DNA of 64,000 bases. Source: an uncultured Pseudomonadota bacterium (GTDB taxonomy: Bacteria > Babelota > Babeliae > Babelales > Vermiphilaceae). This document shows positions 1 through 64,000 of the stretch, in pieces. Location: NCBI GenBank assembly GCA_964392765.1, contig CAYMRF010000001.1:3744-67743 (forward strand). Reading direction: 5' to 3'. Under the pieces are notes generated by a model. That model searched no databases, was not told where the DNA came from, and saw only the letters and a list, made by a program, of their open reading frames with translations. Positions within the stretch are counted from its first letter, which is position 1. Each line of letters begins with the position of its first letter. A program made the translations under genes and the position numbers.

Positions 1-596
1 GATGACGTGATAAGCCTGAAATTTACCTCTTTATGGTGAACTAAACCGATTTGCCCGCCTAAAAAGAATGATGCGCATGAGCACCAACAGGGGTTAAAGT
101 AATAGCGGCCGCCCACATAAAAATCATAAAAGCGGTATTTTGAAAGAGAATTAAAAACAAACTGAGGCCGCGCTACAAAAAGAGGAAGCGTAATGGTGGG
201 CTGAACGGTAAAATCATTTTTTGCATTTGCTTGGCGATAATTTGCCGCTACATATACCTCAAAACAATCAGTGAGGTTATACCCAATAAGCCCGCCTACC
301 GTCCATGGTAATTTATAAAGATTATTAAATTTTGGCATTTCAAATAACGGAACAACGGGTCCTACTGTGCTATTTGGGCATCCCAATGATGCGTTGCAAC
401 TAATAGCAGAAAACGTATTTCTTTGTGACCAAATAATGGGAGCAATGCCTGCTTGCACTTGAAGATTAAAACAGCTGCAACATTCATTATATTCACATGA
501 TGAATTCGAAACGTAAGAACCATCAAATGCTTGCATTCCCGCGGCAAAACATAAAAATAGTCCTATAAGAATTCGTTCTTTTAATACAGAACTCAC
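1..596 (-). CDS. cysteine-rich secreted protein, possible outer-membrane beta-barrel; 3' end runs off the window
   Basis: Own minus-strand translation. GTG at 596-594 is preceded by AAGGAG with a 5 nt spacer. The N-terminus VSSVLKERILIGLFLCFAAGMQA looks like a signal peptide, and the frame stays open to position 1. Aromatic-rich strand-like segments are present (YVAANYRQ, YDFYVGGRYYF). It is absent from the ORF track because no stop lies in the window. Confidence 0.5.
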   Translation of the reverse strand, partial: MSSVLKERILIGLFLCFAAGMQAFDGSYVSNSSCEYNECCSCFNLQVQAGIAPIIWSQRNTFSAISCNASLGCPNSTVGPVVPLFEMPKFNNLYKLPWTVGGLIGYNLTDCFEVYVAANYRQANAKNDFTVQPTITLPLFVARPQFVFNSLSKYRFYDFYVGGRYYFNPCWCSCASFFLGGQIGLVHHKEVNFRLITS

Positions 597-776
597 AAGC
601 GCTCCTTTTTTTAAATAGTAAGTAAAACATTCTTAACTTCATTAACACATTAAAGTAACCTTGTAAGCTTTTCATTTACAAGACTTTTCTATTTAACCCA
701 CTGTATTATACTTATCATAGATAAAATTCTTTGGAATAGCGTAGCCTATCACCGATCACAAAGGCATAATAAAGTC

Positions 777-1913
777 ATGATACAAACTCCTCACACGTGG
801 ATAGAAATCAGCAAAAGCGCCCTCGAGCATAATCTTAAAGCCTACAAAAGTGCTATTGGCTCAAGTGCATTGGGAGTAGTAGTAAAAAGTAACGCATATG
901 GCCATGGCATTGTTGAAGTGGGCAAAATATGCCAAGAAAGTTCGTATGCCGATTGGCTTATGGTTGCAACACTTTCTGAAGCAATGGTATTACGCGCCGC
1001 GGGCATCACCAAACCAATTTTAGTAATCTATTTTATTGATGAAGATCCACGTAAATTAGTGGCGCATGATATTGATGCAATGGTTTCCGACTGGCAAACT
1101 CTCAATGATCTGAATGAAATTGGCATCGCTGCACAAAAAAAATGTAATGTTCACCTTAAAATTGATAGTGGCATGTCTCGCTTTGGATTTTTGCCGCATG
1201 AAATTATTGCAGTATTGCAAAAAGCGCAACAAATGCCGGGCATTCATATCAATGGCATCTATAGCCATTTAGCCCAAGCTGCCAATCCTGATCAAAGTTT
1301 TAATCGCGAACAAGAAGCCGCATTTTCCAAAGTGCTTGATGCTATTGCTACCCATGGCATCGAAATTCCCTATAAACATATTTCTAATTCAGCGGCATCC
1401 ACAGCATTGCATGCACCGCAAACCAATATGGTGCGGGTAGGATTGGGCACGTATGGCTGGTGGCCGTCACAATCAAATAAAGATATCACGCAAGAAAAAT
1501 ATTTTGATTTTGATTTAAAACCGGTGCTCACGTTTAAAACGCGCATATTTCAAATTCGCCATTTAGCTGCCGATCAATTTGTGGGCTACGATCGTACCTA
1601 TAAAACGAGCAAACCAACAACTATTGCCGTGCTTCCGGTGGGCTACTATGATGGCTATGATCGCCGCTTGAGTAGCAAAGGCATTTTACTTATTAATAAT
1701 CAGTATGCTCCGGTAATTGGCATTATTGCCATGACAACCACACTTGTTGATATTACTCATATTTCGGATGCAAAAGTTGGCGACGAAGTAATCTTAATGG
1801 GCGATTATGAAAAAATTACACCCACGCAACTTGCCAATATTGTGGGAAGTTTTAATCCACGAGAAATTCTCACGCGATTAAATCCGATGATTCCCCGAAT
1901 AGTAATTGATTAA
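777..1913 (+). CDS. alr: alanine racemase
   Basis: 378 aa. PLP-lysine motif VVKSNAYGHG near the N-terminus, and typical length and architecture (SHLA, GYYDGY motifs). Confidence 0.93.
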   Translation: MIQTPHTWIEISKSALEHNLKAYKSAIGSSALGVVVKSNAYGHGIVEVGKICQESSYADWLMVATLSEAMVLRAAGITKPILVIYFIDEDPRKLVAHDIDAMVSDWQTLNDLNEIGIAAQKKCNVHLKIDSGMSRFGFLPHEIIAVLQKAQQMPGIHINGIYSHLAQAANPDQSFNREQEAAFSKVLDAIATHGIEIPYKHISNSAASTALHAPQTNMVRVGLGTYGWWPSQSNKDITQEKYFDFDLKPVLTFKTRIFQIRHLAADQFVGYDRTYKTSKPTTIAVLPVGYYDGYDRRLSSKGILLINNQYAPVIGIIAMTTTLVDITHISDAKVGDEVILMGDYEKITPTQLANIVGSFNPREILTRLNPMIPRIVID

Positions 1914-1928
1914 TTGCTGAGGAGTGTT

Positions 1929-2762
1929 ATGGAAAATTTTGATTTTTCTCAACAATTTTATGCACTAACTTCTGTGGGCAAACCTTCTGCAGGCATCTGC
2001 AAACTTTTACAAAAATTTAATTTACCAGAAAATGACATCGATGCGATCGTAACCGCAACTCAAAAAGAGTGGCTGCGAACGCCCGGCAAAGAACGTTGGG
2101 ATGCCCAAGACCCTTATGCCGCTCGCAAGGATGAATTACTGCCATTCTTTAAAGAAGCAGGAGTTGTAGGGGAAGTGAAACCTCAAGCCAAAGAGTTTGA
2201 TTATGCAATCATCATGGGTGCGTTTATGCCTCGAATGCAAGTGCGTATTGAGCATACTAAAAAACTTTGGAATGAAGGATATCGGTTTAAACAGATCGTA
2301 TTATTGGGTGCTGAACGAGCGCTCGTTCCTCAACAAGAATTTATTGAAACCTTTGGCCGCGCTCCTGTTCCTCAAACCGAATATGAAATGATACAATGGG
2401 TTTATGCGCATGCAGATCTTCCTCATGAAATGAAACAGGTAAAAACCACATTCATTAATACCCCAAATACTATTGATGCGAATGGCCAAATAATGCGCGC
2501 TAAAACAGGGGACACCATCAAAGCATGGCTTGCAACCAATCCAAAACCAGGAACATGCTTAATTATTTCCAACCAACCGCAAGCATACTATTATCCTGCA
2601 GTGGCAAGAACATTATTACCTGAAACTTTTAAAGTAGCTCAGACTGCTTGCGCCTTAAATGAAAATGCTCGGATATGCGAAATTCTTGATGCATTAGCGC
2701 GCTGGGTTTATCAAGAAAACGAATTGCTAAAAAAACAATCCAAAACCCATGAAATCAAATAA
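1929..2762 (+). CDS. hypothetical protein, paralog A of a tandem pair (possibly DUF218/YdcF-like fold)
   Basis: ORF 1914..2762. ATG at 1929 follows GAGGAG and is the likelier start. Collinear similarity to the next ORF (EKWLR.P.ERW, DY.I..G, KQIV..G..R, AWLA..PKPG.CL.IS.QP, LDALARW.YQE). Confidence 0.6.
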   Translation: MENFDFSQQFYALTSVGKPSAGICKLLQKFNLPENDIDAIVTATQKEWLRTPGKERWDAQDPYAARKDELLPFFKEAGVVGEVKPQAKEFDYAIIMGAFMPRMQVRIEHTKKLWNEGYRFKQIVLLGAERALVPQQEFIETFGRAPVPQTEYEMIQWVYAHADLPHEMKQVKTTFINTPNTIDANGQIMRAKTGDTIKAWLATNPKPGTCLIISNQPQAYYYPAVARTLLPETFKVAQTACALNENARICEILDALARWVYQENELLKKQSKTHEIK

Positions 2763-3603
2763 ATTTTCAGAATTAATTCTCACGCACGATTTACAACCAA
2801 CGCGGGGACTTAAACAAGTGCTCGCGTTTTTTTCTATCAATCCCCATCAACCCATTGAAAGTATCATCCGAATCACGCAAGAAAAGTGGTTGCGTGGCCC
2901 CATTGAGCGATGGCAGATTGCACAAAAAACGCCCATTACTCCGCAAGTGCACCAATTATTTTCTGAAATTGGCATGATAAGTGCCTTATATCCCACTGCA
3001 AAACACTATGATTATATTCTTCTTTTAGGCAGTGATTATGAGGGAACTCGAGCGCGTATTAATTTTTTACGCATTCTTTTAGCAAATGGCATTCAAACTA
3101 AACAGATTGTGGCAATCGGCAGCGATCGCCCGCTAGATATCAATGAATTGCGATCAAATTCATCCATCGGCACCACTGAAATAGAGATGATTAAAAAATT
3201 ATTGGAAAGCGATGAGTCCTTCGCCCGTTCGGGTCGATGGAGCGCGAAGCGCGAATGGAGACCTCTCCACTCGGCTCCTTCGGATCCTCTATCGAGGCGA
3301 ACGGAACGGGGAAATGTCACTTTCATCGAAGCAAAAGGCAAAACTCTTGCAGATGGAACTTTTAAACGAGCTACCACGGCAGATACTTTTAATGCCTGGC
3401 TTGCAAGCGCTCCAAAACCAGGATCGTGTTTGCTTATTTCCGATCAACCATTTATTGGGTATCAAAATGCGGTTGCTCACTCGTTACTCAAAAATTTCTG
3501 GAATATTACCACAGTCGGCCCCGCTATTGACAATCAAACTACTCTGGAAGATCTTTTAGATACTTTGGCCCGTTGGCTATATCAGGAGACCAATCAAAAA
3601 TAA
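2749..3603 (+). CDS. hypothetical protein, paralog B of the tandem pair, carrying an in-frame GC-rich repeat insertion
   Basis: 284 aa, collinear with paralog A. It has an extra segment SFARSGRWSAKREWRPLHSAPSDPLSRRTERGN, encoded by repeat module A at about 3217..3311. Confidence 0.6.
   Translation: MKSNKFSELILTHDLQPTRGLKQVLAFFSINPHQPIESIIRITQEKWLRGPIERWQIAQKTPITPQVHQLFSEIGMISALYPTAKHYDYILLLGSDYEGTRARINFLRILLANGIQTKQIVAIGSDRPLDINELRSNSSIGTTEIEMIKKLLESDESFARSGRWSAKREWRPLHSAPSDPLSRRTERGNVTFIEAKGKTLADGTFKRATTADTFNAWLASAPKPGSCLLISDQPFIGYQNAVAHSLLKNFWNITTVGPAIDNQTTLEDLLDTLARWLYQETNQK
3217..3311. repeat. GC-rich palindromic repeat, module A, in frame inside a CDS
   Basis: CCGTTCGGGTCGATGGAG-CGCGAAGCGCG-AATGGAGACCTCTCCACTC-GGCTCCTTCGGATCC-TCTATCGAGGCGAACGG. 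The outer arms are mutually complementary and the centre is palindromic. Other copies at about 9533, 11473, 17453 and 20176. Confidence 0.85.
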
Positions 3604-3614
3604 GTGAGTTTGGT

Positions 3615-4478
3615 ATGCAAGCAAAAACTTCGATGCATCTTTTTTTGTTTCTGATTGTTTCTTCAAATTCTTTGAGCGCAATGAGCGAAGCTCGTCAATT
3701 GGCAGAAATTCATGAGTCATCTCACCAGGCATATATTGAAAAATTTATAGATTCGTTAAAAACAGAAAAAGATTTTCAAAAATCGATTTATATTAATGGT
3801 GATTTTCCAGCTCTTCTTGAATTTGCTGCTTATGATAACATCGAAAATGTAAAAAGAATTTTAGCTAAAAGGCCGCCATTAGATAAAATTACCAATTCTG
3901 ATGGAGAAAATATTTTTCATATTTTAGCAAAAAATGGAAATTCAAAATTGATGCGCTGGGTTATTAAACATTGCGTACATGAAAATATAGATATCAGCTC
4001 AGCAATTAATGGTATTGAAAAAAATGATCTAAGAACTCCATTACACGTCGCTGCACGCAATTCCAGAACTGGGTGCTTAAAACTCTTGTTGCACTATGGA
4101 GCCAAAGTAGACTCTCTGAATAATGCAAACAATACCCCTCTTCATTTAGCAGCAGCATCGAGTTTCCGGGGACGGCATAAAAGAGATCACACGGTGGATA
4201 TTCTATGCAGAGCAAACGCAGCTCTCGCAATAAAAAATAAAGAAGATAGAACTCCTCAGGCATGCGCTGAAAAAGAAAAATACAGAACAACAACTGCAAT
4301 TTTACGATATTATTCTTTATGTTCTCAGCTTAAGCCAATTGTACAGGATAAAAAAGAGCCTAATTATCTTCAACGATTACCGCTCGAGCTTTTGCTCATG
4401 GCATGCAGATTTTGCGCAACTACAGAATCTATCGCGCCAAAGCCACCTTCAGAAAATCTACCCGCCTCTTCTCTTTGA
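3615..4478 (+). CDS. secreted ankyrin-repeat protein
   Basis: Start moved to ATG 3615 (MQAKTSMHLFLFLIVSSNSLSA signal peptide), just after the upstream stop at 3603. ANK repeats are visible, e.g. TPLHVAARNSRTGCLKLLLHYGAKVDSLNNANNTPLHLAA. Confidence 0.8.
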   Translation: MQAKTSMHLFLFLIVSSNSLSAMSEARQLAEIHESSHQAYIEKFIDSLKTEKDFQKSIYINGDFPALLEFAAYDNIENVKRILAKRPPLDKITNSDGENIFHILAKNGNSKLMRWVIKHCVHENIDISSAINGIEKNDLRTPLHVAARNSRTGCLKLLLHYGAKVDSLNNANNTPLHLAAASSFRGRHKRDHTVDILCRANAALAIKNKEDRTPQACAEKEKYRTTTAILRYYSLCSQLKPIVQDKKEPNYLQRLPLELLLMACRFCATTESIAPKPPSENLPASSL

Positions 4479-4909
4479 TTCATCAGTATAACCACTGGAA
4501 AAGTAGTAAGCTCAAGTACCTCTGAAATACAAGGAAATTGGTCAACATCAAGCAGTAAAATTTTAATGCGATCATTATACTTTTGCGCCAGTTCTTGCAA
4601 TAAATCTCGCTGCTTAACTTCTTTTTCATAAAAATAAATAAGAACTGGAATCGTGCAACGGAGTACTTCTGATTCAAAAGCAATTTCAGCAGGACTAAAA
4701 TTATTAAGGAGAAAATCGATCTCTTCTTGCTTTGGTTCTTCAAAAATTTTATAAACCGTTTTAGTTTCAATTAAGCTTCGAATAATTTTTACTGAATCGG
4801 CAAAATTACAGAGCGAATCTTCTGACTCACTTTGTTTTGATTGATTACAGGAAGGCAAAAGACAGATCAGCACTATGATTAGTAATCTAGACATATTTAC
4901 ATTTCTCAT
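4370..4909 (-). CDS. thioredoxin-fold-like lipoprotein lacking a CxxC motif
   Basis: Lipobox LLPSC after a hydrophobic N-terminus. Trx-like beta-alpha-beta layout (VLIYFYEKE...KILLLDVDQFP...FPVVILM), with no redox cysteine pair where WCGPC normally sits. Confidence 0.5.
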   Translation of the reverse strand: MRNVNMSRLLIIVLICLLPSCNQSKQSESEDSLCNFADSVKIIRSLIETKTVYKIFEEPKQEEIDFLLNNFSPAEIAFESEVLRCTIPVLIYFYEKEVKQRDLLQELAQKYNDRIKILLLDVDQFPCISEVLELTTFPVVILMNQREEAGRFSEGGFGAIDSVVAQNLHAMSKSSSGNR

Positions 4910-4958
4910 TGTTTTTTGTATTTCTTACAACTAATAATTTACTAAAAGAGGACTAAAA

Positions 4959-5420
4959 ATGAAAAAAATATCTTTGCTTTCACTTCTTTTGCTTTCAACT
5001 GCTTCAATTCAAGCAATGCAAGAAGTAAAAGAGTCAATTTCTGAAGAATTCGATTGTTTCGACTGCTTTGATAAAATAACTGTTGAAACAGATTGCATAT
5101 TGGCAGATTTGGGTCCATGCGCATTACAAACTGTTAAAGCGCGCCACATTCCCAGCATGCGAGTTTACGTTGTTAAAAGCGAAACCAGCGTTTTAGGAGA
5201 TTTTTTTGATAGTTATTCATTTAAAGAAACCAAGGACGAAAAGTCAATAAAAAGACCGGTAGACAATAAAACGGCTGAAAGAATCCGCGGTTTAATAGCG
5301 CAAGCCTATCAAGCTAAATCTACTGAAAGGAAAGCCGCGCTTGATGAATTGCATCAGGTGGTCAAAGAAGAAAATGCACAAGCAAAAGCATGGGCATTCG
5401 CAGCAGGAATGTGCAATTAA
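4959..5420 (+). CDS. small secreted protein, tandem family member 1
   Basis: Signal peptide MKKISLLSLLLLSTASIQA. Shares ARHIP..R.YV and KKAALDELHQVVK...AKAWAF.AG.CN with the ORF at 5863. Confidence 0.7.
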   Translation: MKKISLLSLLLLSTASIQAMQEVKESISEEFDCFDCFDKITVETDCILADLGPCALQTVKARHIPSMRVYVVKSETSVLGDFFDSYSFKETKDEKSIKRPVDNKTAERIRGLIAQAYQAKSTERKAALDELHQVVKEENAQAKAWAFAAGMCN

Positions 5421-5459
5421 GATTATTCACTCAATTTTAATATTTTATAGGGATCAAAA

Positions 5460-5852
5460 TTGAAAAAGGTATCTTTTTTATTCGCACTTCTTCTTATCTC
5501 AACATCATCAATACAATCGATGCAAGCAAGCAATGTAAGTGACTATTTTGATTCAATAAGCGAGAAAGAAGAATGCGCTTGCGATCTTAGAGCCCTGCGA
5601 ATAAGGCATATTCCTACAAAACGAATTTTTGTGGCATATATTTCTGTTAATGAACCAGATAGTTCAGCAGGCTATGCTTATCCAGAAGATAATTTATATC
5701 TTGGATTTAATTTAGATAACAAAACCTCCAAAACCATTTTTGAATCAATAAAAATGGTTAATGCAGAAAAAGATGCTTCCAAAAAAAAAGCTATTCTTGC
5801 TGAATTGCATAAAACAGTACTGGAATTCGATGCACGGGCTAAAAATAATTAA
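5460..5852 (+). CDS. small secreted protein, tandem family member 2 (diverged, TTG start)
   Basis: Signal peptide (M)KKVSFLFALLLISTSSIQS. Motifs LRIRHIPTKRIFVA and KKKAILAELHKTV are shared with both neighbours. Confidence 0.6.
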   Translation: MKKVSFLFALLLISTSSIQSMQASNVSDYFDSISEKEECACDLRALRIRHIPTKRIFVAYISVNEPDSSAGYAYPEDNLYLGFNLDNKTSKTIFESIKMVNAEKDASKKKAILAELHKTVLEFDARAKNN

Positions 5853-5862
5853 AAGGTTACTT

Positions 5863-6312
5863 ATGAAAACAATATCTTTACTTTCATTACTTCTCATCTC
5901 AGTTTCACTCCATGCAATGGAAGAAACAGAAGATAAAATTTCTCCCGAATTTAACTATTTTGATACATTACAAGTTCAAAGTGATGGCCAATATGATAGT
6001 ATGGGTGGATGGACAGCACAAGCTGTGCAAGCGCGGCATCTGCCAACCAGACGTATTTATGTTGCATTATTTGAAGAGTCTTTGTTGGGATCATCTAGAA
6101 AAGGTTATTCATACCAAGAAAGTCTTGGGGAAAAATCACCAAAGACTCTTTTAAATTATGAAACAACTGAAAAAATTCATACTCTAATACTTCAAGCACA
6201 TCAAGCAGAGCCCATTAAAAAGAAAGCAGCGCTTGACGCATTACATCAAGTAGTAAAACAAGCAGATTCAGAAGCAAAAGCATGGGCATTTGTAGCTGGA
6301 ATATGCAATTAA
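5863..6312 (+). CDS. small secreted protein, tandem family member 3
   Basis: The internal ATG at 5863 gives MKTISLLSLLLISVSLHA. The upstream extension of the track ORF (5761) overlaps member 2 and is probably not translated. The C-terminus is nearly identical to member 1. Confidence 0.7.
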   Translation: MKTISLLSLLLISVSLHAMEETEDKISPEFNYFDTLQVQSDGQYDSMGGWTAQAVQARHLPTRRIYVALFEESLLGSSRKGYSYQESLGEKSPKTLLNYETTEKIHTLILQAHQAEPIKKKAALDALHQVVKQADSEAKAWAFVAGICN

Positions 6313-6356
6313 AATTACTTAATTAATCTTTTATAAGAAATTATTTTGGCTTATTA

Positions 6357-7022
6357 TCAATGAGGCCGTGCCCAGCCATCCATTAATTCATCCAATGCGC
6401 TCCATGCGAATGGAGAATCCGCTTGAACCTTTTCTTCCCTCATTGTCTTGCCAAGGCTCCGAATTGTTTCACTTTTTTGCCAATTCTGTAGCCATTCTTT
6501 TCGCTTTACATCTCTAGGAAGAAATTCTTTAATAGCCGCCATGAGCCTTTCATATTCCAGCTGATCAATCTCAGCAGCTTCCTCGGAAATATTCACTGAG
6601 GGGTTTGGAACAAAATCCTGAAGTTTCATCAGCGCCTCAAGTTTGAAGTCGCGATATTCACTTCTCACCGCAGAGAATTCCAGTTCAGCTACTAACGATT
6701 TGTATTCTCGATACTTGACCGAATAGCGGGTTGCTCGTTGAATATTCATTGATTTTCTAAGAACTAATGAAGCCTCAACATCTGTTTTTAGCTTTTCTTG
6801 CTCTTTTTGAAGCTCTTCTTGTTGTTTGCAATATTCCTGAGATAAACCATTAAGCTCTTTTTTCAAGGCAATATATTTTTGTAAGGCCTGCCTCTCTTGT
6901 TCACTGGTAAATTTGGGCAAATAGGTAATTGCCCAGGTTTCAGCAGTAGAATTATTAACTCGATGGTCTTGGCATGCCATAATCGGAAGAGTTAAAAAAA
7001 TCATGCAAAAGAATTTATACAT
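6357..7022 (-). CDS. hypothetical lipoprotein, coiled-coil rich
   Basis: N-terminal hydrophobic segment with lipobox-like PIMAC. Charged heptad-like sequence (QEELQKEQEKLK). Confidence 0.5.
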   Translation of the reverse strand: MYKFFCMIFLTLPIMACQDHRVNNSTAETWAITYLPKFTSEQERQALQKYIALKKELNGLSQEYCKQQEELQKEQEKLKTDVEASLVLRKSMNIQRATRYSVKYREYKSLVAELEFSAVRSEYRDFKLEALMKLQDFVPNPSVNISEEAAEIDQLEYERLMAAIKEFLPRDVKRKEWLQNWQKSETIRSLGKTMREEKVQADSPFAWSALDELMDGWARPH

Positions 7023-7024
7023 AA

Positions 7025-8209
7025 TTATTTAATTTTATAAATGCGATGCTTGCCAACTTTGATAATCATGCCAGAAGCAGGTTTAATCATTGTTTTAAAA
7101 TCATCTATCACGGCATTATCAACATGCACCGATTTAGTCTCTATTAATCGCTTCGCCTCAGAAGATGATGAGATTGCTTTGAGCTCTTTGAGCAGATCAA
7201 CAATCCAAATCTCTTTGGAATCAATAGCAACTTCAACCGCTTGAGAATAATCTTTCTTTTGGAAGAGCGCTTCAAATTGCGCTTGCCCTGCATCTGCCTC
7301 TTGCGCAGACCAGAAACGCGCTACAATGCCATGCGCCATCTTCTTCTTAAGATCCATAGGATGAACTTTGCCATCAGCGATATCTTTTTTAAGCTGTGCA
7401 ATTTCAGCATCAGAGGTGTATAAAAGAATGTGCATATAGTGCCACATCAGCTCATCGGAGATAGACATTAATTTGCCAAATACTTGCTCAGCGGGTTCAG
7501 TTAATCCAATTGCATTGCCTAAAGATTTAGACATTTTAGGACCGCCATCAAGACCTTCTAGCAACGGAGTGGTCACGATTACTTGCGGCTCTTGATTATA
7601 ATGCTCTTGCAAATATCTGCCCATAAGCAAATTAAACGTCTGATCGGTGCCGCCAAGCTCAATATCTGCTTTTAATGCTACCGAATCATAGCCTTGCATT
7701 AATGGATATAAAAGTTCATGCAAACTAATTGGTTGATTATTTGCTAAACGATTAGAAAAATCTTCTCGCTCAATCACGCGCGCAAGAGTTACTTTTGCAC
7801 ACAGTTTTATGAGATCAGTAAAATTTAATTTGCTTAACCATTCAGAATTATAGGCAATTTCGAGCTTTTTTGGATCAAGAATTTTAGTAACTTGTTCAAA
7901 ATAGGTTTGCGTATTTTTCTTAATATCTTCTTGCGAAAGTGGTGGACGTGTTTTGGATTTGCCCGTGGGATCACCAATAAATGCGGTATAATCGCCAATA
8001 AGAAAAATCACGTGATGGCCTATGTCTTGCAATTGCTTCATTTTAGAAAGCACTACGGCATGCCCTAAATGCAGATCAGGAGCCGTGGGATCCATGCCTA
8101 ATTTTATACGCAAGGGAATGCCACGCTCTAATTTTTTAATTAAATCAGCTTCGGGCAATACTGCACTGGTGCTTGATTTAATGATCTCTAACTGTTTTTT
8201 AATATCCAT
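7025..8209 (-). CDS. tyrS: tyrosine--tRNA ligase
   Basis: 394 aa. HIGH-class motif PDLHLGH, KMSKS motif present, C-terminal S4-like domain. Confidence 0.93.
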   Translation of the reverse strand: MDIKKQLEIIKSSTSAVLPEADLIKKLERGIPLRIKLGMDPTAPDLHLGHAVVLSKMKQLQDIGHHVIFLIGDYTAFIGDPTGKSKTRPPLSQEDIKKNTQTYFEQVTKILDPKKLEIAYNSEWLSKLNFTDLIKLCAKVTLARVIEREDFSNRLANNQPISLHELLYPLMQGYDSVALKADIELGGTDQTFNLLMGRYLQEHYNQEPQVIVTTPLLEGLDGGPKMSKSLGNAIGLTEPAEQVFGKLMSISDELMWHYMHILLYTSDAEIAQLKKDIADGKVHPMDLKKKMAHGIVARFWSAQEADAGQAQFEALFQKKDYSQAVEVAIDSKEIWIVDLLKELKAISSSSEAKRLIETKSVHVDNAVIDDFKTMIKPASGMIIKVGKHRIYKIK

Positions 8210-8214
8210 AAATT

Positions 8215-8670
8215 CTATATATTTACTTTATTTTTTTGCTCTTCGATAACATCTTGCAATCGCTTGCGCTCAAATTCATCGTTTTTCCCCATAGAAAAAT
8301 TCGCAAATCGATCCGCCTGAATTCGCAGTAAATCTTCAGAGTCTAATCTATCAGGGCAAGTATTCAATTTATACTTCGAGTTTGCAAGTAAATTTTTTTG
8401 TGTTGTAGAGGGCCCGTTCTTAATGAACTTTTCCATTTTTTCCATGACAACTTTCATCGCACTGGAAGAAAAAGCGTATTCTTTCGTATCATCTGCGCAA
8501 TCGGGGAAAATAAATAATTCCTGTGGCTGATCAACCCAGCCCTTATCCAGTATCAATGCTTCAAAAAATGATGCCGTTGAACGCGCTCTAATAACATTTA
8601 GAGGAACGTTTTTCATTGCAAAACAAGAAAAAGTAATCAACAAAGAAATAGCAATACAGAGTTGTTTCAT
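8215..8670 (-). CDS. hypothetical secreted protein
   Basis: Signal peptide MKQLCIAISLLITFSCFA. No recognisable domain. Confidence 0.5.
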   Translation of the reverse strand: MKQLCIAISLLITFSCFAMKNVPLNVIRARSTASFFEALILDKGWVDQPQELFIFPDCADDTKEYAFSSSAMKVVMEKMEKFIKNGPSTTQKNLLANSKYKLNTCPDRLDSEDLLRIQADRFANFSMGKNDEFERKRLQDVIEEQKNKVNI

Positions 8671-8685
8671 AAAAAAACCTAATAA

Positions 8686-9366
8686 TTAAAAAAGATGTAA
8701 TAGTGCCGCGATGAAATAACCTACCTTTTGAATCAGAGTAAGCACTATCATAAAGAAGATGCCGCCCAAAAGGTAAAATAAAAGAACTTGAATAATGAGC
8801 ATGATAAGACTGGTGTATCCCAAATATTCAGGATTTTTCTCAGCCCAAATCATAACGCCCAAGCCGCACATATTGGCAATAAAAGAAACTACCGCCAAAA
8901 TTGCATTGATAAAAAGCACATATATCAAAATAGTGCCAATTGAGATCATATAGGAAGATGCTTGAGGAGCTGCATCAACCAGAGAGACTGCAAAATTAAC
9001 TCCCTGAGTGCCAAACAAAGCAATCAAGCTGATGAGTGCAAAAATCCCAAGAACGCAATGCGCAAATGTTTTGGAAAGGAACGCAATCAAAACCTTAACC
9101 ACTCTAAATCTATCTTGGATGTTAAAGGGATTCATGGGAATAAATCTGCTCCATCCAAATTTATACAGCATTAAAAAAAAGGTACCCAGAAAATCAATGT
9201 GCGCCATCGGATTAAGCGTTAAGAAGCCTGCTTGCTCGGGAGTATCGTCTCCCATTTGCAACGCGGTCCATGCCGCAAAGAATCCGGCTAATGTAACTGA
9301 AATAGCATACGCAATAAGTACTGAAATCACACCGATGAGTGTTTGGGCAATTTGAACATTTAACAT
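8686..9366 (-). CDS. M50 (site-2 protease) family membrane protein homolog lacking the HExxH motif
   Basis: Multi-pass membrane protein. GDDTPEQAGFLTLNPMAHIDFLGT...FIPMNPFN matches the small M50/COG1994 signature GD.TA..GRLTLNP..H.DP.GT...PVPVNP. The expected TLHEFAHAW position reads TLAGFFAAW. Start set to the second Met (9366) because the first 8 codons lie in a repeat module. Confidence 0.6.
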   Translation of the reverse strand: MLNVQIAQTLIGVISVLIAYAISVTLAGFFAAWTALQMGDDTPEQAGFLTLNPMAHIDFLGTFFLMLYKFGWSRFIPMNPFNIQDRFRVVKVLIAFLSKTFAHCVLGIFALISLIALFGTQGVNFAVSLVDAAPQASSYMISIGTILIYVLFINAILAVVSFIANMCGLGVMIWAEKNPEYLGYTSLIMLIIQVLLFYLLGGIFFMIVLTLIQKVGYFIAALLHLF

Positions 9367-9372
9367 GAAAAA

Positions 9373-9421
9373 CCTCTCGATTCCGTTCATGGTGAGTGGC
9401 GCCCCCTGGCGCTGTATCGAA
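9373..9421. repeat. GC-rich repeat, module B-like
   Basis: CCGTTCATGGTGAGTGGC...GTATCGAACC resembles GGCCGTTCGTGGTGAG...TCGAA..CATAC at 29285 and the reverse complement of 14833..14863. Confidence 0.6.
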
Positions 9422-9532
9422 CCAAAATCAGTGTAAGCGAAATGCTCTTTGGGGTCAAATTAAGGGCTTTTTTTGACCGTATGCGCTAATCAGGCTAGAA
9501 TAGAACCTATTATTAGAACAGATTTTATAACA

Positions 9533-9624
9533 ACCTCTCCATTCGGCTCCTTCGGAGCCTCCATCGAGGCGAACGGGGGGAGGGGTTCGTTCGTTTCGAG
9601 CGAGCGTATGCGAGTCGAGAAATT
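9533..9624. repeat. GC-rich repeat: half module A followed by module D
   Basis: CTCTCCATTCGGCTCCTTCGGAGCCTCCATCGAGGCGAACGG, then CGTTCGTTTCGAGCG...AGTCGAGAAAT. The second part is the reverse complement of ATTTCTCGACT...GCTCGAAACGAACGG found in mnmE. Confidence 0.8.
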
Positions 9625-9672
9625 TTCACAAAAGAGAACCTCGAAAAATTAACCTATCGAGAATTAAAATTC

Positions 9673-12219
9673 ATGGATAAGCAATATAATCATCAAGTTG
9701 CTGAGCAAGAAGCGCAGCAAAAATGGCATAGAGAAAAAACCTACAGCATGGCCAATAATCCTGGCCCGATCTTTAGTATCGACACACCACCTCCTACCGT
9801 TTCAGGAAACTTGCATATCGGGCATATTTTTTCTTATACCCAAACCGATATCATTGCTCGCTATGCGCGCATGAGCGGCAGCAGCGTTTTCTATCCCTTT
9901 GGCTTTGATGATAATGGCTTGCCCACTGAACGCTATGTAGAAAAGAAACTCGATATTCGCGCACACGCAATGTCTCGCTCAGAATTTATTAATGTATGCC
10001 TTAAAGAAACGCATGCGGTTGAAGAACAGTTCCAGCAACTCTGGCAGCGCATGGGCCTCTCTGTAGACTGGGCTCATTGCTATTCAACTATCTCTGAATC
10101 TACTCGAAAAATTTCTCAAGAATCATTCGTTCGCTTGCTGCAAAAAGGATTCGTATATCGCAAAAATGAACCGGCGCTCTTTTGCACCACCTGCCGCACC
10201 TCCGTTGCTCAAGCAGAATTGGATGACATGGAAAAATCATCATTCTTTAATGATGTGATCTTTAAAGATGAAAAGGGCAACGATCTTTTAATTGGCACCA
10301 CGCGCCCTGAATTACTGCCTTCGGTAAACGGACTGCTCTTTATTCCCAATGATCCACGTTATCAACTCCTTGCAGGCACCTTTGCAACGGTACCTCTCTT
10401 TAATCAAAAAGTACCCGTTTTGGCCGATGATAAAGTGCTCATTGATAAAGGAACCGGTTTGGCAATGACCAGTACCTTTGGGGATACTACTGATATTGAA
10501 TGGTTTAAGAAACACAAATTAGAATATCGTCCCATGATTGGCCTTGATGGCAAAATGCTGCCCGCTGCCGGAATTTTAGCAGGGCTTAATGTGCAAGCTG
10601 CCCGCACTAAAGTTATTGAGGAACTCAAAACTGCGGGACTTTTAGTAAATCAAAAGCCAATTACCCACACCGTGAACGTGCATGAACGCTGCAAAAAAGA
10701 GATTGAATATGTGATGATCCCGCAGTGGTTCTTGAATCTTATTGATCATAAAAAAGAGTTTTTGGCACTGGCCGATCGCATTAATTGGTATCCTGGACAT
10801 ATGAAATCCCGCTACATCAATTGGGTGGAAAATATTGGATGGGATTGGTGCCTTTCGCGTCAACGCTTTTATGGCATTCCATTTCCGGTATGGCATTGCA
10901 GCAAATGCAATGAGATCATCCCCGCAGAAATTAAACAACTTCCGGTAGATCCACAAGAAACCAAATATACCGGCAATTGCCCAAAATGCGGTAGCTCCGA
11001 AATCACTCCTGATACTGATGTGATGGACACCTGGAATACGTCATCACTAACTCCGTATTTGTGCTACGCGCTTTTTAATCCGCAAGCGGAATCCGTTTTC
11101 ACTGATAAAAAAGTTGCTGAATTTATTCCGATGAGCATGAGACCTCAAGCGCATGATATCATTCGCACCTGGGCATTTTACACCATCGTAAAAGCATGGA
11201 TGCATGATCATGATCTGCCATGGCATAATATCGTGATCTCAGGCCACGTGCTTGCTGACACTAAAGAAAAGTTATCAAAATCAAAAGACAATGCGCCCAA
11301 TTCTCCGCAAGGATTGCTTGAGCGTTATCCTGCCGATGTGATCCGCTACTGGACATCTTCAGGCGGATTAGGCCAAGATATTGCTTTCTCCGAAGGACAA
11401 TTAAAAATTGGCCAACGCTTGGTAACCAAAATTTGGAACGCATTTAGATTTATTCATGAACACGTTTCCACTCCGTTCGCCTCGATAGAGCGCGAAGCGC
11501 GAGTGGAGAGGTCTCCATTCGGTCCTGCGGACCTCCATCGACCCGAACGGGGAGATGGGCAACCAACAACTCCATTGGGCATCACTAATGAATGGCTCTT
11601 GGATTCTGCAACGCAAACCTTTGCGCGCTATCAAACCTATTTTAATGAAAATGAGTTTGGTCTTGCGCTGGATGTAGTAGAAAAATTCTTCTGGAACAAT
11701 TTCTGCGATAACTATTTAGAATTGATTAAAGATCAACTCTTTAAGCCTGAAAATTATACTGAAGTTGAACTTCGCGCAACGCGATGGACTCTTTACCAAA
11801 CCGGATTGCGCATTTTGCAAATGTATGCGCCCTATTTACCGCACGTTACCGAAAAGTTGTATGAATTGATCTATGCGAAGCACGTTGGTACACCAAGTAT
11901 ACACCAAACTCGCTACAGCGATATTCAACAAGGCTATACCTTTGCAGAAAGTACCAAAGTGATGGATGTTATTATTGCGCTAATTACCCAAGTGCGTCGA
12001 CTCAAAACAGAAAAACAACTTTCATTAAAAGTGCCTCTTGAAAAGCTCACGATCACGGCTGTTGATGAGCATCTATTGCACAAAGTTGAAGCTCACACGC
12101 AATTAATTCGCGGCATCACCCATGCCCAAGAATTGCACTTTAATCCGGTAAAAGAAAAAACTGATTCGCATATTGAGCAATCAGGCGAGCAATGGCTTGC
12201 AACGGTGCACTGTGATTAG
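9673..12219 (+). CDS. valS: valine--tRNA ligase (TPPPTVSG-type N-terminus), carrying an in-frame repeat insertion
   Basis: 848 aa. DTPPPTVSGNLHIGH (HIGH), KLSKSK (KMSKS), a CP1 editing region and an anticodon-binding C-terminus. Module A is inserted at about 11467..11556. Confidence 0.88.
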   Translation: MDKQYNHQVAEQEAQQKWHREKTYSMANNPGPIFSIDTPPPTVSGNLHIGHIFSYTQTDIIARYARMSGSSVFYPFGFDDNGLPTERYVEKKLDIRAHAMSRSEFINVCLKETHAVEEQFQQLWQRMGLSVDWAHCYSTISESTRKISQESFVRLLQKGFVYRKNEPALFCTTCRTSVAQAELDDMEKSSFFNDVIFKDEKGNDLLIGTTRPELLPSVNGLLFIPNDPRYQLLAGTFATVPLFNQKVPVLADDKVLIDKGTGLAMTSTFGDTTDIEWFKKHKLEYRPMIGLDGKMLPAAGILAGLNVQAARTKVIEELKTAGLLVNQKPITHTVNVHERCKKEIEYVMIPQWFLNLIDHKKEFLALADRINWYPGHMKSRYINWVENIGWDWCLSRQRFYGIPFPVWHCSKCNEIIPAEIKQLPVDPQETKYTGNCPKCGSSEITPDTDVMDTWNTSSLTPYLCYALFNPQAESVFTDKKVAEFIPMSMRPQAHDIIRTWAFYTIVKAWMHDHDLPWHNIVISGHVLADTKEKLSKSKDNAPNSPQGLLERYPADVIRYWTSSGGLGQDIAFSEGQLKIGQRLVTKIWNAFRFIHEHVSTPFASIEREARVERSPFGPADLHRPERGDGQPTTPLGITNEWLLDSATQTFARYQTYFNENEFGLALDVVEKFFWNNFCDNYLELIKDQLFKPENYTEVELRATRWTLYQTGLRILQMYAPYLPHVTEKLYELIYAKHVGTPSIHQTRYSDIQQGYTFAESTKVMDVIIALITQVRRLKTEKQLSLKVPLEKLTITAVDEHLLHKVEAHTQLIRGITHAQELHFNPVKEKTDSHIEQSGEQWLATVHCD
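11467..11556. repeat. GC-rich palindromic repeat, module A, in frame inside valS
   Basis: CCGTTCGCCTCGATAGAG-CGCGAAGCGCG-AGTGGAGAGGTCTCCATTC-GGTCCTGCGGACC-TCCATCGACCCGAACGG. The core 11473..11550 is 78 bp, i.e. 26 codons. It is translated as PFASIEREARVERSPFGPADLHRPER. Confidence 0.85.
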
Positions 12220-12661
12220 CATTCGCAATACCCAACGCAAAATAAAAGTAGATATCGCTCAGCTCAAACGCGATGCGCAAACTATCCTTGATGCGCTTGA
12301 TTATAGTGATTTTGATCTGGGCATTTGGCTAACCAGCAATACAACCATTCATAAATATAATAGAGAATATCGACATAAAGATAAACCCACCGATATTCTC
12401 TCATTCCCGTATCATACTGAGCTTAAAGCCGGCAAACGGATTAAAGTAACTTCAGAAGAAGATAAAAATTTAGGCGATCTTATTATAGCGCCCGAATACG
12501 TGATGAACGATCTGCCTAAATGGGAAACTACTTTTGAAAAACACATGCAACGATTGCTTGTGCATGGTATTTGCCATCTGCTGAACTACGATCATATTGA
12601 TGATGCTGATTATAAAGTGATGAAGAAAAAAGAGATGTCACTCTTGAAAAAGCTGAACTAA
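12212..12661 (+). CDS. ybeY: rRNA maturation endoribonuclease YbeY
   Basis: Zinc motif HGICHLLNYDH. Start uncertain: GTG at 12212 overlaps the valS stop by 8 nt, while the track ORF starts at 12173. Confidence 0.85.
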   Translation: MISIRNTQRKIKVDIAQLKRDAQTILDALDYSDFDLGIWLTSNTTIHKYNREYRHKDKPTDILSFPYHTELKAGKRIKVTSEEDKNLGDLIIAPEYVMNDLPKWETTFEKHMQRLLVHGICHLLNYDHIDDADYKVMKKKEMSLLKKLN

Positions 12662-12721
12662 AAATTTACATTCTTTATTCTAATTCTATACTATTCTAAA
12701 CTCATCCATATAGGGGACTTT

Positions 12722-13609
12722 ATGAATAGAAAGCTTATCTCAATCATAATTATATTTTCACATTTTGCCATCCTAGGCATGGAAATTGATGACGATTACG
12801 ACATAGTTTTTTTTGACGCTCCGCGATTTTCACAAAATCCAGCACGCGTTTATAACAGTGATTTATGCATGAGAGTTACTGAAAATCTTTCGAAGTATGA
12901 ACTTCCGATGGATGCGCAACTTTTTGAAAGTGAAGATATTCAAAGAAAATTTCAAAGCATTAATAATGCGCTATGGCCCCATCATCTACGGATTACCTTT
13001 TCCAAACGCGATGACATCATTACTGCTGTTTTAAATCAGGCTCAAACTTCTGCAATTAATAGTGGAGAGGAAGAACTAGTTCCTTTTCATGAAATTGCTA
13101 TTCCTCTTGGAAAAAACGTTCTAAATGAAGCATACAACAAAAAATTGATTGAAAAGCGATTGCATGAACTGCATGAACTTGCGCTTGAGTTTCAACACAA
13201 TAAAAATGGTGGTTTTGATCGAGCACTTGAAAATTATCGTCGCGGCACAACCTTCTCTACTAAAATGAAGTTTCAACTAACACATAAAATAAAACCTCAA
13301 ATAGAGCGCCAGCTTGGTGATCACATCGGTCAAACTTTAGCATTGCCTTTTCATAGAATGATAGACAAATATCTCGCATACAATCCAACTGCTCACGAGG
13401 AACATGAAATTGAGATACTTAATCAAAAACTAGAATCTCATGAGCCAATGTTTCAAAGAATTTTAAAATTAAATCAAAAACATAATGATCTCAAAAACAT
13501 AATGAAAAATGATAAGCCCGATACACACGAAATACAGTCAAATGAAGAAGATTTTATTACTCAATTTGAAAGCATTACCTCATTCTTAGCAAATTCGGAG
13601 AATTCATGA
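12722..13609 (+). CDS. hypothetical secreted protein
   Basis: Signal-like N-terminus MNRKLISIIIIFSHFAILG. 4-nt ATGA overlap with the next ORF. Confidence 0.55.
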   Translation: MNRKLISIIIIFSHFAILGMEIDDDYDIVFFDAPRFSQNPARVYNSDLCMRVTENLSKYELPMDAQLFESEDIQRKFQSINNALWPHHLRITFSKRDDIITAVLNQAQTSAINSGEEELVPFHEIAIPLGKNVLNEAYNKKLIEKRLHELHELALEFQHNKNGGFDRALENYRRGTTFSTKMKFQLTHKIKPQIERQLGDHIGQTLALPFHRMIDKYLAYNPTAHEEHEIEILNQKLESHEPMFQRILKLNQKHNDLKNIMKNDKPDTHEIQSNEEDFITQFESITSFLANSENS

Positions 13610-14196
13610 AAAAAATTTCATTACTTTTGACATTATCATTACTATTTTCACATCAAAAAGCGGCTCCCTCAGAGGGAATTACAGCAACAATAATCGGTGC
13701 AATTTGGTATCTTGCAAGCACCGCGGCTAGCACCGCAAAAAACATCGCTACCAGTGATATAGCTATTAATATATATTATGCTGCCGGCACTGGTGCTGGT
13801 GCGTATGGCGCAAAAGCTGCAATTGAGCCGTTTCTTGCCAAGTATCGCCGAGCAACTAATACAGAGAATCCCAATGAGCTTCATGCTAAAGCAGCTTTGA
13901 AAGAAAAAATGATTGATCTTGATCAAGCTGACTTTCAAGCTCAAATGGTAAAAATACAAATTTTAGCTGATTATTTACCTAAATATCAGGAAATCATGCA
14001 AAAAAGAATGCAAGCAATTAAAGAAAGTAATACAGCTGAAGACGAAAAAGAAATCCTCACCGCTCATATTGAGGCTCGCTTAAAGCAAACACAAGAAAAT
14101 CTTGAAGAAGGAAGCGCTCAAGAGTTTGAAAAACTTGTCGCTTCAACCTCCGCCCAATTTAAAGCGCATATGATCCAAAGAGCTAAAAATCGCTAG
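13606..14196 (+). CDS. hypothetical secreted or membrane protein
   Basis: Signal peptide MKKISLLLTLSLLFS, a Gly/Ala-rich hydrophobic stretch, then a coiled-coil tail. Translationally coupled to the upstream ORF. Confidence 0.5.
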   Translation: MKKISLLLTLSLLFSHQKAAPSEGITATIIGAIWYLASTAASTAKNIATSDIAINIYYAAGTGAGAYGAKAAIEPFLAKYRRATNTENPNELHAKAALKEKMIDLDQADFQAQMVKIQILADYLPKYQEIMQKRMQAIKESNTAEDEKEILTAHIEARLKQTQENLEEGSAQEFEKLVASTSAQFKAHMIQRAKNR

Positions 14197-14789
14197 GCTC
14201 GTTTTGCTAAAAATGCCAAGGCATGGCGCACCAATTGATCAAATGCAACCGAGGAATCGGGATATTTATCATTCAAATAATTCATTGCCGCAGAAATTTC
14301 TGGGCGCGAATAATTGAGTGATTTAAGCACCTGAGAAATTTCGTGCCGTTTTTCTAGCGTTGCAGATGCGCCCAGGTGAGCACCACTTTCAAGTAATTTT
14401 GCTACTTTGTGCTTGAGTTGTACAATAATCTGCTCAGCCTTTTTTTCACCAATACCACTCACATCACTGAGCGCATCAGTATTGCCCGCTTGCACGGCTT
14501 CTAAAAATGGTGCGGCACCCAGCTGCGCGAGCACTGCCATAGCTAATTTAGGACCAAGGCCTGAGCAGCTTGTGATCATAAGAAAAACACTTTTTTCAAG
14601 TGATGTAGAAAATCCGAACAATGAAGGTCCATTTTCTTGGTTCCAATGCATCTGGACTAAAAGATCTATTTTTTGACCCACGCCAAATGCTGCTTGCGGC
14701 ACTTGAATCCCATAACCAATGCCATTTACTTCAATGGTGAGTTGATTCTCATTAACTTCTTTTACGGTTCCTGAAATACTGGTAATCAT
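14193..14789 (-). CDS. ruvA: Holliday junction DNA helicase subunit RuvA
   Basis: 198 aa. N-terminus MITSISGTVKEV...IEVNGIGYGIQVP and HhH motifs (GIGEKKAEQI). Confidence 0.9.
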   Translation of the reverse strand: MITSISGTVKEVNENQLTIEVNGIGYGIQVPQAAFGVGQKIDLLVQMHWNQENGPSLFGFSTSLEKSVFLMITSCSGLGPKLAMAVLAQLGAAPFLEAVQAGNTDALSDVSGIGEKKAEQIIVQLKHKVAKLLESGAHLGASATLEKRHEISQVLKSLNYSRPEISAAMNYLNDKYPDSSVAFDQLVRHALAFLAKRA

Positions 14790-14821
14790 AGAAAATCACT
14801 TTTTTTAATATCAAAACTTTA

Positions 14822-14967
14822 CTGAGCCGCGCGTATGGTTCGACAGGCTCACCACGAGCGGCCTTACAACAGTCTTTCCGCTCGCCCTGACCCTTCGACT
14901 TCGCTCAGGAGTAAACGGCCGCCTGGCCGCCGAAGCCTTGGCGAAGGCTGGCTCGAAGGAAGCGAGC
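14822..14967. repeat. composite GC-rich repeat block (modules B, C, E1)
   Basis: GTATGGTTCGACAGGCTCACCACGAGCGGCC (B), CCTTCGACTTCGCTCAGGA (C) and CCGCCGAAGCCTTGGCGAAGGCTGG (E1). E1 differs by 1 of 25 nt from 17558..17582. Confidence 0.8.
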
Positions 14968-15070
14968 AAAAAAATTTAAGCTTCAAAGAAACTATTTAAT
15001 CTTCCAAACCACCCTACAAGAAATAGAACTAAAAAACTAGGTTATAGCCTTAAAAAGTAATGCTAATTGC

Positions 15071-15098
15071 TTGACAAAAGCCCATCACATGATACATT
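15071..15098 (+). promoter_or_regulatory. candidate sigma-70-type promoter for tRNA-Gly
   Basis: TTGACA (15071-15076), a 16 nt spacer, then TACATT (15093-15098), 23 nt upstream of the tRNA 5' end. Confidence 0.3.
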
Positions 15099-15121
15099 TG
15101 CTTTCATGTTATGAAATATAC

Positions 15122-15197
15122 GCGGGAATAGCTCAATTGGTAGAGCGTTGCCTTGCCAAGGCAAAGGTTACGGGTTCGAGTCCCGTTTCCCGCTCCA
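15122..15197 (+). tRNA. tRNA-Gly (anticodon GCC), CCA encoded
   Basis: Manual cloverleaf: acceptor GCGGGAA/TTCCCGC, D arm GCTC..GAGC, anticodon stem TTGCC/GGCAA with loop TTGCCAA, T arm ACGGG-TTCGAGT-CCCGT, discriminator T, then CCA. Confidence 0.93.
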
Positions 15198-15345
15198 GTC
15201 TTCGCCCACAAGGGGCTACGTCTGGCTGCGCCGCTGATAAGGCAGAAACAAAAACGGTTCTAGCAACATGCGAAGACTGTCCGCCGTAGCTTGCCGAGTC
15301 TGAAGACCCGGATAAGCATAGGCTGGACTAGCGGCCCACCATCTC
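15198..15345. repeat. GC-rich structured segment 3' of tRNA-Gly containing repeat module E2
   Basis: Inverted repeat AGTCTTCGC...GCGAAGACT. Then CCGCCGTAGCTTGCCGAGTCTGAAGACCCGGATAAGCATAGGC (15281..15323), which matches the reverse complement of 29385..29427 at 40 of 43 nt. Confidence 0.75.
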
Positions 15346-15489
15346 ATCTCACGTCCTTGAATTTGGCATCGATGAAAAAACATGATAAGGTCAAATAAAA
15401 AGCCCGTTCAAACATGCAAAAAATAGCCATACATCCATCATAGCGCGAGCATCAAACCATACAACCAAAAAATCAAAAGGTTCTAACGA

Positions 15490-16320
15490 ATGAAATCAAT
15501 AATGGAAGAAGCTTCAACGATATCCAAAGCGATTGAAAATGCCTGGAATCGTGCCGGTCAACCGCAAGAGTTCACCGTAAAAATTCTGGAGTTACCAAAA
15601 ACGAGCTTTTTTGGACTCAAAACTGCAAAATCTGCAAAAATTGCTCTCATTTTCAATGAAGCAACCGTTAAAGTTAAAGAACAACCGCAGCAAAAGCATG
15701 CGCGCCCATTGCCTCAACGTCAACCGCAAGATCGCAGAGATTCAAATCAACGCTCAGAAGAAAGACACGATCGCAGCCAACAAGTGCAGCGCAGACCCTT
15801 ACAACCGCGCGATCAGCAACGCGACCAACAAAGAGATCAGCAACGAGATGCTCAACGCACTGAGCGTTCCCTTGAAAGACGTCCTGAACGGCAAGATCGC
15901 CCAGAAAGAGCTGATAGACCTGAAAGACAAGATAGACCTGATCGCCGCCCACAACAAGGGCCACGCCAACCGTATCGCACTGAAGGCCAAAATCCTGAAG
16001 ACAATCGCCGCTCAGAAGAGCCACGCCGTTTTGAACAACGTCCTGCTCAAGAGCGCGATAACTGGACTCCTGAAATGGTTGAATCTGCTCAAGATTGGAT
16101 CAAAGAAACCTTGGTGCTCATGGGCAAGCCAGACATCAAAGTTACTCCCAACGTTTCTCATAACTATCTAAAAATTTATCTCGATCAACCAGTTATGGAT
16201 GATTTTAAGCAAGAAGAAACCCAACTTAAAAGCTGGGGATCCCTTGCGATGGAAGCCGTGCGTGAAAAGGCCCAAAAGCCATTGCGCAGCTTACGCATCA
16301 TCTTGGAAAGCAAGAAATAA
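15490..16320 (+). CDS. Jag/KhpB-like RNA-binding protein with a long low-complexity R/Q/D/E/P insert
   Basis: Jag_N-like N-terminus (ISKAIENAWNRAG...FTVKILELPKTSFFGLKTAKSAKI). Located immediately upstream of mnmE, the classic jag-mnmE synteny. Central RDQQRDQQRDQQRD and RPERQDRPERADRPERQDRPDR repeats. Confidence 0.65.
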   Translation: MKSIMEEASTISKAIENAWNRAGQPQEFTVKILELPKTSFFGLKTAKSAKIALIFNEATVKVKEQPQQKHARPLPQRQPQDRRDSNQRSEERHDRSQQVQRRPLQPRDQQRDQQRDQQRDAQRTERSLERRPERQDRPERADRPERQDRPDRRPQQGPRQPYRTEGQNPEDNRRSEEPRRFEQRPAQERDNWTPEMVESAQDWIKETLVLMGKPDIKVTPNVSHNYLKIYLDQPVMDDFKQEETQLKSWGSLAMEAVREKAQKPLRSLRIILESKK

Positions 16321-16343
16321 ATCTGTGCAAATGGGGGTTTTCT

Positions 16344-17960
16344 ATGTTTCATTCAGTTGATGAACAAACTATTATTGCACAATGTACGCCTCGCGGAAGC
16401 GGGGCGATCGCTTTACTGCGCATCTCAGGCATCAACGCAATAGAAATAGTAAATTCTATTGCAAAATTAGCTTCACAAAAATCATTACTCGATGCAGATA
16501 CGCATACGATTCACTATGGCAGCGTGGTAGACTCTCAAGGTGTCACCGTTGATAACGTGATGTTTTTACTCATGAAAGCGCCAAAAACATTCACGGGCCA
16601 AGAGACGGTAGAGATCACGTGCCACAACAATCAATTCATTGTTGAACAGATTATTGCGCTGGCCATTGCCAATGGCGCACGCTTGGCCCAAGAAGGGGAA
16701 TTTACTAAGCGTGCCGTGCTCAATGGCAAAATAGATTTAGTGCAAGCTGAGGCGATAAATGAACTCATTCATGCGCAAACACAACTGGCGCTCAAACAAT
16801 CACTCTCTCAATTAAAAGGTTCTCTCACTCAATGGCTTGCCACCATTGAACATGCACTCATTAAAGCACTCGCACTTTCTGAAGCCAGCTTTGAATTTCT
16901 TGATGAAGAGATGGAATTTGCACCACAAATTAGTAGCATGATTACAGAAATTAAAACTACCATTGGCAGCATTAAAAAAACTTATAATCAACAACAGCAA
17001 ATTCGCCAAGGGGTTCGCGTTGCCATTATTGGCTCCGTAAACGCGGGCAAATCTTCTTTATTTAATGCGCTACTCAATCAAGAGCGCGCTATCGTTACCG
17101 CTATTGCCGGCACCACTCGCGATGCGATTGAAGCAGGCGTGTATAAAAATGGCAACTTCTGGACTTTGGTAGACACTGCCGGATTGCGCCAGACTGATGA
17201 TGTTATTGAGCAGGAAGGGATTAGAAGATCTTTTGAAGAAGCACAGAAGGCGGACATTATTATTTTGGCTTTCGATTCTTCGCGTGAAATCACGTGTGAG
17301 GAATCGGAAGTTTATCAACAGATTGCACAGCAGTATCCGAATAAAATTATTACGGTTTATACGAAATGTGATACTACATTTCTCGACTCTTCCTCACTAA
17401 GTTCGGATTCGCTCGAAACGAACGGGGAAGAATTTGAGAAAATAAAAGACCCCGTTCGGGTCGATGGAGGTCTGGAAGACCGAATGGAGACCTCTCCACT
17501 CACCCCTAAAGGGGTTGTATCGAGGCGAACGGAAGAGCGGGCACACATCCTGCCTGTCCGCCGTAGCCTTGGCGAAGGCTGGAAGAGCAACCAAGGGTTG
17601 CGTATCGAAGGACGTGCCAACATTGCAGATAATTTTACTAAGCACGAGCCAATCAACCTCTCCAGCAAAACAAAAACCAACATCAGCGCTCTCGAATCCG
17701 CAATTGAACAAAAAATTGCCACCCTATTTGCCGGCATCGAATCTCCATTCTTATTAAACCAACGCCAATTCAATCTCTTGCTCGCGCTTGAAAAAAAGCT
17801 TGATGAGATTCACAATATGCTCAGTCAAAAACAAGTTGCCTATGAACTATTATCAATCCATCTTAATGATGCTATTGCACATTTAGCTGAACTTTCAGGA
17901 AAATCAATCAGTGAGGCTGGTATGGATATGGTGTTTAGGGAATTTTGTATTGGGAAGTAA
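16344..17960 (+). CDS. mnmE: tRNA modification GTPase MnmE, carrying a composite in-frame repeat insertion of about 78 aa
   Basis: G1 GSVNAGKSSLFNAL, G3 DTAGLR, G4 TKCD, C-terminal FCIGK. 538 aa against the usual roughly 450-460 aa; the excess maps to 17378..17614. Confidence 0.9.
   Translation: MFHSVDEQTIIAQCTPRGSGAIALLRISGINAIEIVNSIAKLASQKSLLDADTHTIHYGSVVDSQGVTVDNVMFLLMKAPKTFTGQETVEITCHNNQFIVEQIIALAIANGARLAQEGEFTKRAVLNGKIDLVQAEAINELIHAQTQLALKQSLSQLKGSLTQWLATIEHALIKALALSEASFEFLDEEMEFAPQISSMITEIKTTIGSIKKTYNQQQQIRQGVRVAIIGSVNAGKSSLFNALLNQERAIVTAIAGTTRDAIEAGVYKNGNFWTLVDTAGLRQTDDVIEQEGIRRSFEEAQKADIIILAFDSSREITCEESEVYQQIAQQYPNKIITVYTKCDTTFLDSSSLSSDSLETNGEEFEKIKDPVRVDGGLEDRMETSPLTPKGVVSRRTEERAHILPVRRSLGEGWKSNQGLRIEGRANIADNFTKHEPINLSSKTKTNISALESAIEQKIATLFAGIESPFLLNQRQFNLLLALEKKLDEIHNMLSQKQVAYELLSIHLNDAIAHLAELSGKSISEAGMDMVFREFCIGK
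17378..17614. repeat. three concatenated GC-rich repeat modules (D + A + E1) in frame inside mnmE
   Basis: D: ATTTCTCGACT...GCTCGAAACGAACGG (17378..17425). A: CCGTTCGGGTCGATGGAG...TGGAGACCTCTCCA...TATCGAGGCGAACGG (17453..17532). E1: CCGCCGTAGCCTTGGCGAAGGCTGG (17558..17582) plus a tail ending about 17614. Confidence 0.85.
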
Positions 17961-17965
17961 AAAAA

Positions 17966-18871
17966 ATGAAGCGATTATTATTACTGAGCTTAATTGCATC
18001 GAATGTTAAGGGCATGGATCATGGAGACATCGATCCTTTAGGCCGCGCAGTTTATCTTATTACCATGAGTGGCTGGGATAAAGAAAGAAAAAAAGAATTA
18101 TTTTATCGCGAAACAGAAAGACGTTTAACCAATAGGATGAACCTGGATCTTCCTATAAAAGACACTGTTCCTTTAGAGTATTTTATAAAAAATAAAGATT
18201 TAACAATGGTTAAAAGGTTGCTGGAAGCAGGCGCCACTCCCTCTAGTAAATTTTTAGAAACAGCTATAGTATTCAAGAACGATGAATCAGCAGAAGAACT
18301 ACTTCGTTTCAAAGCAGATCCTAACGAGATGCTTAAAAACACAACTCCCTTACATTGCCTTTGTAGCAATATAAATGATTCAACTAAGTCTTCACAGATA
18401 CTTCGCCTTGCTCAATTACTTTTATCTCATGGAGCTTGCCCCAATATCTACAGTAAAGGCGAGGGATTCGGCGCTATAACACCTCTTCATGAACTTTTGT
18501 TTCATTCTATTCCGTCAAACGATGAAATAGTAGAGTTTGGTTATAATAGAGATTCGATTATCCTACTACGTAAGAAGCTCGTTCATATGCTTATTTTTCG
18601 TGGAGGTGCCCACTTGTTAACTGTCAAAGATATGCGTAAGACACCATTAGAAGTGGTGAAATTGGTGGAAATTTTCGAAGAAGAACAAGACCCAGATCTC
18701 ATTGCATTAGCTGCGCTTGCCGAAAAGTTATACGTTTCACGAATGGTGCAACTCTGCTGGATCAAAGATCGAATAAAAGATGGGGCAATCCGAGGCTTGC
18801 CACCAGAACCTAATTTGATCCAAACGTTACCCCGCTCATTGCTCAAGTTTATTGCTGATAGAACGGTATAA
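17966..18871 (+). CDS. secreted ankyrin-repeat protein
   Basis: ATG at 17966 gives the signal peptide MKRLLLLSLIASNVKG. ANK-like repeats (TPLHCLCSN...LLLSHGACPN, ITPLHELLF). Confidence 0.7.
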   Translation: MKRLLLLSLIASNVKGMDHGDIDPLGRAVYLITMSGWDKERKKELFYRETERRLTNRMNLDLPIKDTVPLEYFIKNKDLTMVKRLLEAGATPSSKFLETAIVFKNDESAEELLRFKADPNEMLKNTTPLHCLCSNINDSTKSSQILRLAQLLLSHGACPNIYSKGEGFGAITPLHELLFHSIPSNDEIVEFGYNRDSIILLRKKLVHMLIFRGGAHLLTVKDMRKTPLEVVKLVEIFEEEQDPDLIALAALAEKLYVSRMVQLCWIKDRIKDGAIRGLPPEPNLIQTLPRSLLKFIADRTV

Positions 18872-18967
18872 AGCCCCTACCCCCCCCTAACAATTTTTTA
18901 AAGAGCCTGCTATACTGAGATTTATAGCTAAACAAAAGGCTAATTTAGGGATTTAGGGCTTCCTTTT

Positions 18968-20110
18968 ATGAAGAAAAAGATCATAATTTTTACCAGTGGT
19001 GGCGGAAATGGCCACATTAGTGCCACCAAGGCGCTCAACTCATACCTTTCAGATGAGTATGAAATTAAGCCAGTTTTCATCTTTGAAGATGTCTTTCTCC
19101 GCGTAGATCCCGCTTCGGTGATCACTTTTGGCAAAATTCAGGGCGAAGATGTCTATAATTTCTTCTTAAAACGCCGTTGGTATAGCATAATCAATCTTAT
19201 TTATGATTTTGGATACTGGTATTATAACCTGATTTCTAAATCAACCACTCGAATAGCCAGCGAATATTTGGCTAAAGAAAAGCCAGATTTGGTTATCTCA
19301 GTGATTCCTATTGTTAACAGCGTGATCCTTGCTGCTTGCCAAAAGAATAATATTCCCTTCATGCTCATTCCTACAGATTTTGATGTTACGAGTTTTGTAG
19401 CTCGCATTAAGAAGCCAACATTCCGTAAATTTATGGTAACTCTGGGCTCAGCAGATCCTTTAGTAAAAGTAAAAGTTGCACCAGCGCAAATTCCTGCTGA
19501 TCAAATCGCAATCACCGGGCTTCCCATGCGCAAAGATTTCTTTGAATCTAAAGATATCCCTTTAATTAAAAAGCAATTTGGCGTACCGGAAGACAAACCA
19601 GTAATCGTACTTATGATGGGCGGCCAAGGCAATTCCAGCATTATGGCATTTGCACAGCAGATTGCTAACCTCTCAATTCCTGCACATGTGATCATCTGCA
19701 TTGGCAGAAATAGCGATGTTAAAGAGACACTTAAAAACATCACATTTGCTCCCCATATAACCACTACCATTCTTGGATTCACCGAGCGAATCTCCGATCT
19801 TCTTGCGATGGCAGATTTATTGATCACTAAATCAGGATCGGTAAGTTTTGCTGAGGGAATCACGATGAACGTGCCAATGATTCTTGATGGAACCGCAACG
19901 CTCATCTATTGGGAACGATTAAATCATACATTACTTACTGTTCACGATTGGGGAATCTGCCTGAAAAAGCCAGAAGATTTAAATACAGCGATCATCAAGA
20001 TTTTAGGCGATTCGAACCATTATCAAGAAATCAAAAAGAACTTAGAAGCAGTTCCAAAGATGCAGCTTGATCTAGAAATAAAGCCACTTATTGAGAAACT
20101 GCTCACTTAA
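18968..20110 (+). CDS. MGDG-synthase-like glycosyltransferase (GT28 family, diacylglycerol glycosyltransferase type)
   Basis: 380 aa. N-terminal IIIFTSGGGNGHISATKAL and C-terminal GT-B signature (LITKSGSVSFAEG). Confidence 0.75.
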   Translation: MKKKIIIFTSGGGNGHISATKALNSYLSDEYEIKPVFIFEDVFLRVDPASVITFGKIQGEDVYNFFLKRRWYSIINLIYDFGYWYYNLISKSTTRIASEYLAKEKPDLVISVIPIVNSVILAACQKNNIPFMLIPTDFDVTSFVARIKKPTFRKFMVTLGSADPLVKVKVAPAQIPADQIAITGLPMRKDFFESKDIPLIKKQFGVPEDKPVIVLMMGGQGNSSIMAFAQQIANLSIPAHVIICIGRNSDVKETLKNITFAPHITTTILGFTERISDLLAMADLLITKSGSVSFAEGITMNVPMILDGTATLIYWERLNHTLLTVHDWGICLKKPEDLNTAIIKILGDSNHYQEIKKNLEAVPKMQLDLEIKPLIEKLLT

Positions 20111-20175
20111 CTTCTATAATTTTTATTCAGAACAAACGCACTTTAAAGTCTTTTAAATACGCAAAAAAATTCTAT

Positions 20176-20366
20176 CCGTTCGCCTCGATGGAACCCTGTA
20201 AAGGGTGAATGGAGAGGTTTTTTATATGAAATCAACAACGTTTTAAGGACTTCTCCATTCGGGCTTCGCACTCTGGTTCGATGCGGCGTGGCCTTACTCA
20301 CCACAGGCCTTCGACGCGGCTCCCGACCATCCTGAGCGAATGCAATGAGTCGAAGGAAGCGAACGG
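20176..20366. repeat. composite GC-rich repeat block: module A split by AT-rich filler, then B/C-like modules
   Basis: CCGTTCGCCTCGATGGAACCCTGTAAAGGGTGAATGGAGAGG, then 32 nt of AT-rich sequence, then TCTCCATTCGGG...GGTTCGATGCGG...CTCACCACAGG...TCCTGAGCGAATGCAATGAGTCGAAGGAAGCGAACGG. Confidence 0.8.
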
Positions 20367-20558
20367 ATTTATATTATCAATCCCTGCTTTCAAGACCATT
20401 GCCTTGAGTTTTTATCAAAGTTTTATAGGGCTTGAGTTTGTCCGTTCTGGATTCTCCTCGCGCAATTAAAATTCTCTCGATAAACTCTATAGGTAAATCA
20501 GGATTTACTTCTGCAATCTTCTTCAGCTTACAATTTTTAATTTTAGTTTTTTTAAAGT

Positions 20559-20864
20559 TCATTCAACAAACCACTGATTAATATCTTTTGCTGCGTAAAC
20601 GCGCATTGCATCTCTCTCAACATCCCAAACTTCTAGCAGCCATTGCTCCTGTGGATGATACTCAGTGCTTCCAAAATAGAATTTGATCGGAATAATTGTG
20701 CGCACTGCGGTTTCACCGCGATAATTGGTGTAGCCAACTTTGATGGGGTTTGCTTTCGCTTTTTCTGTTAACTCAATGGGCAGTAGCGCAGCCTCTTTGG
20801 CATTATTTTGATTTGCGGTGAACATAACGATTCCTAAAAATAAAAGCTTTAATTTCATATACAT
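20559..20864 (-). CDS. hypothetical secreted protein
   Basis: Signal peptide MYMKLKLLFLGIVMFTA. No recognised domain. Confidence 0.5.
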   Translation of the reverse strand: MYMKLKLLFLGIVMFTANQNNAKEAALLPIELTEKAKANPIKVGYTNYRGETAVRTIIPIKFYFGSTEYHPQEQWLLEVWDVERDAMRVYAAKDINQWFVE

Positions 20865-20868
20865 TCTT

Positions 20869-21564
20869 CTAATCTTCTACTCGAACCTCGATAACTAATT
20901 CACTTGATGGCGTTGTAAAAGTAAGAGTATAAACTCCTGCTTGATCAAATTTGACCTGCCAATCCTGGCACACATACGAAGGATGGGGGAAACAATTCTC
21001 TCTAATGATTTTTATTTTTTTATCACAAGAAAGCTTCCAATAATCTTGAGGCTGCCAAACATAATGAGCAGGTGCATGCAAATCGGGAACTTTAAGCCAC
21101 ACATCATAACCTTTTTCTACCACGAAATAAGTGTCCCCGTTGCGCAAATCAATCCGCCTTCCAGAGTAGTCCCCAGGAACAACTTTAACTGGTTCATGGG
21201 TATATGAACTTTCTAATATTGAAATAGAGACTGCTACAGATTCAGAATGACGTTTAAAAATTAAGTTAAATGTCCCGGCTTTACGAGCTTTTAAATCCCA
21301 ACGCTGCAGCACTCCCCATGCATAATCACGAGTCATAATCTCACTTTCAAGCAACACCAAGGCATCATGAGGATACGATATTAATTTCCACTCATCTTCC
21401 TCCGTCCAAATCCAATCACCCAAATGAGGTTTTGGGAATTCTGCATAAATTTTAAAAAATTGATTAATTTTAACCGTATCTTCTGCCCAAATATGAGGCA
21501 AATCGCTATCGGCAAAAAGTGAAAAGCTTACGAGCAATGAGAAAAATGTTGCAAATTTACGCAT
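20869..21564 (-). CDS. hypothetical secreted protein with two internally repeated beta-rich domains
   Basis: Start moved to MRKFATFFSLLVSFSLFA (21564). Internal duplication: DWIWTEEDEWKLISYP...AGTFNLIFKR versus HYVWQPQDYWKLSCDK...AGVYTLTFTT. Confidence 0.55.
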   Translation of the reverse strand: MRKFATFFSLLVSFSLFADSDLPHIWAEDTVKINQFFKIYAEFPKPHLGDWIWTEEDEWKLISYPHDALVLLESEIMTRDYAWGVLQRWDLKARKAGTFNLIFKRHSESVAVSISILESSYTHEPVKVVPGDYSGRRIDLRNGDTYFVVEKGYDVWLKVPDLHAPAHYVWQPQDYWKLSCDKKIKIIRENCFPHPSYVCQDWQVKFDQAGVYTLTFTTPSSELVIEVRVED

Positions 21565-21681
21565 GAAAAACCTTTTTACAAGCCTGTTATTTTGACTGGC
21601 TAGCATATCAAACTCATAGTGATTGTATAGCTCGAAATTTTGGCAATAAAAAAGGCCCAGTTTCCCGGGCCTCAATTCTCT

Positions 21682-22008
21682 TTACTTATGAGTATTTTTA
21701 TATTCTTCTTCAGCAAGCTCTATAATCCGATTCGCAACATCTTCTTTAATGTTTCGCGCTTTCCAATTTGCCCTACGTGCGCACATTTCATAACAAGTTT
21801 GTACCGCGCTTCCTACGAAATCTTTTGCTGCTTTACAATCAGAATCTTTCGCCTTGATCTCATCACACTTTTTATAGCATAAAGCCAAAGCTTCTTGCAT
21901 TACTATTCCTGCTTTAGCAAGCTCTGCACTCATATCTTCAATATTCTGAGTTTGACCATTTAACAAACTAGCGCTTAAAACTGCTGTAAAAACAAATATA
22001 TTTTTCAT
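21682..22008 (-). CDS. hypothetical small secreted cysteine-containing helical protein
   Basis: Signal peptide MKNIFVFTAVLSASLLNG. Five Cys in a helical context. Confidence 0.5.
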   Translation of the reverse strand: MKNIFVFTAVLSASLLNGQTQNIEDMSAELAKAGIVMQEALALCYKKCDEIKAKDSDCKAAKDFVGSAVQTCYEMCARRANWKARNIKEDVANRIIELAEEEYKNTHK

Positions 22009-22031
22009 GATAAATCCCGCAATTATTCATT

Positions 22032-22313
22032 TCAATGATTTTTTTTAGACTCTTCTAATACTCTTACTCTTTCCATTTCTTGCTCCTTTCTTATAACCGC
22101 CCAGCCATCGGGAAGAGTCTTGCCTATTTCACCTTGGAGGCAAAGACGCACCCATGCTCTGCGCATATCATTCTCAAAAGGGTTTAATGATCGCGCGCCT
22201 ATAAGAGTATCACTACTCATCGCTTTATTTGATTCTGGAGCAGTTTTTTGCTCATCCGACATCCCAAATCCACGACTATAGACAGCTAAAGCCAATAAAA
22301 GTATTTTATTCAT
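22032..22313 (-). CDS. hypothetical small secreted protein
   Basis: Signal peptide MNKILLLALAVYSRGFG. Confidence 0.45.
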   Translation of the reverse strand: MNKILLLALAVYSRGFGMSDEQKTAPESNKAMSSDTLIGARSLNPFENDMRRAWVRLCLQGEIGKTLPDGWAVIRKEQEMERVRVLEESKKNH

Positions 22314-22382
22314 AAAAAATCCTCAAAAAAAAGAGAGTCCAATTACTTGGACTCTCTCAATGTATTTAAAATGCTTAAATAA

Positions 22383-23012
22383 TTACGCTGCAACCGCAGG
22401 AATTACTTGAATCTCATCACGGCGATTAGGCCATTGTTGATCTCTATCACCTGAGCATGGTTTACCATTTACCATTTCAGGAACATCTGATCCGCGACCG
22501 ATAACTTTAATTTTATGAGCAGGAATGCCTTGGGCAACTGCACAATCTTTCAAAGTTTTAGCGCGTTTTTCTGAAAGAATACGGTTGTAGGTATCAGAAC
22601 CTGCCGCATGGTCAGAGTTACCATTAACTACGAATTGAACCGCTTTACCATCTTTTTGCTCTTGGTTCATGAATTCCTTCATGCGAGCAACGTCTTGCGC
22701 AACGGCTTCTTTTTCACTTGCTTTGATGTTGTATTTATCAAAATCGAAATAAACCTTTTTGAATCCACTATTTTTGCCCGATTCATCGATCCAGGCATAT
22801 TGAGCATCATCGTTTTCTAAGGCAACTGCGTTATCCGCGAGAGCCATATCACCTAAATCGGCATCAAAAAAGCTCTTAATGTTTGCATCTGCTACCGGAA
22901 TATCAACATCCGTTAAAACATCGTTTTTATTTACCCTTTGTTCCGCTTTTTTTTGCCAGCATCCTGGAACCAATGCCAAAATAGTTAATGCTAATAGAAA
23001 TTGTTTAGTCAT
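22383..23012 (-). CDS. pal: peptidoglycan-associated lipoprotein (OmpA-C family)
   Basis: Lipobox LVPGC. OmpA-like C-terminal domain (VYFDFDKYNI...NGNSDHAAGSDTYNRILSEKRAKTL...IGRGSD). Confidence 0.85.
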   Translation of the reverse strand: MTKQFLLALTILALVPGCWQKKAEQRVNKNDVLTDVDIPVADANIKSFFDADLGDMALADNAVALENDDAQYAWIDESGKNSGFKKVYFDFDKYNIKASEKEAVAQDVARMKEFMNQEQKDGKAVQFVVNGNSDHAAGSDTYNRILSEKRAKTLKDCAVAQGIPAHKIKVIGRGSDVPEMVNGKPCSGDRDQQWPNRRDEIQVIPAVAA

Positions 23013-23159
23013 GAGTACTCCCTAGTTGAAAGGAAAAAAGTGTTAGTTTTATTTAACGGCATAGGGACTTTATCACAATTTTAGCCGATTTTCTACTCAT
23101 TATCTGCAAAAATATGCTATAGTGATGAAGAAAAGAATTTCAAAAATGGCAAAAACAAC

Positions 23160-24674
23160 ATGAAAAAAATTTTAATTAATGAAAATCCCTGGCAAACAAG
23201 AATTGCTATAACCTCTGATGGGTTGCTGCAAAACGTATACTTTGCAGGTCACACAGAAAATCCACTTGAAAGAGCGTTTTTTAAAGGGGTTGTGACTAAA
23301 GTTCTGCCCGGAATCCAAACCGCATTTGTAGATATCGGCCAAGAAAAGGCTGGATTTCTGCATATTTCTGAAATCGATCGTGATCTGGCGATCGAAAAGA
23401 TTAGCAAACATAGCCAAATGGACGATGATGAAACTCCCGCACCCGCTCCGCGGATCAGCCGATCTCAGATCGATATTGGCAAGATTTTCAAGGAAGGGGA
23501 TCAGATTCTGGTTCAAGTAAGCAAAGAACCAGTGTATGAAAAAGGGGCAAAGCTTTCCACTTGCTTTACGCTTCCCGGCCGCTTTATAGTTTTAATGCCC
23601 AATATTCCTCGCATCGGCATCTCTAAAAAGATTGAAGACCGTGAAGAGCGCGCACGGCTTAAAAATATCGTGAAACAAGCGCTGCCAGAAGGCATGGGCG
23701 CCATTATTAGAACCACGAGCGATGGCCGCCAAGATTCTGAGATTGCTAAGGATATCAGCTTCTTGCTTGATACCTGGAATCATATCCAAGATAAATTTAA
23801 GGCTGCAGAACCTAAAGAGAAGATCTTCCAAGATATCGAACTTCCATTGCAAATGGTGCGCGATCACCTTGATAACGATGTTGAAGAAGTGATTACCGAC
23901 AGCAAAGAAGGCCTCAATAAGATTTATAAATTCGTAAAAGCGATCGCCTCCGAATATAGTCAACGTATAAAATTATACGAAGGCCCTTCGCAAATTTTTG
24001 AGCATTTTGGTATCGAAAAACAGATCGAAGCGGCTCTTGAGAAGAAAGTAGCGCTTAAATCGGGCGGATCTTTAATTATTGAGACCACCGAGGCGATGAC
24101 GGTAGTTGATGTGAACACGGGAAAATTTACGGGCAAAAAGAACCTAGAAGAAACAATTCTTGCCACAAATCTTGAAGCTGCACAAGAGGTTGTGCGCCAA
24201 TTGCGCTTGCGCAACATTGGCGGCCTCATTGTTATTGACTTTATTGATATGGCATCCGGCTCAAACAAGCAAAAGCTTTTCCGCTTTTTTGAAAAAACGC
24301 TGCGCGAAGGGGATAAATTCCAATCGGTGGTGTTAAAAATTTCTGAATTCGGCCTCGTGCAGATGACGCGTAAACGCTCAGGCATCACCTTGCAACAGCA
24401 AATGATGCAAAAATGCAGCTGCTGCAAAGGTCTTGGTTACGTGAAATCAATTGAAACCGAAAGCCAATTGATCTTGCGCCAATTACAAGAAAAGCTCAGA
24501 GATCAAAAAAGTGGCCTTGAAGTGGGCTTGCGTCTCAATCCAGAAGTTTTTGAACACTTGACCAGCGTCGAATACAATGCCATTTTATCCCTTGAGAAAT
24601 TATATAAGTGCAAAATAACTTTGGTAAGCGATAAAAATTTAAGCCTCAACCAATTCAAAATCGAAAAAAAATAA
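23160..24674 (+). CDS. rng: ribonuclease G/E family endoribonuclease
   Basis: 504 aa. S1 domain GVVTKVLPGIQTAFVDIGQEKAGFLHISE, catalytic core (VVDVNTGKF, GGLIVIDFIDM) and a zinc-link CSCCKG. Confidence 0.88.
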   Translation: MKKILINENPWQTRIAITSDGLLQNVYFAGHTENPLERAFFKGVVTKVLPGIQTAFVDIGQEKAGFLHISEIDRDLAIEKISKHSQMDDDETPAPAPRISRSQIDIGKIFKEGDQILVQVSKEPVYEKGAKLSTCFTLPGRFIVLMPNIPRIGISKKIEDREERARLKNIVKQALPEGMGAIIRTTSDGRQDSEIAKDISFLLDTWNHIQDKFKAAEPKEKIFQDIELPLQMVRDHLDNDVEEVITDSKEGLNKIYKFVKAIASEYSQRIKLYEGPSQIFEHFGIEKQIEAALEKKVALKSGGSLIIETTEAMTVVDVNTGKFTGKKNLEETILATNLEAAQEVVRQLRLRNIGGLIVIDFIDMASGSNKQKLFRFFEKTLREGDKFQSVVLKISEFGLVQMTRKRSGITLQQQMMQKCSCCKGLGYVKSIETESQLILRQLQEKLRDQKSGLEVGLRLNPEVFEHLTSVEYNAILSLEKLYKCKITLVSDKNLSLNQFKIEKK

Positions 24675-24675
24675 C

Positions 24676-26136
24676 ATGTCAAAAACGCCTTCAATCCTGG
24701 ATCATTATCCGGATTATGAACTGAATATTGGTATTGAAGTTCACGTTCAACTCACCACAAACAGCAAGATATTTTGCGGTTGCCCGAATCAAGTAACCAA
24801 GAATCCTAACACAAATATCTGCAATATTTGTACCGCACAACCGGGTGCATTGCCGGTATTAAATAAAAAAGTGGTGGAATATGCAATAAAAGCCGGCCTT
24901 GCAACCGGATGCTCTATCGCACAAGAATGTGCGTTTGCGCGTAAGCATTATTTTTATCCTGACTTACCAAAAGATTATCAGATCAGCCAAAATGAAGATC
25001 CTATTTGCAGCAACGGATTTATTCCGATTCGCTTAGAAGATGGATCAATTAAAAAGATTCGCTTGATCCGTATTCATATGGAAGAAGATGCGGGTAAAAA
25101 TATTCACGCTGAGCATGAAAATGCAAGCTTTGTGGATCTTAACCGCACCGGTACTCCGCTCTTAGAAATCGTTACCCATCCGGATATTTCAAGTACCTAT
25201 GAAGCCAAAGCATATTTGCGCGCCCTGCGCTTAATTGTGCAATATTTGGGCATCTGCTCTGGCAACATGGAAGAAGGAGCTTTCCGCGCAGATACCAACG
25301 TTTCGGTTCGCAAAAAAGGCGCAGAAAAATTGGGAACTCGTGCCGAGCTTAAAAATATTAATTCATTCAAGTTTATTGGCGATGCGGTTGAGCATGAAAT
25401 TGAACGCCAAATTCAATTGCTAGAAAGCGGCCAAAAAGTCCGCCAAGAAACTCGCCTTTGGGATACTAAAAATAAAAAAACTATCATGATGCGCTCAAAA
25501 GAAGAAGCCGCAGACTATCGCTACTTCCAAGATCCTGATCTGCCAATTCTAGAAGTAAGCGAAAGCATGATTGCTGATGTGAAAAAAACCATGCCAGAAC
25601 TTCCGTATGATCGCTTTGAAAGATATATGAATCAAAACGGATTATCTGCATATGAAGCAGAAATCTTAGTTGATGATATCGAGCTTTCTAACTATTACGA
25701 ACAAGCTCATAAGCTTAACCCCAGCAAACAGATTGTTAATTTAATCTTGCGAGATGTTATGGGGTATCTCAAAGAATCTAAAATCCCTCTTAATGAATTA
25801 AAAATGACCCCAGACAAACTGGCAAGCCTTGTTACCCTACTCGAGAAGGGCGTGATTAATAATCGTGCAGCTCAAGAAGTTTTTGCCGCTGTTTGCCAAA
25901 CCGGCCAATCGCCAGAGCAAATTGTGAAAGAAAAAGGCCTAGAACAAATCGGTTCTGTTGAAGAAATTGAAGCGATTGTTAAAGAATTGCTTGCTGCCAA
26001 TGCACTGCAAGTTGCTGATTATAAAGCCGGAAATGCGAAATTGTTTGGCTTCTTTGTAGGCCAGATGATGCAGAAGACAAAAGGCAAAGGCGATCCAAAA
26101 GTAATTCAAGAATTGTTGAAGAAGCACTTGAGTTGA
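24676..26136 (+). CDS. gatB: Asp/Glu-tRNA amidotransferase subunit B
   Basis: 486 aa. GIEVHVQL, HYFYPDLPK.YQISQ and a C-terminal GatB/YqeY domain. Confidence 0.93.
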   Translation: MSKTPSILDHYPDYELNIGIEVHVQLTTNSKIFCGCPNQVTKNPNTNICNICTAQPGALPVLNKKVVEYAIKAGLATGCSIAQECAFARKHYFYPDLPKDYQISQNEDPICSNGFIPIRLEDGSIKKIRLIRIHMEEDAGKNIHAEHENASFVDLNRTGTPLLEIVTHPDISSTYEAKAYLRALRLIVQYLGICSGNMEEGAFRADTNVSVRKKGAEKLGTRAELKNINSFKFIGDAVEHEIERQIQLLESGQKVRQETRLWDTKNKKTIMMRSKEEAADYRYFQDPDLPILEVSESMIADVKKTMPELPYDRFERYMNQNGLSAYEAEILVDDIELSNYYEQAHKLNPSKQIVNLILRDVMGYLKESKIPLNELKMTPDKLASLVTLLEKGVINNRAAQEVFAAVCQTGQSPEQIVKEKGLEQIGSVEEIEAIVKELLAANALQVADYKAGNAKLFGFFVGQMMQKTKGKGDPKVIQELLKKHLS

Positions 26137-26243
26137 TTTCTTAAGAATATATGCTCACAAAATAAACAAAACTTATTAAAGTTAGCGATAAATATAAAGT
26201 TATTGTCGACCAAGAATTTTTGGATAGTAATAGTTTTGTTATT

Positions 26244-26657
26244 TCACTGAATCGCACAAGTCTGCGGCCGCAACGAATCAATTAACGCTTCAGCTTCTTC
26301 TATATCGCGTATTGCATTGCGATAATGGATATTATTGGTGTCTGAAATTTTCGAATCTTCATAAGTTTTTAATTCATTCAGCGCATTATGCAAGAGAGCT
26401 GCCATCCTATCTCTCACGTTGTCGGCTGCATTTAAGTAAGGAAGCGTATTAATAATGATCCAAACATCATCTCTACCTTTATTCACAGAGCGATTATAAT
26501 AGGGATTAGGACCCTCTTCATAATTTCTTAAAACTAAGCATGCTCTTTTTGCGGCCAACTTTGCTCTTTGAAGATAAAGAGCTGTAGCATTACCCAAAAG
26601 CGAACCCGAAATAAGCATTACTACCAAGCCCAATATTGATAATTTTTTATTTAACAT
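26244..26657 (-). CDS. small secreted protein, paralog pair member
   Basis: MLNKKLSILGLVVMLISGSLLG. The N-terminus and helical layout are shared with the adjacent ORF. Confidence 0.55.
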   Translation of the reverse strand: MLNKKLSILGLVVMLISGSLLGNATALYLQRAKLAAKRACLVLRNYEEGPNPYYNRSVNKGRDDVWIIINTLPYLNAADNVRDRMAALLHNALNELKTYEDSKISDTNNIHYRNAIRDIEEAEALIDSLRPQTCAIQ

Positions 26658-27054
26658 TGCTCTCTCCAGAATAAGAATTAAGCAACTCTAACGCATGATT
26701 TACCGCCTTTTCTGCAGCCAAATGAGCCTGATTTTTTCTTACACCGTCATTGGTTTGCGTTATAAAACTCTTAAATGCTGCCAAAGCGCTATTTACATCA
26801 TTATAAATTTGTTGTTTTACATTCAAATCATCGATCTCAAGAGCAGGAATCAATCTCGCTGCTTCTCTCACGTAATCTTCTGCTTTCTCCAAATCATCAA
26901 AATACCCTCTATAGGATGGACTTTCTCTTAATAATGAGGAGGCGTTTTTTAATGAATAATTTGCCCCTTGGAGTGCCGGGCGGCCTTTTGCCAAAATAGA
27001 ACCAGATACAAGCATTATGGCCAAATAAAGAATAGACAGTTTTTTATTACACAT
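26647..27054 (-). CDS. small secreted protein, paralog pair member
   Basis: Start moved to MCNKKLSILYLAIMLVSGSILA (27054). 11-nt overlap with the downstream paralog. Confidence 0.55.
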   Translation of the reverse strand: MCNKKLSILYLAIMLVSGSILAKGRPALQGANYSLKNASSLLRESPSYRGYFDDLEKAEDYVREAARLIPALEIDDLNVKQQIYNDVNSALAAFKSFITQTNDGVRKNQAHLAAEKAVNHALELLNSYSGESNVK

Positions 27055-27269
27055 TACTCTCTCCACCGATGGGTTAAATAGAGGCTTTTAGCCACTCAAA
27101 AGGCCTTTTCTATTACCATTTTAGCAAAGCAGGCATGCCCAACTCAACATTTATCTTTTCTATTTGAAATCTTGCCGAGAGTTATGGGAATATCTGCAAT
27201 TTTTACCAAATATCGCGGAAATAGCCCTTTTTGGGCAATTTTGGCCTTGACAAACTTTTCTACCTGTAT

Positions 27270-27296
27270 TAGGGTTGTATGGAATACTATTAGGGC
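27270..27296 (+). promoter_or_regulatory. TAGGGT-N15-TAGGGC element in the helicase 5' region (the first hexamer could act as a -10 for TTGACA at 27247)
   Basis: TTGACA (27247-27252), 17 nt, TAGGGT (27270-27275), then TAGGGC at 27291-27296. The same two hexamers with the same 21-bp offset occur at 53731..53757. Confidence 0.3.
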
Positions 27297-27400
27297 AAGT
27301 GATAGCGGTGCCCTAGCGCTTAACAGCATCAGTATCGTGGATATTCGCTATCACAGCAGCTTTTTCAAGCTAAAAACCCTAATAATATAAGAGATTTTTT

Positions 27401-29176
27401 ATGACTAATTCCTTTAAGGAACTACCTTTACATCCTCAAATTTTAACCACTCTTGATGGTCTTGGGTTCACTACCCCGACTGAAATTCAAGGGAAAGCTA
27501 TCCCTATGCTTTTGGGCTCAAACAGAGTCGATTTCTGGGGACAAGCGCAAACCGGTACGGGTAAAACCCTTGCTTTTGGTATTCCTTTAATTCAGGGTAT
27601 CAATCCGCAAGATAAACGCCTTCAAGCGCTTATCGTTGCTCCAACCAGAGAGCTCGTGGTTCAGATTATGCAAAGCTTACGCCCTATTGCGCAACCAATG
27701 GGAATCACCGTTGATGCAATCTACGGCGGCGCTTCTATGAGAGATCAGATTAACTCCCTCAAAAAAGGTCTTCACATTGTAGTGGGAACCCCTGGGCGTA
27801 TTAATGATCACTTGAATCGCAAAACCCTTTCTCTTGCAAACTTAAAGACTTTAGTGCTTGATGAAGCAGATATCATGCTTGATATGGGCTTTAAAGAAGA
27901 GATGGATGAGATTTTAGCGGCATCTCCTGATGAACGCCAAATTTGGCTTTTCTCTGCAACTATTAAGCCTGGTATTAATCAGATTATGCGCGAGCATATG
28001 AAAGATACGGTGAGTGTTACTGCAAGCAAGCAACAAATTGGCGCTTCAAACACCAAGCAATACTTCTCTATGGTTCCTCACAGAAACCGATTTGAGGCAT
28101 TGTGCCGATTTATTGATAGCAATCCATCATTTTATGGATTTATCTTCTGCCAAACAAAAATTTTAACTGCTGAATTAGCAGAAAAATTAGCGGCAGCAGG
28201 CTATCCCGCAAATGCACTTCATGGCGATATGAGCCAAGGATTGCGTAATGCAGTAATTAAGAAATTTAAAAATAAAGATTTTAACATCTTAGTAGCAACC
28301 GATGTTGCGGCACGTGGAATTGACGTTTCTGATCTTACCCACGTGATTAACTATTCAATTCCTAACGATCATGAAAGCTATGTTCACCGTATTGGTAGAA
28401 CCGGCCGCGCAGGAAAAGAAGGTATTGCAATCAGTTTTATTGGTGGCAAAAATGAAGTGCGTCATATCAGAATGCTTGAGCGCAAATTCAAATTCACCAT
28501 TAACCCACTTGATGTGCCAACCGCTCAAGATATTAAGAAAGTATACATGCAAAAAGCATGCGACTATCTTGAAACTCTTGCGCAAAAGACCAGCACCGTG
28601 GCTCCTGAAGTCGAAGCAGCAGTTCGTTGCTTTGATGCAGCAGAATTGACCAATATCGTAATTGCAACGGTTGCAGAAAAGTTCTTCCCTGCAACAAGAA
28701 AAGATGATTTCAACTTCGCAAACACCAGCACCCAATCATTTGATAAAAATGATGACAGCCAAGTTACTGATGATGGATTACAAGAATTAATGATTCACCT
28801 TGGTACTGATGATGATATTACCCGTGAAGATGTGGCAGATTTCCTTTCCAAAGAAGGCGGAATCGATACTGACAGCTTAGAAAAACTCAAAGTAATCAAA
28901 CGCCGCACCTTTATTAAGCTTCCTTCTGAAATGGCTGAAGCGTTATTGCAGAAGCTTAAAGGTAAGAGCATTAACGGTCAAAAAACACGCATCACGCTTG
29001 CTCCTGTTTCTGATGACGATTGGGGCTCATCTGGCCCACGTCGCGGCGGCAGAAGAGGCGGCGATAGAGATCGCGGTGGCGATCGTGGCGGCCGTAGAGG
29101 CAGAGCTCGTGGCGATCGCGGTGACCGTGGCGATAGAGGCGGATCACGCGGTGGCGAACGTCGTAAACGCTACTAA
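27401..29176 (+). CDS. DEAD-box ATP-dependent RNA helicase (DeaD/CsdA-like) with an RGG/RGD-rich C-terminal tail
   Basis: Motifs Q (TPTEIQ), I (AQTGTGKT), Ia (PTRELV), II (DEAD), III (SAT) and VI (HRIGRTGRAG). DbpA-like RNA-binding region, and tail RGGRRGGDRDRGGDRGGRRGRARGDRGDRGDRGG. Confidence 0.92.
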   Translation: MTNSFKELPLHPQILTTLDGLGFTTPTEIQGKAIPMLLGSNRVDFWGQAQTGTGKTLAFGIPLIQGINPQDKRLQALIVAPTRELVVQIMQSLRPIAQPMGITVDAIYGGASMRDQINSLKKGLHIVVGTPGRINDHLNRKTLSLANLKTLVLDEADIMLDMGFKEEMDEILAASPDERQIWLFSATIKPGINQIMREHMKDTVSVTASKQQIGASNTKQYFSMVPHRNRFEALCRFIDSNPSFYGFIFCQTKILTAELAEKLAAAGYPANALHGDMSQGLRNAVIKKFKNKDFNILVATDVAARGIDVSDLTHVINYSIPNDHESYVHRIGRTGRAGKEGIAISFIGGKNEVRHIRMLERKFKFTINPLDVPTAQDIKKVYMQKACDYLETLAQKTSTVAPEVEAAVRCFDAAELTNIVIATVAEKFFPATRKDDFNFANTSTQSFDKNDDSQVTDDGLQELMIHLGTDDDITREDVADFLSKEGGIDTDSLEKLKVIKRRTFIKLPSEMAEALLQKLKGKSINGQKTRITLAPVSDDDWGSSGPRRGGRRGGDRDRGGDRGGRRGRARGDRGDRGDRGGSRGGERRKRY

Positions 29177-29198
29177 TCTATTTTAGATTTTGATTAAT

Positions 29199-29231
29199 GG
29201 GCTCAAGAGAACATCTTGAGCCCATTTTTTT
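29199..29231 (+). terminator. rho-independent terminator of the helicase gene
   Basis: GGGCTCAAGA-gaaca-TCTTGAGCCC followed by a T7 run. Confidence 0.8.
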
Positions 29232-29284
29232 AGTGCTAGCTTCTTCTAAAAACCTCAAGCTCTGGTCTAAGCATATTCTATTAA

Positions 29285-29568
29285 GGCCGTTCGTGGTGAG
29301 GGCCGAGCAAAGCGAGGCGTCTCGAATCCATACGGCCGATATATTTCATAGGATTCAAACTTTTTTATATGGTTCGATAACCCTGCCTACGCTTATCCGG
29401 GTCTTACGACTCGGCAAGCTACGGCGGGCACGGCGCTCGCTGGCTGGCGGATTTTATCCTGAGCCTGTCGAAGGGCACCACGAACGGGCTTTTAAACCTA
29501 TCTTGCTACTAGGCCAATTTTTAGTGATAATTAATATTCCGCTCGTTTCGAGCGCAGTCGAGAAATGC
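29285..29568. repeat. repeat hotspot: modules B, E2 (reverse), C/B hybrid and D (reverse), separated by short AT spacers
   Basis: GGCCGTTCGTGGTGAG...CATACGGCC (29285..29338). GCCTACGCTTATCCGGGTCTTACGACTCGGCAAGCTACGGCGG (29385..29427). TCCTGAGCCTGTCGAAGGGCACCACGAACGGGC (29456..29489). CCGCTCGTTTCGAGCGCAGTCGAGAAAT (29539..29566). Confidence 0.8.
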
Positions 29569-31097
29569 TAAATTTCCAATGGATCATATCTTTTGCCCGA
29601 ACGGACTGCTTTTTCACAGCGCATTTGCAAATCTTTATTCACCTTGTCGGCATTAATAGGATTGCTTCGATTATAATTATAAAGAATTTCTGGAATACAC
29701 TTGCCATGAACTCCCGCTAATTCTGCTAAACTCATCATCATTGCAATATCGCCTGCCATAGGGAACCACTCCCCATTAAACAATAACGATTCTTTATTTA
29801 TTTTTTGATAAAGCCAGACATAAAAAGTGCGCAAATGAGTGGTACACCAATCATACTCTCTAATTGCATTATTTTTTATAATTTCATCTGGAATTTGGCG
29901 TGCCCAACCGGTAATTTGATGAGGGAATAGGCAAAACTGCCCATACGTCATCCACACATTTGAATCCTGGTAGATATGATTAAGATAAGCAAGCACGTTT
30001 TCATGAGCAAGCCAATCGTCCGCATCAATAACGACTGCTATTTCTGATGGATCGCAACATTCCAATGCTTTACAAATATTTCCCAGCGCTTTGCCCGTTC
30101 GTTGCGAATTTTTAATAATCGTAGTGCGATGGCTCTGATAACATTGAGTTACGTATTGCCCAACCAGGGCTAATGTATTATCGCTGGACGCATCATCAAT
30201 ATAGATAATGCGATAATAGGTATAATTTTGCATAAAAATTGAATGCAGATTTCGCTTATACCACTTCTGGTTGTTATACGATGGCACTATCAGCACAAAC
30301 TGCTTTTGCTGACCACTTGTAAATACCGGTAGTGGGTAGCGATCAATAATCGCCTGCTCATCGGCCATTTCTTGCAACGCCAGGGATGAATTTTTCTTAA
30401 CAATCTCAGCAGTATCAATAAAATGGATAAAATCTGGCGTGGGAAGTTTATGAAATAATGCACCGCTGCCCACTGCATTTCTCCAAAATGCCCAGATATT
30501 TTTAGTAGAAAATTCTTTAGTAAATAATCCATATCTTTGATGAACAGATTTGCGCCACATTGAGCCCGGACACGGCAAACAGGTAGGAAAAAAATAAGCG
30601 CTAAATTCTGGTAATCTCATTGAATCGCAACTTTTAACTTCCTTCTTAAACGGTTCATAGTTCCACCAAAACTCGGCATACACCAAATCAATAGTAGAAT
30701 CTCTTTCTAATACCGCCACCCGCTGCTCCAACATATTTTTTTGATGCAAATCTCCCGCGTGAGCAATTACCACAAAATCTGCACTAGAATTTTGAATCGC
30801 CGTATTTAATATATCCACTTCGTCAGAACTGCCCGGCAAGTAAAAGGTGCGCAACTGAGAATATTGTTTGCTGAGTGATCCCATAAGAACTTTATCAGAT
30901 GTTTGAGGCGCTATAAGCAAAACTTCGCACGATTTAAAAATAGTTTGACGCGTTAACTCTTTCATGGTTTGAGTGATCAGTGCTTCTCGCTCAAAGAGAG
31001 AAACAATGATTGATACGCGTGGCTTGGCCTGCAAACTAATAGACCACAAACAAAATAAAAAAATGACTACTTTTATTTTAAAAAAATTTTTTACCAT
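29568..31097 (-). CDS. membrane-anchored protein with two GT2-family glycosyltransferase domains
   Basis: 509 aa. N-terminal signal/anchor. First GT-A-like domain (VSIIVSLFERE...). Second domain has the classic FVLIVPSYNNQKW...IIYIDDASSDNT and a DAD motif (VIDADDW). Confidence 0.75.
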   Translation of the reverse strand: MVKNFFKIKVVIFLFCLWSISLQAKPRVSIIVSLFEREALITQTMKELTRQTIFKSCEVLLIAPQTSDKVLMGSLSKQYSQLRTFYLPGSSDEVDILNTAIQNSSADFVVIAHAGDLHQKNMLEQRVAVLERDSTIDLVYAEFWWNYEPFKKEVKSCDSMRLPEFSAYFFPTCLPCPGSMWRKSVHQRYGLFTKEFSTKNIWAFWRNAVGSGALFHKLPTPDFIHFIDTAEIVKKNSSLALQEMADEQAIIDRYPLPVFTSGQQKQFVLIVPSYNNQKWYKRNLHSIFMQNYTYYRIIYIDDASSDNTLALVGQYVTQCYQSHRTTIIKNSQRTGKALGNICKALECCDPSEIAVVIDADDWLAHENVLAYLNHIYQDSNVWMTYGQFCLFPHQITGWARQIPDEIIKNNAIREYDWCTTHLRTFYVWLYQKINKESLLFNGEWFPMAGDIAMMMSLAELAGVHGKCIPEILYNYNRSNPINADKVNKDLQMRCEKAVRSGKRYDPLEI

Positions 31098-31258
31098 TAT
31101 ATTTCCTTAGTTTCACTTCAACTCATTTCCAGAATTATGCAGCACTAGCCGAAAAATCTTCAATCTTTTTCTTTTCTTTGACTTAATAATCTTTTTTCCG
31201 ATAGATTTTGAGGAATTTGTGGTCTTTTAGGAGTCAATTCTCAAAAAAAGGGGAAAGT

Positions 31259-32119
31259 ATGAAGAACACACTTCACTATAATGCTATGGTTCGCTCTTTG
31301 CGTTCATTTTTTCAAGATAAAAAGGGGTTTATCGAGGTACCTGCGCAATCACGTCCTTCCATTTTTGCAACCCAAACAGCAGAAAGTATTGGGCAATTTG
31401 CAGTAAATAATATTCCATTTCCACTCCCACAATCAAATCTGCTTTGCCTCGATTATGAAATGCTCAAGAATCCGGAATGGAAAGGAGTCTATTCAATCTC
31501 CACCCGCTATCAAGATGATAGCACGCCAGAGCAAGAATCTACGTGCCCTATTTTTGAATTCTGTGTACCAGGAAATTGCAACGACCTTAAAAGATTCCAT
31601 GATGAACTGCTTTTATTTTTAGGGTTTGAGCAATCAATCCCCTTACTTTATGAAGAAGTATGCAAAAAATACGAAACTCAATCGTTGCAAGCGTATCATA
31701 AGGCCACGCTTGCGCAGGAAATTAGTGCTGTTATCACGCTGGAAGATTTCCCCTCTCGCACGTTTCCCTTTTGGAATACCAAATATGCGGGCAATGGAGT
31801 TTATCACAAAAGTGAAACCTTACTTCATGGCATCAGCGTTATAACCTCGCAAGAACAAGAGACCAATGGCGAAAAGCTCCGAGAAGGATTTTTCTCATTG
31901 AATCAAGGCAAATATGCTCAATCGCTTGTAGCCCGTTTTGGCAAAGAGCGCGTTAATAGAGATCTTGAAGAATATTTATCACTACCTATGCTCGATAGGT
32001 TTGCAAGCACCATAGATTTGTCTAAGCTGGCTAATGCACTAGAAATGGCGGGAATATTTAAAAAGACAGTAGAAGTTTACTCAAAAGAGAGAGTAATACT
32101 ACCGCACTTAAATATATAA
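31259..32119 (+). CDS. class II aminoacyl-tRNA-synthetase-like catalytic-core paralog (Asn/Asp type), with motifs apparently degenerate
   Basis: ATG at 31259 follows a GGGGAAAG RBS. Motif-1-like LRSFFQDKKGFIEVPAQ. The layout is collinear with AsnRS/AspRS cores, but the motif 2 and motif 3 positions read TRYQDD...PIFEFCVPG and ASTIDLSKL. Confidence 0.45.
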   Translation: MKNTLHYNAMVRSLRSFFQDKKGFIEVPAQSRPSIFATQTAESIGQFAVNNIPFPLPQSNLLCLDYEMLKNPEWKGVYSISTRYQDDSTPEQESTCPIFEFCVPGNCNDLKRFHDELLLFLGFEQSIPLLYEEVCKKYETQSLQAYHKATLAQEISAVITLEDFPSRTFPFWNTKYAGNGVYHKSETLLHGISVITSQEQETNGEKLREGFFSLNQGKYAQSLVARFGKERVNRDLEEYLSLPMLDRFASTIDLSKLANALEMAGIFKKTVEVYSKERVILPHLNI

Positions 32120-32128
32120 AGAGTACTC

Positions 32129-32434
32129 ATGTTAAAGAAAGCCTTAGCCGAGGCAGTGTTGATAACTGCTCTTAATAACGTTGCCATGAATCTGGAAGTG
32201 GAACAGGTAAAGTCTTCTATAAAATTCTTTGTAAATACCCAAGATATTATCCAACTCAGCAACCAGTTGGCAGCTCTTCTGGAAGATGCCACCAAATACG
32301 TTGATCCCGCAGTTTTTGAAATTGCCCAGGATATAAAAAAGCAGTTTAATGGTAATAAAAATTCTCCGCACTATAAAAATGCGGGAAGAATATGCGCTCT
32401 ACTTAGAAGTAAAGCGTATGAAAGAATTGAATAG
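32129..32434 (+). CDS. hypothetical protein
   Basis: 101-aa ORF with plausible helical composition. No domain recognised. Confidence 0.4.
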   Translation: MLKKALAEAVLITALNNVAMNLEVEQVKSSIKFFVNTQDIIQLSNQLAALLEDATKYVDPAVFEIAQDIKKQFNGNKNSPHYKNAGRICALLRSKAYERIE

Positions 32435-32444
32435 GAAAGAACTT

Positions 32445-32759
32445 ATGAAATTAATCGTGTTAACGATACTATTAATACCAATTTGCGTGGCCGCAGGAGA
32501 ACCTCCATCAGGCCCGATATCTCCATTGTCCGCTTCAAAACTTAAAGTGCTTCAAAAATATAAAGAAACAAAGGAAGAAGAAGAATTCTTCGAAGACGAT
32601 TGGATTGATCCTGCTGAAAATACCGATTCACTATCTCCTCGCAAAATAGGGCTTCTTAAAAGGCAGCCTTCAACTACTTCTGCAATTCCCGATGGATTCG
32701 AATTAGACAATGAAGAAGCGCCTATTAAAGAAACCAATAAATTGGAATCCAAAAAGTGA
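32445..32759 (+). CDS. hypothetical secreted acidic protein
   Basis: MKLIVLTILLIPICVAAG signal. 4-nt overlap with the phr start. Confidence 0.45.
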   Translation: MKLIVLTILLIPICVAAGEPPSGPISPLSASKLKVLQKYKETKEEEEFFEDDWIDPAENTDSLSPRKIGLLKRQPSTTSAIPDGFELDNEEAPIKETNKLESKK

Positions 32760-34126
32760 TACAAAAATCATTATTTATTTTCAGGCGTGATCTCAGAGTT
32801 GTTGATAATCTGGGCCTTTTAAAAGCTTTGCAACAAAGCAAAGAGGTAATTACTTGTTTTATTTTTGATCGAGCGCAAGTGGAAGAGAAAAACCCTTATC
32901 GCAGCGCGAATGCAATTCAATTCATGATTGAATCACTTGAAGATTTGCATAATCAGATAAAAAAACGTGGCGGTAAACTCTATTTCTTTTATGGCTCTCC
33001 GGCAGAAGTAGTACATAAACTCATCAAAGAAGAGACTATCGATGCTGTTTTTGTAAATCGAGACTACACGCCCTTTAGCATCAAGCGCGATGAGGCAATC
33101 CAAAAAGTATGCATTCAAAATGATTGCGCATTTATTTCTTGCAATGATCTTTTATTGCATGAGCCAGAAGAAATTTTAACCGGCAACGGTACACCCTATT
33201 CAATCTTTACTGCTTTCTATAAACGAGCATTGCACTTACCCGTTGCAACACCACAATCAAAAATTAATGGTACATTTTATAGCAAGCCGATTAAATCGAG
33301 CTCTGGTGCTGAAATTTTTAAAAAAATTCTTCCTGCATCCAATCCAAAAATCTGGATCCACGGGGGTAGACAAGAAGCGCTTAAAATTCTGAAAAAAATT
33401 GATGCGCTGGAAGATTATTCAAAGACCCGCGATTATCCGGATCTACCCACTTCTTATCTTTCTGCACATTTAAAATTTGGTACCATCTCCATCCGAGAAG
33501 CATATTGGACTATCGCGCAAAAGCTTGGCAAAAATCATCCACTCCTCAAACAGCTTTATTGGCGCGATTTTTTTACCCATGTGGGCTACCATTCTTCATT
33601 TGTATTTGGCCAAGCATTTCACGAGAAATATAATAAGTTGCCCTGGAAGAATGATAAAAAAGAGTTTGAAAAGTGGTGCGAAGGCAAAACCGGTTTTCCT
33701 ATCGTTGATGCAGGCATGCGACAATTAAATGCAACCGGTTGGATGCACAATCGAGTGCGTATGATTGTGGCATCATTCTTAGTAAAAGATTTGCATATCG
33801 ATTGGCGGTGGGGCGAGCAATATTTTGCACAACAGTTAGTTGATTATGATCCTGCCGTAAACAATGGTAACTGGCAATGGTCCGCTTCCACCGGATGCGA
33901 TGCGCAGCCCTATTTTAGAATTTTTAATCCCTGGCTGCAGCAAGTGAAGTTTGATAAGGAGTGCCATTATATAAAACAATGGGTGCCTGAATTAAAAAAC
34001 GTGGATCCTAAAATTATCCATAATTGCTATAAAGAAAAATCGCAAGCAATCAAAAATTATCCGCGACCTATAGTTGATCATGCAAAAGAAAGCGCAAAAG
34101 CAAAATTAATATATAAAAATGTATAA
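32756..34126 (+). CDS. phr: deoxyribodipyrimidine photolyase / cryptochrome family
   Basis: 456 aa. FAD-binding signature TGFPIVDAGMRQL..TGWMHNRVRMIVASFL.KDL...W..G..YF...L.D.D...N.GNWQW. Confidence 0.92.
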   Translation: MIQKSLFIFRRDLRVVDNLGLLKALQQSKEVITCFIFDRAQVEEKNPYRSANAIQFMIESLEDLHNQIKKRGGKLYFFYGSPAEVVHKLIKEETIDAVFVNRDYTPFSIKRDEAIQKVCIQNDCAFISCNDLLLHEPEEILTGNGTPYSIFTAFYKRALHLPVATPQSKINGTFYSKPIKSSSGAEIFKKILPASNPKIWIHGGRQEALKILKKIDALEDYSKTRDYPDLPTSYLSAHLKFGTISIREAYWTIAQKLGKNHPLLKQLYWRDFFTHVGYHSSFVFGQAFHEKYNKLPWKNDKKEFEKWCEGKTGFPIVDAGMRQLNATGWMHNRVRMIVASFLVKDLHIDWRWGEQYFAQQLVDYDPAVNNGNWQWSASTGCDAQPYFRIFNPWLQQVKFDKECHYIKQWVPELKNVDPKIIHNCYKEKSQAIKNYPRPIVDHAKESAKAKLIYKNV

Positions 34127-34204
34127 AACACATTCAAGATCAAAAAGAGTTAGTATTACTTTGATTACGATTAATTATTGGGCAATAAATGTTTTGAGAT
34201 AAGA

Positions 34205-34234
34205 AAAATCCCTCGACAAACATCGAGGGATTTT
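34205..34234. terminator. bidirectional rho-independent terminator between convergent genes
   Basis: ATCCCTCGA-caaaca-TCGAGGGAT, flanked by an A run upstream and a T run downstream, so it reads as hairpin plus U tract on both strands. Confidence 0.7.
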
Positions 34235-34275
34235 ATTTTATTAAAGAAAATTAGAATAGTGCATTAAAGATATTT

Positions 34276-35190
34276 CTATTTAAAAAAGCCAGTTTTTTCG
34301 ATCGCTTTTATAAACGTACTATATAACCATCCACACGCCTGTAACTCTTTATAAGCTGCCTTAGTTGCTTGTGATTCCTCTTGGCCAGAAAAGCGATCGT
34401 TTTCATATAAAAACATCCATTTTTGAGCTTGCCATTCACAACCTATCTTTTTGCGAAATTCAACGGTTTCAGGGTTATGCTGTTCCGCCTCTTCTATACC
34501 TATAAGATTTTCTTTTATTTTTTTGGAAATATAAAATTTTTGATACTTTTTTTTGCACTGAGTATACGCCTTTCCCGCACGAATCATTCGGGAGCGTAGT
34601 TGTTCTGTAAATTCTATTGGACGATTGTATTGCAAGGAGCTCAAGAACTGTGAAGTTGCCCGATCCTGACTCTGCATTAGGCAATTACATATTTTATTTT
34701 GCGCTTCAAGCGATGCGTCATCTTCTATTTGTTTCAAGCGATGAATATTGAGCCCATTATTATCATATGGCTTTGCACAATCCAAATAGTTCATAAATTC
34801 TTCACGCGTTCCTGTTGAATGCATAAATTTAGAATGAAAATCCCCACATTTTTCTTTTTTGTGCTCTTCAATCATTAAGTCCAAAAGGCGCGCTTTATCT
34901 TGATATGGCTTTACGCATGATCGATGCTTTGATCTCATCTCTTTCCACTTTCTCTCATCTCCCTTTAAGTAATGAGAAAGTGCCTCTTCATATAACCCAT
35001 CGCAATCCTGTGTTTTTTTCTGTTTAATTTTTTTAGCCCAAAAGTTTATTTCATCATTTTTTAAATTTTCGGCGGAGATTTCTTCACAATCTCTCTGCGC
35101 AAACTCATCTTCCATTGCAGGAGCACTGCAGGACGCAGATACCGCAAAAGCAATAAAAATGACGCCAAGCAAATTTAACACCCTTTTCAT
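34276..35190 (-). CDS. hypothetical secreted cysteine-rich protein
   Basis: Signal peptide MKRVLNLLGVIFIAFAVSASCSAPA. Recurring C.KPY(Q/D) segments. Confidence 0.55.
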   Translation of the reverse strand: MKRVLNLLGVIFIAFAVSASCSAPAMEDEFAQRDCEEISAENLKNDEINFWAKKIKQKKTQDCDGLYEEALSHYLKGDERKWKEMRSKHRSCVKPYQDKARLLDLMIEEHKKEKCGDFHSKFMHSTGTREEFMNYLDCAKPYDNNGLNIHRLKQIEDDASLEAQNKICNCLMQSQDRATSQFLSSLQYNRPIEFTEQLRSRMIRAGKAYTQCKKKYQKFYISKKIKENLIGIEEAEQHNPETVEFRKKIGCEWQAQKWMFLYENDRFSGQEESQATKAAYKELQACGWLYSTFIKAIEKTGFFK

Positions 35191-35378
35191 AAAAACCTCC
35201 TTAAAAGACGTACGGCAACCAGTAAAATATTACTAATATTCAATATGCCAGCATGGTCAAAAAAAGCAAGAAAAATGGCCAAAACAGGGTTTCTTCTGCG
35301 CTATTCGTTACAAATAGAAACATCAAAGCCTATCGTGACGAATAGGTCCGGCGATGGAATGTTTTCTTACAGAAAATT

Positions 35379-36467
35379 CTACTTTAAAGATTCAGCATTC
35401 TGCCTTGCTACAGCAAGTAAATGTCGGCCAGCCGCAGCGTATTCAGGAATATGAGGCAAATTAAGTTTTTTATACAATGCATGGCTAAAATTTTGATAAT
35501 CAGCCGCATCCTGCGCATCATCACACATATAGCCAATATGGCAAGATTTTTTAAGCTCTAAAAGATAGACCTCTTTATGCCCACTTTCAACTAACTTTTT
35601 AACCAACTCCCTGGTGCACGCTGCAGGAACATGTTTATCCATTAATGAAGTGATAAATGCAACCGGAATATGTTTTGGAAAATCCTCAACCACTTTAATG
35701 GGCGCAATGCCATCTCTTTCATGCGCAATTACTTTTGAAGCAACTGTGTGAAGTGCATCTACGCAAACATCATGCTTTAAAAGCCATGGATGGCGCTCGC
35801 GCATTGTATGTTCCACACTATCAAAACATCCTTCCAGCTGAATCAGTTTAGTATTTTTTAGCTGAGAAGGATTTTCTTTATTCAAACGTGCGGCAGCAAT
35901 AAAAGTAGTTGTCGCGCCGCGCGAAACTCCCATTAAAATAGTATCTGCATCCAGATGCTCAGCCAGCAAAGAATTAAATCGGGCACGATGACTCGCTAAA
36001 TCACCCTCTTGGGCAATATTGATCTGAGAGACCGCCAATGAATGAGATGCTATGGTATGAGTTAATTTCTTAGAATCTTGCCGGCTTACCACAGTGATTC
36101 CCGAAAGCCGATTTCCAAAACCTGTAGCAATTTCATGACTGCGTTGCCATATATTATAAAGAAATGCTTTGGGTTGCAGCATGAGCGAATTCCAGTCTCT
36201 TTGAGTTGGCGCAGGCACCACTTCATCAATCTCCGGTTTCACCCAAATTTGGTTAATAATATCAATAGACTTACTGCAAACCACATGCTCACCAGTAGTT
36301 GGCGATATAAATCCACGTTGACCGGTATATTTTGCGCCTTGTGTTTGAGAATTATTCATTCCTTGGTAATAAACAGTAAACACTTTTTTAAATCCAGGAT
36401 GAATCCATTCTTCCCCAGGCAATAAAGATGAGAATGCTACAAGTGCGAAAAATATTTTGCGTTTCAT
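35379..36467 (-). CDS. secreted alpha/beta-hydrolase-fold protein (putative)
   Basis: Start at MKRKIFFALVAFSSLLPG. Nucleophile-elbow-like GVSRGA. Candidate Asp/His positions downstream. Confidence 0.5.
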   Translation of the reverse strand: MKRKIFFALVAFSSLLPGEEWIHPGFKKVFTVYYQGMNNSQTQGAKYTGQRGFISPTTGEHVVCSKSIDIINQIWVKPEIDEVVPAPTQRDWNSLMLQPKAFLYNIWQRSHEIATGFGNRLSGITVVSRQDSKKLTHTIASHSLAVSQINIAQEGDLASHRARFNSLLAEHLDADTILMGVSRGATTTFIAAARLNKENPSQLKNTKLIQLEGCFDSVEHTMRERHPWLLKHDVCVDALHTVASKVIAHERDGIAPIKVVEDFPKHIPVAFITSLMDKHVPAACTRELVKKLVESGHKEVYLLELKKSCHIGYMCDDAQDAADYQNFSHALYKKLNLPHIPEYAAAGRHLLAVARQNAESLK

Positions 36468-36671
36468 AGAGCTCCGGAGCAACCAATTTTAATCAATTTA
36501 AACAAGATCTATCATACAATAAATCAAAAACTTTTCAATTTACCATTAAACTCGCAGAGCAAAATTGCTCAAAAACTATTCAAGCCGTTGCACATGCAAG
36601 CAACAAACTTTGCGCTTTTATAAATTCATATTAGGCTAAGCTTGTTGCATTTTTACTAAAGGAGAGTTTTC

Positions 36672-37247
36672 ATGATTTTAAGCAAAAATAGAGTATTATT
36701 TGGATTCTTAACGGCTTTAGCTCTTGGCTTTGCCTGCGGCTATCTTTTTTCTTCAAGATTCTGTTCAATTTCAATCGGCAGACGTGTTGAAAAAATAAGC
36801 AGCCTTAATCAAACGCTGCGCAATCTTTTTACTTTACGTACTTTTTATAACGCTGAACTTGTTGCCGCAAAAAACTGGAATAACTCAGATGCACAAATTG
36901 CGCAAAATCGTTTAACAAACGTTAACGAGCAGATCAGCAATATTATAGCACAGTATTATGATAGAAGAGCCGCAACTCAACTGCTTCAAGGATTTGAGGG
37001 TGAAATTGATTCGCAACAATTTGCAACATTACTTGCACAACTTAATCCCACATGGGCCACTTCCACTCAAAGCATTCAAGAAAATTTAAACTCCGAAAAA
37101 GAGTTGAACGCAAAACTTCAAAATGCATTTGCCAATAAAAACAGACAACAAGTTTTCGATTTATTTGAAAAAGATTTAACTCGCGCGATGGAATTTGCTG
37201 ATGAGCTAGATCGAGGAATTACACAGCAATTTCCGCACAAATTTTAA
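36672..37247 (+). CDS. hypothetical membrane-anchored protein
   Basis: N-terminal TM segment VLFGFLTALALGFACGYLF followed by a helical domain. Confidence 0.5.
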   Translation: MILSKNRVLFGFLTALALGFACGYLFSSRFCSISIGRRVEKISSLNQTLRNLFTLRTFYNAELVAAKNWNNSDAQIAQNRLTNVNEQISNIIAQYYDRRAATQLLQGFEGEIDSQQFATLLAQLNPTWATSTQSIQENLNSEKELNAKLQNAFANKNRQQVFDLFEKDLTRAMEFADELDRGITQQFPHKF

Positions 37248-37323
37248 GGTTACTATTTGACAACCTGTGCAGAAAACCTTAATTTACTAAGGAATTCCAA
37301 TCTTTTTCCAAGGGCAACACCAT

Positions 37324-38046
37324 ATGAATTTTACTCGTACTATTTTTTTATTTGTTTTAATGAGTTCAAGCGTAACTTTTTTTGGTTCTGAAACACCACC
37401 AACACCGACGCAAGCTCTATTAAAAAGAAGTGGCTCATTAATAATTCCAAAAGTTTCTTTTTCTGACAGCCCTGACTCAAATAGCTTTGATAGCCGCAAC
37501 AGCGCCTTAAGCCTTATAGGTTCTCCAATAAAGCTAAAGTCAGGTTCATCAGAAGCAAGTCCGCGATCAGTACTCTCTTCCAGAAAAAACGATGAAATGG
37601 CATTAAGCAGCGCTGCTGGCTCTCGCGCAAAACAAACTCACTCTGGAGAAACATCCCCATCCGGTTCTCCTTCTCGAAGAAATTTGTTGCTTGTAGAAAT
37701 CAAGGCCGGCCTCACTATGTTGGAAGAAATGGAAATAGATCAGCATCCTATCTTTATTAATAATCTTCAAAAAAAGCTTACTGAGTATGCGACAGCCGCT
37801 CAAGAAGAAGCCTCTTATAAAATTTTTCTTACCGAATGCAAAAGAAAAGCTGAAGAAAAATATGCTAAAGAAGAAGCTGAAAAAAGAGCTCGCAAAGAAT
37901 ACGAAAGAGCCACACTGTGGTATGATTTCCCGTCGGGCTCTGGCAACAAAGTGTGCACCATGGCAGAATTAAGAAAAGAAGAGAAAGAATATTTTAAAAA
38001 AATTAAAGAGCAATCTGCAGCAATCCTGCATTCTGATTGCCCGTAA
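37324..38046 (+). CDS. hypothetical secreted protein, Ser-rich region plus charged coiled coil
   Basis: Signal peptide MNFTRTIFLFVLMSSSVTFFG. Ser/Pro-rich disordered middle and a KAEEKYAKEEAEKRARKEYE tail. Confidence 0.5.
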   Translation: MNFTRTIFLFVLMSSSVTFFGSETPPTPTQALLKRSGSLIIPKVSFSDSPDSNSFDSRNSALSLIGSPIKLKSGSSEASPRSVLSSRKNDEMALSSAAGSRAKQTHSGETSPSGSPSRRNLLLVEIKAGLTMLEEMEIDQHPIFINNLQKKLTEYATAAQEEASYKIFLTECKRKAEEKYAKEEAEKRARKEYERATLWYDFPSGSGNKVCTMAELRKEEKEYFKKIKEQSAAILHSDCP

Positions 38047-38836
38047 TTGATATCAATTTATCTTTGATCATCAGATCAACAATTTTAGAAACTCTCTCTG
38101 GCTCTTTTTGAAGCTGATCAATAAGAGAATCATAAGAAATTGGGGTATCATGTTGAGTTAAAATTCTCAAGATCATGCCCCTAATTTGCCTATCAGACCC
38201 TTCAAATTTACTTTGCTTTGTATGATGCTTACTTTTTCTACTTGGGTTCACTATCGTCTTTTTTAGCATCACGCCATAATCCATTAATGCATAATACCAA
38301 TCACGCGCATGCTCTTGATCTAAAGCAGCCTGCACTAATGACATTATTTCATTATCATGCACATCATCACGACCATGAAAAAAGAAATGGATAAACACTG
38401 CGCGAATATTGGTCTCAATAAAAATAGTAGGATTATTGAATGCAAATGCGCAGATTGATGCTGCCGTTGCTTTACCAATTCCTGGAAGTGTAACCAAAAT
38501 GTCTGGATCATTTGGCAATTGCCCAGCATGCTCTTGCACAATAGTTTGAGCAGCACGCTGCAAATACATGCCACGCCGATTATATCCCATGCCTTGCCAT
38601 TGCAAAAGAACGTCTTTTAATGATGCATTTGCTAATGCTTCAAAAGAAGGAAATGCCGCTAAGAATTGAGGATATTTTATTGCAACGCGAGCTGTTTGCG
38701 TTTGCTGCAACATTACTTCGGAAATAAAAATTTTATAGGGATCATCTGCATGGCGCCACTCAAAGAGGCGACCATGTGCCGCATAATATTTCCAGATTAT
38801 TGTATTGAAATCAGAGATCGAGATTTTTTCTTGCAT
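38003..38836 (-). CDS. HhH-GPD base-excision DNA glycosylase, MutY-like N-terminal domain without Fe-S cysteines or a NUDIX domain
   Basis: SEVMLQQTQ, WQGMGYNRRG and the HhH motif LPGIGKATAASICAFAF. 277 aa with one Cys in total. Confidence 0.7.
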   Translation of the reverse strand: MQEKISISDFNTIIWKYYAAHGRLFEWRHADDPYKIFISEVMLQQTQTARVAIKYPQFLAAFPSFEALANASLKDVLLQWQGMGYNRRGMYLQRAAQTIVQEHAGQLPNDPDILVTLPGIGKATAASICAFAFNNPTIFIETNIRAVFIHFFFHGRDDVHDNEIMSLVQAALDQEHARDWYYALMDYGVMLKKTIVNPSRKSKHHTKQSKFEGSDRQIRGMILRILTQHDTPISYDSLIDQLQKEPERVSKIVDLMIKDKLISITGNQNAGLLQIAL

Positions 38837-39429
38837 TTTTCTTGCTGTTCTTTTTCTTTAAGACGCATTATTTGGCCTGCGAGCATACTAGAAGATTTTA
38901 CTGGACTGATGGCTGCTGGTGCTGGTGGTGGAGTGTGCACTGGACTGATGGGTGCTGGTGGTGGAGTGAGCAATGGCTTCTTCTTTTCATCTTCTTCTTC
39001 CGAATCCTTGTCTGGAACAAAATATATTTGTCCGTCTGCTAGGACAATAAATTTTATAGGTCCTTGGGACTCTGATCTTGCATTGAGCAACAACTCCTGT
39101 TCCTTACCAAGACATCCATCATTAAATAATTTCGATTTTTCTAAGCGACTTTTAATTTCATTTTCAGTCAATCTTTCATTCAAGTGTATTAGTAATTTAT
39201 CATTGCGAACAACTCCAAACAAAAAATCATTTTTAAAGATTTCAGCAATGATTCGATAAATCTCATTCAATGGATTAACCGGCTTTGTTTCTACCGGAAC
39301 GGAACTAGCTGGCTTTATTATTTTTACCGGAAATACCCAATAAGCCTTCTCCCAAGCAGCCTTTTGCATTGAAGTAATACTATTAACACTAAAAATTAAT
39401 ACCGTACACAATAATAGTTGCTTTTTCAT
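38797..39429 (-). CDS. hypothetical secreted protein with a proline-rich tandem repeat
   Basis: Start at MKKQLLLCTVLIFSVNSITS (39429). TPPPAPISPVHTPPPAPAAISPV is encoded by a direct DNA repeat at about 38895..38972. Confidence 0.55.
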   Translation of the reverse strand: MKKQLLLCTVLIFSVNSITSMQKAAWEKAYWVFPVKIIKPASSVPVETKPVNPLNEIYRIIAEIFKNDFLFGVVRNDKLLIHLNERLTENEIKSRLEKSKLFNDGCLGKEQELLLNARSESQGPIKFIVLADGQIYFVPDKDSEEEDEKKKPLLTPPPAPISPVHTPPPAPAAISPVKSSSMLAGQIMRLKEKEQQEKCKKKSRSLISIQ

Positions 39430-39430
39430 G

Positions 39431-39862
39431 TTATTCACCATACGTTGCCTTATAATCTTGCACATATTCGCGCATGCGTTCGCTCATAGTGTTTGGATTT
39501 TGATCAAGAAACTCTGGGTGATCTGAATCTGGACTAAGAATCTGAATCGGGATAAGCGCAACCTTATCAGCCCATGGTTGATCTTGAATATTTGTTAAAA
39601 TTTCTTTTTTTGAGGCATTGGCACACGTGGTTACTGTACCTTTATCAAATGAGCCTTGTTTATCAATCAACACACCACTAAGCTTAAGCCTTAAAGCATT
39701 CATAATGGGTTTTTTGCTTGAAGCTTTCACCTTTTTTATCTCGATATAGTAGGGCGTATAGTCTTCAGCTTTGGTTGCGGGCATTACTTCTACTTTTCTT
39801 TTTCTGGCCATGGGAATAACGGCCACTGAAATCAAACAGAACAAAAATAATAATCTTTTCAT
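39431..39862 (-). CDS. small secreted protein, MSERMREYV.DYKATYGE family
   Basis: Start at MKRLLFLFCLISVAVIP. The C-terminus PEFLDQNPNTMSERMREYVQDYKATYGE is shared with the next gene. Confidence 0.65.
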   Translation of the reverse strand: MKRLLFLFCLISVAVIPMARKRKVEVMPATKAEDYTPYYIEIKKVKASSKKPIMNALRLKLSGVLIDKQGSFDKGTVTTCANASKKEILTNIQDQPWADKVALIPIQILSPDSDHPEFLDQNPNTMSERMREYVQDYKATYGE

Positions 39863-39863
39863 G

Positions 39864-40259
39864 TTATTCACCATACGTTGCTTTATAATCTTTTACATAT
39901 TCTCGCATTCGCTCACTCATAGTACTTGGATCTTGATCCAGAAAATCCGGCCGCTCTCCTCCCGGCCCTCCGGTCATAAACTCAGGAATCACCTTATAAT
40001 TACTTGCCCAGCTCTCATCACCTTGCAGCCTTTGCAAAATTTCTTTTTTGGGTGAATTAACAATAAGCACTACTTCATTATCGGGGAATTCTCTGATGCT
40101 ATGTTCCAGACTATCAAATTTAAACTTTAAGCGCGCTAAAGCCTCTTGATGTAAATGCCCCTGAGGAAGAGTAACCACAACCTGATACAGCAAATACTCT
40201 TCCATGGAGTAAGAAGCCGATGCTACTGAAAGTAATGCCAAAAATAATAATTTTTTCAT
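39864..40259 (-). CDS. small secreted protein, MSERMREYV.DYKATYGE family
   Basis: MKKLLFLALLSVASASYS signal. C-terminus PDFLDQDPSTMSERMREYVKDYKATYGE. Confidence 0.65.
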   Translation of the reverse strand: MKKLLFLALLSVASASYSMEEYLLYQVVVTLPQGHLHQEALARLKFKFDSLEHSIREFPDNEVVLIVNSPKKEILQRLQGDESWASNYKVIPEFMTGGPGGERPDFLDQDPSTMSERMREYVKDYKATYGE

Positions 40260-40372
40260 CTATTTACCTGCCTGTAGCAATTGTGCCTTATTGTATTCTC
40301 GAATGCTTCCTTCACGAACTCTCTTGAGCCATTCTTGCTGTGCAAGCCGCTCTGTAACGCCAGCAGCGAGCC

Positions 40373-40579
40373 TCAAATAAAATTTGTATCGAGTGCGCCC
40401 TTAGAAACACCATATTCAAATTCATTAAGAAATTCACCAGCAATTTCTTGGCGAACTCTTTCACATTCATCCCAGCTTGCAAATGTTAAACTAACGCGCA
40501 AAGTATCATTTTCGACTGCACTTGAAATAGAGCCCGCTAACATGCAGGCTGCGAATAAAACTCTTTTTATATAATTCAT
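40373..40579 (-). CDS. hypothetical small secreted protein
   Basis: 68 aa. Signal-like MNYIKRVLFAACMLAGSISSA. Confidence 0.4.
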   Translation of the reverse strand: MNYIKRVLFAACMLAGSISSAVENDTLRVSLTFASWDECERVRQEIAGEFLNEFEYGVSKGALDTNFI

Positions 40580-40649
40580 GCATATCCTAAAATATCAGTA
40601 CATAAGCTAAAAACTGCTTTATTTTAATTATATATAAAAGGATTTAGTA

Positions 40650-41549
40650 ATGCATGCAATAAAAATAGCAATCATTGGAGCAGGATCTGTAGGAACCACT
40701 TTGGCATACACATTAATGCAACGCAATCTTCCAGCAGAGATTGATTTAATTGATGTTAATGAAAAGCGATGCAAGGGTGAAATTTTGGATTTGCAGGATG
40801 CTCTGCCATTTTACAAAACATCAACTATAAAATCGGGAGCTCCTACGGATGCAAAAAATGCCGACATAATTATTATTGCCGCTGGAGCACGCCAAGCCAT
40901 TGGGCAATCGCGAATCGAACTTTTACAACAAAATGAAAAAATCATCGCAGATATCATAAAGCAAATAACGCCACTTAAAAAAGATGCCATTCTGATTATG
41001 GTCACCAATCCCGTAGACATTCTCACCATGCAGGCACTCAAGCTCTCAAAATTGCCAGAAACTCAAGTCTTTGGCTCAGGAACTATTTTGGATAGCATGC
41101 GCCTACGAGAGCTTATCGCAGAACATCTAAAACTGTCCCCGCGCTCGATACATGCATATGTTTTAGGAGAGCACGGAGAGTCGCAAGTGCCCGCATGGTC
41201 AATTTCCTCTATCGCAGGAACACCAATACTTGAACATCCAAATTTAGATATAAATATACTCAGTAAACTTTCCCAAGAAGCCCGTAATCGTGTATATGAG
41301 ATTATTTCATGCAAAGGAGCTACTTTTTATGGGGTGGCATCTTGCGTGGCATCAATGATTGAAAATATAATTTTTGACCAAAAAATAATCACCCTGCTTT
41401 CTTGCTGGTCGGAAGAATACCAACTGTGCATGAGCCTTCCTTGCATTCTTGGCAAAACGGGCATTGAAAAACAATTGCTGCTCAAACTCAGCGAGCATGA
41501 GCAGCAACTACTTAAAAGTTCTGCGGAGACGCTAAGAAAAAGTTTATAA
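40650..41549 (+). CDS. ldh: L-lactate dehydrogenase (LDH/MDH superfamily)
   Basis: IAIIGAGSVGTTLAY (NAD binding), AAGARQ...GQSR (the Q at the LDH specificity position), and GEHGESQVPAWS. Confidence 0.85.
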   Translation: MHAIKIAIIGAGSVGTTLAYTLMQRNLPAEIDLIDVNEKRCKGEILDLQDALPFYKTSTIKSGAPTDAKNADIIIIAAGARQAIGQSRIELLQQNEKIIADIIKQITPLKKDAILIMVTNPVDILTMQALKLSKLPETQVFGSGTILDSMRLRELIAEHLKLSPRSIHAYVLGEHGESQVPAWSISSIAGTPILEHPNLDINILSKLSQEARNRVYEIISCKGATFYGVASCVASMIENIIFDQKIITLLSCWSEEYQLCMSLPCILGKTGIEKQLLLKLSEHEQQLLKSSAETLRKSL

Positions 41550-44342
41550 TTTCTTTTTCTCTTCCAATCTGCCGACTTTTAGGGTAAACATTGCCTCATT
41601 GCGCAATACTTTTTTAGCAGCTTCTTTCATCTGATCGATGGTAATCGCAGATAATTTTTCTGCTCGAGTATCATAATAATCAGCCGGGAATCCATAACGG
41701 TCCATACTCAAGAAAACATTAGCCATGTTCGCATTTGATGCAAAATTATCCACCACCGCATTGATAATCGCACGCTTTGCCTCTAAGAACTCTCGATCGG
41801 TCACTTGATCAACTGCTTCATCAATTACTTTTTTAATAGCTTTTTCTGCTTCCGCAAGACGATCAAGCGAAACGATGGTGGTCACCTTCACCATACCCGG
41901 CTGCTCGGTAGCTCCCGAAACAAGCGAACCACTAATATTATAAAAGAGGCCAGATTGCTCGCGCAATTGATACAACTTTGAATGCAGCGAACCTAATACC
42001 CCGCCTCCAAAGGTTTGATCAAAAAGTAACAACTTATCATAATCGGGATTTTTGCGATCTACTGAAAGTCCTGCAAAGCATAATACTACTTGATCACGAT
42101 TAATAGGATGAATCTTTTCGCACGATTTAATAGGCTCAAGCGCCGGGAAAGCGATAGATTCAACTTTTGGACCCTTAAATTGACCGATCGTTTTTTCCAA
42201 TAAAGGCTTTAAATCGTAGGAACCAATATCACCGACTATCGCAAGACGCGCGCCATCAGGGCTAAAATATTTTTTATGGAATGCAATGAGATCATTTTTA
42301 GTAATCTTGCTGATTGATTCCTCTGTGCCTAACGTATTTTTAGCAAATGGATGGCCTTTATAAACATGTTCTTCTACCAGTTGTTTTGCAAAACTACGCG
42401 GATTATCCCAGAAAAATTTTATTGATGAGAGAAGTTGCTCGCGCACTTTCTCTATCTCTTCATCATCAAAACGAGGACGCGCAACAATCTCTTCTAAAAG
42501 CTCAAGCCCTTTTTGCAAATCAGACGCAAGCAAATTCATCATGATTACGCCTGGAGCAACGCTCACATTCATGCCACGCATTTCTAATTCATCAGTAAGC
42601 TGCTTTGCGGTGTAATTTTTAGTGCCCTCAAGCAATAATGAAGAAACGAAATTATATATGCCCGGCAACTCTTGGCTGTCATAATAGCTTCTTGCCTTAA
42701 GCTCAAAAATCAAATCGATTTTTGGAGTATTGTCATTGCAATAATAAAGTACTTTAATACCATTGCTGAGCATCATCGTTTGATATTTGGGAAAATCAAA
42801 TCGTGTTGCTTCATTTACCTTTACCTTATTTGCAAAAGATGGCGCCTCAATGGGTGAAGTTCGCGGGCGCGCCGCTAAAAATTTAGTATCATACTCATCT
42901 GATTTCTTTTGCATTGCCGCCCATTCTTTTTTATCTTGCTCAGAAAGAGGGAGCAGCAATCCGGTATGCATAAGCGATGGTTTAAAATAGGTGCGCAATA
43001 TTTCTTGAATCTGTTTTTCAACCTCTTCTTTTGGCTCATTCAAAAATTGAAACGCAAAATTTTCATCGCCGGTTGAAAGGTATGCTTTGCCAATCTCCCG
43101 CGCTTGCGTTTCAATACTCTCGAGCAGATTATAATAACTACGCAGCGATTGCTTGAGCGCACGAGTGTATTCTTGATCGGTTAATCCATTTTGAACGATA
43201 TCATCTATCTCTTTTTGCACGATCTCATGAATGAGGGGAATATCCGCCACATTTTTAGGCTCAAACATAATCATAAAAAGTCCATGCTCAAACAAGAGCC
43301 ATGGAGCCGAGCCTAAATCGGTTACTAAATGCAGCTCGTCTACAAGCTTGCGATAAAGGCGGGATCCTTTTCCACTGCCTAATACCATATTAATAACATC
43401 AAACAAATGTTCGTTTTTGGTTTGTAATCCAGGAACCACATATCCCATAACTGCAAATGGTTGCTGTACATCGCGATAGAGCGTTACGTTATGCGAAATG
43501 ATATCTTTATTAAAATAGAATTCTTCTTTTTTATAATCTTTATTAGCAGGAATTTTTTCAAAATATTTTTTCGCTTGTGCAAACGCATCTTCTGGATCAA
43601 CATCTCCTACGATCACTAATGTTGCATTATTTGGCCAGTAATGCTTTTTATAGAACGCGCGTAAGCGATCGGCATGCACATCAAATAAATCTTGTTTAAA
43701 GCCAATTACCGGATAATGGTATGGATGATCGGGGAATATTGCAGAGAACATTTCAAGCATAAGCGAACGAGCATAATTATCGCGCCCCATTTTGAGCTCT
43801 TGAATCACTGCCTTCATTTCAGAATTAAGGTGATCATCTTTAAAGCTCACGTTTTGCATGCAATCGGCAAAAAGAGCCAATGCTTGATGCCAATTTTGCA
43901 CCGGCATATTAAAAAGATAACCGGTATAATCATGAGAAGTAAACGCGTTGGTAGAGCCTGAAAGCATCTGGGTGATTACGTTAATATCAGATTCAGATAG
44001 CTGCTTGGTTCCCTTAAAGAACATATGCTCAATAAGATGAGCGATGCCTTTTTCACTCGTTTTTTCATCTTTTGAGCCAACGTTATACCAAATTTGAAGC
44101 GTTACTTTTGGCAATGCATGAACCGGACGCACCAAGACCGTCATGCCATTAGCGAGCACTCTTTTAAACACATGCGGCTGTTGATTTTGATCCATTTTAA
44201 TATTCATGTTTTCCTGATTTTTACTTAAATTTTGATCCAGTCCGGATTTTAATGTGCCAAAAAGTATATTACTACTTAAATTTGCCAGCCATATCATCGA
44301 TAAGAGCAGGGTTTTCCCCACTCTTAGTATACTCTTTTTCAT
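41544..44342 (-). CDS. secreted fused M16 (pitrilysin-family) zinc peptidase, four-domain
   Basis: Signal-like MKKSILRVGKTLLLSMIWLANLSS. HxxEH motif HLIEH. About 930 aa, i.e. two M16 halves. Confidence 0.85.
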   Translation of the reverse strand: MKKSILRVGKTLLLSMIWLANLSSNILFGTLKSGLDQNLSKNQENMNIKMDQNQQPHVFKRVLANGMTVLVRPVHALPKVTLQIWYNVGSKDEKTSEKGIAHLIEHMFFKGTKQLSESDINVITQMLSGSTNAFTSHDYTGYLFNMPVQNWHQALALFADCMQNVSFKDDHLNSEMKAVIQELKMGRDNYARSLMLEMFSAIFPDHPYHYPVIGFKQDLFDVHADRLRAFYKKHYWPNNATLVIVGDVDPEDAFAQAKKYFEKIPANKDYKKEEFYFNKDIISHNVTLYRDVQQPFAVMGYVVPGLQTKNEHLFDVINMVLGSGKGSRLYRKLVDELHLVTDLGSAPWLLFEHGLFMIMFEPKNVADIPLIHEIVQKEIDDIVQNGLTDQEYTRALKQSLRSYYNLLESIETQAREIGKAYLSTGDENFAFQFLNEPKEEVEKQIQEILRTYFKPSLMHTGLLLPLSEQDKKEWAAMQKKSDEYDTKFLAARPRTSPIEAPSFANKVKVNEATRFDFPKYQTMMLSNGIKVLYYCNDNTPKIDLIFELKARSYYDSQELPGIYNFVSSLLLEGTKNYTAKQLTDELEMRGMNVSVAPGVIMMNLLASDLQKGLELLEEIVARPRFDDEEIEKVREQLLSSIKFFWDNPRSFAKQLVEEHVYKGHPFAKNTLGTEESISKITKNDLIAFHKKYFSPDGARLAIVGDIGSYDLKPLLEKTIGQFKGPKVESIAFPALEPIKSCEKIHPINRDQVVLCFAGLSVDRKNPDYDKLLLFDQTFGGGVLGSLHSKLYQLREQSGLFYNISGSLVSGATEQPGMVKVTTIVSLDRLAEAEKAIKKVIDEAVDQVTDREFLEAKRAIINAVVDNFASNANMANVFLSMDRYGFPADYYDTRAEKLSAITIDQMKEAAKKVLRNEAMFTLKVGRLEEKKKL

Positions 44343-44429
44343 AATTTCATCCCTCATTAATATTTACTCGGTACTTTTTCAATGGTAATAGTCTAACGTA
44401 TATCTTTTGTTTTTTAGAAGGTTTCAGTA

Positions 44430-45104
44430 ATGATTTTTTATGTAATTTCACTTTTGTTTCTTATTCCCTATGCTTGCGCAATGGAGAATAGTGAAGAAGA
44501 AAATCAAAATGATTCCAAGCTGCAAAAAACCCAAATACTAACCAGGAGCTTCATGGAGGGATTGGAAGGATTTTGCGCGAATCTTTTGCACTCCGCATCT
44601 CATGCGGGCAATTTATTTGAAGCGCTCGATTCCTCAGATTTTGCCGCCATTGAAAGATTTGCTACGCCACAAACAGTAAATACTATTGATGCTCACGGTT
44701 GCACCCCGCTGCTTAAAGCAACTGCCCGCTACGAGCATAATAAAACTGAAACCCTAAATATTTTACAAATACTTTTAAGAAAATCTGCAAACTTAAATCA
44801 GACCGGGTTTCTAAACAACTTAAAACTTCTTCCATTGGATGTAGCCACTGGATACGCCCTGACTCATAATGATTTTACGGTTGTTCGATTGTTTCTAGGA
44901 GCCGGCGCTAACCCAAAGCTTATTACTGACCCAGATGAGCCTGAAGAAGAACTTCGCTGCGCATATGATATGGCAAAGGATCTTGTGAGGCTTCCTAATT
45001 TATGCCCTTGTTCGCGGGGGAGCTGTCCTGGTAATACCCAATCTACCGCAACAAGACTTCTTGAAATTTTTGATGCACATCTCGCAAATAAAACTAACGA
45101 GTAA
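44430..45104 (+). CDS. secreted ankyrin-repeat protein (short member of a local trio)
   Basis: Signal MIFYVISLLFLIPYACA. ANK-like module (HGCTPLLKA...ILQILLRKSANLNQ). C-terminal CPCSRGSC...LLEIFDAHLA. Confidence 0.7.
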   Translation: MIFYVISLLFLIPYACAMENSEEENQNDSKLQKTQILTRSFMEGLEGFCANLLHSASHAGNLFEALDSSDFAAIERFATPQTVNTIDAHGCTPLLKATARYEHNKTETLNILQILLRKSANLNQTGFLNNLKLLPLDVATGYALTHNDFTVVRLFLGAGANPKLITDPDEPEEELRCAYDMAKDLVRLPNLCPCSRGSCPGNTQSTATRLLEIFDAHLANKTNE

Positions 45105-45216
45105 TTTTTATGCAATGTCATCACACAAGTAGAGCTAAACTTGTTATTGATATTACATTATACTAACGCGAGTTTAACTATAGAAAATAATTATTTGCTC
45201 ATCATCAAAGGTCCTT

Positions 45217-46362
45217 ATGTATTGTTTACTTTTAGCTATTTTTTTATCCTGTTCGTTAAACACCACTTACTTGTATGCAATGGAAGATTCCAATAGAAAC
45301 AGGCAAGAGCAGCCATCTACGGCTCGTAAAACAAGAAAAATAGTATTATTAGTCAACCGTGCTCTACCTCATTCAAATCAGGCACTTTATAATCAAAAAG
45401 AGCACCTTGCTGTTGAGGCTGCAGAAAGTTGTGATTTGATTGAATTACAAAAATATGTAACTCCCGCCAATGTAAACATAATAAAGAGTCAATCAGGATT
45501 AAGTTTGCTCTCTCTTTCATTGAGAAGACAGACAGAAGAAGAACATTTTGATACATCTGCTCCTGATTACTTAATAGCGCAAGGTGCATCAATCCACGAA
45601 AAAACAGAAGGGAAAGAGCAATGCTCGCCTCTTGTCTACTCAGTGGGCGCGGCAATTTTGGGCAATAACTTTTCCCCTCTGGAATATTTACTCTCAAAGA
45701 ACGGTAACCCATTTACATTAGATCAAAACGCACTGGGATCAAGCGCCGCTGGCCTCACGGTTCAACTTAAAAATTCTCCGTTGCCTACCGATGCAGTCGC
45801 TAGAAAAAAACGTGTTCTTGCGATGTTTTGTGAGCGAGTTAAAAATTTACCCCAAGCGCTTGAAACCTATGATCTTTTAACTATTCAGAGATTTTTAAAT
45901 CCTGAAACCGTAAACAGGATTGATGAAGAAGGACTTACTCCTTTGCTCAGAGTAGTGTTTAATTATACTGCCAGCACAAGGCAAATAACCTATCAAATAC
46001 TAGATCTGTTGCTACGAACAGGCGCTAACCCCAATCAAGTAGGAGCAATACAGGGAATCAAAAAAACTCCTTTGTTTTTTACCACAGAAATTGCGCTGCT
46101 AACTGGCGATACGCTTGCTATTCCGCCGCTATTAAAACATGGCGCAAATCCAAAACTTGAAGCAGATCCAGATACTATGCAACCTCCTTTTAATTCAGCG
46201 TATGCAATGGCACGTTATTATAGCACGCAACCAAGCATGCGTAGTGTAGACAGGCTCCCGCCCGAAGATGTTCTTCTTAGAAGAACTGCCGCAAATCTTG
46301 TTGCACTTTTTGATGTACATGAAGCAAGAAAAATCTCAACTAAAAGCCTCAATTTAGAATAA
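45217..46362 (+). CDS. secreted ankyrin-repeat protein (two-module member)
   Basis: Signal MYCLLLAIFLSCSLNTTYLYA. Two modules, each similar to the 44430 protein. C-terminal LVALFDVHEA. Confidence 0.7.
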   Translation: MYCLLLAIFLSCSLNTTYLYAMEDSNRNRQEQPSTARKTRKIVLLVNRALPHSNQALYNQKEHLAVEAAESCDLIELQKYVTPANVNIIKSQSGLSLLSLSLRRQTEEEHFDTSAPDYLIAQGASIHEKTEGKEQCSPLVYSVGAAILGNNFSPLEYLLSKNGNPFTLDQNALGSSAAGLTVQLKNSPLPTDAVARKKRVLAMFCERVKNLPQALETYDLLTIQRFLNPETVNRIDEEGLTPLLRVVFNYTASTRQITYQILDLLLRTGANPNQVGAIQGIKKTPLFFTTEIALLTGDTLAIPPLLKHGANPKLEADPDTMQPPFNSAYAMARYYSTQPSMRSVDRLPPEDVLLRRTAANLVALFDVHEARKISTKSLNLE

Positions 46363-46390
46363 TTTATTACTTCTCTAACAAAGGAACTCT

Positions 46391-47542
46391 ATGTCACGAA
46401 TTATTTTGTCAGTCTATTTACTTGTTTCATTAAGCAGCGTTAGCTTACGGGCAATGGTTGATCCTCGTGAAGATCAAGAGCAGCCAAAACAAACCCCAGG
46501 GCCAAGAGGACAAATAATATTTTACTCCTCAATGGAGGAGATGAAAGCTATATATGCAAATCTTTTTAGGCCAGAAGGCGCAACTCCTGAAGCTACAGAT
46601 GCTGCATCTACATGCAATCTTGAGAAATTAAAACAGCATGTTGATTCAAATAATGTGAACGTTGCCGATCGCGAAAAACACGCAAGTTTACTTTCTCTCG
46701 CGCTAGCAAAGCAAGCACAAGAAAAGAAGTTTGATCCAGCAGCTCCAGACTATTTAATCAGCCTAAGAGCTTTTACTGACAGGCGAAGCACCACCGCAGA
46801 ACTAGCTTCTCCTCTCATGCAAGCGGCATCATTGGCGATCTTTCAGAGAAGATTCGCGCCCGTTGAATATTTGCTTGGAAAAAAAGCTAATCCATTTTTA
46901 CCAAATCAAATCCATACCGGTTGGAGCGCCGCTGAAGCCACCTTTCAATGCAGAGAGAACCAAGATCCTTCTGGAGAAATATATGCAAACATAGCACGCC
47001 TGATGGCCATGTTTGCCCCACACGCACGCACTATTCATGATGCGCTAGAAACTTATGATATCCTTACCATTAAAAAATTTGCTGACCCGCAAAGCATTAA
47101 TACTCCGGATGCGCAAGGTTGCACACCACTATTAAAAATAATGGGACGCTATTGCCCTCATCTGAACATCAAGCCTGAAGTGACTACCATTCTAAAATTG
47201 CTTTTTCTGCGCAAGGCTAATCCTAACCAAGTGGGAATTTGGAATGGTTTCAAAGCTGCTCCATTAGATTTAGCAACGTACGACGCCGTGCAATCTAGTG
47301 ATACCTCATTAGTTTCACTCTTTTTGGAGGCTGGAGCAAATCCAAAACTAGACACCAATCCTGAAAACAAAGAAGAAGTAGCTCGCTGCTCATATGATAT
47401 AGCCACGCATTTTAAATCGGCACCAAATGAGTGCCCATGCGGAAAAGAAAGCTGCGAAGCTGGTTACCAAGCCAAAAGAGCTACCGCGTCAAAATTATTA
47501 GAGCTTTTTGATGCACATATAGCACAACAAGCTTCTAAGTAA
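46391..47542 (+). CDS. secreted ankyrin-repeat protein (two-module member)
   Basis: Signal MSRIILSVYLLVSLSSVSLRA. Same architecture as 45217. C-terminal CPCGKESC...LLELFDAHIA. Confidence 0.7.
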   Translation: MSRIILSVYLLVSLSSVSLRAMVDPREDQEQPKQTPGPRGQIIFYSSMEEMKAIYANLFRPEGATPEATDAASTCNLEKLKQHVDSNNVNVADREKHASLLSLALAKQAQEKKFDPAAPDYLISLRAFTDRRSTTAELASPLMQAASLAIFQRRFAPVEYLLGKKANPFLPNQIHTGWSAAEATFQCRENQDPSGEIYANIARLMAMFAPHARTIHDALETYDILTIKKFADPQSINTPDAQGCTPLLKIMGRYCPHLNIKPEVTTILKLLFLRKANPNQVGIWNGFKAAPLDLATYDAVQSSDTSLVSLFLEAGANPKLDTNPENKEEVARCSYDIATHFKSAPNECPCGKESCEAGYQAKRATASKLLELFDAHIAQQASK

Positions 47543-47573
47543 TAACTTCTTAAGTGGAGGTTATTTTATTTGC

Positions 47574-50201
47574 CTAAATTCTTCCAATTCGGATACGAAT
47601 GAGTTTATTTGGATCTAAAACTTCATTCACCGCAGCTTCAATCTCAGCTTTGCTAATTGCTTTTAAATTTTTTAAGCGGGTATCAAAATAATCCGCGGGT
47701 AAATTGAATCGATCAATAAATAAAAATGCTTCTGCCATATTATAATTAGATTCAAAATGATCAACCAATGAGTTCACGAGTGCATTGCGCGCATGCTCAA
47801 TATCAAGATCATTAAGCTTCTTTTTGCATTCGATCATCGCTTGCTCAATCATACGCTCTGCTTCTTCAAGCCGATCATTAGAAACTATGGTACGCAAAAA
47901 CACAATGCCCGGTTGGCTAGAAGATCCATGGGTTAAACGGACCAATGATCCGCCAATCGTATAAAATAAACCTGTTTGCTCCCGCAACTGAAAAAGATAT
48001 GAGCTCATAGAGCCTAAAACACCGCCGGTAAAAATTTGATCAAAAAGCAATAAGGCATCAAATCTCTTATCAAGACGTGAAACAGAACGTCCGGCAAAGC
48101 AAAGCACTGTTTGATCGCGATTACAATACGTGTTCAAATCTTTTTTCTTTACAGCATTGAGAGAAGGATACTCTAAATCAGAGACTTCCATCCCTTGCCA
48201 CTTGCCAAGATACTGGCTCACTTTCTCATGTACATCAATTCCTTCAAGATCTCCAACGATTGCCAATCGAGTTTCCTTAGGAGTACTGTATTTGCGATAC
48301 GCATCGATCAAATCAGCTTGTGTAATCTTCTTTATAGTATCTTGCGTACCTAGCATATTTTTGGAGAATGGATGATCTTTATAGAGCTCAGAATCTACCA
48401 GCTGCGAAACAAATTCGGTAGGCTCATCCCAGAAATTTTTGATGTCTGATTCAATCTGAATTCGCACTCTTTCCAAGTTTTTTTTAGGAAATGTTGCTTT
48501 AGTAACTAATTGATCCAAAAGATGCAAAGCAAAATCGAAGTCTTCTTTAAGAACGGTCATTTGAATCCCGCTTCCAGAAGTACTAATGCCCATACCATGA
48601 GATTCAGCAGCATCAGCCAATTCTTGATCATTATATTTTTCTGTTCCTTCAAGCAACATACTTCTCATAAAGCATATTAAGCCATCTTTGCCCTGAGGAT
48701 CATAAAAAAAGCGAGCTTTAAATTCCAGTCTTAATGAAATTTTAGGCGTTAACTTATTTGAATGAGTTAATAATTTTAAGCCATTAGAAAGTTCAAATGT
48801 TTTTGCTCGAGGATATTTAAATTCAACCGCCTCCTGCGCAATAACTTGCTCAACATACGCACCGCATTCCACGGTTGTTTCGCGAACTTTGCGCGAAAGA
48901 ATACGCTCATCCTCCTTATCCGATTGCTCTTGCATCGCAAGCCATTCAATTTTTTCTTGCTCATTGAGCGCTAATACTACTCCTTTGCTCATTACCGAAG
49001 GACGCAAATAATTTTTAAAAAATTGATCAACATCTTTTTTACTAAGCTGCTGTTGCAATTCAATATATTCATAAAGAGAATTTTCGTTTTTATTTGCTAA
49101 AAATGAGCCACCAATCTCATAGGCAAGATTCATGCTATTTTCAAAAAGACTGATATGCTCCATATGGGATTGCTTGCGCGCACGTTGCAATTCATGCTCG
49201 CTGATTCCATCTTTATGCAATAATTCTAATTCATCTTTTATAAGTTGAGTAATTGCATCAATCACCGTTTCATCTACGGGGTCAACATTCACAAACAAAA
49301 CACTTTGATCAAACATTTCATAAAGATCTACTTGTAAATCGGTCGCCAATTCTCGTTCGTCTACCAATTTTTTATAAAGGCGAGATCCTTTACCTTCACC
49401 AAAGATCCAGCGCACCACATCTACCATATGCGATTGTTTTGCCTTTAAGCCGGGAATCACCCATGCATACATTAAAATCGGTTGCTGCACATCACGCTTC
49501 AGTATGATCGAATAGGAACGAATATCAGGAGTAAATGCGTGCACCTCTTTTTTATACTCCGGATCCGCGGGAATGTGTTTAAAAGCATCTTCCGCGAGTG
49601 CAATAGCTTCATCTTCGTCTACATCACCTACAATCACAAGTGTTGCATTATTGGGAGTATAGTGCTTCTTATAAAATGCGAGCAATCCTTTTTGGGTGAT
49701 GCTCCATAGATCCTGCTTATAACCAATAATAGGATAGTGATACGGGTGTTCTTTAAAAAGCGTGCTTAAAATCTGTTCGCACAAACTGGTTTGATAATCA
49801 TCCTTATACATTTTTAATTCTTGGATTACTGCTTTAAGCTCAGCGTTCAATAAATCTTCTTTAAAGGTGCAATTGCGCATGCAATTAGCTAAGAGCGGCA
49901 GCGCAATTTTCCAGTTTTGCTTAGGAAAATCAAAAAGGTAACCAGTATAATCATGACCGGTGAATGCATTACAATTGCCCGATAATTTATGGGAAATAAG
50001 ATTAATATCAGACTCAGAAAGAATATCAGTGCCTTTAAAAATCATATGCTCGAGCAAATGCGCCAGGCCTCTTTCTCCATCTTTTTCATCTTTAGAACCC
50101 ACCTCATACCAAAGTTGTATTGCAACCTTGGGAATAGTTTTTTGAGAATATACTAAAATGGTCAACCCATTAGAGAGCACATGCTTTTTTATCTGATTCA
50201 C
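47574..50201 (-). CDS. fused M16 (pitrilysin-family) zinc peptidase, paralog without an obvious signal peptide
   Basis: 875 aa. HLLEH motif. Collinear with 41544..44342 throughout. Confidence 0.85.
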   Translation of the reverse strand: MNQIKKHVLSNGLTILVYSQKTIPKVAIQLWYEVGSKDEKDGERGLAHLLEHMIFKGTDILSESDINLISHKLSGNCNAFTGHDYTGYLFDFPKQNWKIALPLLANCMRNCTFKEDLLNAELKAVIQELKMYKDDYQTSLCEQILSTLFKEHPYHYPIIGYKQDLWSITQKGLLAFYKKHYTPNNATLVIVGDVDEDEAIALAEDAFKHIPADPEYKKEVHAFTPDIRSYSIILKRDVQQPILMYAWVIPGLKAKQSHMVDVVRWIFGEGKGSRLYKKLVDERELATDLQVDLYEMFDQSVLFVNVDPVDETVIDAITQLIKDELELLHKDGISEHELQRARKQSHMEHISLFENSMNLAYEIGGSFLANKNENSLYEYIELQQQLSKKDVDQFFKNYLRPSVMSKGVVLALNEQEKIEWLAMQEQSDKEDERILSRKVRETTVECGAYVEQVIAQEAVEFKYPRAKTFELSNGLKLLTHSNKLTPKISLRLEFKARFFYDPQGKDGLICFMRSMLLEGTEKYNDQELADAAESHGMGISTSGSGIQMTVLKEDFDFALHLLDQLVTKATFPKKNLERVRIQIESDIKNFWDEPTEFVSQLVDSELYKDHPFSKNMLGTQDTIKKITQADLIDAYRKYSTPKETRLAIVGDLEGIDVHEKVSQYLGKWQGMEVSDLEYPSLNAVKKKDLNTYCNRDQTVLCFAGRSVSRLDKRFDALLLFDQIFTGGVLGSMSSYLFQLREQTGLFYTIGGSLVRLTHGSSSQPGIVFLRTIVSNDRLEEAERMIEQAMIECKKKLNDLDIEHARNALVNSLVDHFESNYNMAEAFLFIDRFNLPADYFDTRLKNLKAISKAEIEAAVNEVLDPNKLIRIRIGRI

Positions 50202-50231
50202 AAGAAAAACCTTTAAATATATACTGTTTTA

Positions 50232-51362
50232 ATGAACCTAATAGTAACAAATTTTATATTTCCCCGCCTTCATTATTTATTTTATGCAACATTGTTCCTT
50301 ATGGCGGGCATATCGTGCAGATTTTTGGCACTCCCTTATACGGCTCCACTTGCTCTTGCAATCAGCCTAAGTGTAATAGGATTATGGCAACGCTGGCAAA
50401 AAGGCTTCTGGCAGCCGCTCTTTTTTATTGCCAGTTCGGGACTTTTACTTGGCTTTTTGCTTTGCTTTTTGCAGCTGCAAGATCAGCAGAAATTCCAGAC
50501 TCTTGTTGCCGGTCCTTCCATTTGCTTGCGCGGCACTATTTCCAGCATTGAAAAAATACAAAATCCTCGATTCAATGTGCGCATGATCCTTGAAGTAGAT
50601 CAGCTTCAAAAAGAAGATCAATGGATCCCCTGCGGGCAAACCATTGCGCTTTATGTAAATAGCAGGCCGGATCTTTTGGTTGCAGATAGGATAGAAATTA
50701 CAAACGTGATCTTTAAACCAATTTCAAACACATCATTCACTACCTATTTAGCCAAAGAAAAGATCTGTGCAACGCTTTTTCTTGAATCACTAAATTATAA
50801 ATTTCTTGAGCGCCCCAATTTTAGTCTCAACCGCTCGCTCTTTTATTTCAAAGAATCGCTTTTTAAATCTTTGCGATCCAAAATAAATTATGAAACATTC
50901 CAACTCTTCTCTTCAATATTTCTGGGAAATCGCGTTGCAGTAAAAAAACAAATGGATACCACCAAAGAGCCGTTTAAAATATGGGGCACCAGCCATTATC
51001 TTGCGCGCTCAGGATTACATTTAGTTATTTTTGTGATTGTTTGGCATTTTCTTTTGAGCCTGCTTCCGCTTACCTATCTATTTAAACAGCTCTTTCTTTT
51101 GCTTCTTATTCTGGTTTACGCACTTCTTTCTTGGTCAAGCGTTTCGTTTGAACGCGCACTCTTAATGGTACTTATTTATAAATGTTGCCTCTTAGCAAAA
51201 TCCCCCTCCCATTACATCCACTTAATTGTATTGGTTACTCTGCTAGTACTCATAATGAATCCCCTACAACTCTTTTTTCTTGATTTTCAACTGAGCTTTG
51301 GCCTCACCTTTGCACTCGCATGGTTTAATTACATTGAAGCCCGCAAAAAACAGGCCTCTTAA
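50232..51362 (+). CDS. ComEC/Rec2-like membrane protein (competence domain only, no metallo-beta-lactamase domain)
   Basis: Multi-pass membrane protein. The signature WGTSHYLARSGLHLVIF matches the ComEC core G..HL.A.SGLH. Start position uncertain. Confidence 0.65.
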   Translation: MNLIVTNFIFPRLHYLFYATLFLMAGISCRFLALPYTAPLALAISLSVIGLWQRWQKGFWQPLFFIASSGLLLGFLLCFLQLQDQQKFQTLVAGPSICLRGTISSIEKIQNPRFNVRMILEVDQLQKEDQWIPCGQTIALYVNSRPDLLVADRIEITNVIFKPISNTSFTTYLAKEKICATLFLESLNYKFLERPNFSLNRSLFYFKESLFKSLRSKINYETFQLFSSIFLGNRVAVKKQMDTTKEPFKIWGTSHYLARSGLHLVIFVIVWHFLLSLLPLTYLFKQLFLLLLILVYALLSWSSVSFERALLMVLIYKCCLLAKSPSHYIHLIVLVTLLVLIMNPLQLFFLDFQLSFGLTFALAWFNYIEARKKQAS

Positions 51363-51440
51363 TAAAAATATTGTTTCCCACTCATCAATTTGAATACCTT
51401 TAGTGTATAAAAGGCATCGCCATTAAAGGGGAGTAGGGAT

Positions 51441-52778
51441 ATGGTACGCTTTCAGCACAATTCTATTTTTTTGCGTTTTTTTATTTTTGCTTTTTTGATA
51501 TTTAACCCAGCCATTTCAAAAGAGAAAAAACCTTGGACGTTTATCGTTTACGCAGCGGCTGACAACAATCTGCGCGACTATGCATCGCGCAACATTAAGC
51601 AAATGTCTACTATCGGCTCAAATCAAAACGTGAACATCTGCGTTCACCTTGATATTCGAATGCCCGGCAGCAAAAAAATGACGCGCCGCTATTACGTTGA
51701 AAAAAATAATCCAGTGCAAATCGACATGCCGCAAGAAAAAACCCCTATGAATAGCGGCGATCCTCAAACGCTTATCTCCGCATGCCGTTGGGCAATCACT
51801 AATTATCCAGCAGAACGATATATGCTTGTTCTCTGGAATCATGGAACTGGTATCATAGATCCTTATGGAAGAAGACAAATTGACACTAAAATGCTCTACA
51901 ATTTTAATGCAGAAGCAAATGTGTTTGAGCTTGATCGCACTATTGGATTTCTTGATTTAATAGAAGCGCTCAATGACCCTAAAGGAATTTGCTGGGATGA
52001 TAGCACGGGCGACTATCTCACCAATCAAAAGTTAGAAGCGGCGCTCGGGGAAATTACCAACTCACTTTTAGGCGGCAAAAAATTTGAGATCATCGCCTTC
52101 GATGCCTGCCTTATGGCAATGCTTGAAGTTGCAGAAATCACCAAGCGATACTCAAACATTCAAATCGCATCTGAAGAAGTAGAGCCAGGCCCAGGCTGGA
52201 GATATGATGAAGCTTTATCGCCATTCCTGAAGGGCGCCCCTGACGCGCATAGTTTGGCATCTCACATTGTAGATGCATTTGCAACCGCCTACCGCCCGCA
52301 AGGAAATCATCCCGGGTTTGTTGATTACACTCAGTCAGCGCTTGATCTTACCCTTATTCCTCAACTTGAAGCTAATGTTGACCAATTGGGCAATGCCCTG
52401 GCGGCGGCACTAGCCACCGATCAGGCACAAACGTATAGAAATATTATTGGTCAATGCAAGCGCAAAGGAAATTGCACCCACTTTAATGAGCCAACGTATA
52501 TTGATCTGCTACATTTTAATAAAAATCTTTTAAAATCAGTTCGCGATACTTTTCCAAATCCTAATTTACTTGCTTCTGAAATCATACGAATACTGCAAGA
52601 AGGGCAAGCGATTATTAGAAAAGTGGTTATCAGAAATGTGTGCGGATCGAACCTACCTAATGCCTCGGGCATATCAATTTTCTTCCCGGACCGAAAAATT
52701 CACCCATCTTATAAGAAATCTAATTTTGCCAAAAACAATTGGACAAAGTTCTTAACCGCATTTGTTTTAAATCCATAA
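51441..52778 (+). CDS. clostripain-family (C11) cysteine peptidase, secreted
   Basis: WTFIVYAAADNNL, catalytic His context LVLWNHGTG, and catalytic Cys context IAFDACLMA. Confidence 0.8.
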   Translation: MVRFQHNSIFLRFFIFAFLIFNPAISKEKKPWTFIVYAAADNNLRDYASRNIKQMSTIGSNQNVNICVHLDIRMPGSKKMTRRYYVEKNNPVQIDMPQEKTPMNSGDPQTLISACRWAITNYPAERYMLVLWNHGTGIIDPYGRRQIDTKMLYNFNAEANVFELDRTIGFLDLIEALNDPKGICWDDSTGDYLTNQKLEAALGEITNSLLGGKKFEIIAFDACLMAMLEVAEITKRYSNIQIASEEVEPGPGWRYDEALSPFLKGAPDAHSLASHIVDAFATAYRPQGNHPGFVDYTQSALDLTLIPQLEANVDQLGNALAAALATDQAQTYRNIIGQCKRKGNCTHFNEPTYIDLLHFNKNLLKSVRDTFPNPNLLASEIIRILQEGQAIIRKVVIRNVCGSNLPNASGISIFFPDRKIHPSYKKSNFAKNNWTKFLTAFVLNP

Positions 52779-52794
52779 AATAAAGCCTTTAAAA

Positions 52795-52831
52795 AGTGCT
52801 TCGGAATTTTAACCTCCGAAGCACTTTTTAA
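52795..52831 (+). terminator. rho-independent terminator of the C11 peptidase gene
   Basis: AGTGCTTCGGA-attttaacc-TCCGAAGCACT followed by TTTTT. Confidence 0.8.
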
Positions 52832-53365
52832 ATTTTATCTAAAAATAAAAAGATTGGGCCCAGCAGCAAAAACCTAAAAGATTAAAAAACAGAATCGTCG
52901 ATTAAACCAATCAAAACAACATATTTTTAAATAATCAAACAACTCCGATGCAACAGTTTTTTACTTTGTTGCAATTTATTTCTACAGAAAAGAGATACTC
53001 TTTAAATTTTTCAAAAAACATTTCAAAAGAGATTGCAACAGTGCGCGATTTTGCGAAAATATTCTTATTGAAAAAAATGGCCGAATGCAATTTTATCTTT
53101 AGATAAGGTACATTTGATAAACAATTTTCATATAGCGCATAAAAAAAAGCAACAAGACGAAGGGGGGCCAAAATGCCTAGAATTTTTAGCATATTATTTT
53201 TTTAAAAGTTAATTCAAACAAGAATAGCGAAAGATTGCACATATTTTTTGATACTATCGAATCAATCGAAAACCGCATAACTATAAAGACAGTGCAACAA
53301 ACAGAAAAAATATTCCGGGTGAAACGAGACAGGACTTTATAAAACAGTTCCGTGACTTCCAGTCT

Positions 53366-53408
53366 GGTGGATAACTTGGTGGATAAGTGGTGGATAAGTG
53401 GTGGATAA
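53366..53408 (-). promoter_or_regulatory. DnaA-box array, left (4 x GGTGGATAA, i.e. TTATCCACC on the minus strand)
   Basis: Boxes at 53366-53374, 53378-53386, 53389-53397 and 53400-53408. Centre spacing is 12, 11 and 11 bp. Confidence 0.8.
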
Positions 53409-53507
53409 ATAATCACGCAACATTCGATGCCCTTATTCATTCAGCAAATAGAACGGCTAGGCATCCAAACATGGCTTACAAACGGCCTTGCCGAGCGCAA
53501 CAAAAAG

Positions 53508-53617
53508 TTATCCACAAGTTACCCACCACTTATCCACCAAGTTATCCACCACTTGGTCATCATTGCAAATCGCTATCTAGACGAGCTAAAGGGGCAGCCA
53601 GGACCAAGTTATCCACC
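53508..53617 (+). promoter_or_regulatory. DnaA-box array, right (TTATCCACA, TTACCCACC, TTATCCACC x2), plus an isolated ninth box
   Basis: Boxes at 53508-53516 (perfect consensus TTATCCACA), 53519-53527, 53530-53538 and 53542-53550, spaced 11, 11 and 12 bp. Extra TTATCCACC at 53609-53617. Confidence 0.8.
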
Positions 53618-53632
53618 AAAAAACGCCTCACC

Positions 53633-53676
53633 TATTATTATTATAAGTATTAATATATATATAAATATAATAATAA
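53633..53676. promoter_or_regulatory. almost pure A/T tract next to the DnaA boxes, candidate DNA unwinding element
   Basis: TATTATTATTATAAGTATTAATATATATATAAATATAATAATAA, immediately 3' of the ninth box. Confidence 0.5.
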
Positions 53677-53730
53677 GGGCCCCCCTCCAAACCTGAAACC
53701 GACTTTATGAAGCCTAAAAGGGGTAGACCA

Positions 53731-53757
53731 TAGGGTAGCTCGGGGTGCAATTAGGGC
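53731..53757 (+). promoter_or_regulatory. TAGGGT-N15-TAGGGC element upstream of nusA
   Basis: TAGGGT at 53731-53736 and TAGGGC at 53752-53757, a 21 bp offset identical to 27270..27296. A third TAGGGG lies at 53768. Confidence 0.3.
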
Positions 53758-53881
53758 TTGCGCTCAATAGGGGTTTATAATACACTTACGATATGTGCAA
53801 CTTTCATTATTAAATCTTTATTGTTTATTCGGCACACAGATTTCACCAAACAAGCAACTCCAAATTTAGAAGGCATTTACA

Positions 53882-54946
53882 GTGAGACTCACTGAAGTTA
53901 TTGACGAACTCGTTGAAGAACGCGGTCTAGACAGAGACATTTTAAGCGGCATAGTCTGCGAAGGAATGCTTGCTGCCTATACCAAAAAGTATCCGGAATT
54001 CACCCTTAAGGTAGATTTTGACAAAAAAACCAACGAAATGGTTATTTTGGTTGAAAAAGAGGTGGTTAATACCGTAGAAGACGAGGAATTTGAGATTAGC
54101 CTTCGCAAAGCAAAAGCTCTCGACGCTAAAGCAGAACTAGAGTCCAAGCTCTTTGTTCCCTTTGATGGAAAAATTGGGCGAATTGAGATCTTGCGCGCAA
54201 AGCAGGTGATTGCCAATAGCATTAGAAGAATTGAAGCTTCTGCTGTTTATGAAGAGTTTAAAGATAAAGAAGGCACCATTGTCCACGGCACTATTCATAA
54301 GTGTGAGCGTGGCGGTGCGGCCGTAAAAATCGGCGATACCTTGGCCTTCTTGCCTAAGTCTCTTATGATTCCTGGAGAAAAATGTGCCGCAGGATATACC
54401 GTGCGCGCATTGCTTAAGGAGGTTTTGCCTGAGCCTCGAAATGATAATCAGCTTGTGCTTGATAGGGGTTCAGAGTTGTTCTTACAGCGTCTTTTTGAGC
54501 TCGAGATTCCTGAGGTCTTTGAAAAATTAGTTGAAATTAAGAAAATTGTAAGAACTCCTGGCTACAAATCTAAGGTGGCTGTGGTTTCCCATGATAAAAA
54601 TATCGACCCTGTTGGAACCTGTGTAGGAATTGGTGGCGCTCGTATTAAGCCAATCCTTAAGGAGTTGGGCGGCGAGAAGATTGATGTGATTGTTTGGAGT
54701 GAGTCTCCAGAAATTCTGATTCGCGACTCTTTAAAGCCTGCGCAAATCAATAGAGTTGAGATAGTTGACGATCAAAATTGCAACGTATGGCTCAATGAAG
54801 ACCAGCGCTCTTTGGCGATCGGAAAAATGGGGCAAAATATTTCATTGGCATCTCGTTTGAGTGGCTATAACATTCACTTAATTAAGAGTGAAAGCCCTGC
54901 TCAAAATATCGATGAGATCGCTATGGATATGGAAGAATTTGATTGA
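53882..54946 (+). CDS. nusA: transcription termination/antitermination factor NusA
   Basis: GTG start with a GAAGG RBS. N-terminal domain, S1 (GTIVHGTIHKCERGGAAVKIGD...AFLP) and two KH domains (GIGGARIKPI, AIGKMGQNI). Confidence 0.92.
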   Translation: MRLTEVIDELVEERGLDRDILSGIVCEGMLAAYTKKYPEFTLKVDFDKKTNEMVILVEKEVVNTVEDEEFEISLRKAKALDAKAELESKLFVPFDGKIGRIEILRAKQVIANSIRRIEASAVYEEFKDKEGTIVHGTIHKCERGGAAVKIGDTLAFLPKSLMIPGEKCAAGYTVRALLKEVLPEPRNDNQLVLDRGSELFLQRLFELEIPEVFEKLVEIKKIVRTPGYKSKVAVVSHDKNIDPVGTCVGIGGARIKPILKELGGEKIDVIVWSESPEILIRDSLKPAQINRVEIVDDQNCNVWLNEDQRSLAIGKMGQNISLASRLSGYNIHLIKSESPAQNIDEIAMDMEEFD

Positions 54947-54978
54947 TGGTTTTATAACAGAAAGAGCTGTAATTGCCG

Positions 54979-57054
54979 ATGCGTGTATATGAATTTGCCA
55001 AAGAACATGGATTATCATCAAAGGACATTATTGCTCTTCTTGTAAAGAATGGATTCGAAATCTCGAGCCATATGTCAGTTCTCTCTGATGAAGCCATGCA
55101 GCTTCTAAATAAAGAAGCATTAAGAAAATCTGAAAATCCACCGGTAGCTCAAAAAAGTGAGCCCGAAAAACAACCCCTTCCGGCCGCTCCCGTTAAGGAA
55201 CAACCAAGGCCTGTAATGGCAGAGGAAGAAAAGAAAGTGATTAAAGCTCCTATGATGCAACAACCTCAAAAACCTACTTCTATGCCTAAGCCAGTCGAGC
55301 CTAAACGTGAAGCCGAAGAGAAAAAAACGGCTCCGGTCTCCCAATTGCTACTCGCTCCGTATACGCTAGTCGATCTTGCTGCCAAGCTCAATAAAACCAG
55401 CAGTGATCTGATTTTAACGCTTTTGAAATGGGGAATCCTTTCAAGCAAAAATCAGTTGCTTGCAGAAGAGCTTGTTTCGCGAATTGCCCAACACTATGAA
55501 GTTCCTACCGTTAGACCGGTGGTTGAAAAATCACAAGAACAAAAGGCTTCTGCTAAGGCAACGGGCGGCGAACAACTAAAAGAGCGCACTCCTGTTGTGG
55601 TTATCATGGGTCACGTTGATCATGGCAAGACCACTTTGCTTGATTTTATAAGAAAGACACGCGTTGCGGCCAAAGAAAAGGGCGGAATAACTCAGCACTT
55701 GGGTGCATATGAAGCCAAGACTCCTCAAGGCAATCTTGTGTTTATTGATACTCCGGGCCATGAGGCGTTCTCAAAAATTCGTGTTCGCGGAACTAAAGTT
55801 GCTGATATTGTAGTTCTGGTTGTTGCTGCCGATGACGGCATAATGCCACAGACTGTTGAAGCGCTTAAACACGCACAGTCTATGAATGTTCCTATTATCG
55901 TTGCAATCAATAAAGTTGATAAGGTTGATAAGGCGCGTATTGATATTGTGAAGCGCGATCTTGCAACTCAACATAATTTGCTTCCAGAAGAATGGGGCGG
56001 TCAAACTATTTACGTTCCAATTTCTGGAAAAACAGGATTGGGCGTTGATAAGCTTCTTGAAATGATAGTATTGCAATCACAACTTATGGAATTGCAAGCA
56101 CAGTCGGTAGGAAATGCTTTAGGTTTTGTGCTTGAATCAAAATTAGAAAAGGGAAGAGGCGCCGTTGCAACTATATTAACGCAACAAGGTCTTCTTAAAG
56201 TTGGCGATTACTTTATTGCGGGCAAAACTGCCGGCAAAGTAAGTTCCATGGTTGATTCCTATGGCCAGCGCTTGAATTCAGTGGGCGCTTCTCAGCCCGT
56301 GCAAGTTGCTGGTTTTAATGAGTTGCCCGAGGCTGGCGACTATTTTGAAGTGGTTGATAAAGACACGTATTTAAAGACTAAGCAGCATGCGGCAGGCAAT
56401 AGACAACCTGGATCACAGCGCGCGTATCAATCAGAAAATGATATTACCCTTATTGTAAAAACTGATACCAATTCTTCAAAAGAAGCGTTGCTTGAGTCTA
56501 TTGCTAAAGTTTCTAAAAAGAGTGAAAAGGGCTTTTTTGTGTTGCAATCGGGCATCGGTAGCGTGAGCGAAAGTGATGTGATGCTTGCGGCCGATACTGG
56601 CGCACGCATTATCACGCTTCATGTTAAATCTGAGCCAAATGCTGCTCTTTTAGCGCAAAGAAATAATGTTTCAATAGCATCCTTTGATATCATTTATAAA
56701 TTGCTTGAATCCTTGCAAGAGCTCTCGATTAGTATGGCTCCCGTTAAAATGGTGCGGACTAAGGTGGGCGAGGCGTTTGTGCGCAAAGTCTTTGATATAA
56801 AGAATCTTGGCGTGATTGCCGGTGCATATGTGAAGCAGGGAATCTTCTCTCGTGATGGTTCTGTGGTTATCTGGCGCGGAGCCAAAAAGATTGGTGAAGG
56901 CAAAATTTCAAGCTTGCAACGCGATAAAAATACCGTAAAAGAAGTGCATGCGGGATACGAATGTGCGTTTATGGTAGAAGATTTTAGAGATTGGGAAGTT
57001 GAAGATCGCGTTGAGTGTTTCTTAGAGCGTCCTGATGCAAGTGCTAAAAAATAA
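54979..57054 (+). CDS. infB: translation initiation factor IF-2
   Basis: N-terminus [14 protein letters not shown] domain [16 protein letters not shown] / DTPGHEAF / NKVD, and C-terminal domains. Confidence 0.93.
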
Positions 57055-57078
57055 ATAATTATTATTCGATAGTTCAAG

Positions 57079-57107
57079 GGCTCATCCTTTAGGGATGGGC
57101 CTTTTTT
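57079..57107 (+). terminator. rho-independent terminator of nusA-infB
   Basis: GGCTCATCC-tttag-GGATGGGCC (one G-U pair) followed by T6. Confidence 0.75.
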
Positions 57108-57495
57108 AATTAGTGCACTCTTGGTAGGGATGTTGTTTTATTCCGAGTTTGAGAAATGTTGCTTTTTTGTTGTTTTTTAAAAAAATAATCATAAAATTAA
57201 AGAAATGGCCATAAATACAGCATTTTTGTGTTGTTGCAATATTCGATATAAAAATCTTTTTTATTTTTTGTTGTTTTTTGAAGAAAATGGTTAGCGTCTT
57301 TGATCGAGAAAGTTACTCCTCTTAAAAAACAGATCGATCAAGGAAGTATGGTTAGATGCACTGCTTGTTGAGAAAGTAATAGATAGGAAGTTTTAAAGAT
57401 TACTACTACAGTTTCTTCCTAGCTCAATTCCCTTTAAGGTTCTTGTCTATTACTTTACTCACCTTCTCTTGGCCCTTCTCTTTCTCATTTTCCTC

Positions 57496-58431
57496 TTAAT
57501 TATCCAATCCCAGTATCTTTTTGGTTTCTGTTGATAAAAGTGATCTAATGGTCGCCATGTTCATTTTGTCTTCAGTAAATGGCGCTTCTGTTGCTTTGGG
57601 GGTTTCTAGAATTTTGGGAATATCAAAAAAACGTTTGTCATTAAACAAAAGTTCGAAAGCCTCAAGTCCCAGCGCTCCCTTGCCAATATGTTCGTGCCGA
57701 TCTACGCGGGAGTTGAGCCCTTTTTTGGAATCATTCACATGGATTACATTAAGCTTATCTAAACCAATAACTTCATCAAAATGGTGCCATGTTTGTTCAT
57801 AGCTTTTTAAAGTGCGCAAATCATATCCCGCCACAAATGCGTGGCATGTATCAAAGCAAACCCCTATTCTTTTTTTATGATGAATGCCCTTGATGATAGT
57901 TGCAAGTTCCTCAACGGTGGAACAAAGAGACGATCCTTGTCCTGCCATGGTTTCCAGAGAAATAACGGTGTCTCCGGGGACTGTTTCTAAGACATAGTTA
58001 AGGTTTTCTATAATTCGGCTTATGCCTTGGGCAGGAGTCCCTTTGAGGGATGCGCCCGGATGAAGAACTAAATAATGGATGCCTAAATCCTGCGAGCGAG
58101 CAAGCTCCATGGCCAGTGCCTGGGTAGAAGTTTGGGCTGTTTTTTCATCGGGAGAAGCAATGTTAATGAGATAGGTTGCGTGTGCAATAATGGGATGAAT
58201 CTCAGAACTATGAGCGGTTTTTTTGAATAAATCTATCTCGCTCTGCGTTAATGGTTTTGCATTCCATTGCCGATTGCTTTTGGTGAAAATTTGGATGGTG
58301 GTGCAGCCAATTGATTGGCCGCTTTCAATCGATTTTTCTAATCCGCCGCTGATAGACATGTGCGCGCCCAAGAGGAGGCGATGTTTTTTTGACGTCATAA
58401 AAGCCCTTTTTAACTGTGTTTTGTTTGACAA
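57496..58431 (-). CDS. nfo: endonuclease IV (AP endonuclease, TIM-barrel)
   Basis: LLGAHMSISGG, HPG, and metal-ligand histidines (CFDTCHAF, HVNDS). The start may be the internal Met at 58398. Confidence 0.88.
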   Translation of the reverse strand: MSNKTQLKRAFMTSKKHRLLLGAHMSISGGLEKSIESGQSIGCTTIQIFTKSNRQWNAKPLTQSEIDLFKKTAHSSEIHPIIAHATYLINIASPDEKTAQTSTQALAMELARSQDLGIHYLVLHPGASLKGTPAQGISRIIENLNYVLETVPGDTVISLETMAGQGSSLCSTVEELATIIKGIHHKKRIGVCFDTCHAFVAGYDLRTLKSYEQTWHHFDEVIGLDKLNVIHVNDSKKGLNSRVDRHEHIGKGALGLEAFELLFNDKRFFDIPKILETPKATEAPFTEDKMNMATIRSLLSTETKKILGLDN

Positions 58432-58599
58432 AACTAATGGGTTTATTACTCTATTTATTGTAAAACTCAGTTGTAGTCACATAAGTCAATGTATCACAAC
58501 CGCTAGTTTTTTCCCGTAAACACATTTTTAGTAATATTTATGCGCTCCATGCTAGGGCCCTCTTTTTTGTTGCTCAGCATTGGCAGGAGTTATTTTATA

Positions 58600-60579
58600 A
58601 TGATCTCTCTTAAAAAGATTGGGTTGATAAGCTTAATTTTTCTGGGCTTAATTACTTCTTCTCTTGATGCAAAAACATGCTTATTAACAAAAAAAGATGC
58701 TGACATAGAAATTGATTTCTGGGGATTTTTTAAACCAGAAGCATTTGCGGGTAAAAATTTCACCTTTCTGAATAACAACGTCCCTGAAGATGTAATTTTT
58801 TATTTTCGTCACACCAATGATTATTTCTTGAATTTAGTTTACGGAAAAGAAACATTTGGATATCCGGTTGCTGAATTTAAAACTTCTGTTCGTAATCGCG
58901 CCGTTTGGGGAAGTCCTGTTGTGGCACAAACCTTGCCAGCAGAATCTCAATTCCTTAACGCTGATATGAAAGATCACCATCACGCGCTACCACGCTTATT
59001 CTTCTGGATGCGAGAAATTTGGTTGCAAGTTGGATTGTGTGAATTCTTGGGTCTTGGATTTGAAAATAAGCATTACCTCACTATTGGTTCCTTCCCATTT
59101 GAGTTGGGACGCGGTATCTCGCTGGGTGCGGCATATGCAATTGGGCCCGGTCCGCTTGGTTTCTATTCTGATGGCATGATTGATCAGTTTGCTTTTGGTA
59201 TGAAACTTTCTGGAGATATCATTCCTGAAGTTCTTAAGTATGATTTGTATGGCGCTTTATTGCAGAGCAGAAGCTATTCATTAGAGCAAACTGCAAAACC
59301 TATCTTAAGACAAGAAATCGGAAGAAGAGACCATCCTGCGCGTGGATTTGGAAAAGATAACTATTTAATTGCTGCTCGCTTACTTTGGACGGCGTTTAAT
59401 AATGATTGTGGTACTGCAACAGTTGAACCCTACATTATGTATAACGATGATCCTGAGCAACGCGTTGAGTTTGTTGCAGACTCAAACAGTAAGTTAATGA
59501 CTGCTGGTTTAGCGTGCGAATATCTCAATGGTGCGTTTGAAGCGGGCTTTGATACTGCGTTTAACCGCGGGCGCCAATTCGTAAAACCATGGGATAGAAA
59601 TCAGATTTTGGTAGACAACTTTAATGGTCAAGCCGTTTTAGTTAATAGCCAAGTTTTAGTTGATAGCGCAAATTCATTTAATGGCGCTAAAGCTCCTGAT
59701 GTTCCTAAGAGTGACGGTCAAAAAGCAATTAACAATTCATCGCTAACCGGAACCTCTTTGCAAAATGGGCAAATAATTGAAGGGGCGCAAGGCCTGCCAA
59801 GCCTTGGTTATGTTACTGGTCCTCTTAACTTAAAGAACTCTGCAATTCGTTTCCGCACTGAGCCAAATGGCAGTGGATATGCTAATAAATATGAAGGCTG
59901 GATGTTTGTAGCAGATGCTTCATATTGGGTTTATAATCGTGAAGTGCAAATCGCCGGAACCGTTGGCTATGCATCTGGTGATCAAGATCCTAACTTTGTG
60001 GTGAAAGATAGCAACTTTAAAGGATTTATCGGCTTGCAAGAAGTCTACGCAGGTAAACGTGTGAAAAGCGTATTCTTGCTTGGAACTGTGGGTAAAGTAA
60101 AGCGCCCCGGAACTCAACCGGAGAATCCTCTTTCTAATAAAGATTTTGCATCAAGCTCTTCTGGATTTACCAATTTAGGATTCGTAGGCGGTGGACTCAC
60201 TTGGAAGCCGGCATCATGCAAAAAAACACGTTTTGTATGGAATCCTAACTTCTTTGTATATTGGGAGCCAAGCCCCGGTAAAAAATTTGATGCTGCGACC
60301 GGTAAAGATTTGGCGGTACAAGCAAGCAAGTTCTTAGGCGTTGAAGTGAACTCCTTCTTGAGCTACTATCCATTTGCAAGCTTAAAATGCTTTGCTATTG
60401 GTTCTGTATTCTTGCCAGGAACTCACTTTAAAGATATTAAAGGTAAGCCGTTAACTCCTCCGCAAAAGCGCGCGTTGGATAATTTTATCAAAAATCCTGA
60501 TAGGGATCCGGCGTTAATTCCAAACATCGGCAACGATACGGCATATACGATTAACATCGGTATGGAATTTACCTTCTAA
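58600..60579 (+). CDS. large outer-membrane beta-barrel protein (porin-like, family unknown)
   Basis: Start at MISLKKIGLISLIFLGLITSSLDA. Alternating beta-strand pattern. C-terminal signature ...GMEFTF ending in Phe. Confidence 0.7.
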   Translation: MISLKKIGLISLIFLGLITSSLDAKTCLLTKKDADIEIDFWGFFKPEAFAGKNFTFLNNNVPEDVIFYFRHTNDYFLNLVYGKETFGYPVAEFKTSVRNRAVWGSPVVAQTLPAESQFLNADMKDHHHALPRLFFWMREIWLQVGLCEFLGLGFENKHYLTIGSFPFELGRGISLGAAYAIGPGPLGFYSDGMIDQFAFGMKLSGDIIPEVLKYDLYGALLQSRSYSLEQTAKPILRQEIGRRDHPARGFGKDNYLIAARLLWTAFNNDCGTATVEPYIMYNDDPEQRVEFVADSNSKLMTAGLACEYLNGAFEAGFDTAFNRGRQFVKPWDRNQILVDNFNGQAVLVNSQVLVDSANSFNGAKAPDVPKSDGQKAINNSSLTGTSLQNGQIIEGAQGLPSLGYVTGPLNLKNSAIRFRTEPNGSGYANKYEGWMFVADASYWVYNREVQIAGTVGYASGDQDPNFVVKDSNFKGFIGLQEVYAGKRVKSVFLLGTVGKVKRPGTQPENPLSNKDFASSSSGFTNLGFVGGGLTWKPASCKKTRFVWNPNFFVYWEPSPGKKFDAATGKDLAVQASKFLGVEVNSFLSYYPFASLKCFAIGSVFLPGTHFKDIKGKPLTPPQKRALDNFIKNPDRDPALIPNIGNDTAYTINIGMEFTF

Positions 60580-60604
60580 GTAATTTTTTTATAAGTAAAA
60601 AAAG

Positions 60605-60637
60605 AGGCCTCACTAATGAAGTGGGGCCTTTCTGTTT
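60605..60637 (+). terminator. rho-independent terminator of the OMP gene
   Basis: AGGCCTCAC-taatgaa-GTGGGGCCT followed by a T-rich tract. Confidence 0.65.
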
Positions 60638-60643
60638 AATTTA

Positions 60644-61570
60644 ATGGATGTTACAAAAGTGATTATTTTAAATACAAAATACAGTATTTCAATATTTTTT
60701 CTCGTGATTATGGTGAGTCAACATTCTCCGCTTTTCGCGCAACAAGTAAATGAGAAGGTCTTAGCTTTAAGAAAAGAAGCGGTAAATAAGATTGCATCAA
60801 TGGTAGCGGGAGTCCCGGTTATCCTGGACTCTCCTTTAAAAGAAATAATAAGTCCCATTAAGAAAAGTGGTGATCCGAAAGTGTTTTATAATCATGTTTT
60901 AGATTCAGCAAAGCAATCAGTTCTTGATGGATTCGGAACTTTTGGGGTAAGCGCTGAAGAGCTTGAATTGAATCGCGCGGCTAAAGCAATTTTAAAGCTC
61001 AAAGATTCCCAAACGAAAAAAAGAAAAGAAGGTGAGATGGGTAAACCAGCTTCTTCTCGATTAATAAAGAAAGCGCGTGAAGTGTTTAAATTGTTTACTG
61101 ATAAAAATGTTCCGTTGCTTGAAGCATCAGACTCCGATTGTTCTGCCTCTGCAAATGATGATGCGGTATTTGTAACACCAAGGCGTCTTAGACCTTATTT
61201 AGAGCATGAAAAAAGATGGACCTTCGGCCACGAAGCGATTCATCATCTGGAAAGGCATATATCAGAAGAGCATGATTTAAAAGCGTTATTGAAAGCAAGG
61301 CATGGAGAATTGACAATTCCTATGCAAAGAAATTTATTAGCATTAAGCCGTTGCAATGAAGTAAGAGCAGACATAAAAGCAGCCTTGACTGGCGGGCTTT
61401 CTTTTGCTCTTGGATATGAAGGGGTGATGTTGCGAGATAAAACAAAGCACGCAGAGAGCTCTAGTTCTCCTGTTGATAAAACTCATCCGCCTCTGATTCA
61501 GCGCCACGCAGTTGCTCAGTTATTAACTCAAGAGCTTTCGTTACTCGCGCAGCTTTCAAAAAAGCCTTAA
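60644..61570 (+). CDS. hypothetical secreted protein with an HExxH motif (possible zinc metalloprotease)
   Basis: N-terminal hydrophobic segment. FGHEAIHHLERH contains HExxH, plus a later His/Glu. No family assigned. Confidence 0.45.
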   Translation: MDVTKVIILNTKYSISIFFLVIMVSQHSPLFAQQVNEKVLALRKEAVNKIASMVAGVPVILDSPLKEIISPIKKSGDPKVFYNHVLDSAKQSVLDGFGTFGVSAEELELNRAAKAILKLKDSQTKKRKEGEMGKPASSRLIKKAREVFKLFTDKNVPLLEASDSDCSASANDDAVFVTPRRLRPYLEHEKRWTFGHEAIHHLERHISEEHDLKALLKARHGELTIPMQRNLLALSRCNEVRADIKAALTGGLSFALGYEGVMLRDKTKHAESSSSPVDKTHPPLIQRHAVAQLLTQELSLLAQLSKKP

Positions 61571-61653
61571 TTATCAGGCCTTCTTTTGGAATTGTTTATT
61601 TCTCTCAATTGAATCATGTATGGTTAATGTGATTCAAATATGGAGAGATAAGC

Positions 61654-64000: not shown

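Follow-up and report, generated by a model that had tools for sequence, protein, structure and literature searches.

A probable superfamily of modular, GC-rich palindromic DNA repeats within and between genes of Candidatus Dependentiae

REPs are by definition predominantly extragenic, and REP/REPIN elements produce no target duplication. Yeast mitochondrial GC clusters and fungal double-hairpin elements are GC-rich palindromes, scattered in an AT-rich genome and thought to be mobile, with the mitochondrial clusters lying occasionally within coding regions and within one another. Correia elements of Neisseria are bounded by defined terminal inverted repeats and duplicate a TA target; RUP is linked to an insertion-sequence transposase. 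To our knowledge, the colonisation of essential genes by in-frame palindromic repeats has so far been treated as a Rickettsia peculiarity. The Rickettsia palindromic elements (RPEs) comprise several short palindromic families in an obligate intracellular bacterium; many copies lie in frame within genes, essential ones included, and their peptides are compatible with protein function, with no associated transposase known (PMC10969869). In REPINs, the arms are conserved and the spacer is unique to each copy yet always hairpin-forming (PMC3337134). The pneumococcal BOX, RUP and SPRITE elements are modular (boxA-B-C), cluster and insert into each other, and Correia elements carry promoter and IHF sites (PMC10969869).

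The window analyzed here, a stretch of 64,000 nucleotides with a GC content of 39.7%, derives, to judge by protein names, from Candidatus Dependentiae (Babeliales) and not from the Rickettsiales. It contains nine islands of recurring modules, which probably belong to a superfamily of palindromic DNA repeats that are selfish and non-autonomous. They are best read as REPIN-like in design and RPE-like in their in-frame insertion into genes. The original prediction had likened them to RPEs, and the analogy is apt for the gene insertions: compared by description, both are in-frame palindromic insertions in unrelated genes with no known transposase. The Dependentiae repeats differ in belonging to another phylum, in being strongly GC-rich relative to the genome, modular and nested, and in module size (25-83 nt versus ~150 bp for RPEs), and we know of no invariant four-way-junction scaffold with hypervariable hairpins described for RPEs. 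Mosaic unit combinations are shared with BIMEs, and persistence at orthologous sites with REP/REPIN/BIME elements in general. The mitochondrial GC clusters, again compared by description, are organellar, unrelated in sequence and placed in another replication context, whereas BOX, RUP and SPRITE are mainly intergenic, do not form GC-rich islands and have no in-frame spread through essential genes. The Dependentiae repeats would add a second case, independent of the first and richer, from a different phylum of obligate intracellular bacteria, and suggest that life inside cells and tolerance of such DNA are generally linked.

Nine islands and their modules

All nine islands originally predicted were present, each within 3.2-29.6 kb of the window and each GC-rich (51-64%, against the window average), and no module copy was found between 30 and 64 kb. 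The arm of module A, CCGTTCGSSTCGATRGA, occurred 8 times in the window versus 0.00 expected from 100 shuffles, placing the similarity among copies beyond chance. Independent repeat finding also returned entries D5, D6, D9, D11, D16, I1, I2, I4 and I14. Modules B, C, D, E1 and E2 were each present more than once in the window, and the recurrence anticipated beyond it was found for every module in other Dependentiae genomes.

The leftmost island holds a full module A of 80 nt (3225..3304, plus strand), in frame in the ORF at 2749-3603 with the peptide RSGRWSAKREWRPLHSAPSDPLSRRT. A B-like module with a nested GC hairpin (9373..9421, minus strand) lies in the 5' leader of a minus-strand gene (end ~9366), directly upstream of its Shine-Dalgarno sequence. 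The next island combines the right half of a module A (9533..9576, plus strand), cut off at the central palindrome, with a reversed module D, or D' (9587..9623, minus strand), the outer arm of a D-A-D' composite. Within valS (9673-12219) lies a full module A of 78 nt (11473..11550, minus strand), in frame. Module B (GGTTCGACAGGCTCACCACGAGCGG; 14837..14861, plus strand) pairs as an arm with a module C bearing a CCGCTCG foot (14876..14910, minus strand), followed by a module E1 (14927..14951, plus strand; repeat finding entry D16). The island at 15198-15345 stood only in part: its E2 module (15278..15338, plus strand; entry I1) is a repeat, but the left third (~15198-15233) preceding it is a conserved tRNA-Gly trailer, and since the trailer is also present in a relative without module E2, there is no ground for calling it mobile.

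The gene mnmE (16344-17960) contains a module D (17378..17425, plus strand; peptide FLDSSSLSSDSLETNGE), a full module A of 81 nt in frame (17452..17532, plus strand), of which an orthologous copy exists in the related locus L023, and a module E1 (17558..17582, plus strand; peptide RRSLGEGW). An intergenic module A between convergent genes (20176..20366, minus strand; entry I4) is interrupted by 31 AT-rich nt at the central palindrome and has B/C-like modules nested at its 3' hairpin position; other modules likewise occupy hairpin positions of module A in the related loci L015 and L022. In the mnmE gene of L023, D-A-D' folds as a single 190-nt palindrome (z = -7.5). The rightmost island (29285-29568) is made up of a B-like module with an internal insertion (29285..29335, minus strand), a module E2 (29370..29430, minus strand) that is the reverse complement of 15278-15338 (84% complementary), a C/B fusion CCTGAGCCTGTCGAAGGGCACCACGAACGG (29455..29487, plus strand; peptide PEPVEGHHER) and, at its right end, a short form of D' (29539..29566, minus strand). 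An ORF across this island (29197-29571) had no Pfam match and is probably spurious. Two further GC-rich stretches, the RG-rich tail of a DEAD helicase (28986-29178) and the RQ-rich region of Jag, were considered and found to lie outside the family. A terminator role for the modules was also rejected, as T-tails are missing from them and a canonical terminator precedes the island at 29285.

Fold and covariation of module A

Module A is 74-83 nt long; its arms and centre are invariant, and two of its hairpins are hypervariable. In its layout, an outer stem of 7 bp is followed by a fixed GG/GG mismatch, an inner stem of 8 bp and three hairpins, and the whole is predicted to form a DNA four-way junction. 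Folding of the repeats with RNA and with DNA parameters gave z-scores of -3.2 to -5.2, and 98.3% of the cells examined for covariation were paired, versus 33-47% in slid controls. The 24 copies compared show 22 hairpin combinations, drawn from 17 distinct forms on the 5' side and 17 on the 3' side, and through this variation the stems stay perfectly Watson-Crick: compensatory changes on both sides were seen in 9 of 10 pairs (44 cells), one-sided changes in 0, and the variable stems contained neither G-U pairs nor G-U intermediates. Triloops of the form GNA close 18 of 23 5' hairpins, and TNC triloops 17 of 23 3' hairpins; the loops include DNA mini-hairpins of the d(GCGAAGC) type (PMC13037366, PMC3201870). 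Of the palindromic character ascribed to the modules, folding showed a strong form in module A and the composites only; isolated B, C, D and E2 modules fold no better than shuffled sequences. That the stems remain complementary is probably due to intrastrand template switching (quasi-palindrome correction) or to selection for mobility.

The scaffold, including the GG/GG and G-T mismatches, was identical in all aligned copies from several genomes, and it remains constant among genomes with 25-35% protein divergence. The modules are all imperfect palindromes, and most of them end in the 7-bp foot CCGTTCG/CGAACGG. This foot is found in A, D and a doublet from Comamonas; B, C and a Moraxella repeat have close variants of it. 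These features resemble REP and REPIN elements, which are short imperfect palindromes with a conserved foot whose inverted doublets fold into long hairpins that contain mismatches, and the REPIN-type doublet design is seen both in the module A scaffold with its hairpins and in the B/C doublets. Module A is nonetheless a three-hairpin junction where the REP doublet is a simple hairpin, and inspection of the module sequences revealed no GTAG-type 5' tetranucleotide as in REPs. The combination of an invariant scaffold, perfectly paired hypervariable hairpins and a shared foot bears on how REP-like elements are recognized, maintained and moved, questions still open for RPEs and partly solved for REPINs.

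Such a strong predicted fold with covariation would also suit elements acting at the RNA level, whether as cis-regulatory RNA, as small RNA, or as self-excising elements that leave the mRNA, the host proteins and their signal peptides then being made insert-free. We consider this scarcely plausible. The variable stems have no G-U pairs, and the GNA triloops are of DNA type, with their complements on the opposite arm. The Rfam search that had been proposed gave no family match for the modules: at the gathering threshold, a tRNA-Gly was the only match in the window, and a permissive search yielded, besides tRNA, nothing better than E = 0.1, such matches being far below the gathering score. A tRNA-like module A was rejected on related grounds, as ARAGORN and Rfam report the genuine tRNA-Gly only and the helices, by our reading of the folds, misfit a tRNA cloverleaf. 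Also rejected was flip/flop inversion of the module A interior, as in parvovirus terminal repeats, the orientation of the centre relative to the GG arms being constant in 18 aligned copies.

In-frame copies, empty sites and DNA-level conservation

Palindromic repeats were found inserted in frame, adding peptide, in valS, mnmE and the 2749 ORF of the window and, at related loci, in the genes for transketolase, MutS, an MBL-fold protein, LigD and others. Inside ORFs of at least 187 aa lie 14 of 25 module A copies, unlike the extragenic REPs, and every one of them leaves the frame open. The three copies in the window are in frame and read in three different frames, as first noted (RSGRWS, PFASIE and VRVDGG); over all host ORFs, module A is read in five of six frames and in both orientations relative to the genes. 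The use of five frames excludes a protein domain and, together with the empty sites in orthologs, upholds the original prediction of a DNA-level element that stays open in several frames. That openness is in part a trivial effect of GC-richness: by our own estimate, a 26-codon frame of this composition has roughly an even chance of being open.

The insert in ValS lies between the catalytic and anticodon-binding domains, where 32 aa (TPFAS...GDG) stand in place of 5 ortholog residues (IVAPE in P0122), so that the protein is 27 aa longer on balance. In MnmE, module A sits in the loop that separates GTPase motifs G4 and G5, and in the structural model the insert and its flanks (residues 346-433) have a pLDDT of ~30 and no secondary structure. 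At related loci, the sites are the transketolase N/Pyr linker, the region after MutS domain V, an MBL-fold loop and the N-terminus of the LigD Prim-Pol. Pfam gave no match over the inserts, and an exact-protein look-up of the window MnmE returned no record. In-gene copies would survive only if in frame, free of stops and located in linkers, surface loops or N-terminal regions, and would be translated as disordered peptides. They may serve as natural 'insertion experiments' that map permissive loops of conserved proteins, and the repeats could account for much of the variation in length, and for many of the spurious ORFs, seen in Dependentiae genome annotations. Eight of the 14 in-ORF copies split the N-terminal region just ahead of a signal-peptide-like core, with no downstream start codon, which is awkward for simple tolerated translation. 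This arrangement would favor removal from mRNA, as under the RNA-level reading, but the occurrence of copies in both orientations and the frame kept open by every in-ORF copy speak against it.

Comparison with relatives revealed filled and empty sites at valS, upstream of valS and at mnmE. The valS copy is missing in 24 of 24 orthologs, one of them 84% identical, and from the DNA of the related locus L024, where both islands upstream of valS, including the B-like module at 9373..9421 and the D' at 9587..9623, are absent as well. Peptides of B-C-E1, E1 or E2 occur in ValS orthologs, but at positions other than the module A site. MnmE has 538 aa in the window versus 453 aa in empty-site orthologs; 36 of 97 MnmE orthologs have at least 15 additional residues at the insert loop, with differing module peptides. 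A syntenic 21-kb locus of another relative (L032) contains no modules. The paralog neighboring the 2749 ORF (1914-2762) was considered as an internal empty site, but is only 32% identical and therefore suggestive rather than clean. The presence/absence pattern, a comparison of sequences, may in principle reflect deletions.

Ancient protein domains or conserved loops, or assembly or contamination artefacts, have next to no probability as an explanation. At the corresponding positions, ValS and MnmE orthologs lack the in-gene segments, and five reading frames are in use for the same DNA. Patches of high GC in a metagenome-assembled genome that is otherwise AT-rich could suggest chimeras, with nothing specific pointing to them, but assemblies made independently (NCBI, ENA, JGI and Logan) contain these modules too, among them a complete 1.6-Mb chromosome, and the ORFs are intact. 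Both variants are thereby refuted.

The orthologous D and A modules in mnmE are ~93-95% identical at the DNA level, compared with 46% at flanking third codon positions, and the spacer between them has diverged. This conservation and the invariance of the scaffold, mismatches included, could equally result from a host-level function or gene conversion. The modules might accordingly be host-beneficial DNA structural elements under host selection, such as sites for nucleoid, topoisomerase or recombination proteins, or signals in replication or chromosome organization, as in some REP/BIME proposals; REPINs, too, have been argued to persist vertically and be co-opted (PMC3337134; bioRxiv 10.1101/2021.07.10.451892). 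We regard this as unlikely in view of the presence and absence of modules among relatives at valS, upstream of valS and over 21 kb of synteny, the coding-sequence copies in five frames and both orientations, and the restriction of module A to a handful of genomes. Moreover, module position relative to promoters and terminators is inconsistent, and canonical terminators exist independently of the modules.

Target sites, mobilization and distribution

A check for target-site duplications revealed no consistent flanking direct repeat: 21 of 22 copies had none that was significant, the exception being the copy in locus L013, which is flanked by a 20-nt direct repeat. The absence of a transposase from the window was confirmed, as Pfam scans of its 58 ORFs revealed no transposase, recombinase or HUH domain. 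No homologs of an IS200/IS605 TnpA were detected in ~310 kb of sampled Dependentiae DNA, and two more Y1 transposase queries had no match in a smaller, earlier set of the same loci. This enzyme search is a weak negative because only small parts of the genomes were sampled. There was no full-length insertion sequence with the same terminal repeats in the window and sampled loci, and no recurrent protein family adjoined the modules among the sampled loci.

These results weaken the analogy to Correia elements and MITEs that had also been proposed, with no consistent target-site duplication and no transposase, and REP, REPIN and BIME elements are structurally closer. Like the modules, Correia/NEMIS elements are small, abundant, palindromic and able to affect neighboring genes, and the arms here are inverted repeats, but without a fixed-length target duplication in 21 of 22 copies. 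Classical MITEs, deletion derivatives of DDE-type insertion sequences moved by cut-and-paste with the D...D' arms (ATTTCTCGACT) as terminal inverted repeats, would account for the long inverted repeat that D and D' form around module A in L023, and partly in the window, as well as for the 20-nt repeat in L013. They are very unlikely, however, given the other 21 copies and the lack of a transposase in the window or sampled loci. Furthermore, D arms are missing from most module A copies, and the ends are fixed while the internal hairpins are hypervariable, unlike typical MITE decay.

In the preferred reading of selfish, REPIN-like repeats, the modules would be recognized as folded single-stranded DNA or as cruciforms and copied or moved, without target duplication, by a trans-acting enzyme encoded elsewhere or now lost. 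An HUH/Y1 (RAYT-like) transposase would be the likeliest type, although, in contrast to REP/RAYT systems, no RAYT was found in the sampled Dependentiae DNA (up to ~310 kb). New copies may often insert at the tips or centres of older palindromes, giving nested composites such as D-A-D'. A more speculative version, which we think improbable, holds that module A represents a novel class of mobile DNA defined by its structure, namely a four-way-junction element. The mismatched scaffold may then be the recognition site of a structure-specific enzyme, and the two hairpin positions exchangeable cassettes or landing pads for other palindromes. As a further and equally speculative possibility, copies ahead of signal-peptide cores may escape translation, being lost or skipped in the DNA or the RNA. 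If true, bacterial genes would contain in these copies a novel type of intervening sequence.

Module A is rare, being found in 4 of 185,579 species genomes (22 loci) and in five metagenome contigs, with the same scaffold throughout, and in none of the viral contigs scanned. Searched in full with HMMER, the peptide inserted in mnmE returned one unrelated repeat protein only, and a concatenated six-frame module peptide query returned nothing at E <= 1; short low-complexity peptides fail to reach significance against such large databases. Literature searches combining Dependentiae with palindromic or repeat terms, or using module peptide or DNA strings, found nothing relevant, and the main Dependentiae genome papers mention ankyrin-type protein repeats as the only repeats. 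The B/C core is also multicopy elsewhere: it forms inverted doublets between genes in Comamonas (17 and 8 places) and on Moraxella plasmids, and to judge from sequence these cores appear to represent a wider superfamily. The resemblance of MVRQAHHER- and PEPVEG-type peptides to sequences in other genomes is supported at the DNA level by the same 18-27-nt cores in Comamonas and the Moraxella plasmids; the 18-nt core of the C/B fusion at 29455..29487 is identical in a Moraxella plasmid repeat.

A modular repeat family and the predicted fold of module A

The window has a GC content of 39.7%, and the best-named relatives of its MnmE and ValS proteins are from Candidatus Dependentiae/Babeliales. 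The original prediction described at least nine GC-rich islands built from recurrent modules, and both elements of that description were borne out. The GC content of each island was 51-64%, the arm pattern of module A occurred 8 times against 0.00 expected from shuffles, and an independent repeat finder recovered the blocks common to the islands (D5, D6, D9, D11, D16, I1, I2, I4, and I14). By motif scan, all module copies in the window fell between 3.2 and 29.6 kb, leaving 30-64 kb empty of them. Other Dependentiae genomes also contain each of modules B, C, D, E1, and E2, and modules are carried by the complete Dependentiae genomes OY969699.1 and CAWBEW01. The foot CGAACGG ends modules A and D, and the close variants CGAGCGG and CCGCTCG are present in B and C. 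The island at 15198-15345 stood only in part: its E2 portion belongs to the family, but its first ~35 nt appear to be a conserved trailer of the tRNA-Gly gene lying directly 5' (15122-15197), and are kept in a relative lacking E2. This stretch, GTCTTCGCCCACAAGGGGCTACGTCTGGC, occupies 15198-15233 directly 3' of tRNA-Gly(GCC) and has a counterpart without adjoining E2 at 8741-8776 of L032, a relative's locus; its conservation may reflect a role as tRNA trailer or processing hairpin, and it had no Rfam match. Two further GC-rich stretches, the RG-rich tail of the DEAD helicase and the RQ-rich region of Jag, are unrelated to the modules.

The modules had also been described as palindromic, which held for module A and for the composites but not for isolated B, C, D, and E2, whose self-complementarity was not significant. 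Oriented copies of module A share the layout CCGTTCGGGTCGATGGA-hairpin 1-GA(A/G)TGGAGACCTCTCCACTC-hairpin 3-TCTATCGAGGCGAACGG. Folding was significant with both RNA and DNA parameters (z = -3.2 to -5.2), and the predicted fold consists of an outer stem of 7 bp and an inner one of ~8 bp, with a GG/GG internal mismatch between them, plus three hairpins; the inner stem holds a fixed G-T pair. Alignment of 18 copies from three genomes revealed an invariant scaffold with variable hairpins 1 and 3; 98.3% of the pairing cells were paired, falling to 33-47% when partners were slid by 1-3 columns as a control. Both-sided changes were found in 9 of 10 pairs of the two variable hairpins (44 cells), and one-sided changes of the G-U type in none. 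Each hairpin occurred in 17 distinct versions, making 22 combinations among 24 parsed copies. Whereas the stems of the hairpins are perfect in every copy, the mismatches of the scaffold never vary.

GNA triloops close 18 of 23 5' hairpins, and their complements 17 of 23 3' hairpins. GCGAAGC and C-GNA-G are classical, extraordinarily stable DNA mini-hairpins (PMC13037366, PMC3201870). The perfect Watson-Crick palindromes, the two-fold symmetry of loop types, and the presence of copies on either strand with respect to host genes point to module A pairing as DNA, not as RNA. No Rfam family matched module A or the other repeat modules, and terminators were considered as their identity and rejected.

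Insertion of the modules into genes

The module copies are insertions. In valS, examination for empty sites revealed that a 32-aa stretch (TPFAS...GDG) stands for 5 aa (IVAPE in the ortholog P0122), which makes the protein 27 aa longer. The insert is missing from all 24 aligned ValS orthologs, one of them 84% identical, and the DNA of that relative (L024) likewise lacks the valS copy as well as both islands upstream of valS. B-C-E1, E1, or E2 peptides were found in other ValS orthologs at other positions. MnmE has 538 aa in the window versus 453 aa in empty-site orthologs, and the syntenic 21-kb locus L032 (ybeY-ruvA-tRNA-jag-mnmE-...-rng-gatB) contains not one module.

The MnmE loop between GTPase motifs G4 and G5 is an insertion hot spot, having at least 15 extra residues in 36 of 97 orthologs (several families); the ortholog P0028 carries module A there in the opposite orientation. 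In an AlphaFold2 model, residues 346-433 of the window MnmE had a pLDDT of ~30 and no secondary structure; the mean was 68.5, with most of the remainder above the insert region in confidence. A palindromic insert family foreign to the window occupies the same loop in P0009, P0015, P0037, P0041, and P0050, with the paired peptides SFDT...TQDVY and HILS..EVRVSKD, and another family yields FVTSSGLLRMNMNT.

That module A is not a protein domain, as originally proposed, was upheld by its being read in five of six frames across different hosts; the sixth contains TAG. Within genes, module A sits in the N/Pyr linker of transketolase, in the tail that follows domain V of MutS, in a loop of an MBL-fold protein, at the N-terminal end of LigD Prim-Pol, and at the ValS catalytic/anticodon junction. 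Of 14 in-ORF copies, eight (loci L003, L006, L011, L012, L015, L016, L020, and L027) fall in the first 33 codons, after the start codon but ahead of a signal-peptide-like hydrophobic core; both orientations occur, and there is no in-frame start between element and core. The first 33 codons of ORFs are strongly enriched for module A. The inserts, including these long N-terminal extensions, may be translated. Copies within genes would survive by virtue of frame, lack of stops, and protein tolerance, as with Rickettsia palindromic elements (RPEs), whose survival in genes is set by the same factors (PMC10969869).

Nesting, presumed mobility, and relatives of the modules

At the mnmE site of a relative (L023), module D is followed by A, with hairpin 1 deleted and the same hairpin 3, and then by reversed D (D'). 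The predicted structure of this 190-nt D-A-D' composite is a single nested palindrome (z = -7.5). The window mnmE has D and A as in L023, then E1 in place of D', and 9533-9624 is the right half of a D-A-D' type composite. A D...D' shell without A exists in the MnmE of two relatives (P0004 and P0010), which suggests that module A entered the center of an older palindrome. The hairpin positions of A are themselves taken by other modules in L015, L022, and window 20176-20366, and a further inverted-repeat shell, AGATCTCTTCNGAAA...TTTCAGAAGAGATCT, surrounds a subset of module A copies.

The orthologous mnmE D and A modules of the window and L023 are about 93-95% identical, whereas identity is 46% at third codon positions in the flanks, and the spacer between the modules has diverged. 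This difference shows DNA-level constraint, homogenization, or repeated site-specific insertion. A search for target-site duplications found no consistent flanking direct repeat, with none in 21 of 22 copies, which argues against the modules being DDE-type MITEs. The one copy so flanked, the single module A of Candidatus Babeliales AMX-MBFR-12 (L013, 6359-6500), has a 20-nt direct repeat, ATAATTCGTTTTTCTTTTTT. REPINs combine conserved arms with unique spacers that always form hairpins and are moved by RAYT transposases as folded single strands (PMC3337134, PMC3116915). Module A likewise joins conserved arms to copy-specific, always hairpin-forming parts, and by this analogy we favor a REPIN-like, structure-dependent mechanism in which an enzyme would move the element via a single-strand intermediate. 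Neither a Y1 transposase homolog nor a recurrent gene beside the modules was found in up to ~310 kb of sampled Dependentiae DNA, both weak negatives.

The exact two-part module A pattern was found at 22 loci in only 4 of 185,579 species genomes (two MFD09495 MAGs, one Babeliales MAG, and one 2.7-kb contig binned as Parachlamydiaceae) and in five JGI metagenome contigs; viral contigs gave no match to it. The Parachlamydiaceae-binned contig (L017, PLSG01000073.1) has module A in an ORF for a LigD primase-polymerase, at the N-terminus, together with a second island rich in modules upstream; it is either a mis-binned Dependentiae contig or a transfer between amoeba-associated bacteria. In proteobacterial plasmids the B/C cores recur in multiple copies as intergenic inverted doublets, at 17 places in Comamonas endophytica and 8 in C. 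antarctica, where a stretch of 27 nt matches window module B with 96% identity. Both CCTGAGCCTGTCGAAGGG and ATGGTTCGACAGGCTCACCA stand in one 70-nt element of a Moraxella osloensis plasmid. The CCGTTCG/CGAACGG foot is present in the Comamonas doublet and, as close variants, in the Moraxella repeat. By these shared sequences, the Dependentiae modules are members of a wider REP-like repeat family.

The searchable literature yielded no account of these elements, and Dependentiae genome papers mention protein repeats as the only repeats. The REP/REPIN-like design and the RPE-like colonization of genes are already known; the novelty lies in the phylum, in a GC-rich build of nested modules, and in the predicted four-way-junction scaffold with hypervariable hairpins.

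Genomic setting and a probable replication origin

Pfam scans of 58 window ORFs revealed ordinary housekeeping genes (alr, tyrS, valS, ybeY, ruvA, jag, mnmE, rng, gatB, a DEAD helicase, photolyase, nusA, and infB), ankyrin proteins, and no transposase, recombinase, or HUH domain. A probable chromosomal replication origin lies at 52780-53880. Cumulative GC skew has its minimum and sign change at ~54 kb, and 8 of the 9 TTATCCAC(C/A) boxes (DnaA boxes) in the window form two inverted arrays at 53366-53617, in a 1.1-kb non-coding gap upstream of nusA, adjoined by an AT-only stretch at 53630-53680. Neither dnaA nor dnaN is within the window. Every module copy lies on one side of this probable origin, 24-50 kb away; the nine islands are all in the first 30 kb and the remaining 34 kb (30000-64000), which includes the putative origin, has none, a distribution with a roughly estimated chance of ~0.001.

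Tandem arrays of diverged paralogs were found at 1914-3603, 4959-6312, and 44430-47542. The paralogs comprise two ORFs of ~283 aa with 32% identity and no Pfam match, three small ORFs with the common start MKK(I/T)SLL, and three ORFs with weak, sub-threshold ankyrin matches. Two large genes for M16-family (insulinase-like) peptidases, 41544-44357 and 47574-50201 (minus strand), lie on either side of the ankyrin-gene array.

Follow-up and report, generated by a model that had tools for sequence, protein, structure and literature searches.

Why does the MnmE protein encoded here run to 538 aa, when relatives without an insert have only 453-461 aa, and where did the additional codons come from? 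The gene (mnmE, 16344..17960, plus strand), an essential one that encodes a tRNA-modification GTPase, lies in a window, by which we mean the whole 64-kb stretch of DNA analyzed, from a member of the Dependentiae (Babeliales), a phylum whose members parasitize protists and are known chiefly through metagenomics. Its identity is secured by the open reading frame (ORF) list, Pfam, matches to MnmE entries in the PDB and an AlphaFold (AF2) model. TrmE_N (PF10396), MMR_HSR1 (PF01926) and MnmE_helical (PF12631) all score far above cut-off in the product, in the MnmE/TrmE arrangement of TrmE_N followed by a helical domain into which a Ras-like G domain is inserted, and Pfam finds only MnmE and GTPase domains in it. 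The motifs GSVNAGKSS, GTTRD, DTAG, TKCD, SSK and FCIGK are all present, in columns that are invariant or nearly so in our MnmE alignment (A1). The excess is a single contiguous stretch of 241 nt (17378-17618, about 80 in-frame codons) between the G4 (TKCD) and G5 (SSK) motifs. Directly upstream of it stands G4 (aa 340-343, 17361..17372, plus strand), which takes the form TKxD, not NKxD, in the clade of this gene and whose K341 and D343 vary little or not at all in A1; downstream lies LSSKT (17658..17672, plus strand), the region of strand beta-6 and G5, where AF2 places a beta-strand at residues 437-440. Alignments of the PDB MnmE sequences to the query are interrupted at precisely the insert (query residues 345 to 437), and the GC content of 17450-17600 is 0.60 against 0.40 for the whole window. 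A first-pass annotation had proposed that this MnmE is longer than is typical and carries a contiguous, in-frame, repeat-derived insert between G4 and G5, and the repeat matches, the ORF and the alignments bear this out. Our answer, which we consider very probable, is that the extra codons are selfish, nested, non-autonomous mobile palindromes, similar to REP/REPIN sequences or to Rickettsia palindromic elements (RPEs), lodged in a permissive and translated loop of MnmE.

The block is a mosaic of at least four repeat families (D, A, F, and E), nested and partly deleted, and all of its parts match repeats found at other places in the window or in relatives; the repeats recur in other Babeliales genomes. 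The original description as three modules (D+A+E1) forming clean thirds was right in that all three have matches, but it missed F, the right arm of which encloses E1, and the divisions are not clean. D is represented by its left arm only (ATTTCTCGACTC..CGCTCGAAACGAACGG, 17378..17425, plus strand), and an AT-rich spacer (17426..17451, plus strand) separates it from A. Two pieces of this arm (17378-17389 and 17409-17424) agree letter for letter, and collinearly, with 9588-9623 and 29543-29567 read as reverse complement. A complete D is a palindrome of about 150 nt; those in the mnmE genes of two related genomes (L002 and L003) measure 148-151 nt, have the TIRs ATTTCTCGACTC / GAGTCGAGAAAT and fold as DNA with a z-score of -5.2, and the spacer corresponds to part of their AT-rich centre. 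There follows a complete A element of 83 nt (17452..17534, plus strand; nhmmer 91 bits). Its cloverleaf, which folds as DNA at -20.8 kcal/mol (z -3.7), consists of a central stem, two variable hairpins and an outer stem (CCGTTCG..TCGAT / ATCGA..CGAACGG). The stretch 17450-17501 is 94% complementary to 11501-11552 and 88% identical to 3224-3272, and a central 20-mer of A has three copies in the window against zero expected. The full A consists of two inverted copies of a 44-nt unit, which is also found on its own, and the heptamer CCGTTCG is common to the A family and the internal arms of D. A tRNA-like origin of the cloverleaf was considered and rejected, with ARAGORN and Rfam calling only a real tRNA-Gly (15122-15197). 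The remainder of the block is the right arm of an F-type palindrome (CACACATCCTGCC ... GCGTATCGAAGGACGTGCC, 17542..17618, plus strand), of which the window holds no other copy; both of its conserved ends recur in the mnmE of L006, there together with the left arm. This arm encloses a small hairpin (17587-17601) and E1 (17552..17582, plus strand), a GTAG-tagged REP-like unit in which a conserved head (CTGTCCGCCGTAGC) precedes a palindrome. E1 matches 14921-14951 with 94% identity (E 2e-7), its head recurs at 15277-15290, and its GTAG, at 17563 and followed by AGCCTTGGCGAAGGCT, is the only such tag within the insert, as A, D, and F have neither GTAG nor CGTC.

The same modules are dispersed through the window, both between and inside genes. 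A second complete A (3224..3306, plus strand) is in frame inside ORF 2749..3603, where it appears as a gap and an unalignable stretch relative to the tandem paralog 1914..2762. A third (11471..11551, minus strand) lies in reverse orientation, again in frame, inside valS (9673..12219) at about aa 600-630, where it adds 25 aa that 115 of the 119 ValRS orthologs aligned with MAFFT do not have. The frame is thus kept in all three intragenic copies, although the peptides read from them are different: PVRVDGG..METSPLTPKG..SRRTE in mnmE, ARSGRWSAKREWRPLHS.. in ORF 2749 and, from the reverse strand, PFASIEREARVERSPFG.. in valS. Intergenic copies include a half-A (9533-9578) head-to-head with a half-D (9587-9623, minus strand), together spanning 9533..9623, a second half-A (20174..20218, minus strand), and a composite (14880..14960, plus strand) of a G1 module (CCCTTCGACTTCGCTCAGGA) and the E1 copy at 14921-14951; another half-D (29539-29567, minus strand) matches the left arm of D. 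The initial view that the modules match intergenic repeats is therefore correct for half-A, half-D and E1, but not for the full A copies at 3224-3306 and 11471-11551, which sit inside genes.

Colonization of this loop by repeats is seen in many relatives and is not confined to the window genome. Inserts of at least 8 aa occur in the G4-G5 loop of 35 of 120 MnmE relatives, and at only one other internal site of the protein (4 of 120). They belong to several unrelated repeat families, differ between sister taxa and are patchily scattered on a neighbor-joining (NJ) tree of the relatives. The first-pass annotation had presented the insert as one that orthologs should not share. That holds for all distant orthologs and for the close relatives P0005 and P0007, in which D and A are absent from the site, but three other close relatives (P0003, P0004 and P0010) have D in the same place and P0003 has A there as well. 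This sharing runs counter to the expectation in form only; the shared sequences are copies of the same repeats. Intermediate stages can also be recognized, with a complete D in L002 and L003, D-left, A and D-right in L001, and a complete F in L006. Beyond MnmE, D arms are present in four other genomes, D and A are again adjacent in L033 (2819-2904), and half-A alone occurs in L069 and L033. The A element is found inside MnmA and as the C-terminal tail of a metallophosphatase in other genomes, and is intergenic in L127, L101 and L107; all six internal A insertions (6/6) keep the frame. A search of genome contigs with the 18-mer CCGTTCGSSTCGATGGAG returned 118 loci, 111 of which are chance matches in high-GC genomes (median GC 0.64) because the pattern is too short, while six low-GC loci from three MAGs have A or A-like elements; L020, also low in GC, matches the 18-mer without an A-like extension. 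A long gapped A pattern gave only four loci in metagenome contigs, a sample that suffices for covariation and not for a census, and searches of viral contigs and of plasmids gave no match. One difficulty for the mobile-repeat reading is that D sits at almost one and the same position in P0010 and in P0001, P0003 and P0004, although the NJ tree places P0010 in a separate clade; to explain this, D must have inserted more than once, been lost many times or been exchanged by recombination between lineages, or else the tree is wrong.

From these stages we infer a likely order of events. A D palindrome of about 150 nt would have inserted first into the loop between G4 and strand beta-6/G5, an A cloverleaf would then have landed in the centre of D, and in the lineage of the window the right arm of D would have been replaced by part of an F/E element. 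Selection would have left only those versions in which the reading frame was kept and no stop codon arose, and the block is probably expressed, in mRNA and in protein, as a hydrophilic and unstructured loop on the surface of an MnmE that still works. At the DNA level the elements are more alike than the genomes that carry them: where third codon positions are saturated, at only 46-52% identity between genomes, D and A arms still agree to 81-100%. Mobility that is recent or still going on could explain this, as could conversion between copies or constraint on structure. Structure is conserved in A, where 97% of the cells in the cloverleaf alignment are paired and changes on both sides affect six pairs and 16 cells, while none of 500 shuffles did as well and slid controls gave one or fewer. 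The covariation is located in the two variable hairpins, which differ from each other within one A element. Perfect hairpins can also covary through intrastrand templated repair, without selection. Mobilization probably proceeds via single-stranded hairpins by a putative IS200/IS605-type (RAYT-like) enzyme. It is from distribution only that we infer mobility, since a Pfam scan of about 30 ORFs of the window revealed neither a RAYT nor any other transposase, and no target-site duplications are visible at the D ends (L001-L003 and the window) or flanking the A copies.

The alternative that survives best, though we regard it as improbable, is that the insert is a lineage-specific functional segment of MnmE, such as a regulatory or partner-binding loop, that merely resembles repeats. 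The loop is, after all, expanded in 35 of the 120 relatives, several of them share D at nearly the same position, and disordered loops can have a function. The rates of change point elsewhere. Compared with four relatives, the core of mnmE has a dN/dS of 0.06-0.11 with pS of 0.68-0.75 and is under strong purifying selection, whereas the insert has pS of 0.29, pN of 0.30 and a dN/dS of about 1. Neither does a functional segment account for inserts that come from unrelated sequence families and differ between sister taxa, or for matching DNA that lies between genes and also inside unrelated ones, where it is read in different frames and in reverse orientation as well. Modeling predicts no structure for the insert either. 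The AF2 model (mean pLDDT 80) matches the MnmE structures 1xzq, 3gei and 9hip with probability 1.0, and residues 353-423 have pLDDT below 50 and no secondary structure, while the flanking G-domain strands reach about 90 or more and values stay above 85 from residue 430 on. The insert is thus predicted to be a floppy, disordered surface loop on a well-folded MnmE; whether it is a surface loop of the G domain was the question for which the first-pass annotation had suggested an AlphaFold model.

Less credible still than a functional loop is an assembly artefact, in which the metagenome assembler wrongly placed repeats in mnmE. Assemblers are notoriously misled by short GC-rich repeats, the MnmE protein of the window is known from a single contig, and this assembly has no independent replicate. 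A chance junction would nevertheless have to keep the frame without a stop over 241 nt, when any open frame at all is found in just 22% of shuffles of the block, and would have to restore the frame downstream; the three intragenic A copies of the window are all in frame, similar inserts occupy the same site in independent assemblies from other samples, and L003 and L004, from two runs, have an identical MnmE protein. As regards other frames, the long ORFs noted earlier on the opposite strand and in alternative frames do exist, but only two of the six frames are open over the whole block. It is equally implausible that the block is an intervening sequence, either an intron-like RNA or an intein, and that mature MnmE has the normal length. 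In favor of this, the block folds strongly as RNA (-96.8 kcal/mol, z -3.8) and the A cloverleaf is conserved with covariation, but Rfam yields no family, and so no intron or ribozyme, at the gathering threshold or at E up to 1, and neither Rfam nor Pfam places the block among inteins or group I/II introns. With its roughly 80 aa the block is smaller than even a mini-intein, and no intein splice-junction residues are seen when the translation is read by eye. A sequence that is removed would have no need of frame or freedom from stops, yet all six internal A insertions are in frame, and the valS copy of A lies in the opposite orientation. That mnmE is a decaying pseudogene, with the insert as one symptom, deserves as little credence. 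Dependentiae genomes are reduced, and gene decay and repeat invasion often go together, but the frame of 538 aa is unbroken, conservation extends to G1-G5 and CIGK, the core dN/dS is low and the AF2 fold is confident outside the insert, all of which is consistent with the earlier proposal that the gene is probably functional.

Returning to mobile palindromes in a permissive loop, a broader reading may be offered tentatively, as one that we hold to be possible but somewhat short of an even chance: Babeliales may host a system of structured, modular palindromes that repeatedly colonize the same loops of essential genes, an undescribed counterpart of the RPE system. Its members may include the cloverleaf, REPIN-like A, the TIR-type D, F and the GTAG-tagged E; these may preferentially land in or beside each other, the G4-G5 loop of MnmE may serve as their landing site in about one in three of the relatives studied, and a cloverleaf recognition structure may be paired with a putative mobilizing enzyme. 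If so, mobility would be ongoing, possibly with exchange between Dependentiae that share a protist host. The cloverleaf with its covarying hairpins and the CCGTTCG shared by A and D offer handles for finding the mobilizing enzyme, and one GTPase loop filled repeatedly and independently is a natural experiment on the MnmE sites that tolerate 20-120 extra residues. There are also consequences for annotation, as the repeat peptides (SYGGQA, RRSLGEGW, VRVDG..ETSPL and PFVSSEHLCESRN) inflate protein lengths and give rise to spurious ORFs and false similarities between proteins.

How do these elements compare with known systems? Bacterial MITEs, among them ERIC, Nezha and QMITE1, can make in-frame fusions (reviewed in PMC10969869). 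D is similar to them in its TIRs (ATTTCTCGACTC / GAGTCGAGAAAT), AT-rich centre of about 65 nt, length of about 150 nt and lack of coding capacity of its own, but D and A lack target-site duplications, no related autonomous IS element was identified, and the internal arms of D share CCGTTCG with the A family. REPINs are mobilized by RAYT transposases (IS200/IS605-type Y1). In REPs, a GTAG or CGTC tag marks one end of a short, imperfect palindrome, and intragenic REP dimers or clusters encoding 20-82 aa occur in Opitutus, Thauera and Rickettsia, while Dependentiae are not among the phyla listed for such tagged repeats (Di Nocera et al., 2013, PMC3733652). E1 has a GTAG tag followed by a palindrome; further points in common are the absence of target-site duplications and the occurrence of A as 44-nt singlets and as inverted doublets that fold into a larger structure. 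In contrast to REPs and REPINs, A, D and F are untagged, the two hairpins of one A element are unlike each other, and no RAYT was found among the roughly 30 ORFs scanned in the 64-kb window. The closest parallel is with RPE-1 to RPE-10 (Ogata et al., 2000, 2002, as summarized in PMC10969869), palindromes of about 100-150 nt that are found between genes and in frame within unrelated housekeeping genes of obligate intracellular bacteria, including those for tRNA-related enzymes, and are tolerated where compatible with the protein fold (PMC10969869). The repeats described here resemble them in all these respects, A being likewise both intergenic and in frame in mnmE, valS, ORF 2749..3603 and, in other genomes, MnmA. 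The likeness is functional only, and sequence homology is not expected because the organism belongs to another phylum, the Dependentiae. A copies also differ from RPEs in having no conserved element-encoded peptide, because A is read in several frames and both orientations, in the nesting of several families at one MnmE site, and in the four-way cloverleaf of A with its two covarying hairpins. Our search of the literature on Dependentiae, Babeliales and TM6 found no relevant report of palindromic, MITE or in-frame elements. By analogy, what we describe would be the same phenomenon as the Rickettsia palindromic elements, now in the Dependentiae, and would add this phylum to Rickettsia and a few bacteria rich in REPs as hosts of selfish DNA within protein-coding genes.

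The mnmE gene (16344..17960, + strand) encodes 538 aa, and ORF and Pfam analysis shows the MnmE architecture of its product to be complete: TrmE_N, the G domain (MMR_HSR1) and MnmE_helical. The source names of some homologs (Candidatus Babeliales, Candidatus Dependentiae) indicate that the organism belongs to the Dependentiae/Babeliales. Gene order is syntenic between the window and its relatives (jag-mnmE-ankyrin genes), and MnmE measures 453-461 aa in insert-free relatives. When the 120 best homologs were aligned with MAFFT, the stretch between the G4 strand and G5 spanned 113 residues in the window protein vs 28-36 in the short forms, and the alignment of PDB MnmE sequences stops at residue 345 and restarts at 437. 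The extra DNA, seen in one source assembly with no replicate of that assembly, runs from 17378 to ~17618, with a GC content of 0.60 at 17450-17600 compared with 0.40 window-wide. An AlphaFold2 model built with an 80-sequence alignment (mean pLDDT 80) matches MnmE crystal and cryo-EM structures and is confident for the strand leading into G4 (335-340) and the strand residues before G5 (437-440), while residues 353-423 fall below 50 and have no secondary structure. The insert takes the place of the short link that joins G4 to strand beta-6. Ras-like GTPases have helix alpha-4 at this position, which presumably faces away from the switch regions through which MnmE G domains dimerise. The G4 motif itself is TKxD in this Babeliales subclade (window 17361-17372) and the canonical NKxD in more distant relatives from the same search. 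The neighboring Jag homolog (jag/khpB-like, 15490-16320) has a ~120-aa low-complexity linker, rich in R/Q/D/E/P with RPERQDRPE-type repeats, whose GC-rich DNA also gives rise to long ORFs that overlap it in a different frame and on the other strand. Pfam-confirmed ankyrin genes lie at 3573..4478 and 17945..18871.

The first-pass annotation divided the insert into three modules, D, A and E1, and these and their coordinates are correct, since each has matches elsewhere in the window. The complete 83-nt A element (17452-17534) matches 11501-11552 (94% complementary) and 3224-3272 (88% identical), with half-size copies at 9533-9578 and 20174-20218, and its central 20-mer, GAATGGAGACCTCTCCACTC, occurs 3 times in 64 kb where 0 are expected. 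E1 (17552-17582) matches 14921-14951 at 94%, and its head, CTGTCCGCCGTAGC, is found again at 15277-15290. D (17378-17425) shares two collinear exact blocks with the reverse complement of intergenic units at 9587-9623 and 29539-29567, but the full palindrome is larger, and D here is its left arm alone. The three-module picture also missed an AT-rich spacer between D and A (17426-17451) and overlooked a fourth family, F, in whose right arm (CACACATCCTGCC at 17542-17554 and GCGTATCGAAGGACGTGCC at 17600-17618) E1 is enclosed; no second F copy was found in the window. Likewise, A had been called an intergenic repeat, but its two other full copies lie within genes.

In the predicted DNA fold, the A element is a four-way junction: its outer stem has 7+5 bp, and a central stem and a pair of side hairpins complete it. 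Across eight aligned full copies (the three in the window, that in the mnmE locus of the relative L001 and the four on metagenome contigs L125-L128) the core is invariant and the side hairpins vary in sequence with pairing kept. Pairing is found in 97% of cells, changes on both sides occur in 6 pairs (16 cells), and the covariation score was reached by 0/500 shuffles, with slid controls at ≤1. There was no Rfam family match to the insert or A, no visible target-site duplication at the examined element flanks (mnmE loci and A copies), and no transposase identified among the window ORFs scanned with Pfam.

A is not special to mnmE. In valS (9673..12219) it lies in reverse orientation at 11471-11551 and adds 25 aa in frame behind residue ~599. 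These residues are missing from 115/119 ValRS orthologs; P0122, an ortholog with 84% identity, lacks them. In other Babeliales ValRS, the repeat-derived inserts are of different types (SYGGQA, VRQAHHERL and ARRSLGE) and follow residues 468-479. In ORF 2749..3603, A (3224-3306) corresponds to a gap and an unalignable stretch relative to the tandem paralog 1914..2762; the two paralogs share 32% identity, have no Pfam domain and overlap by 14 nt, with A only in the second. A occupies an identical site in MnmA in two different organisms (L125, 96-177; L128, 259-342); MnmA is another tRNA U34-modifying enzyme, and its two A copies are read partly in different frames. In L126 a metallophosphatase ends in a C-terminal tail supplied by A, which is intergenic in L127, L101 and L107. 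Since A is read in different frames and both orientations across host genes, there is no conserved element-encoded peptide. The host frame is nevertheless kept in 6/6 internal A insertions. Just two frames stay open throughout 17378-17618, that of mnmE and one on the antisense strand, and any open frame is present in only 22% of composition-matched shuffles. Selection on the host gene best explains why the versions that survive are in frame and free of stops.

Comparison of the mnmE core with four relatives (pS 0.68-0.75, saturated) gave a dN/dS of 0.06-0.11, which argues that the gene is functional. For the insert, pS (0.29) and pN (0.30) between the window and L001 are similar, giving a dN/dS of ~1, with no protein-level constraint there. 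The D/A arms are 81-100% identical between genomes in which third codon positions are 46-52% identical, so these repeats either arrived recently, have been homogenised with other copies, or are under constraint as nucleic acid; each option fits repeats of an active family and not an ordinary coding sequence.

The build-up of this mosaic can be followed in mnmE DNA from the window and five relatives. L002 and L003 hold a complete D of 148-151 nt (ATTTCTCGACTC..CGCTCGAAACGAACGG, ~65 AT-rich nt, CCGTTCGTTTCGAGCGAGC..GAGTCGAGAAAT) that folds as a single long hairpin (fold z -5.2). The L001 loop has A sitting in the middle of D, between D-left and D-right, and in the window D-left and A are followed by F-right/E1 in the expected place of D-right. 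L006 has a complete F with both arms, and L005, whose protein has the highest local identity to the window MnmE (82% over the query part upstream of the insert), has a short REP-like stretch only. In the most economical history, we infer, D would have inserted first, A would have landed inside it, and D-right would then have been replaced in the window lineage. D-left and half-A are also adjacent in intergenic DNA (window 9533-9623; L033, another genome, 2819-2904), and a heptamer, CCGTTCG/CGAACGG, is common to the outer A ends and the inner ends of the D arms, a hint that the two families are recognised or joined at one shared site.

At least 8 extra residues occupy the G4-G5 site in 35/120 MnmE relatives, and the only other internal insertion site, after residue 63 in the N-terminal domain, is used in 4/120 (P0038, P0050, P0043 and P0047; 17-40 extra residues). 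The loop peptides fall into several unrelated families in the alignment of 120 relatives: FLDS..SLETNG / PFVSSEHLCESRN from D, VRVDG..ETSPL or reverse SGEVSIR from A, SYGGQA / RRSLGEGW from E, and SFDT..TQDV / HILS..RVSKD, LRQAQDE / ARGELVEPFE and SSGLLRMN. Sister taxa in an NJ tree of the MnmE core are often unlike in insert length and family, indicating frequent gains, losses and replacements. The presence of D at nearly the same position in clades set apart by this tree may mean that D inserted repeatedly, that it was lost many times, that lineages recombined, or that the tree is wrong.

Other repeats were seen in the window. A 61-nt inverted pair (15278-15338 / 29370-29430, 84% complementary) is another GC-rich repeat, starting with an E-type head, GTCCGCCGTAGC, and one copy lies directly downstream of tRNA-Gly(GCC) (15122-15197); 14820-14969 is a 150-nt composite of repeat modules. 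Upstream of nusA (53882..54946), two intergenic 44-nt arrays of TTATCCAC-type, DnaA-box-like motifs (53365-53551) are inverted, 93% complementary and 99 nt apart, and may act as a replication origin or titrate DnaA; no dnaA gene lies beside them, and ORF 51441..52778 encodes a clostripain-family peptidase. A DEAD-box/DbpA helicase (27401..29176) ends in an RGG/GDRGG-like repeat tail (29008-29170), the DNA of which is GC-rich (0.66) and made up of imperfect ~30-nt direct repeats. Two putative large M16 (insulinase-type) peptidase genes (41544-44357 and 47574-50201) stand on either side of three ORFs (44430..45104, 45217..46362 and 46391..47542) with DNA repeat families D6 and D11 in common.

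No description of such repeats in Dependentiae was found in the literature searched, which included both of the main genome papers on this phylum. Rickettsia RPEs have in-frame palindromic repeats as their hallmark (review PMC10969869), and the intragenic GTAG/CGTC REPs catalogued in Opitutus, Thauera, Rickettsia and others include dimers and clusters that encode up to 82 aa (PMC3733652). A resembles REP/REPIN elements in being dimeric, with two inverted copies of a 44-nt unit that is found singly as well, and E1 carries the GTAG tag by which classical REPs are defined (PMC3733652), whereas A, D and F are without it. The mnmE insert appears to work in the same way as RPEs and intragenic REPs; it differs in phylum and sequence families, in having no conserved peptide frame, in the cloverleaf A element, and in the nesting of several families at one site that has been colonised in many relatives.
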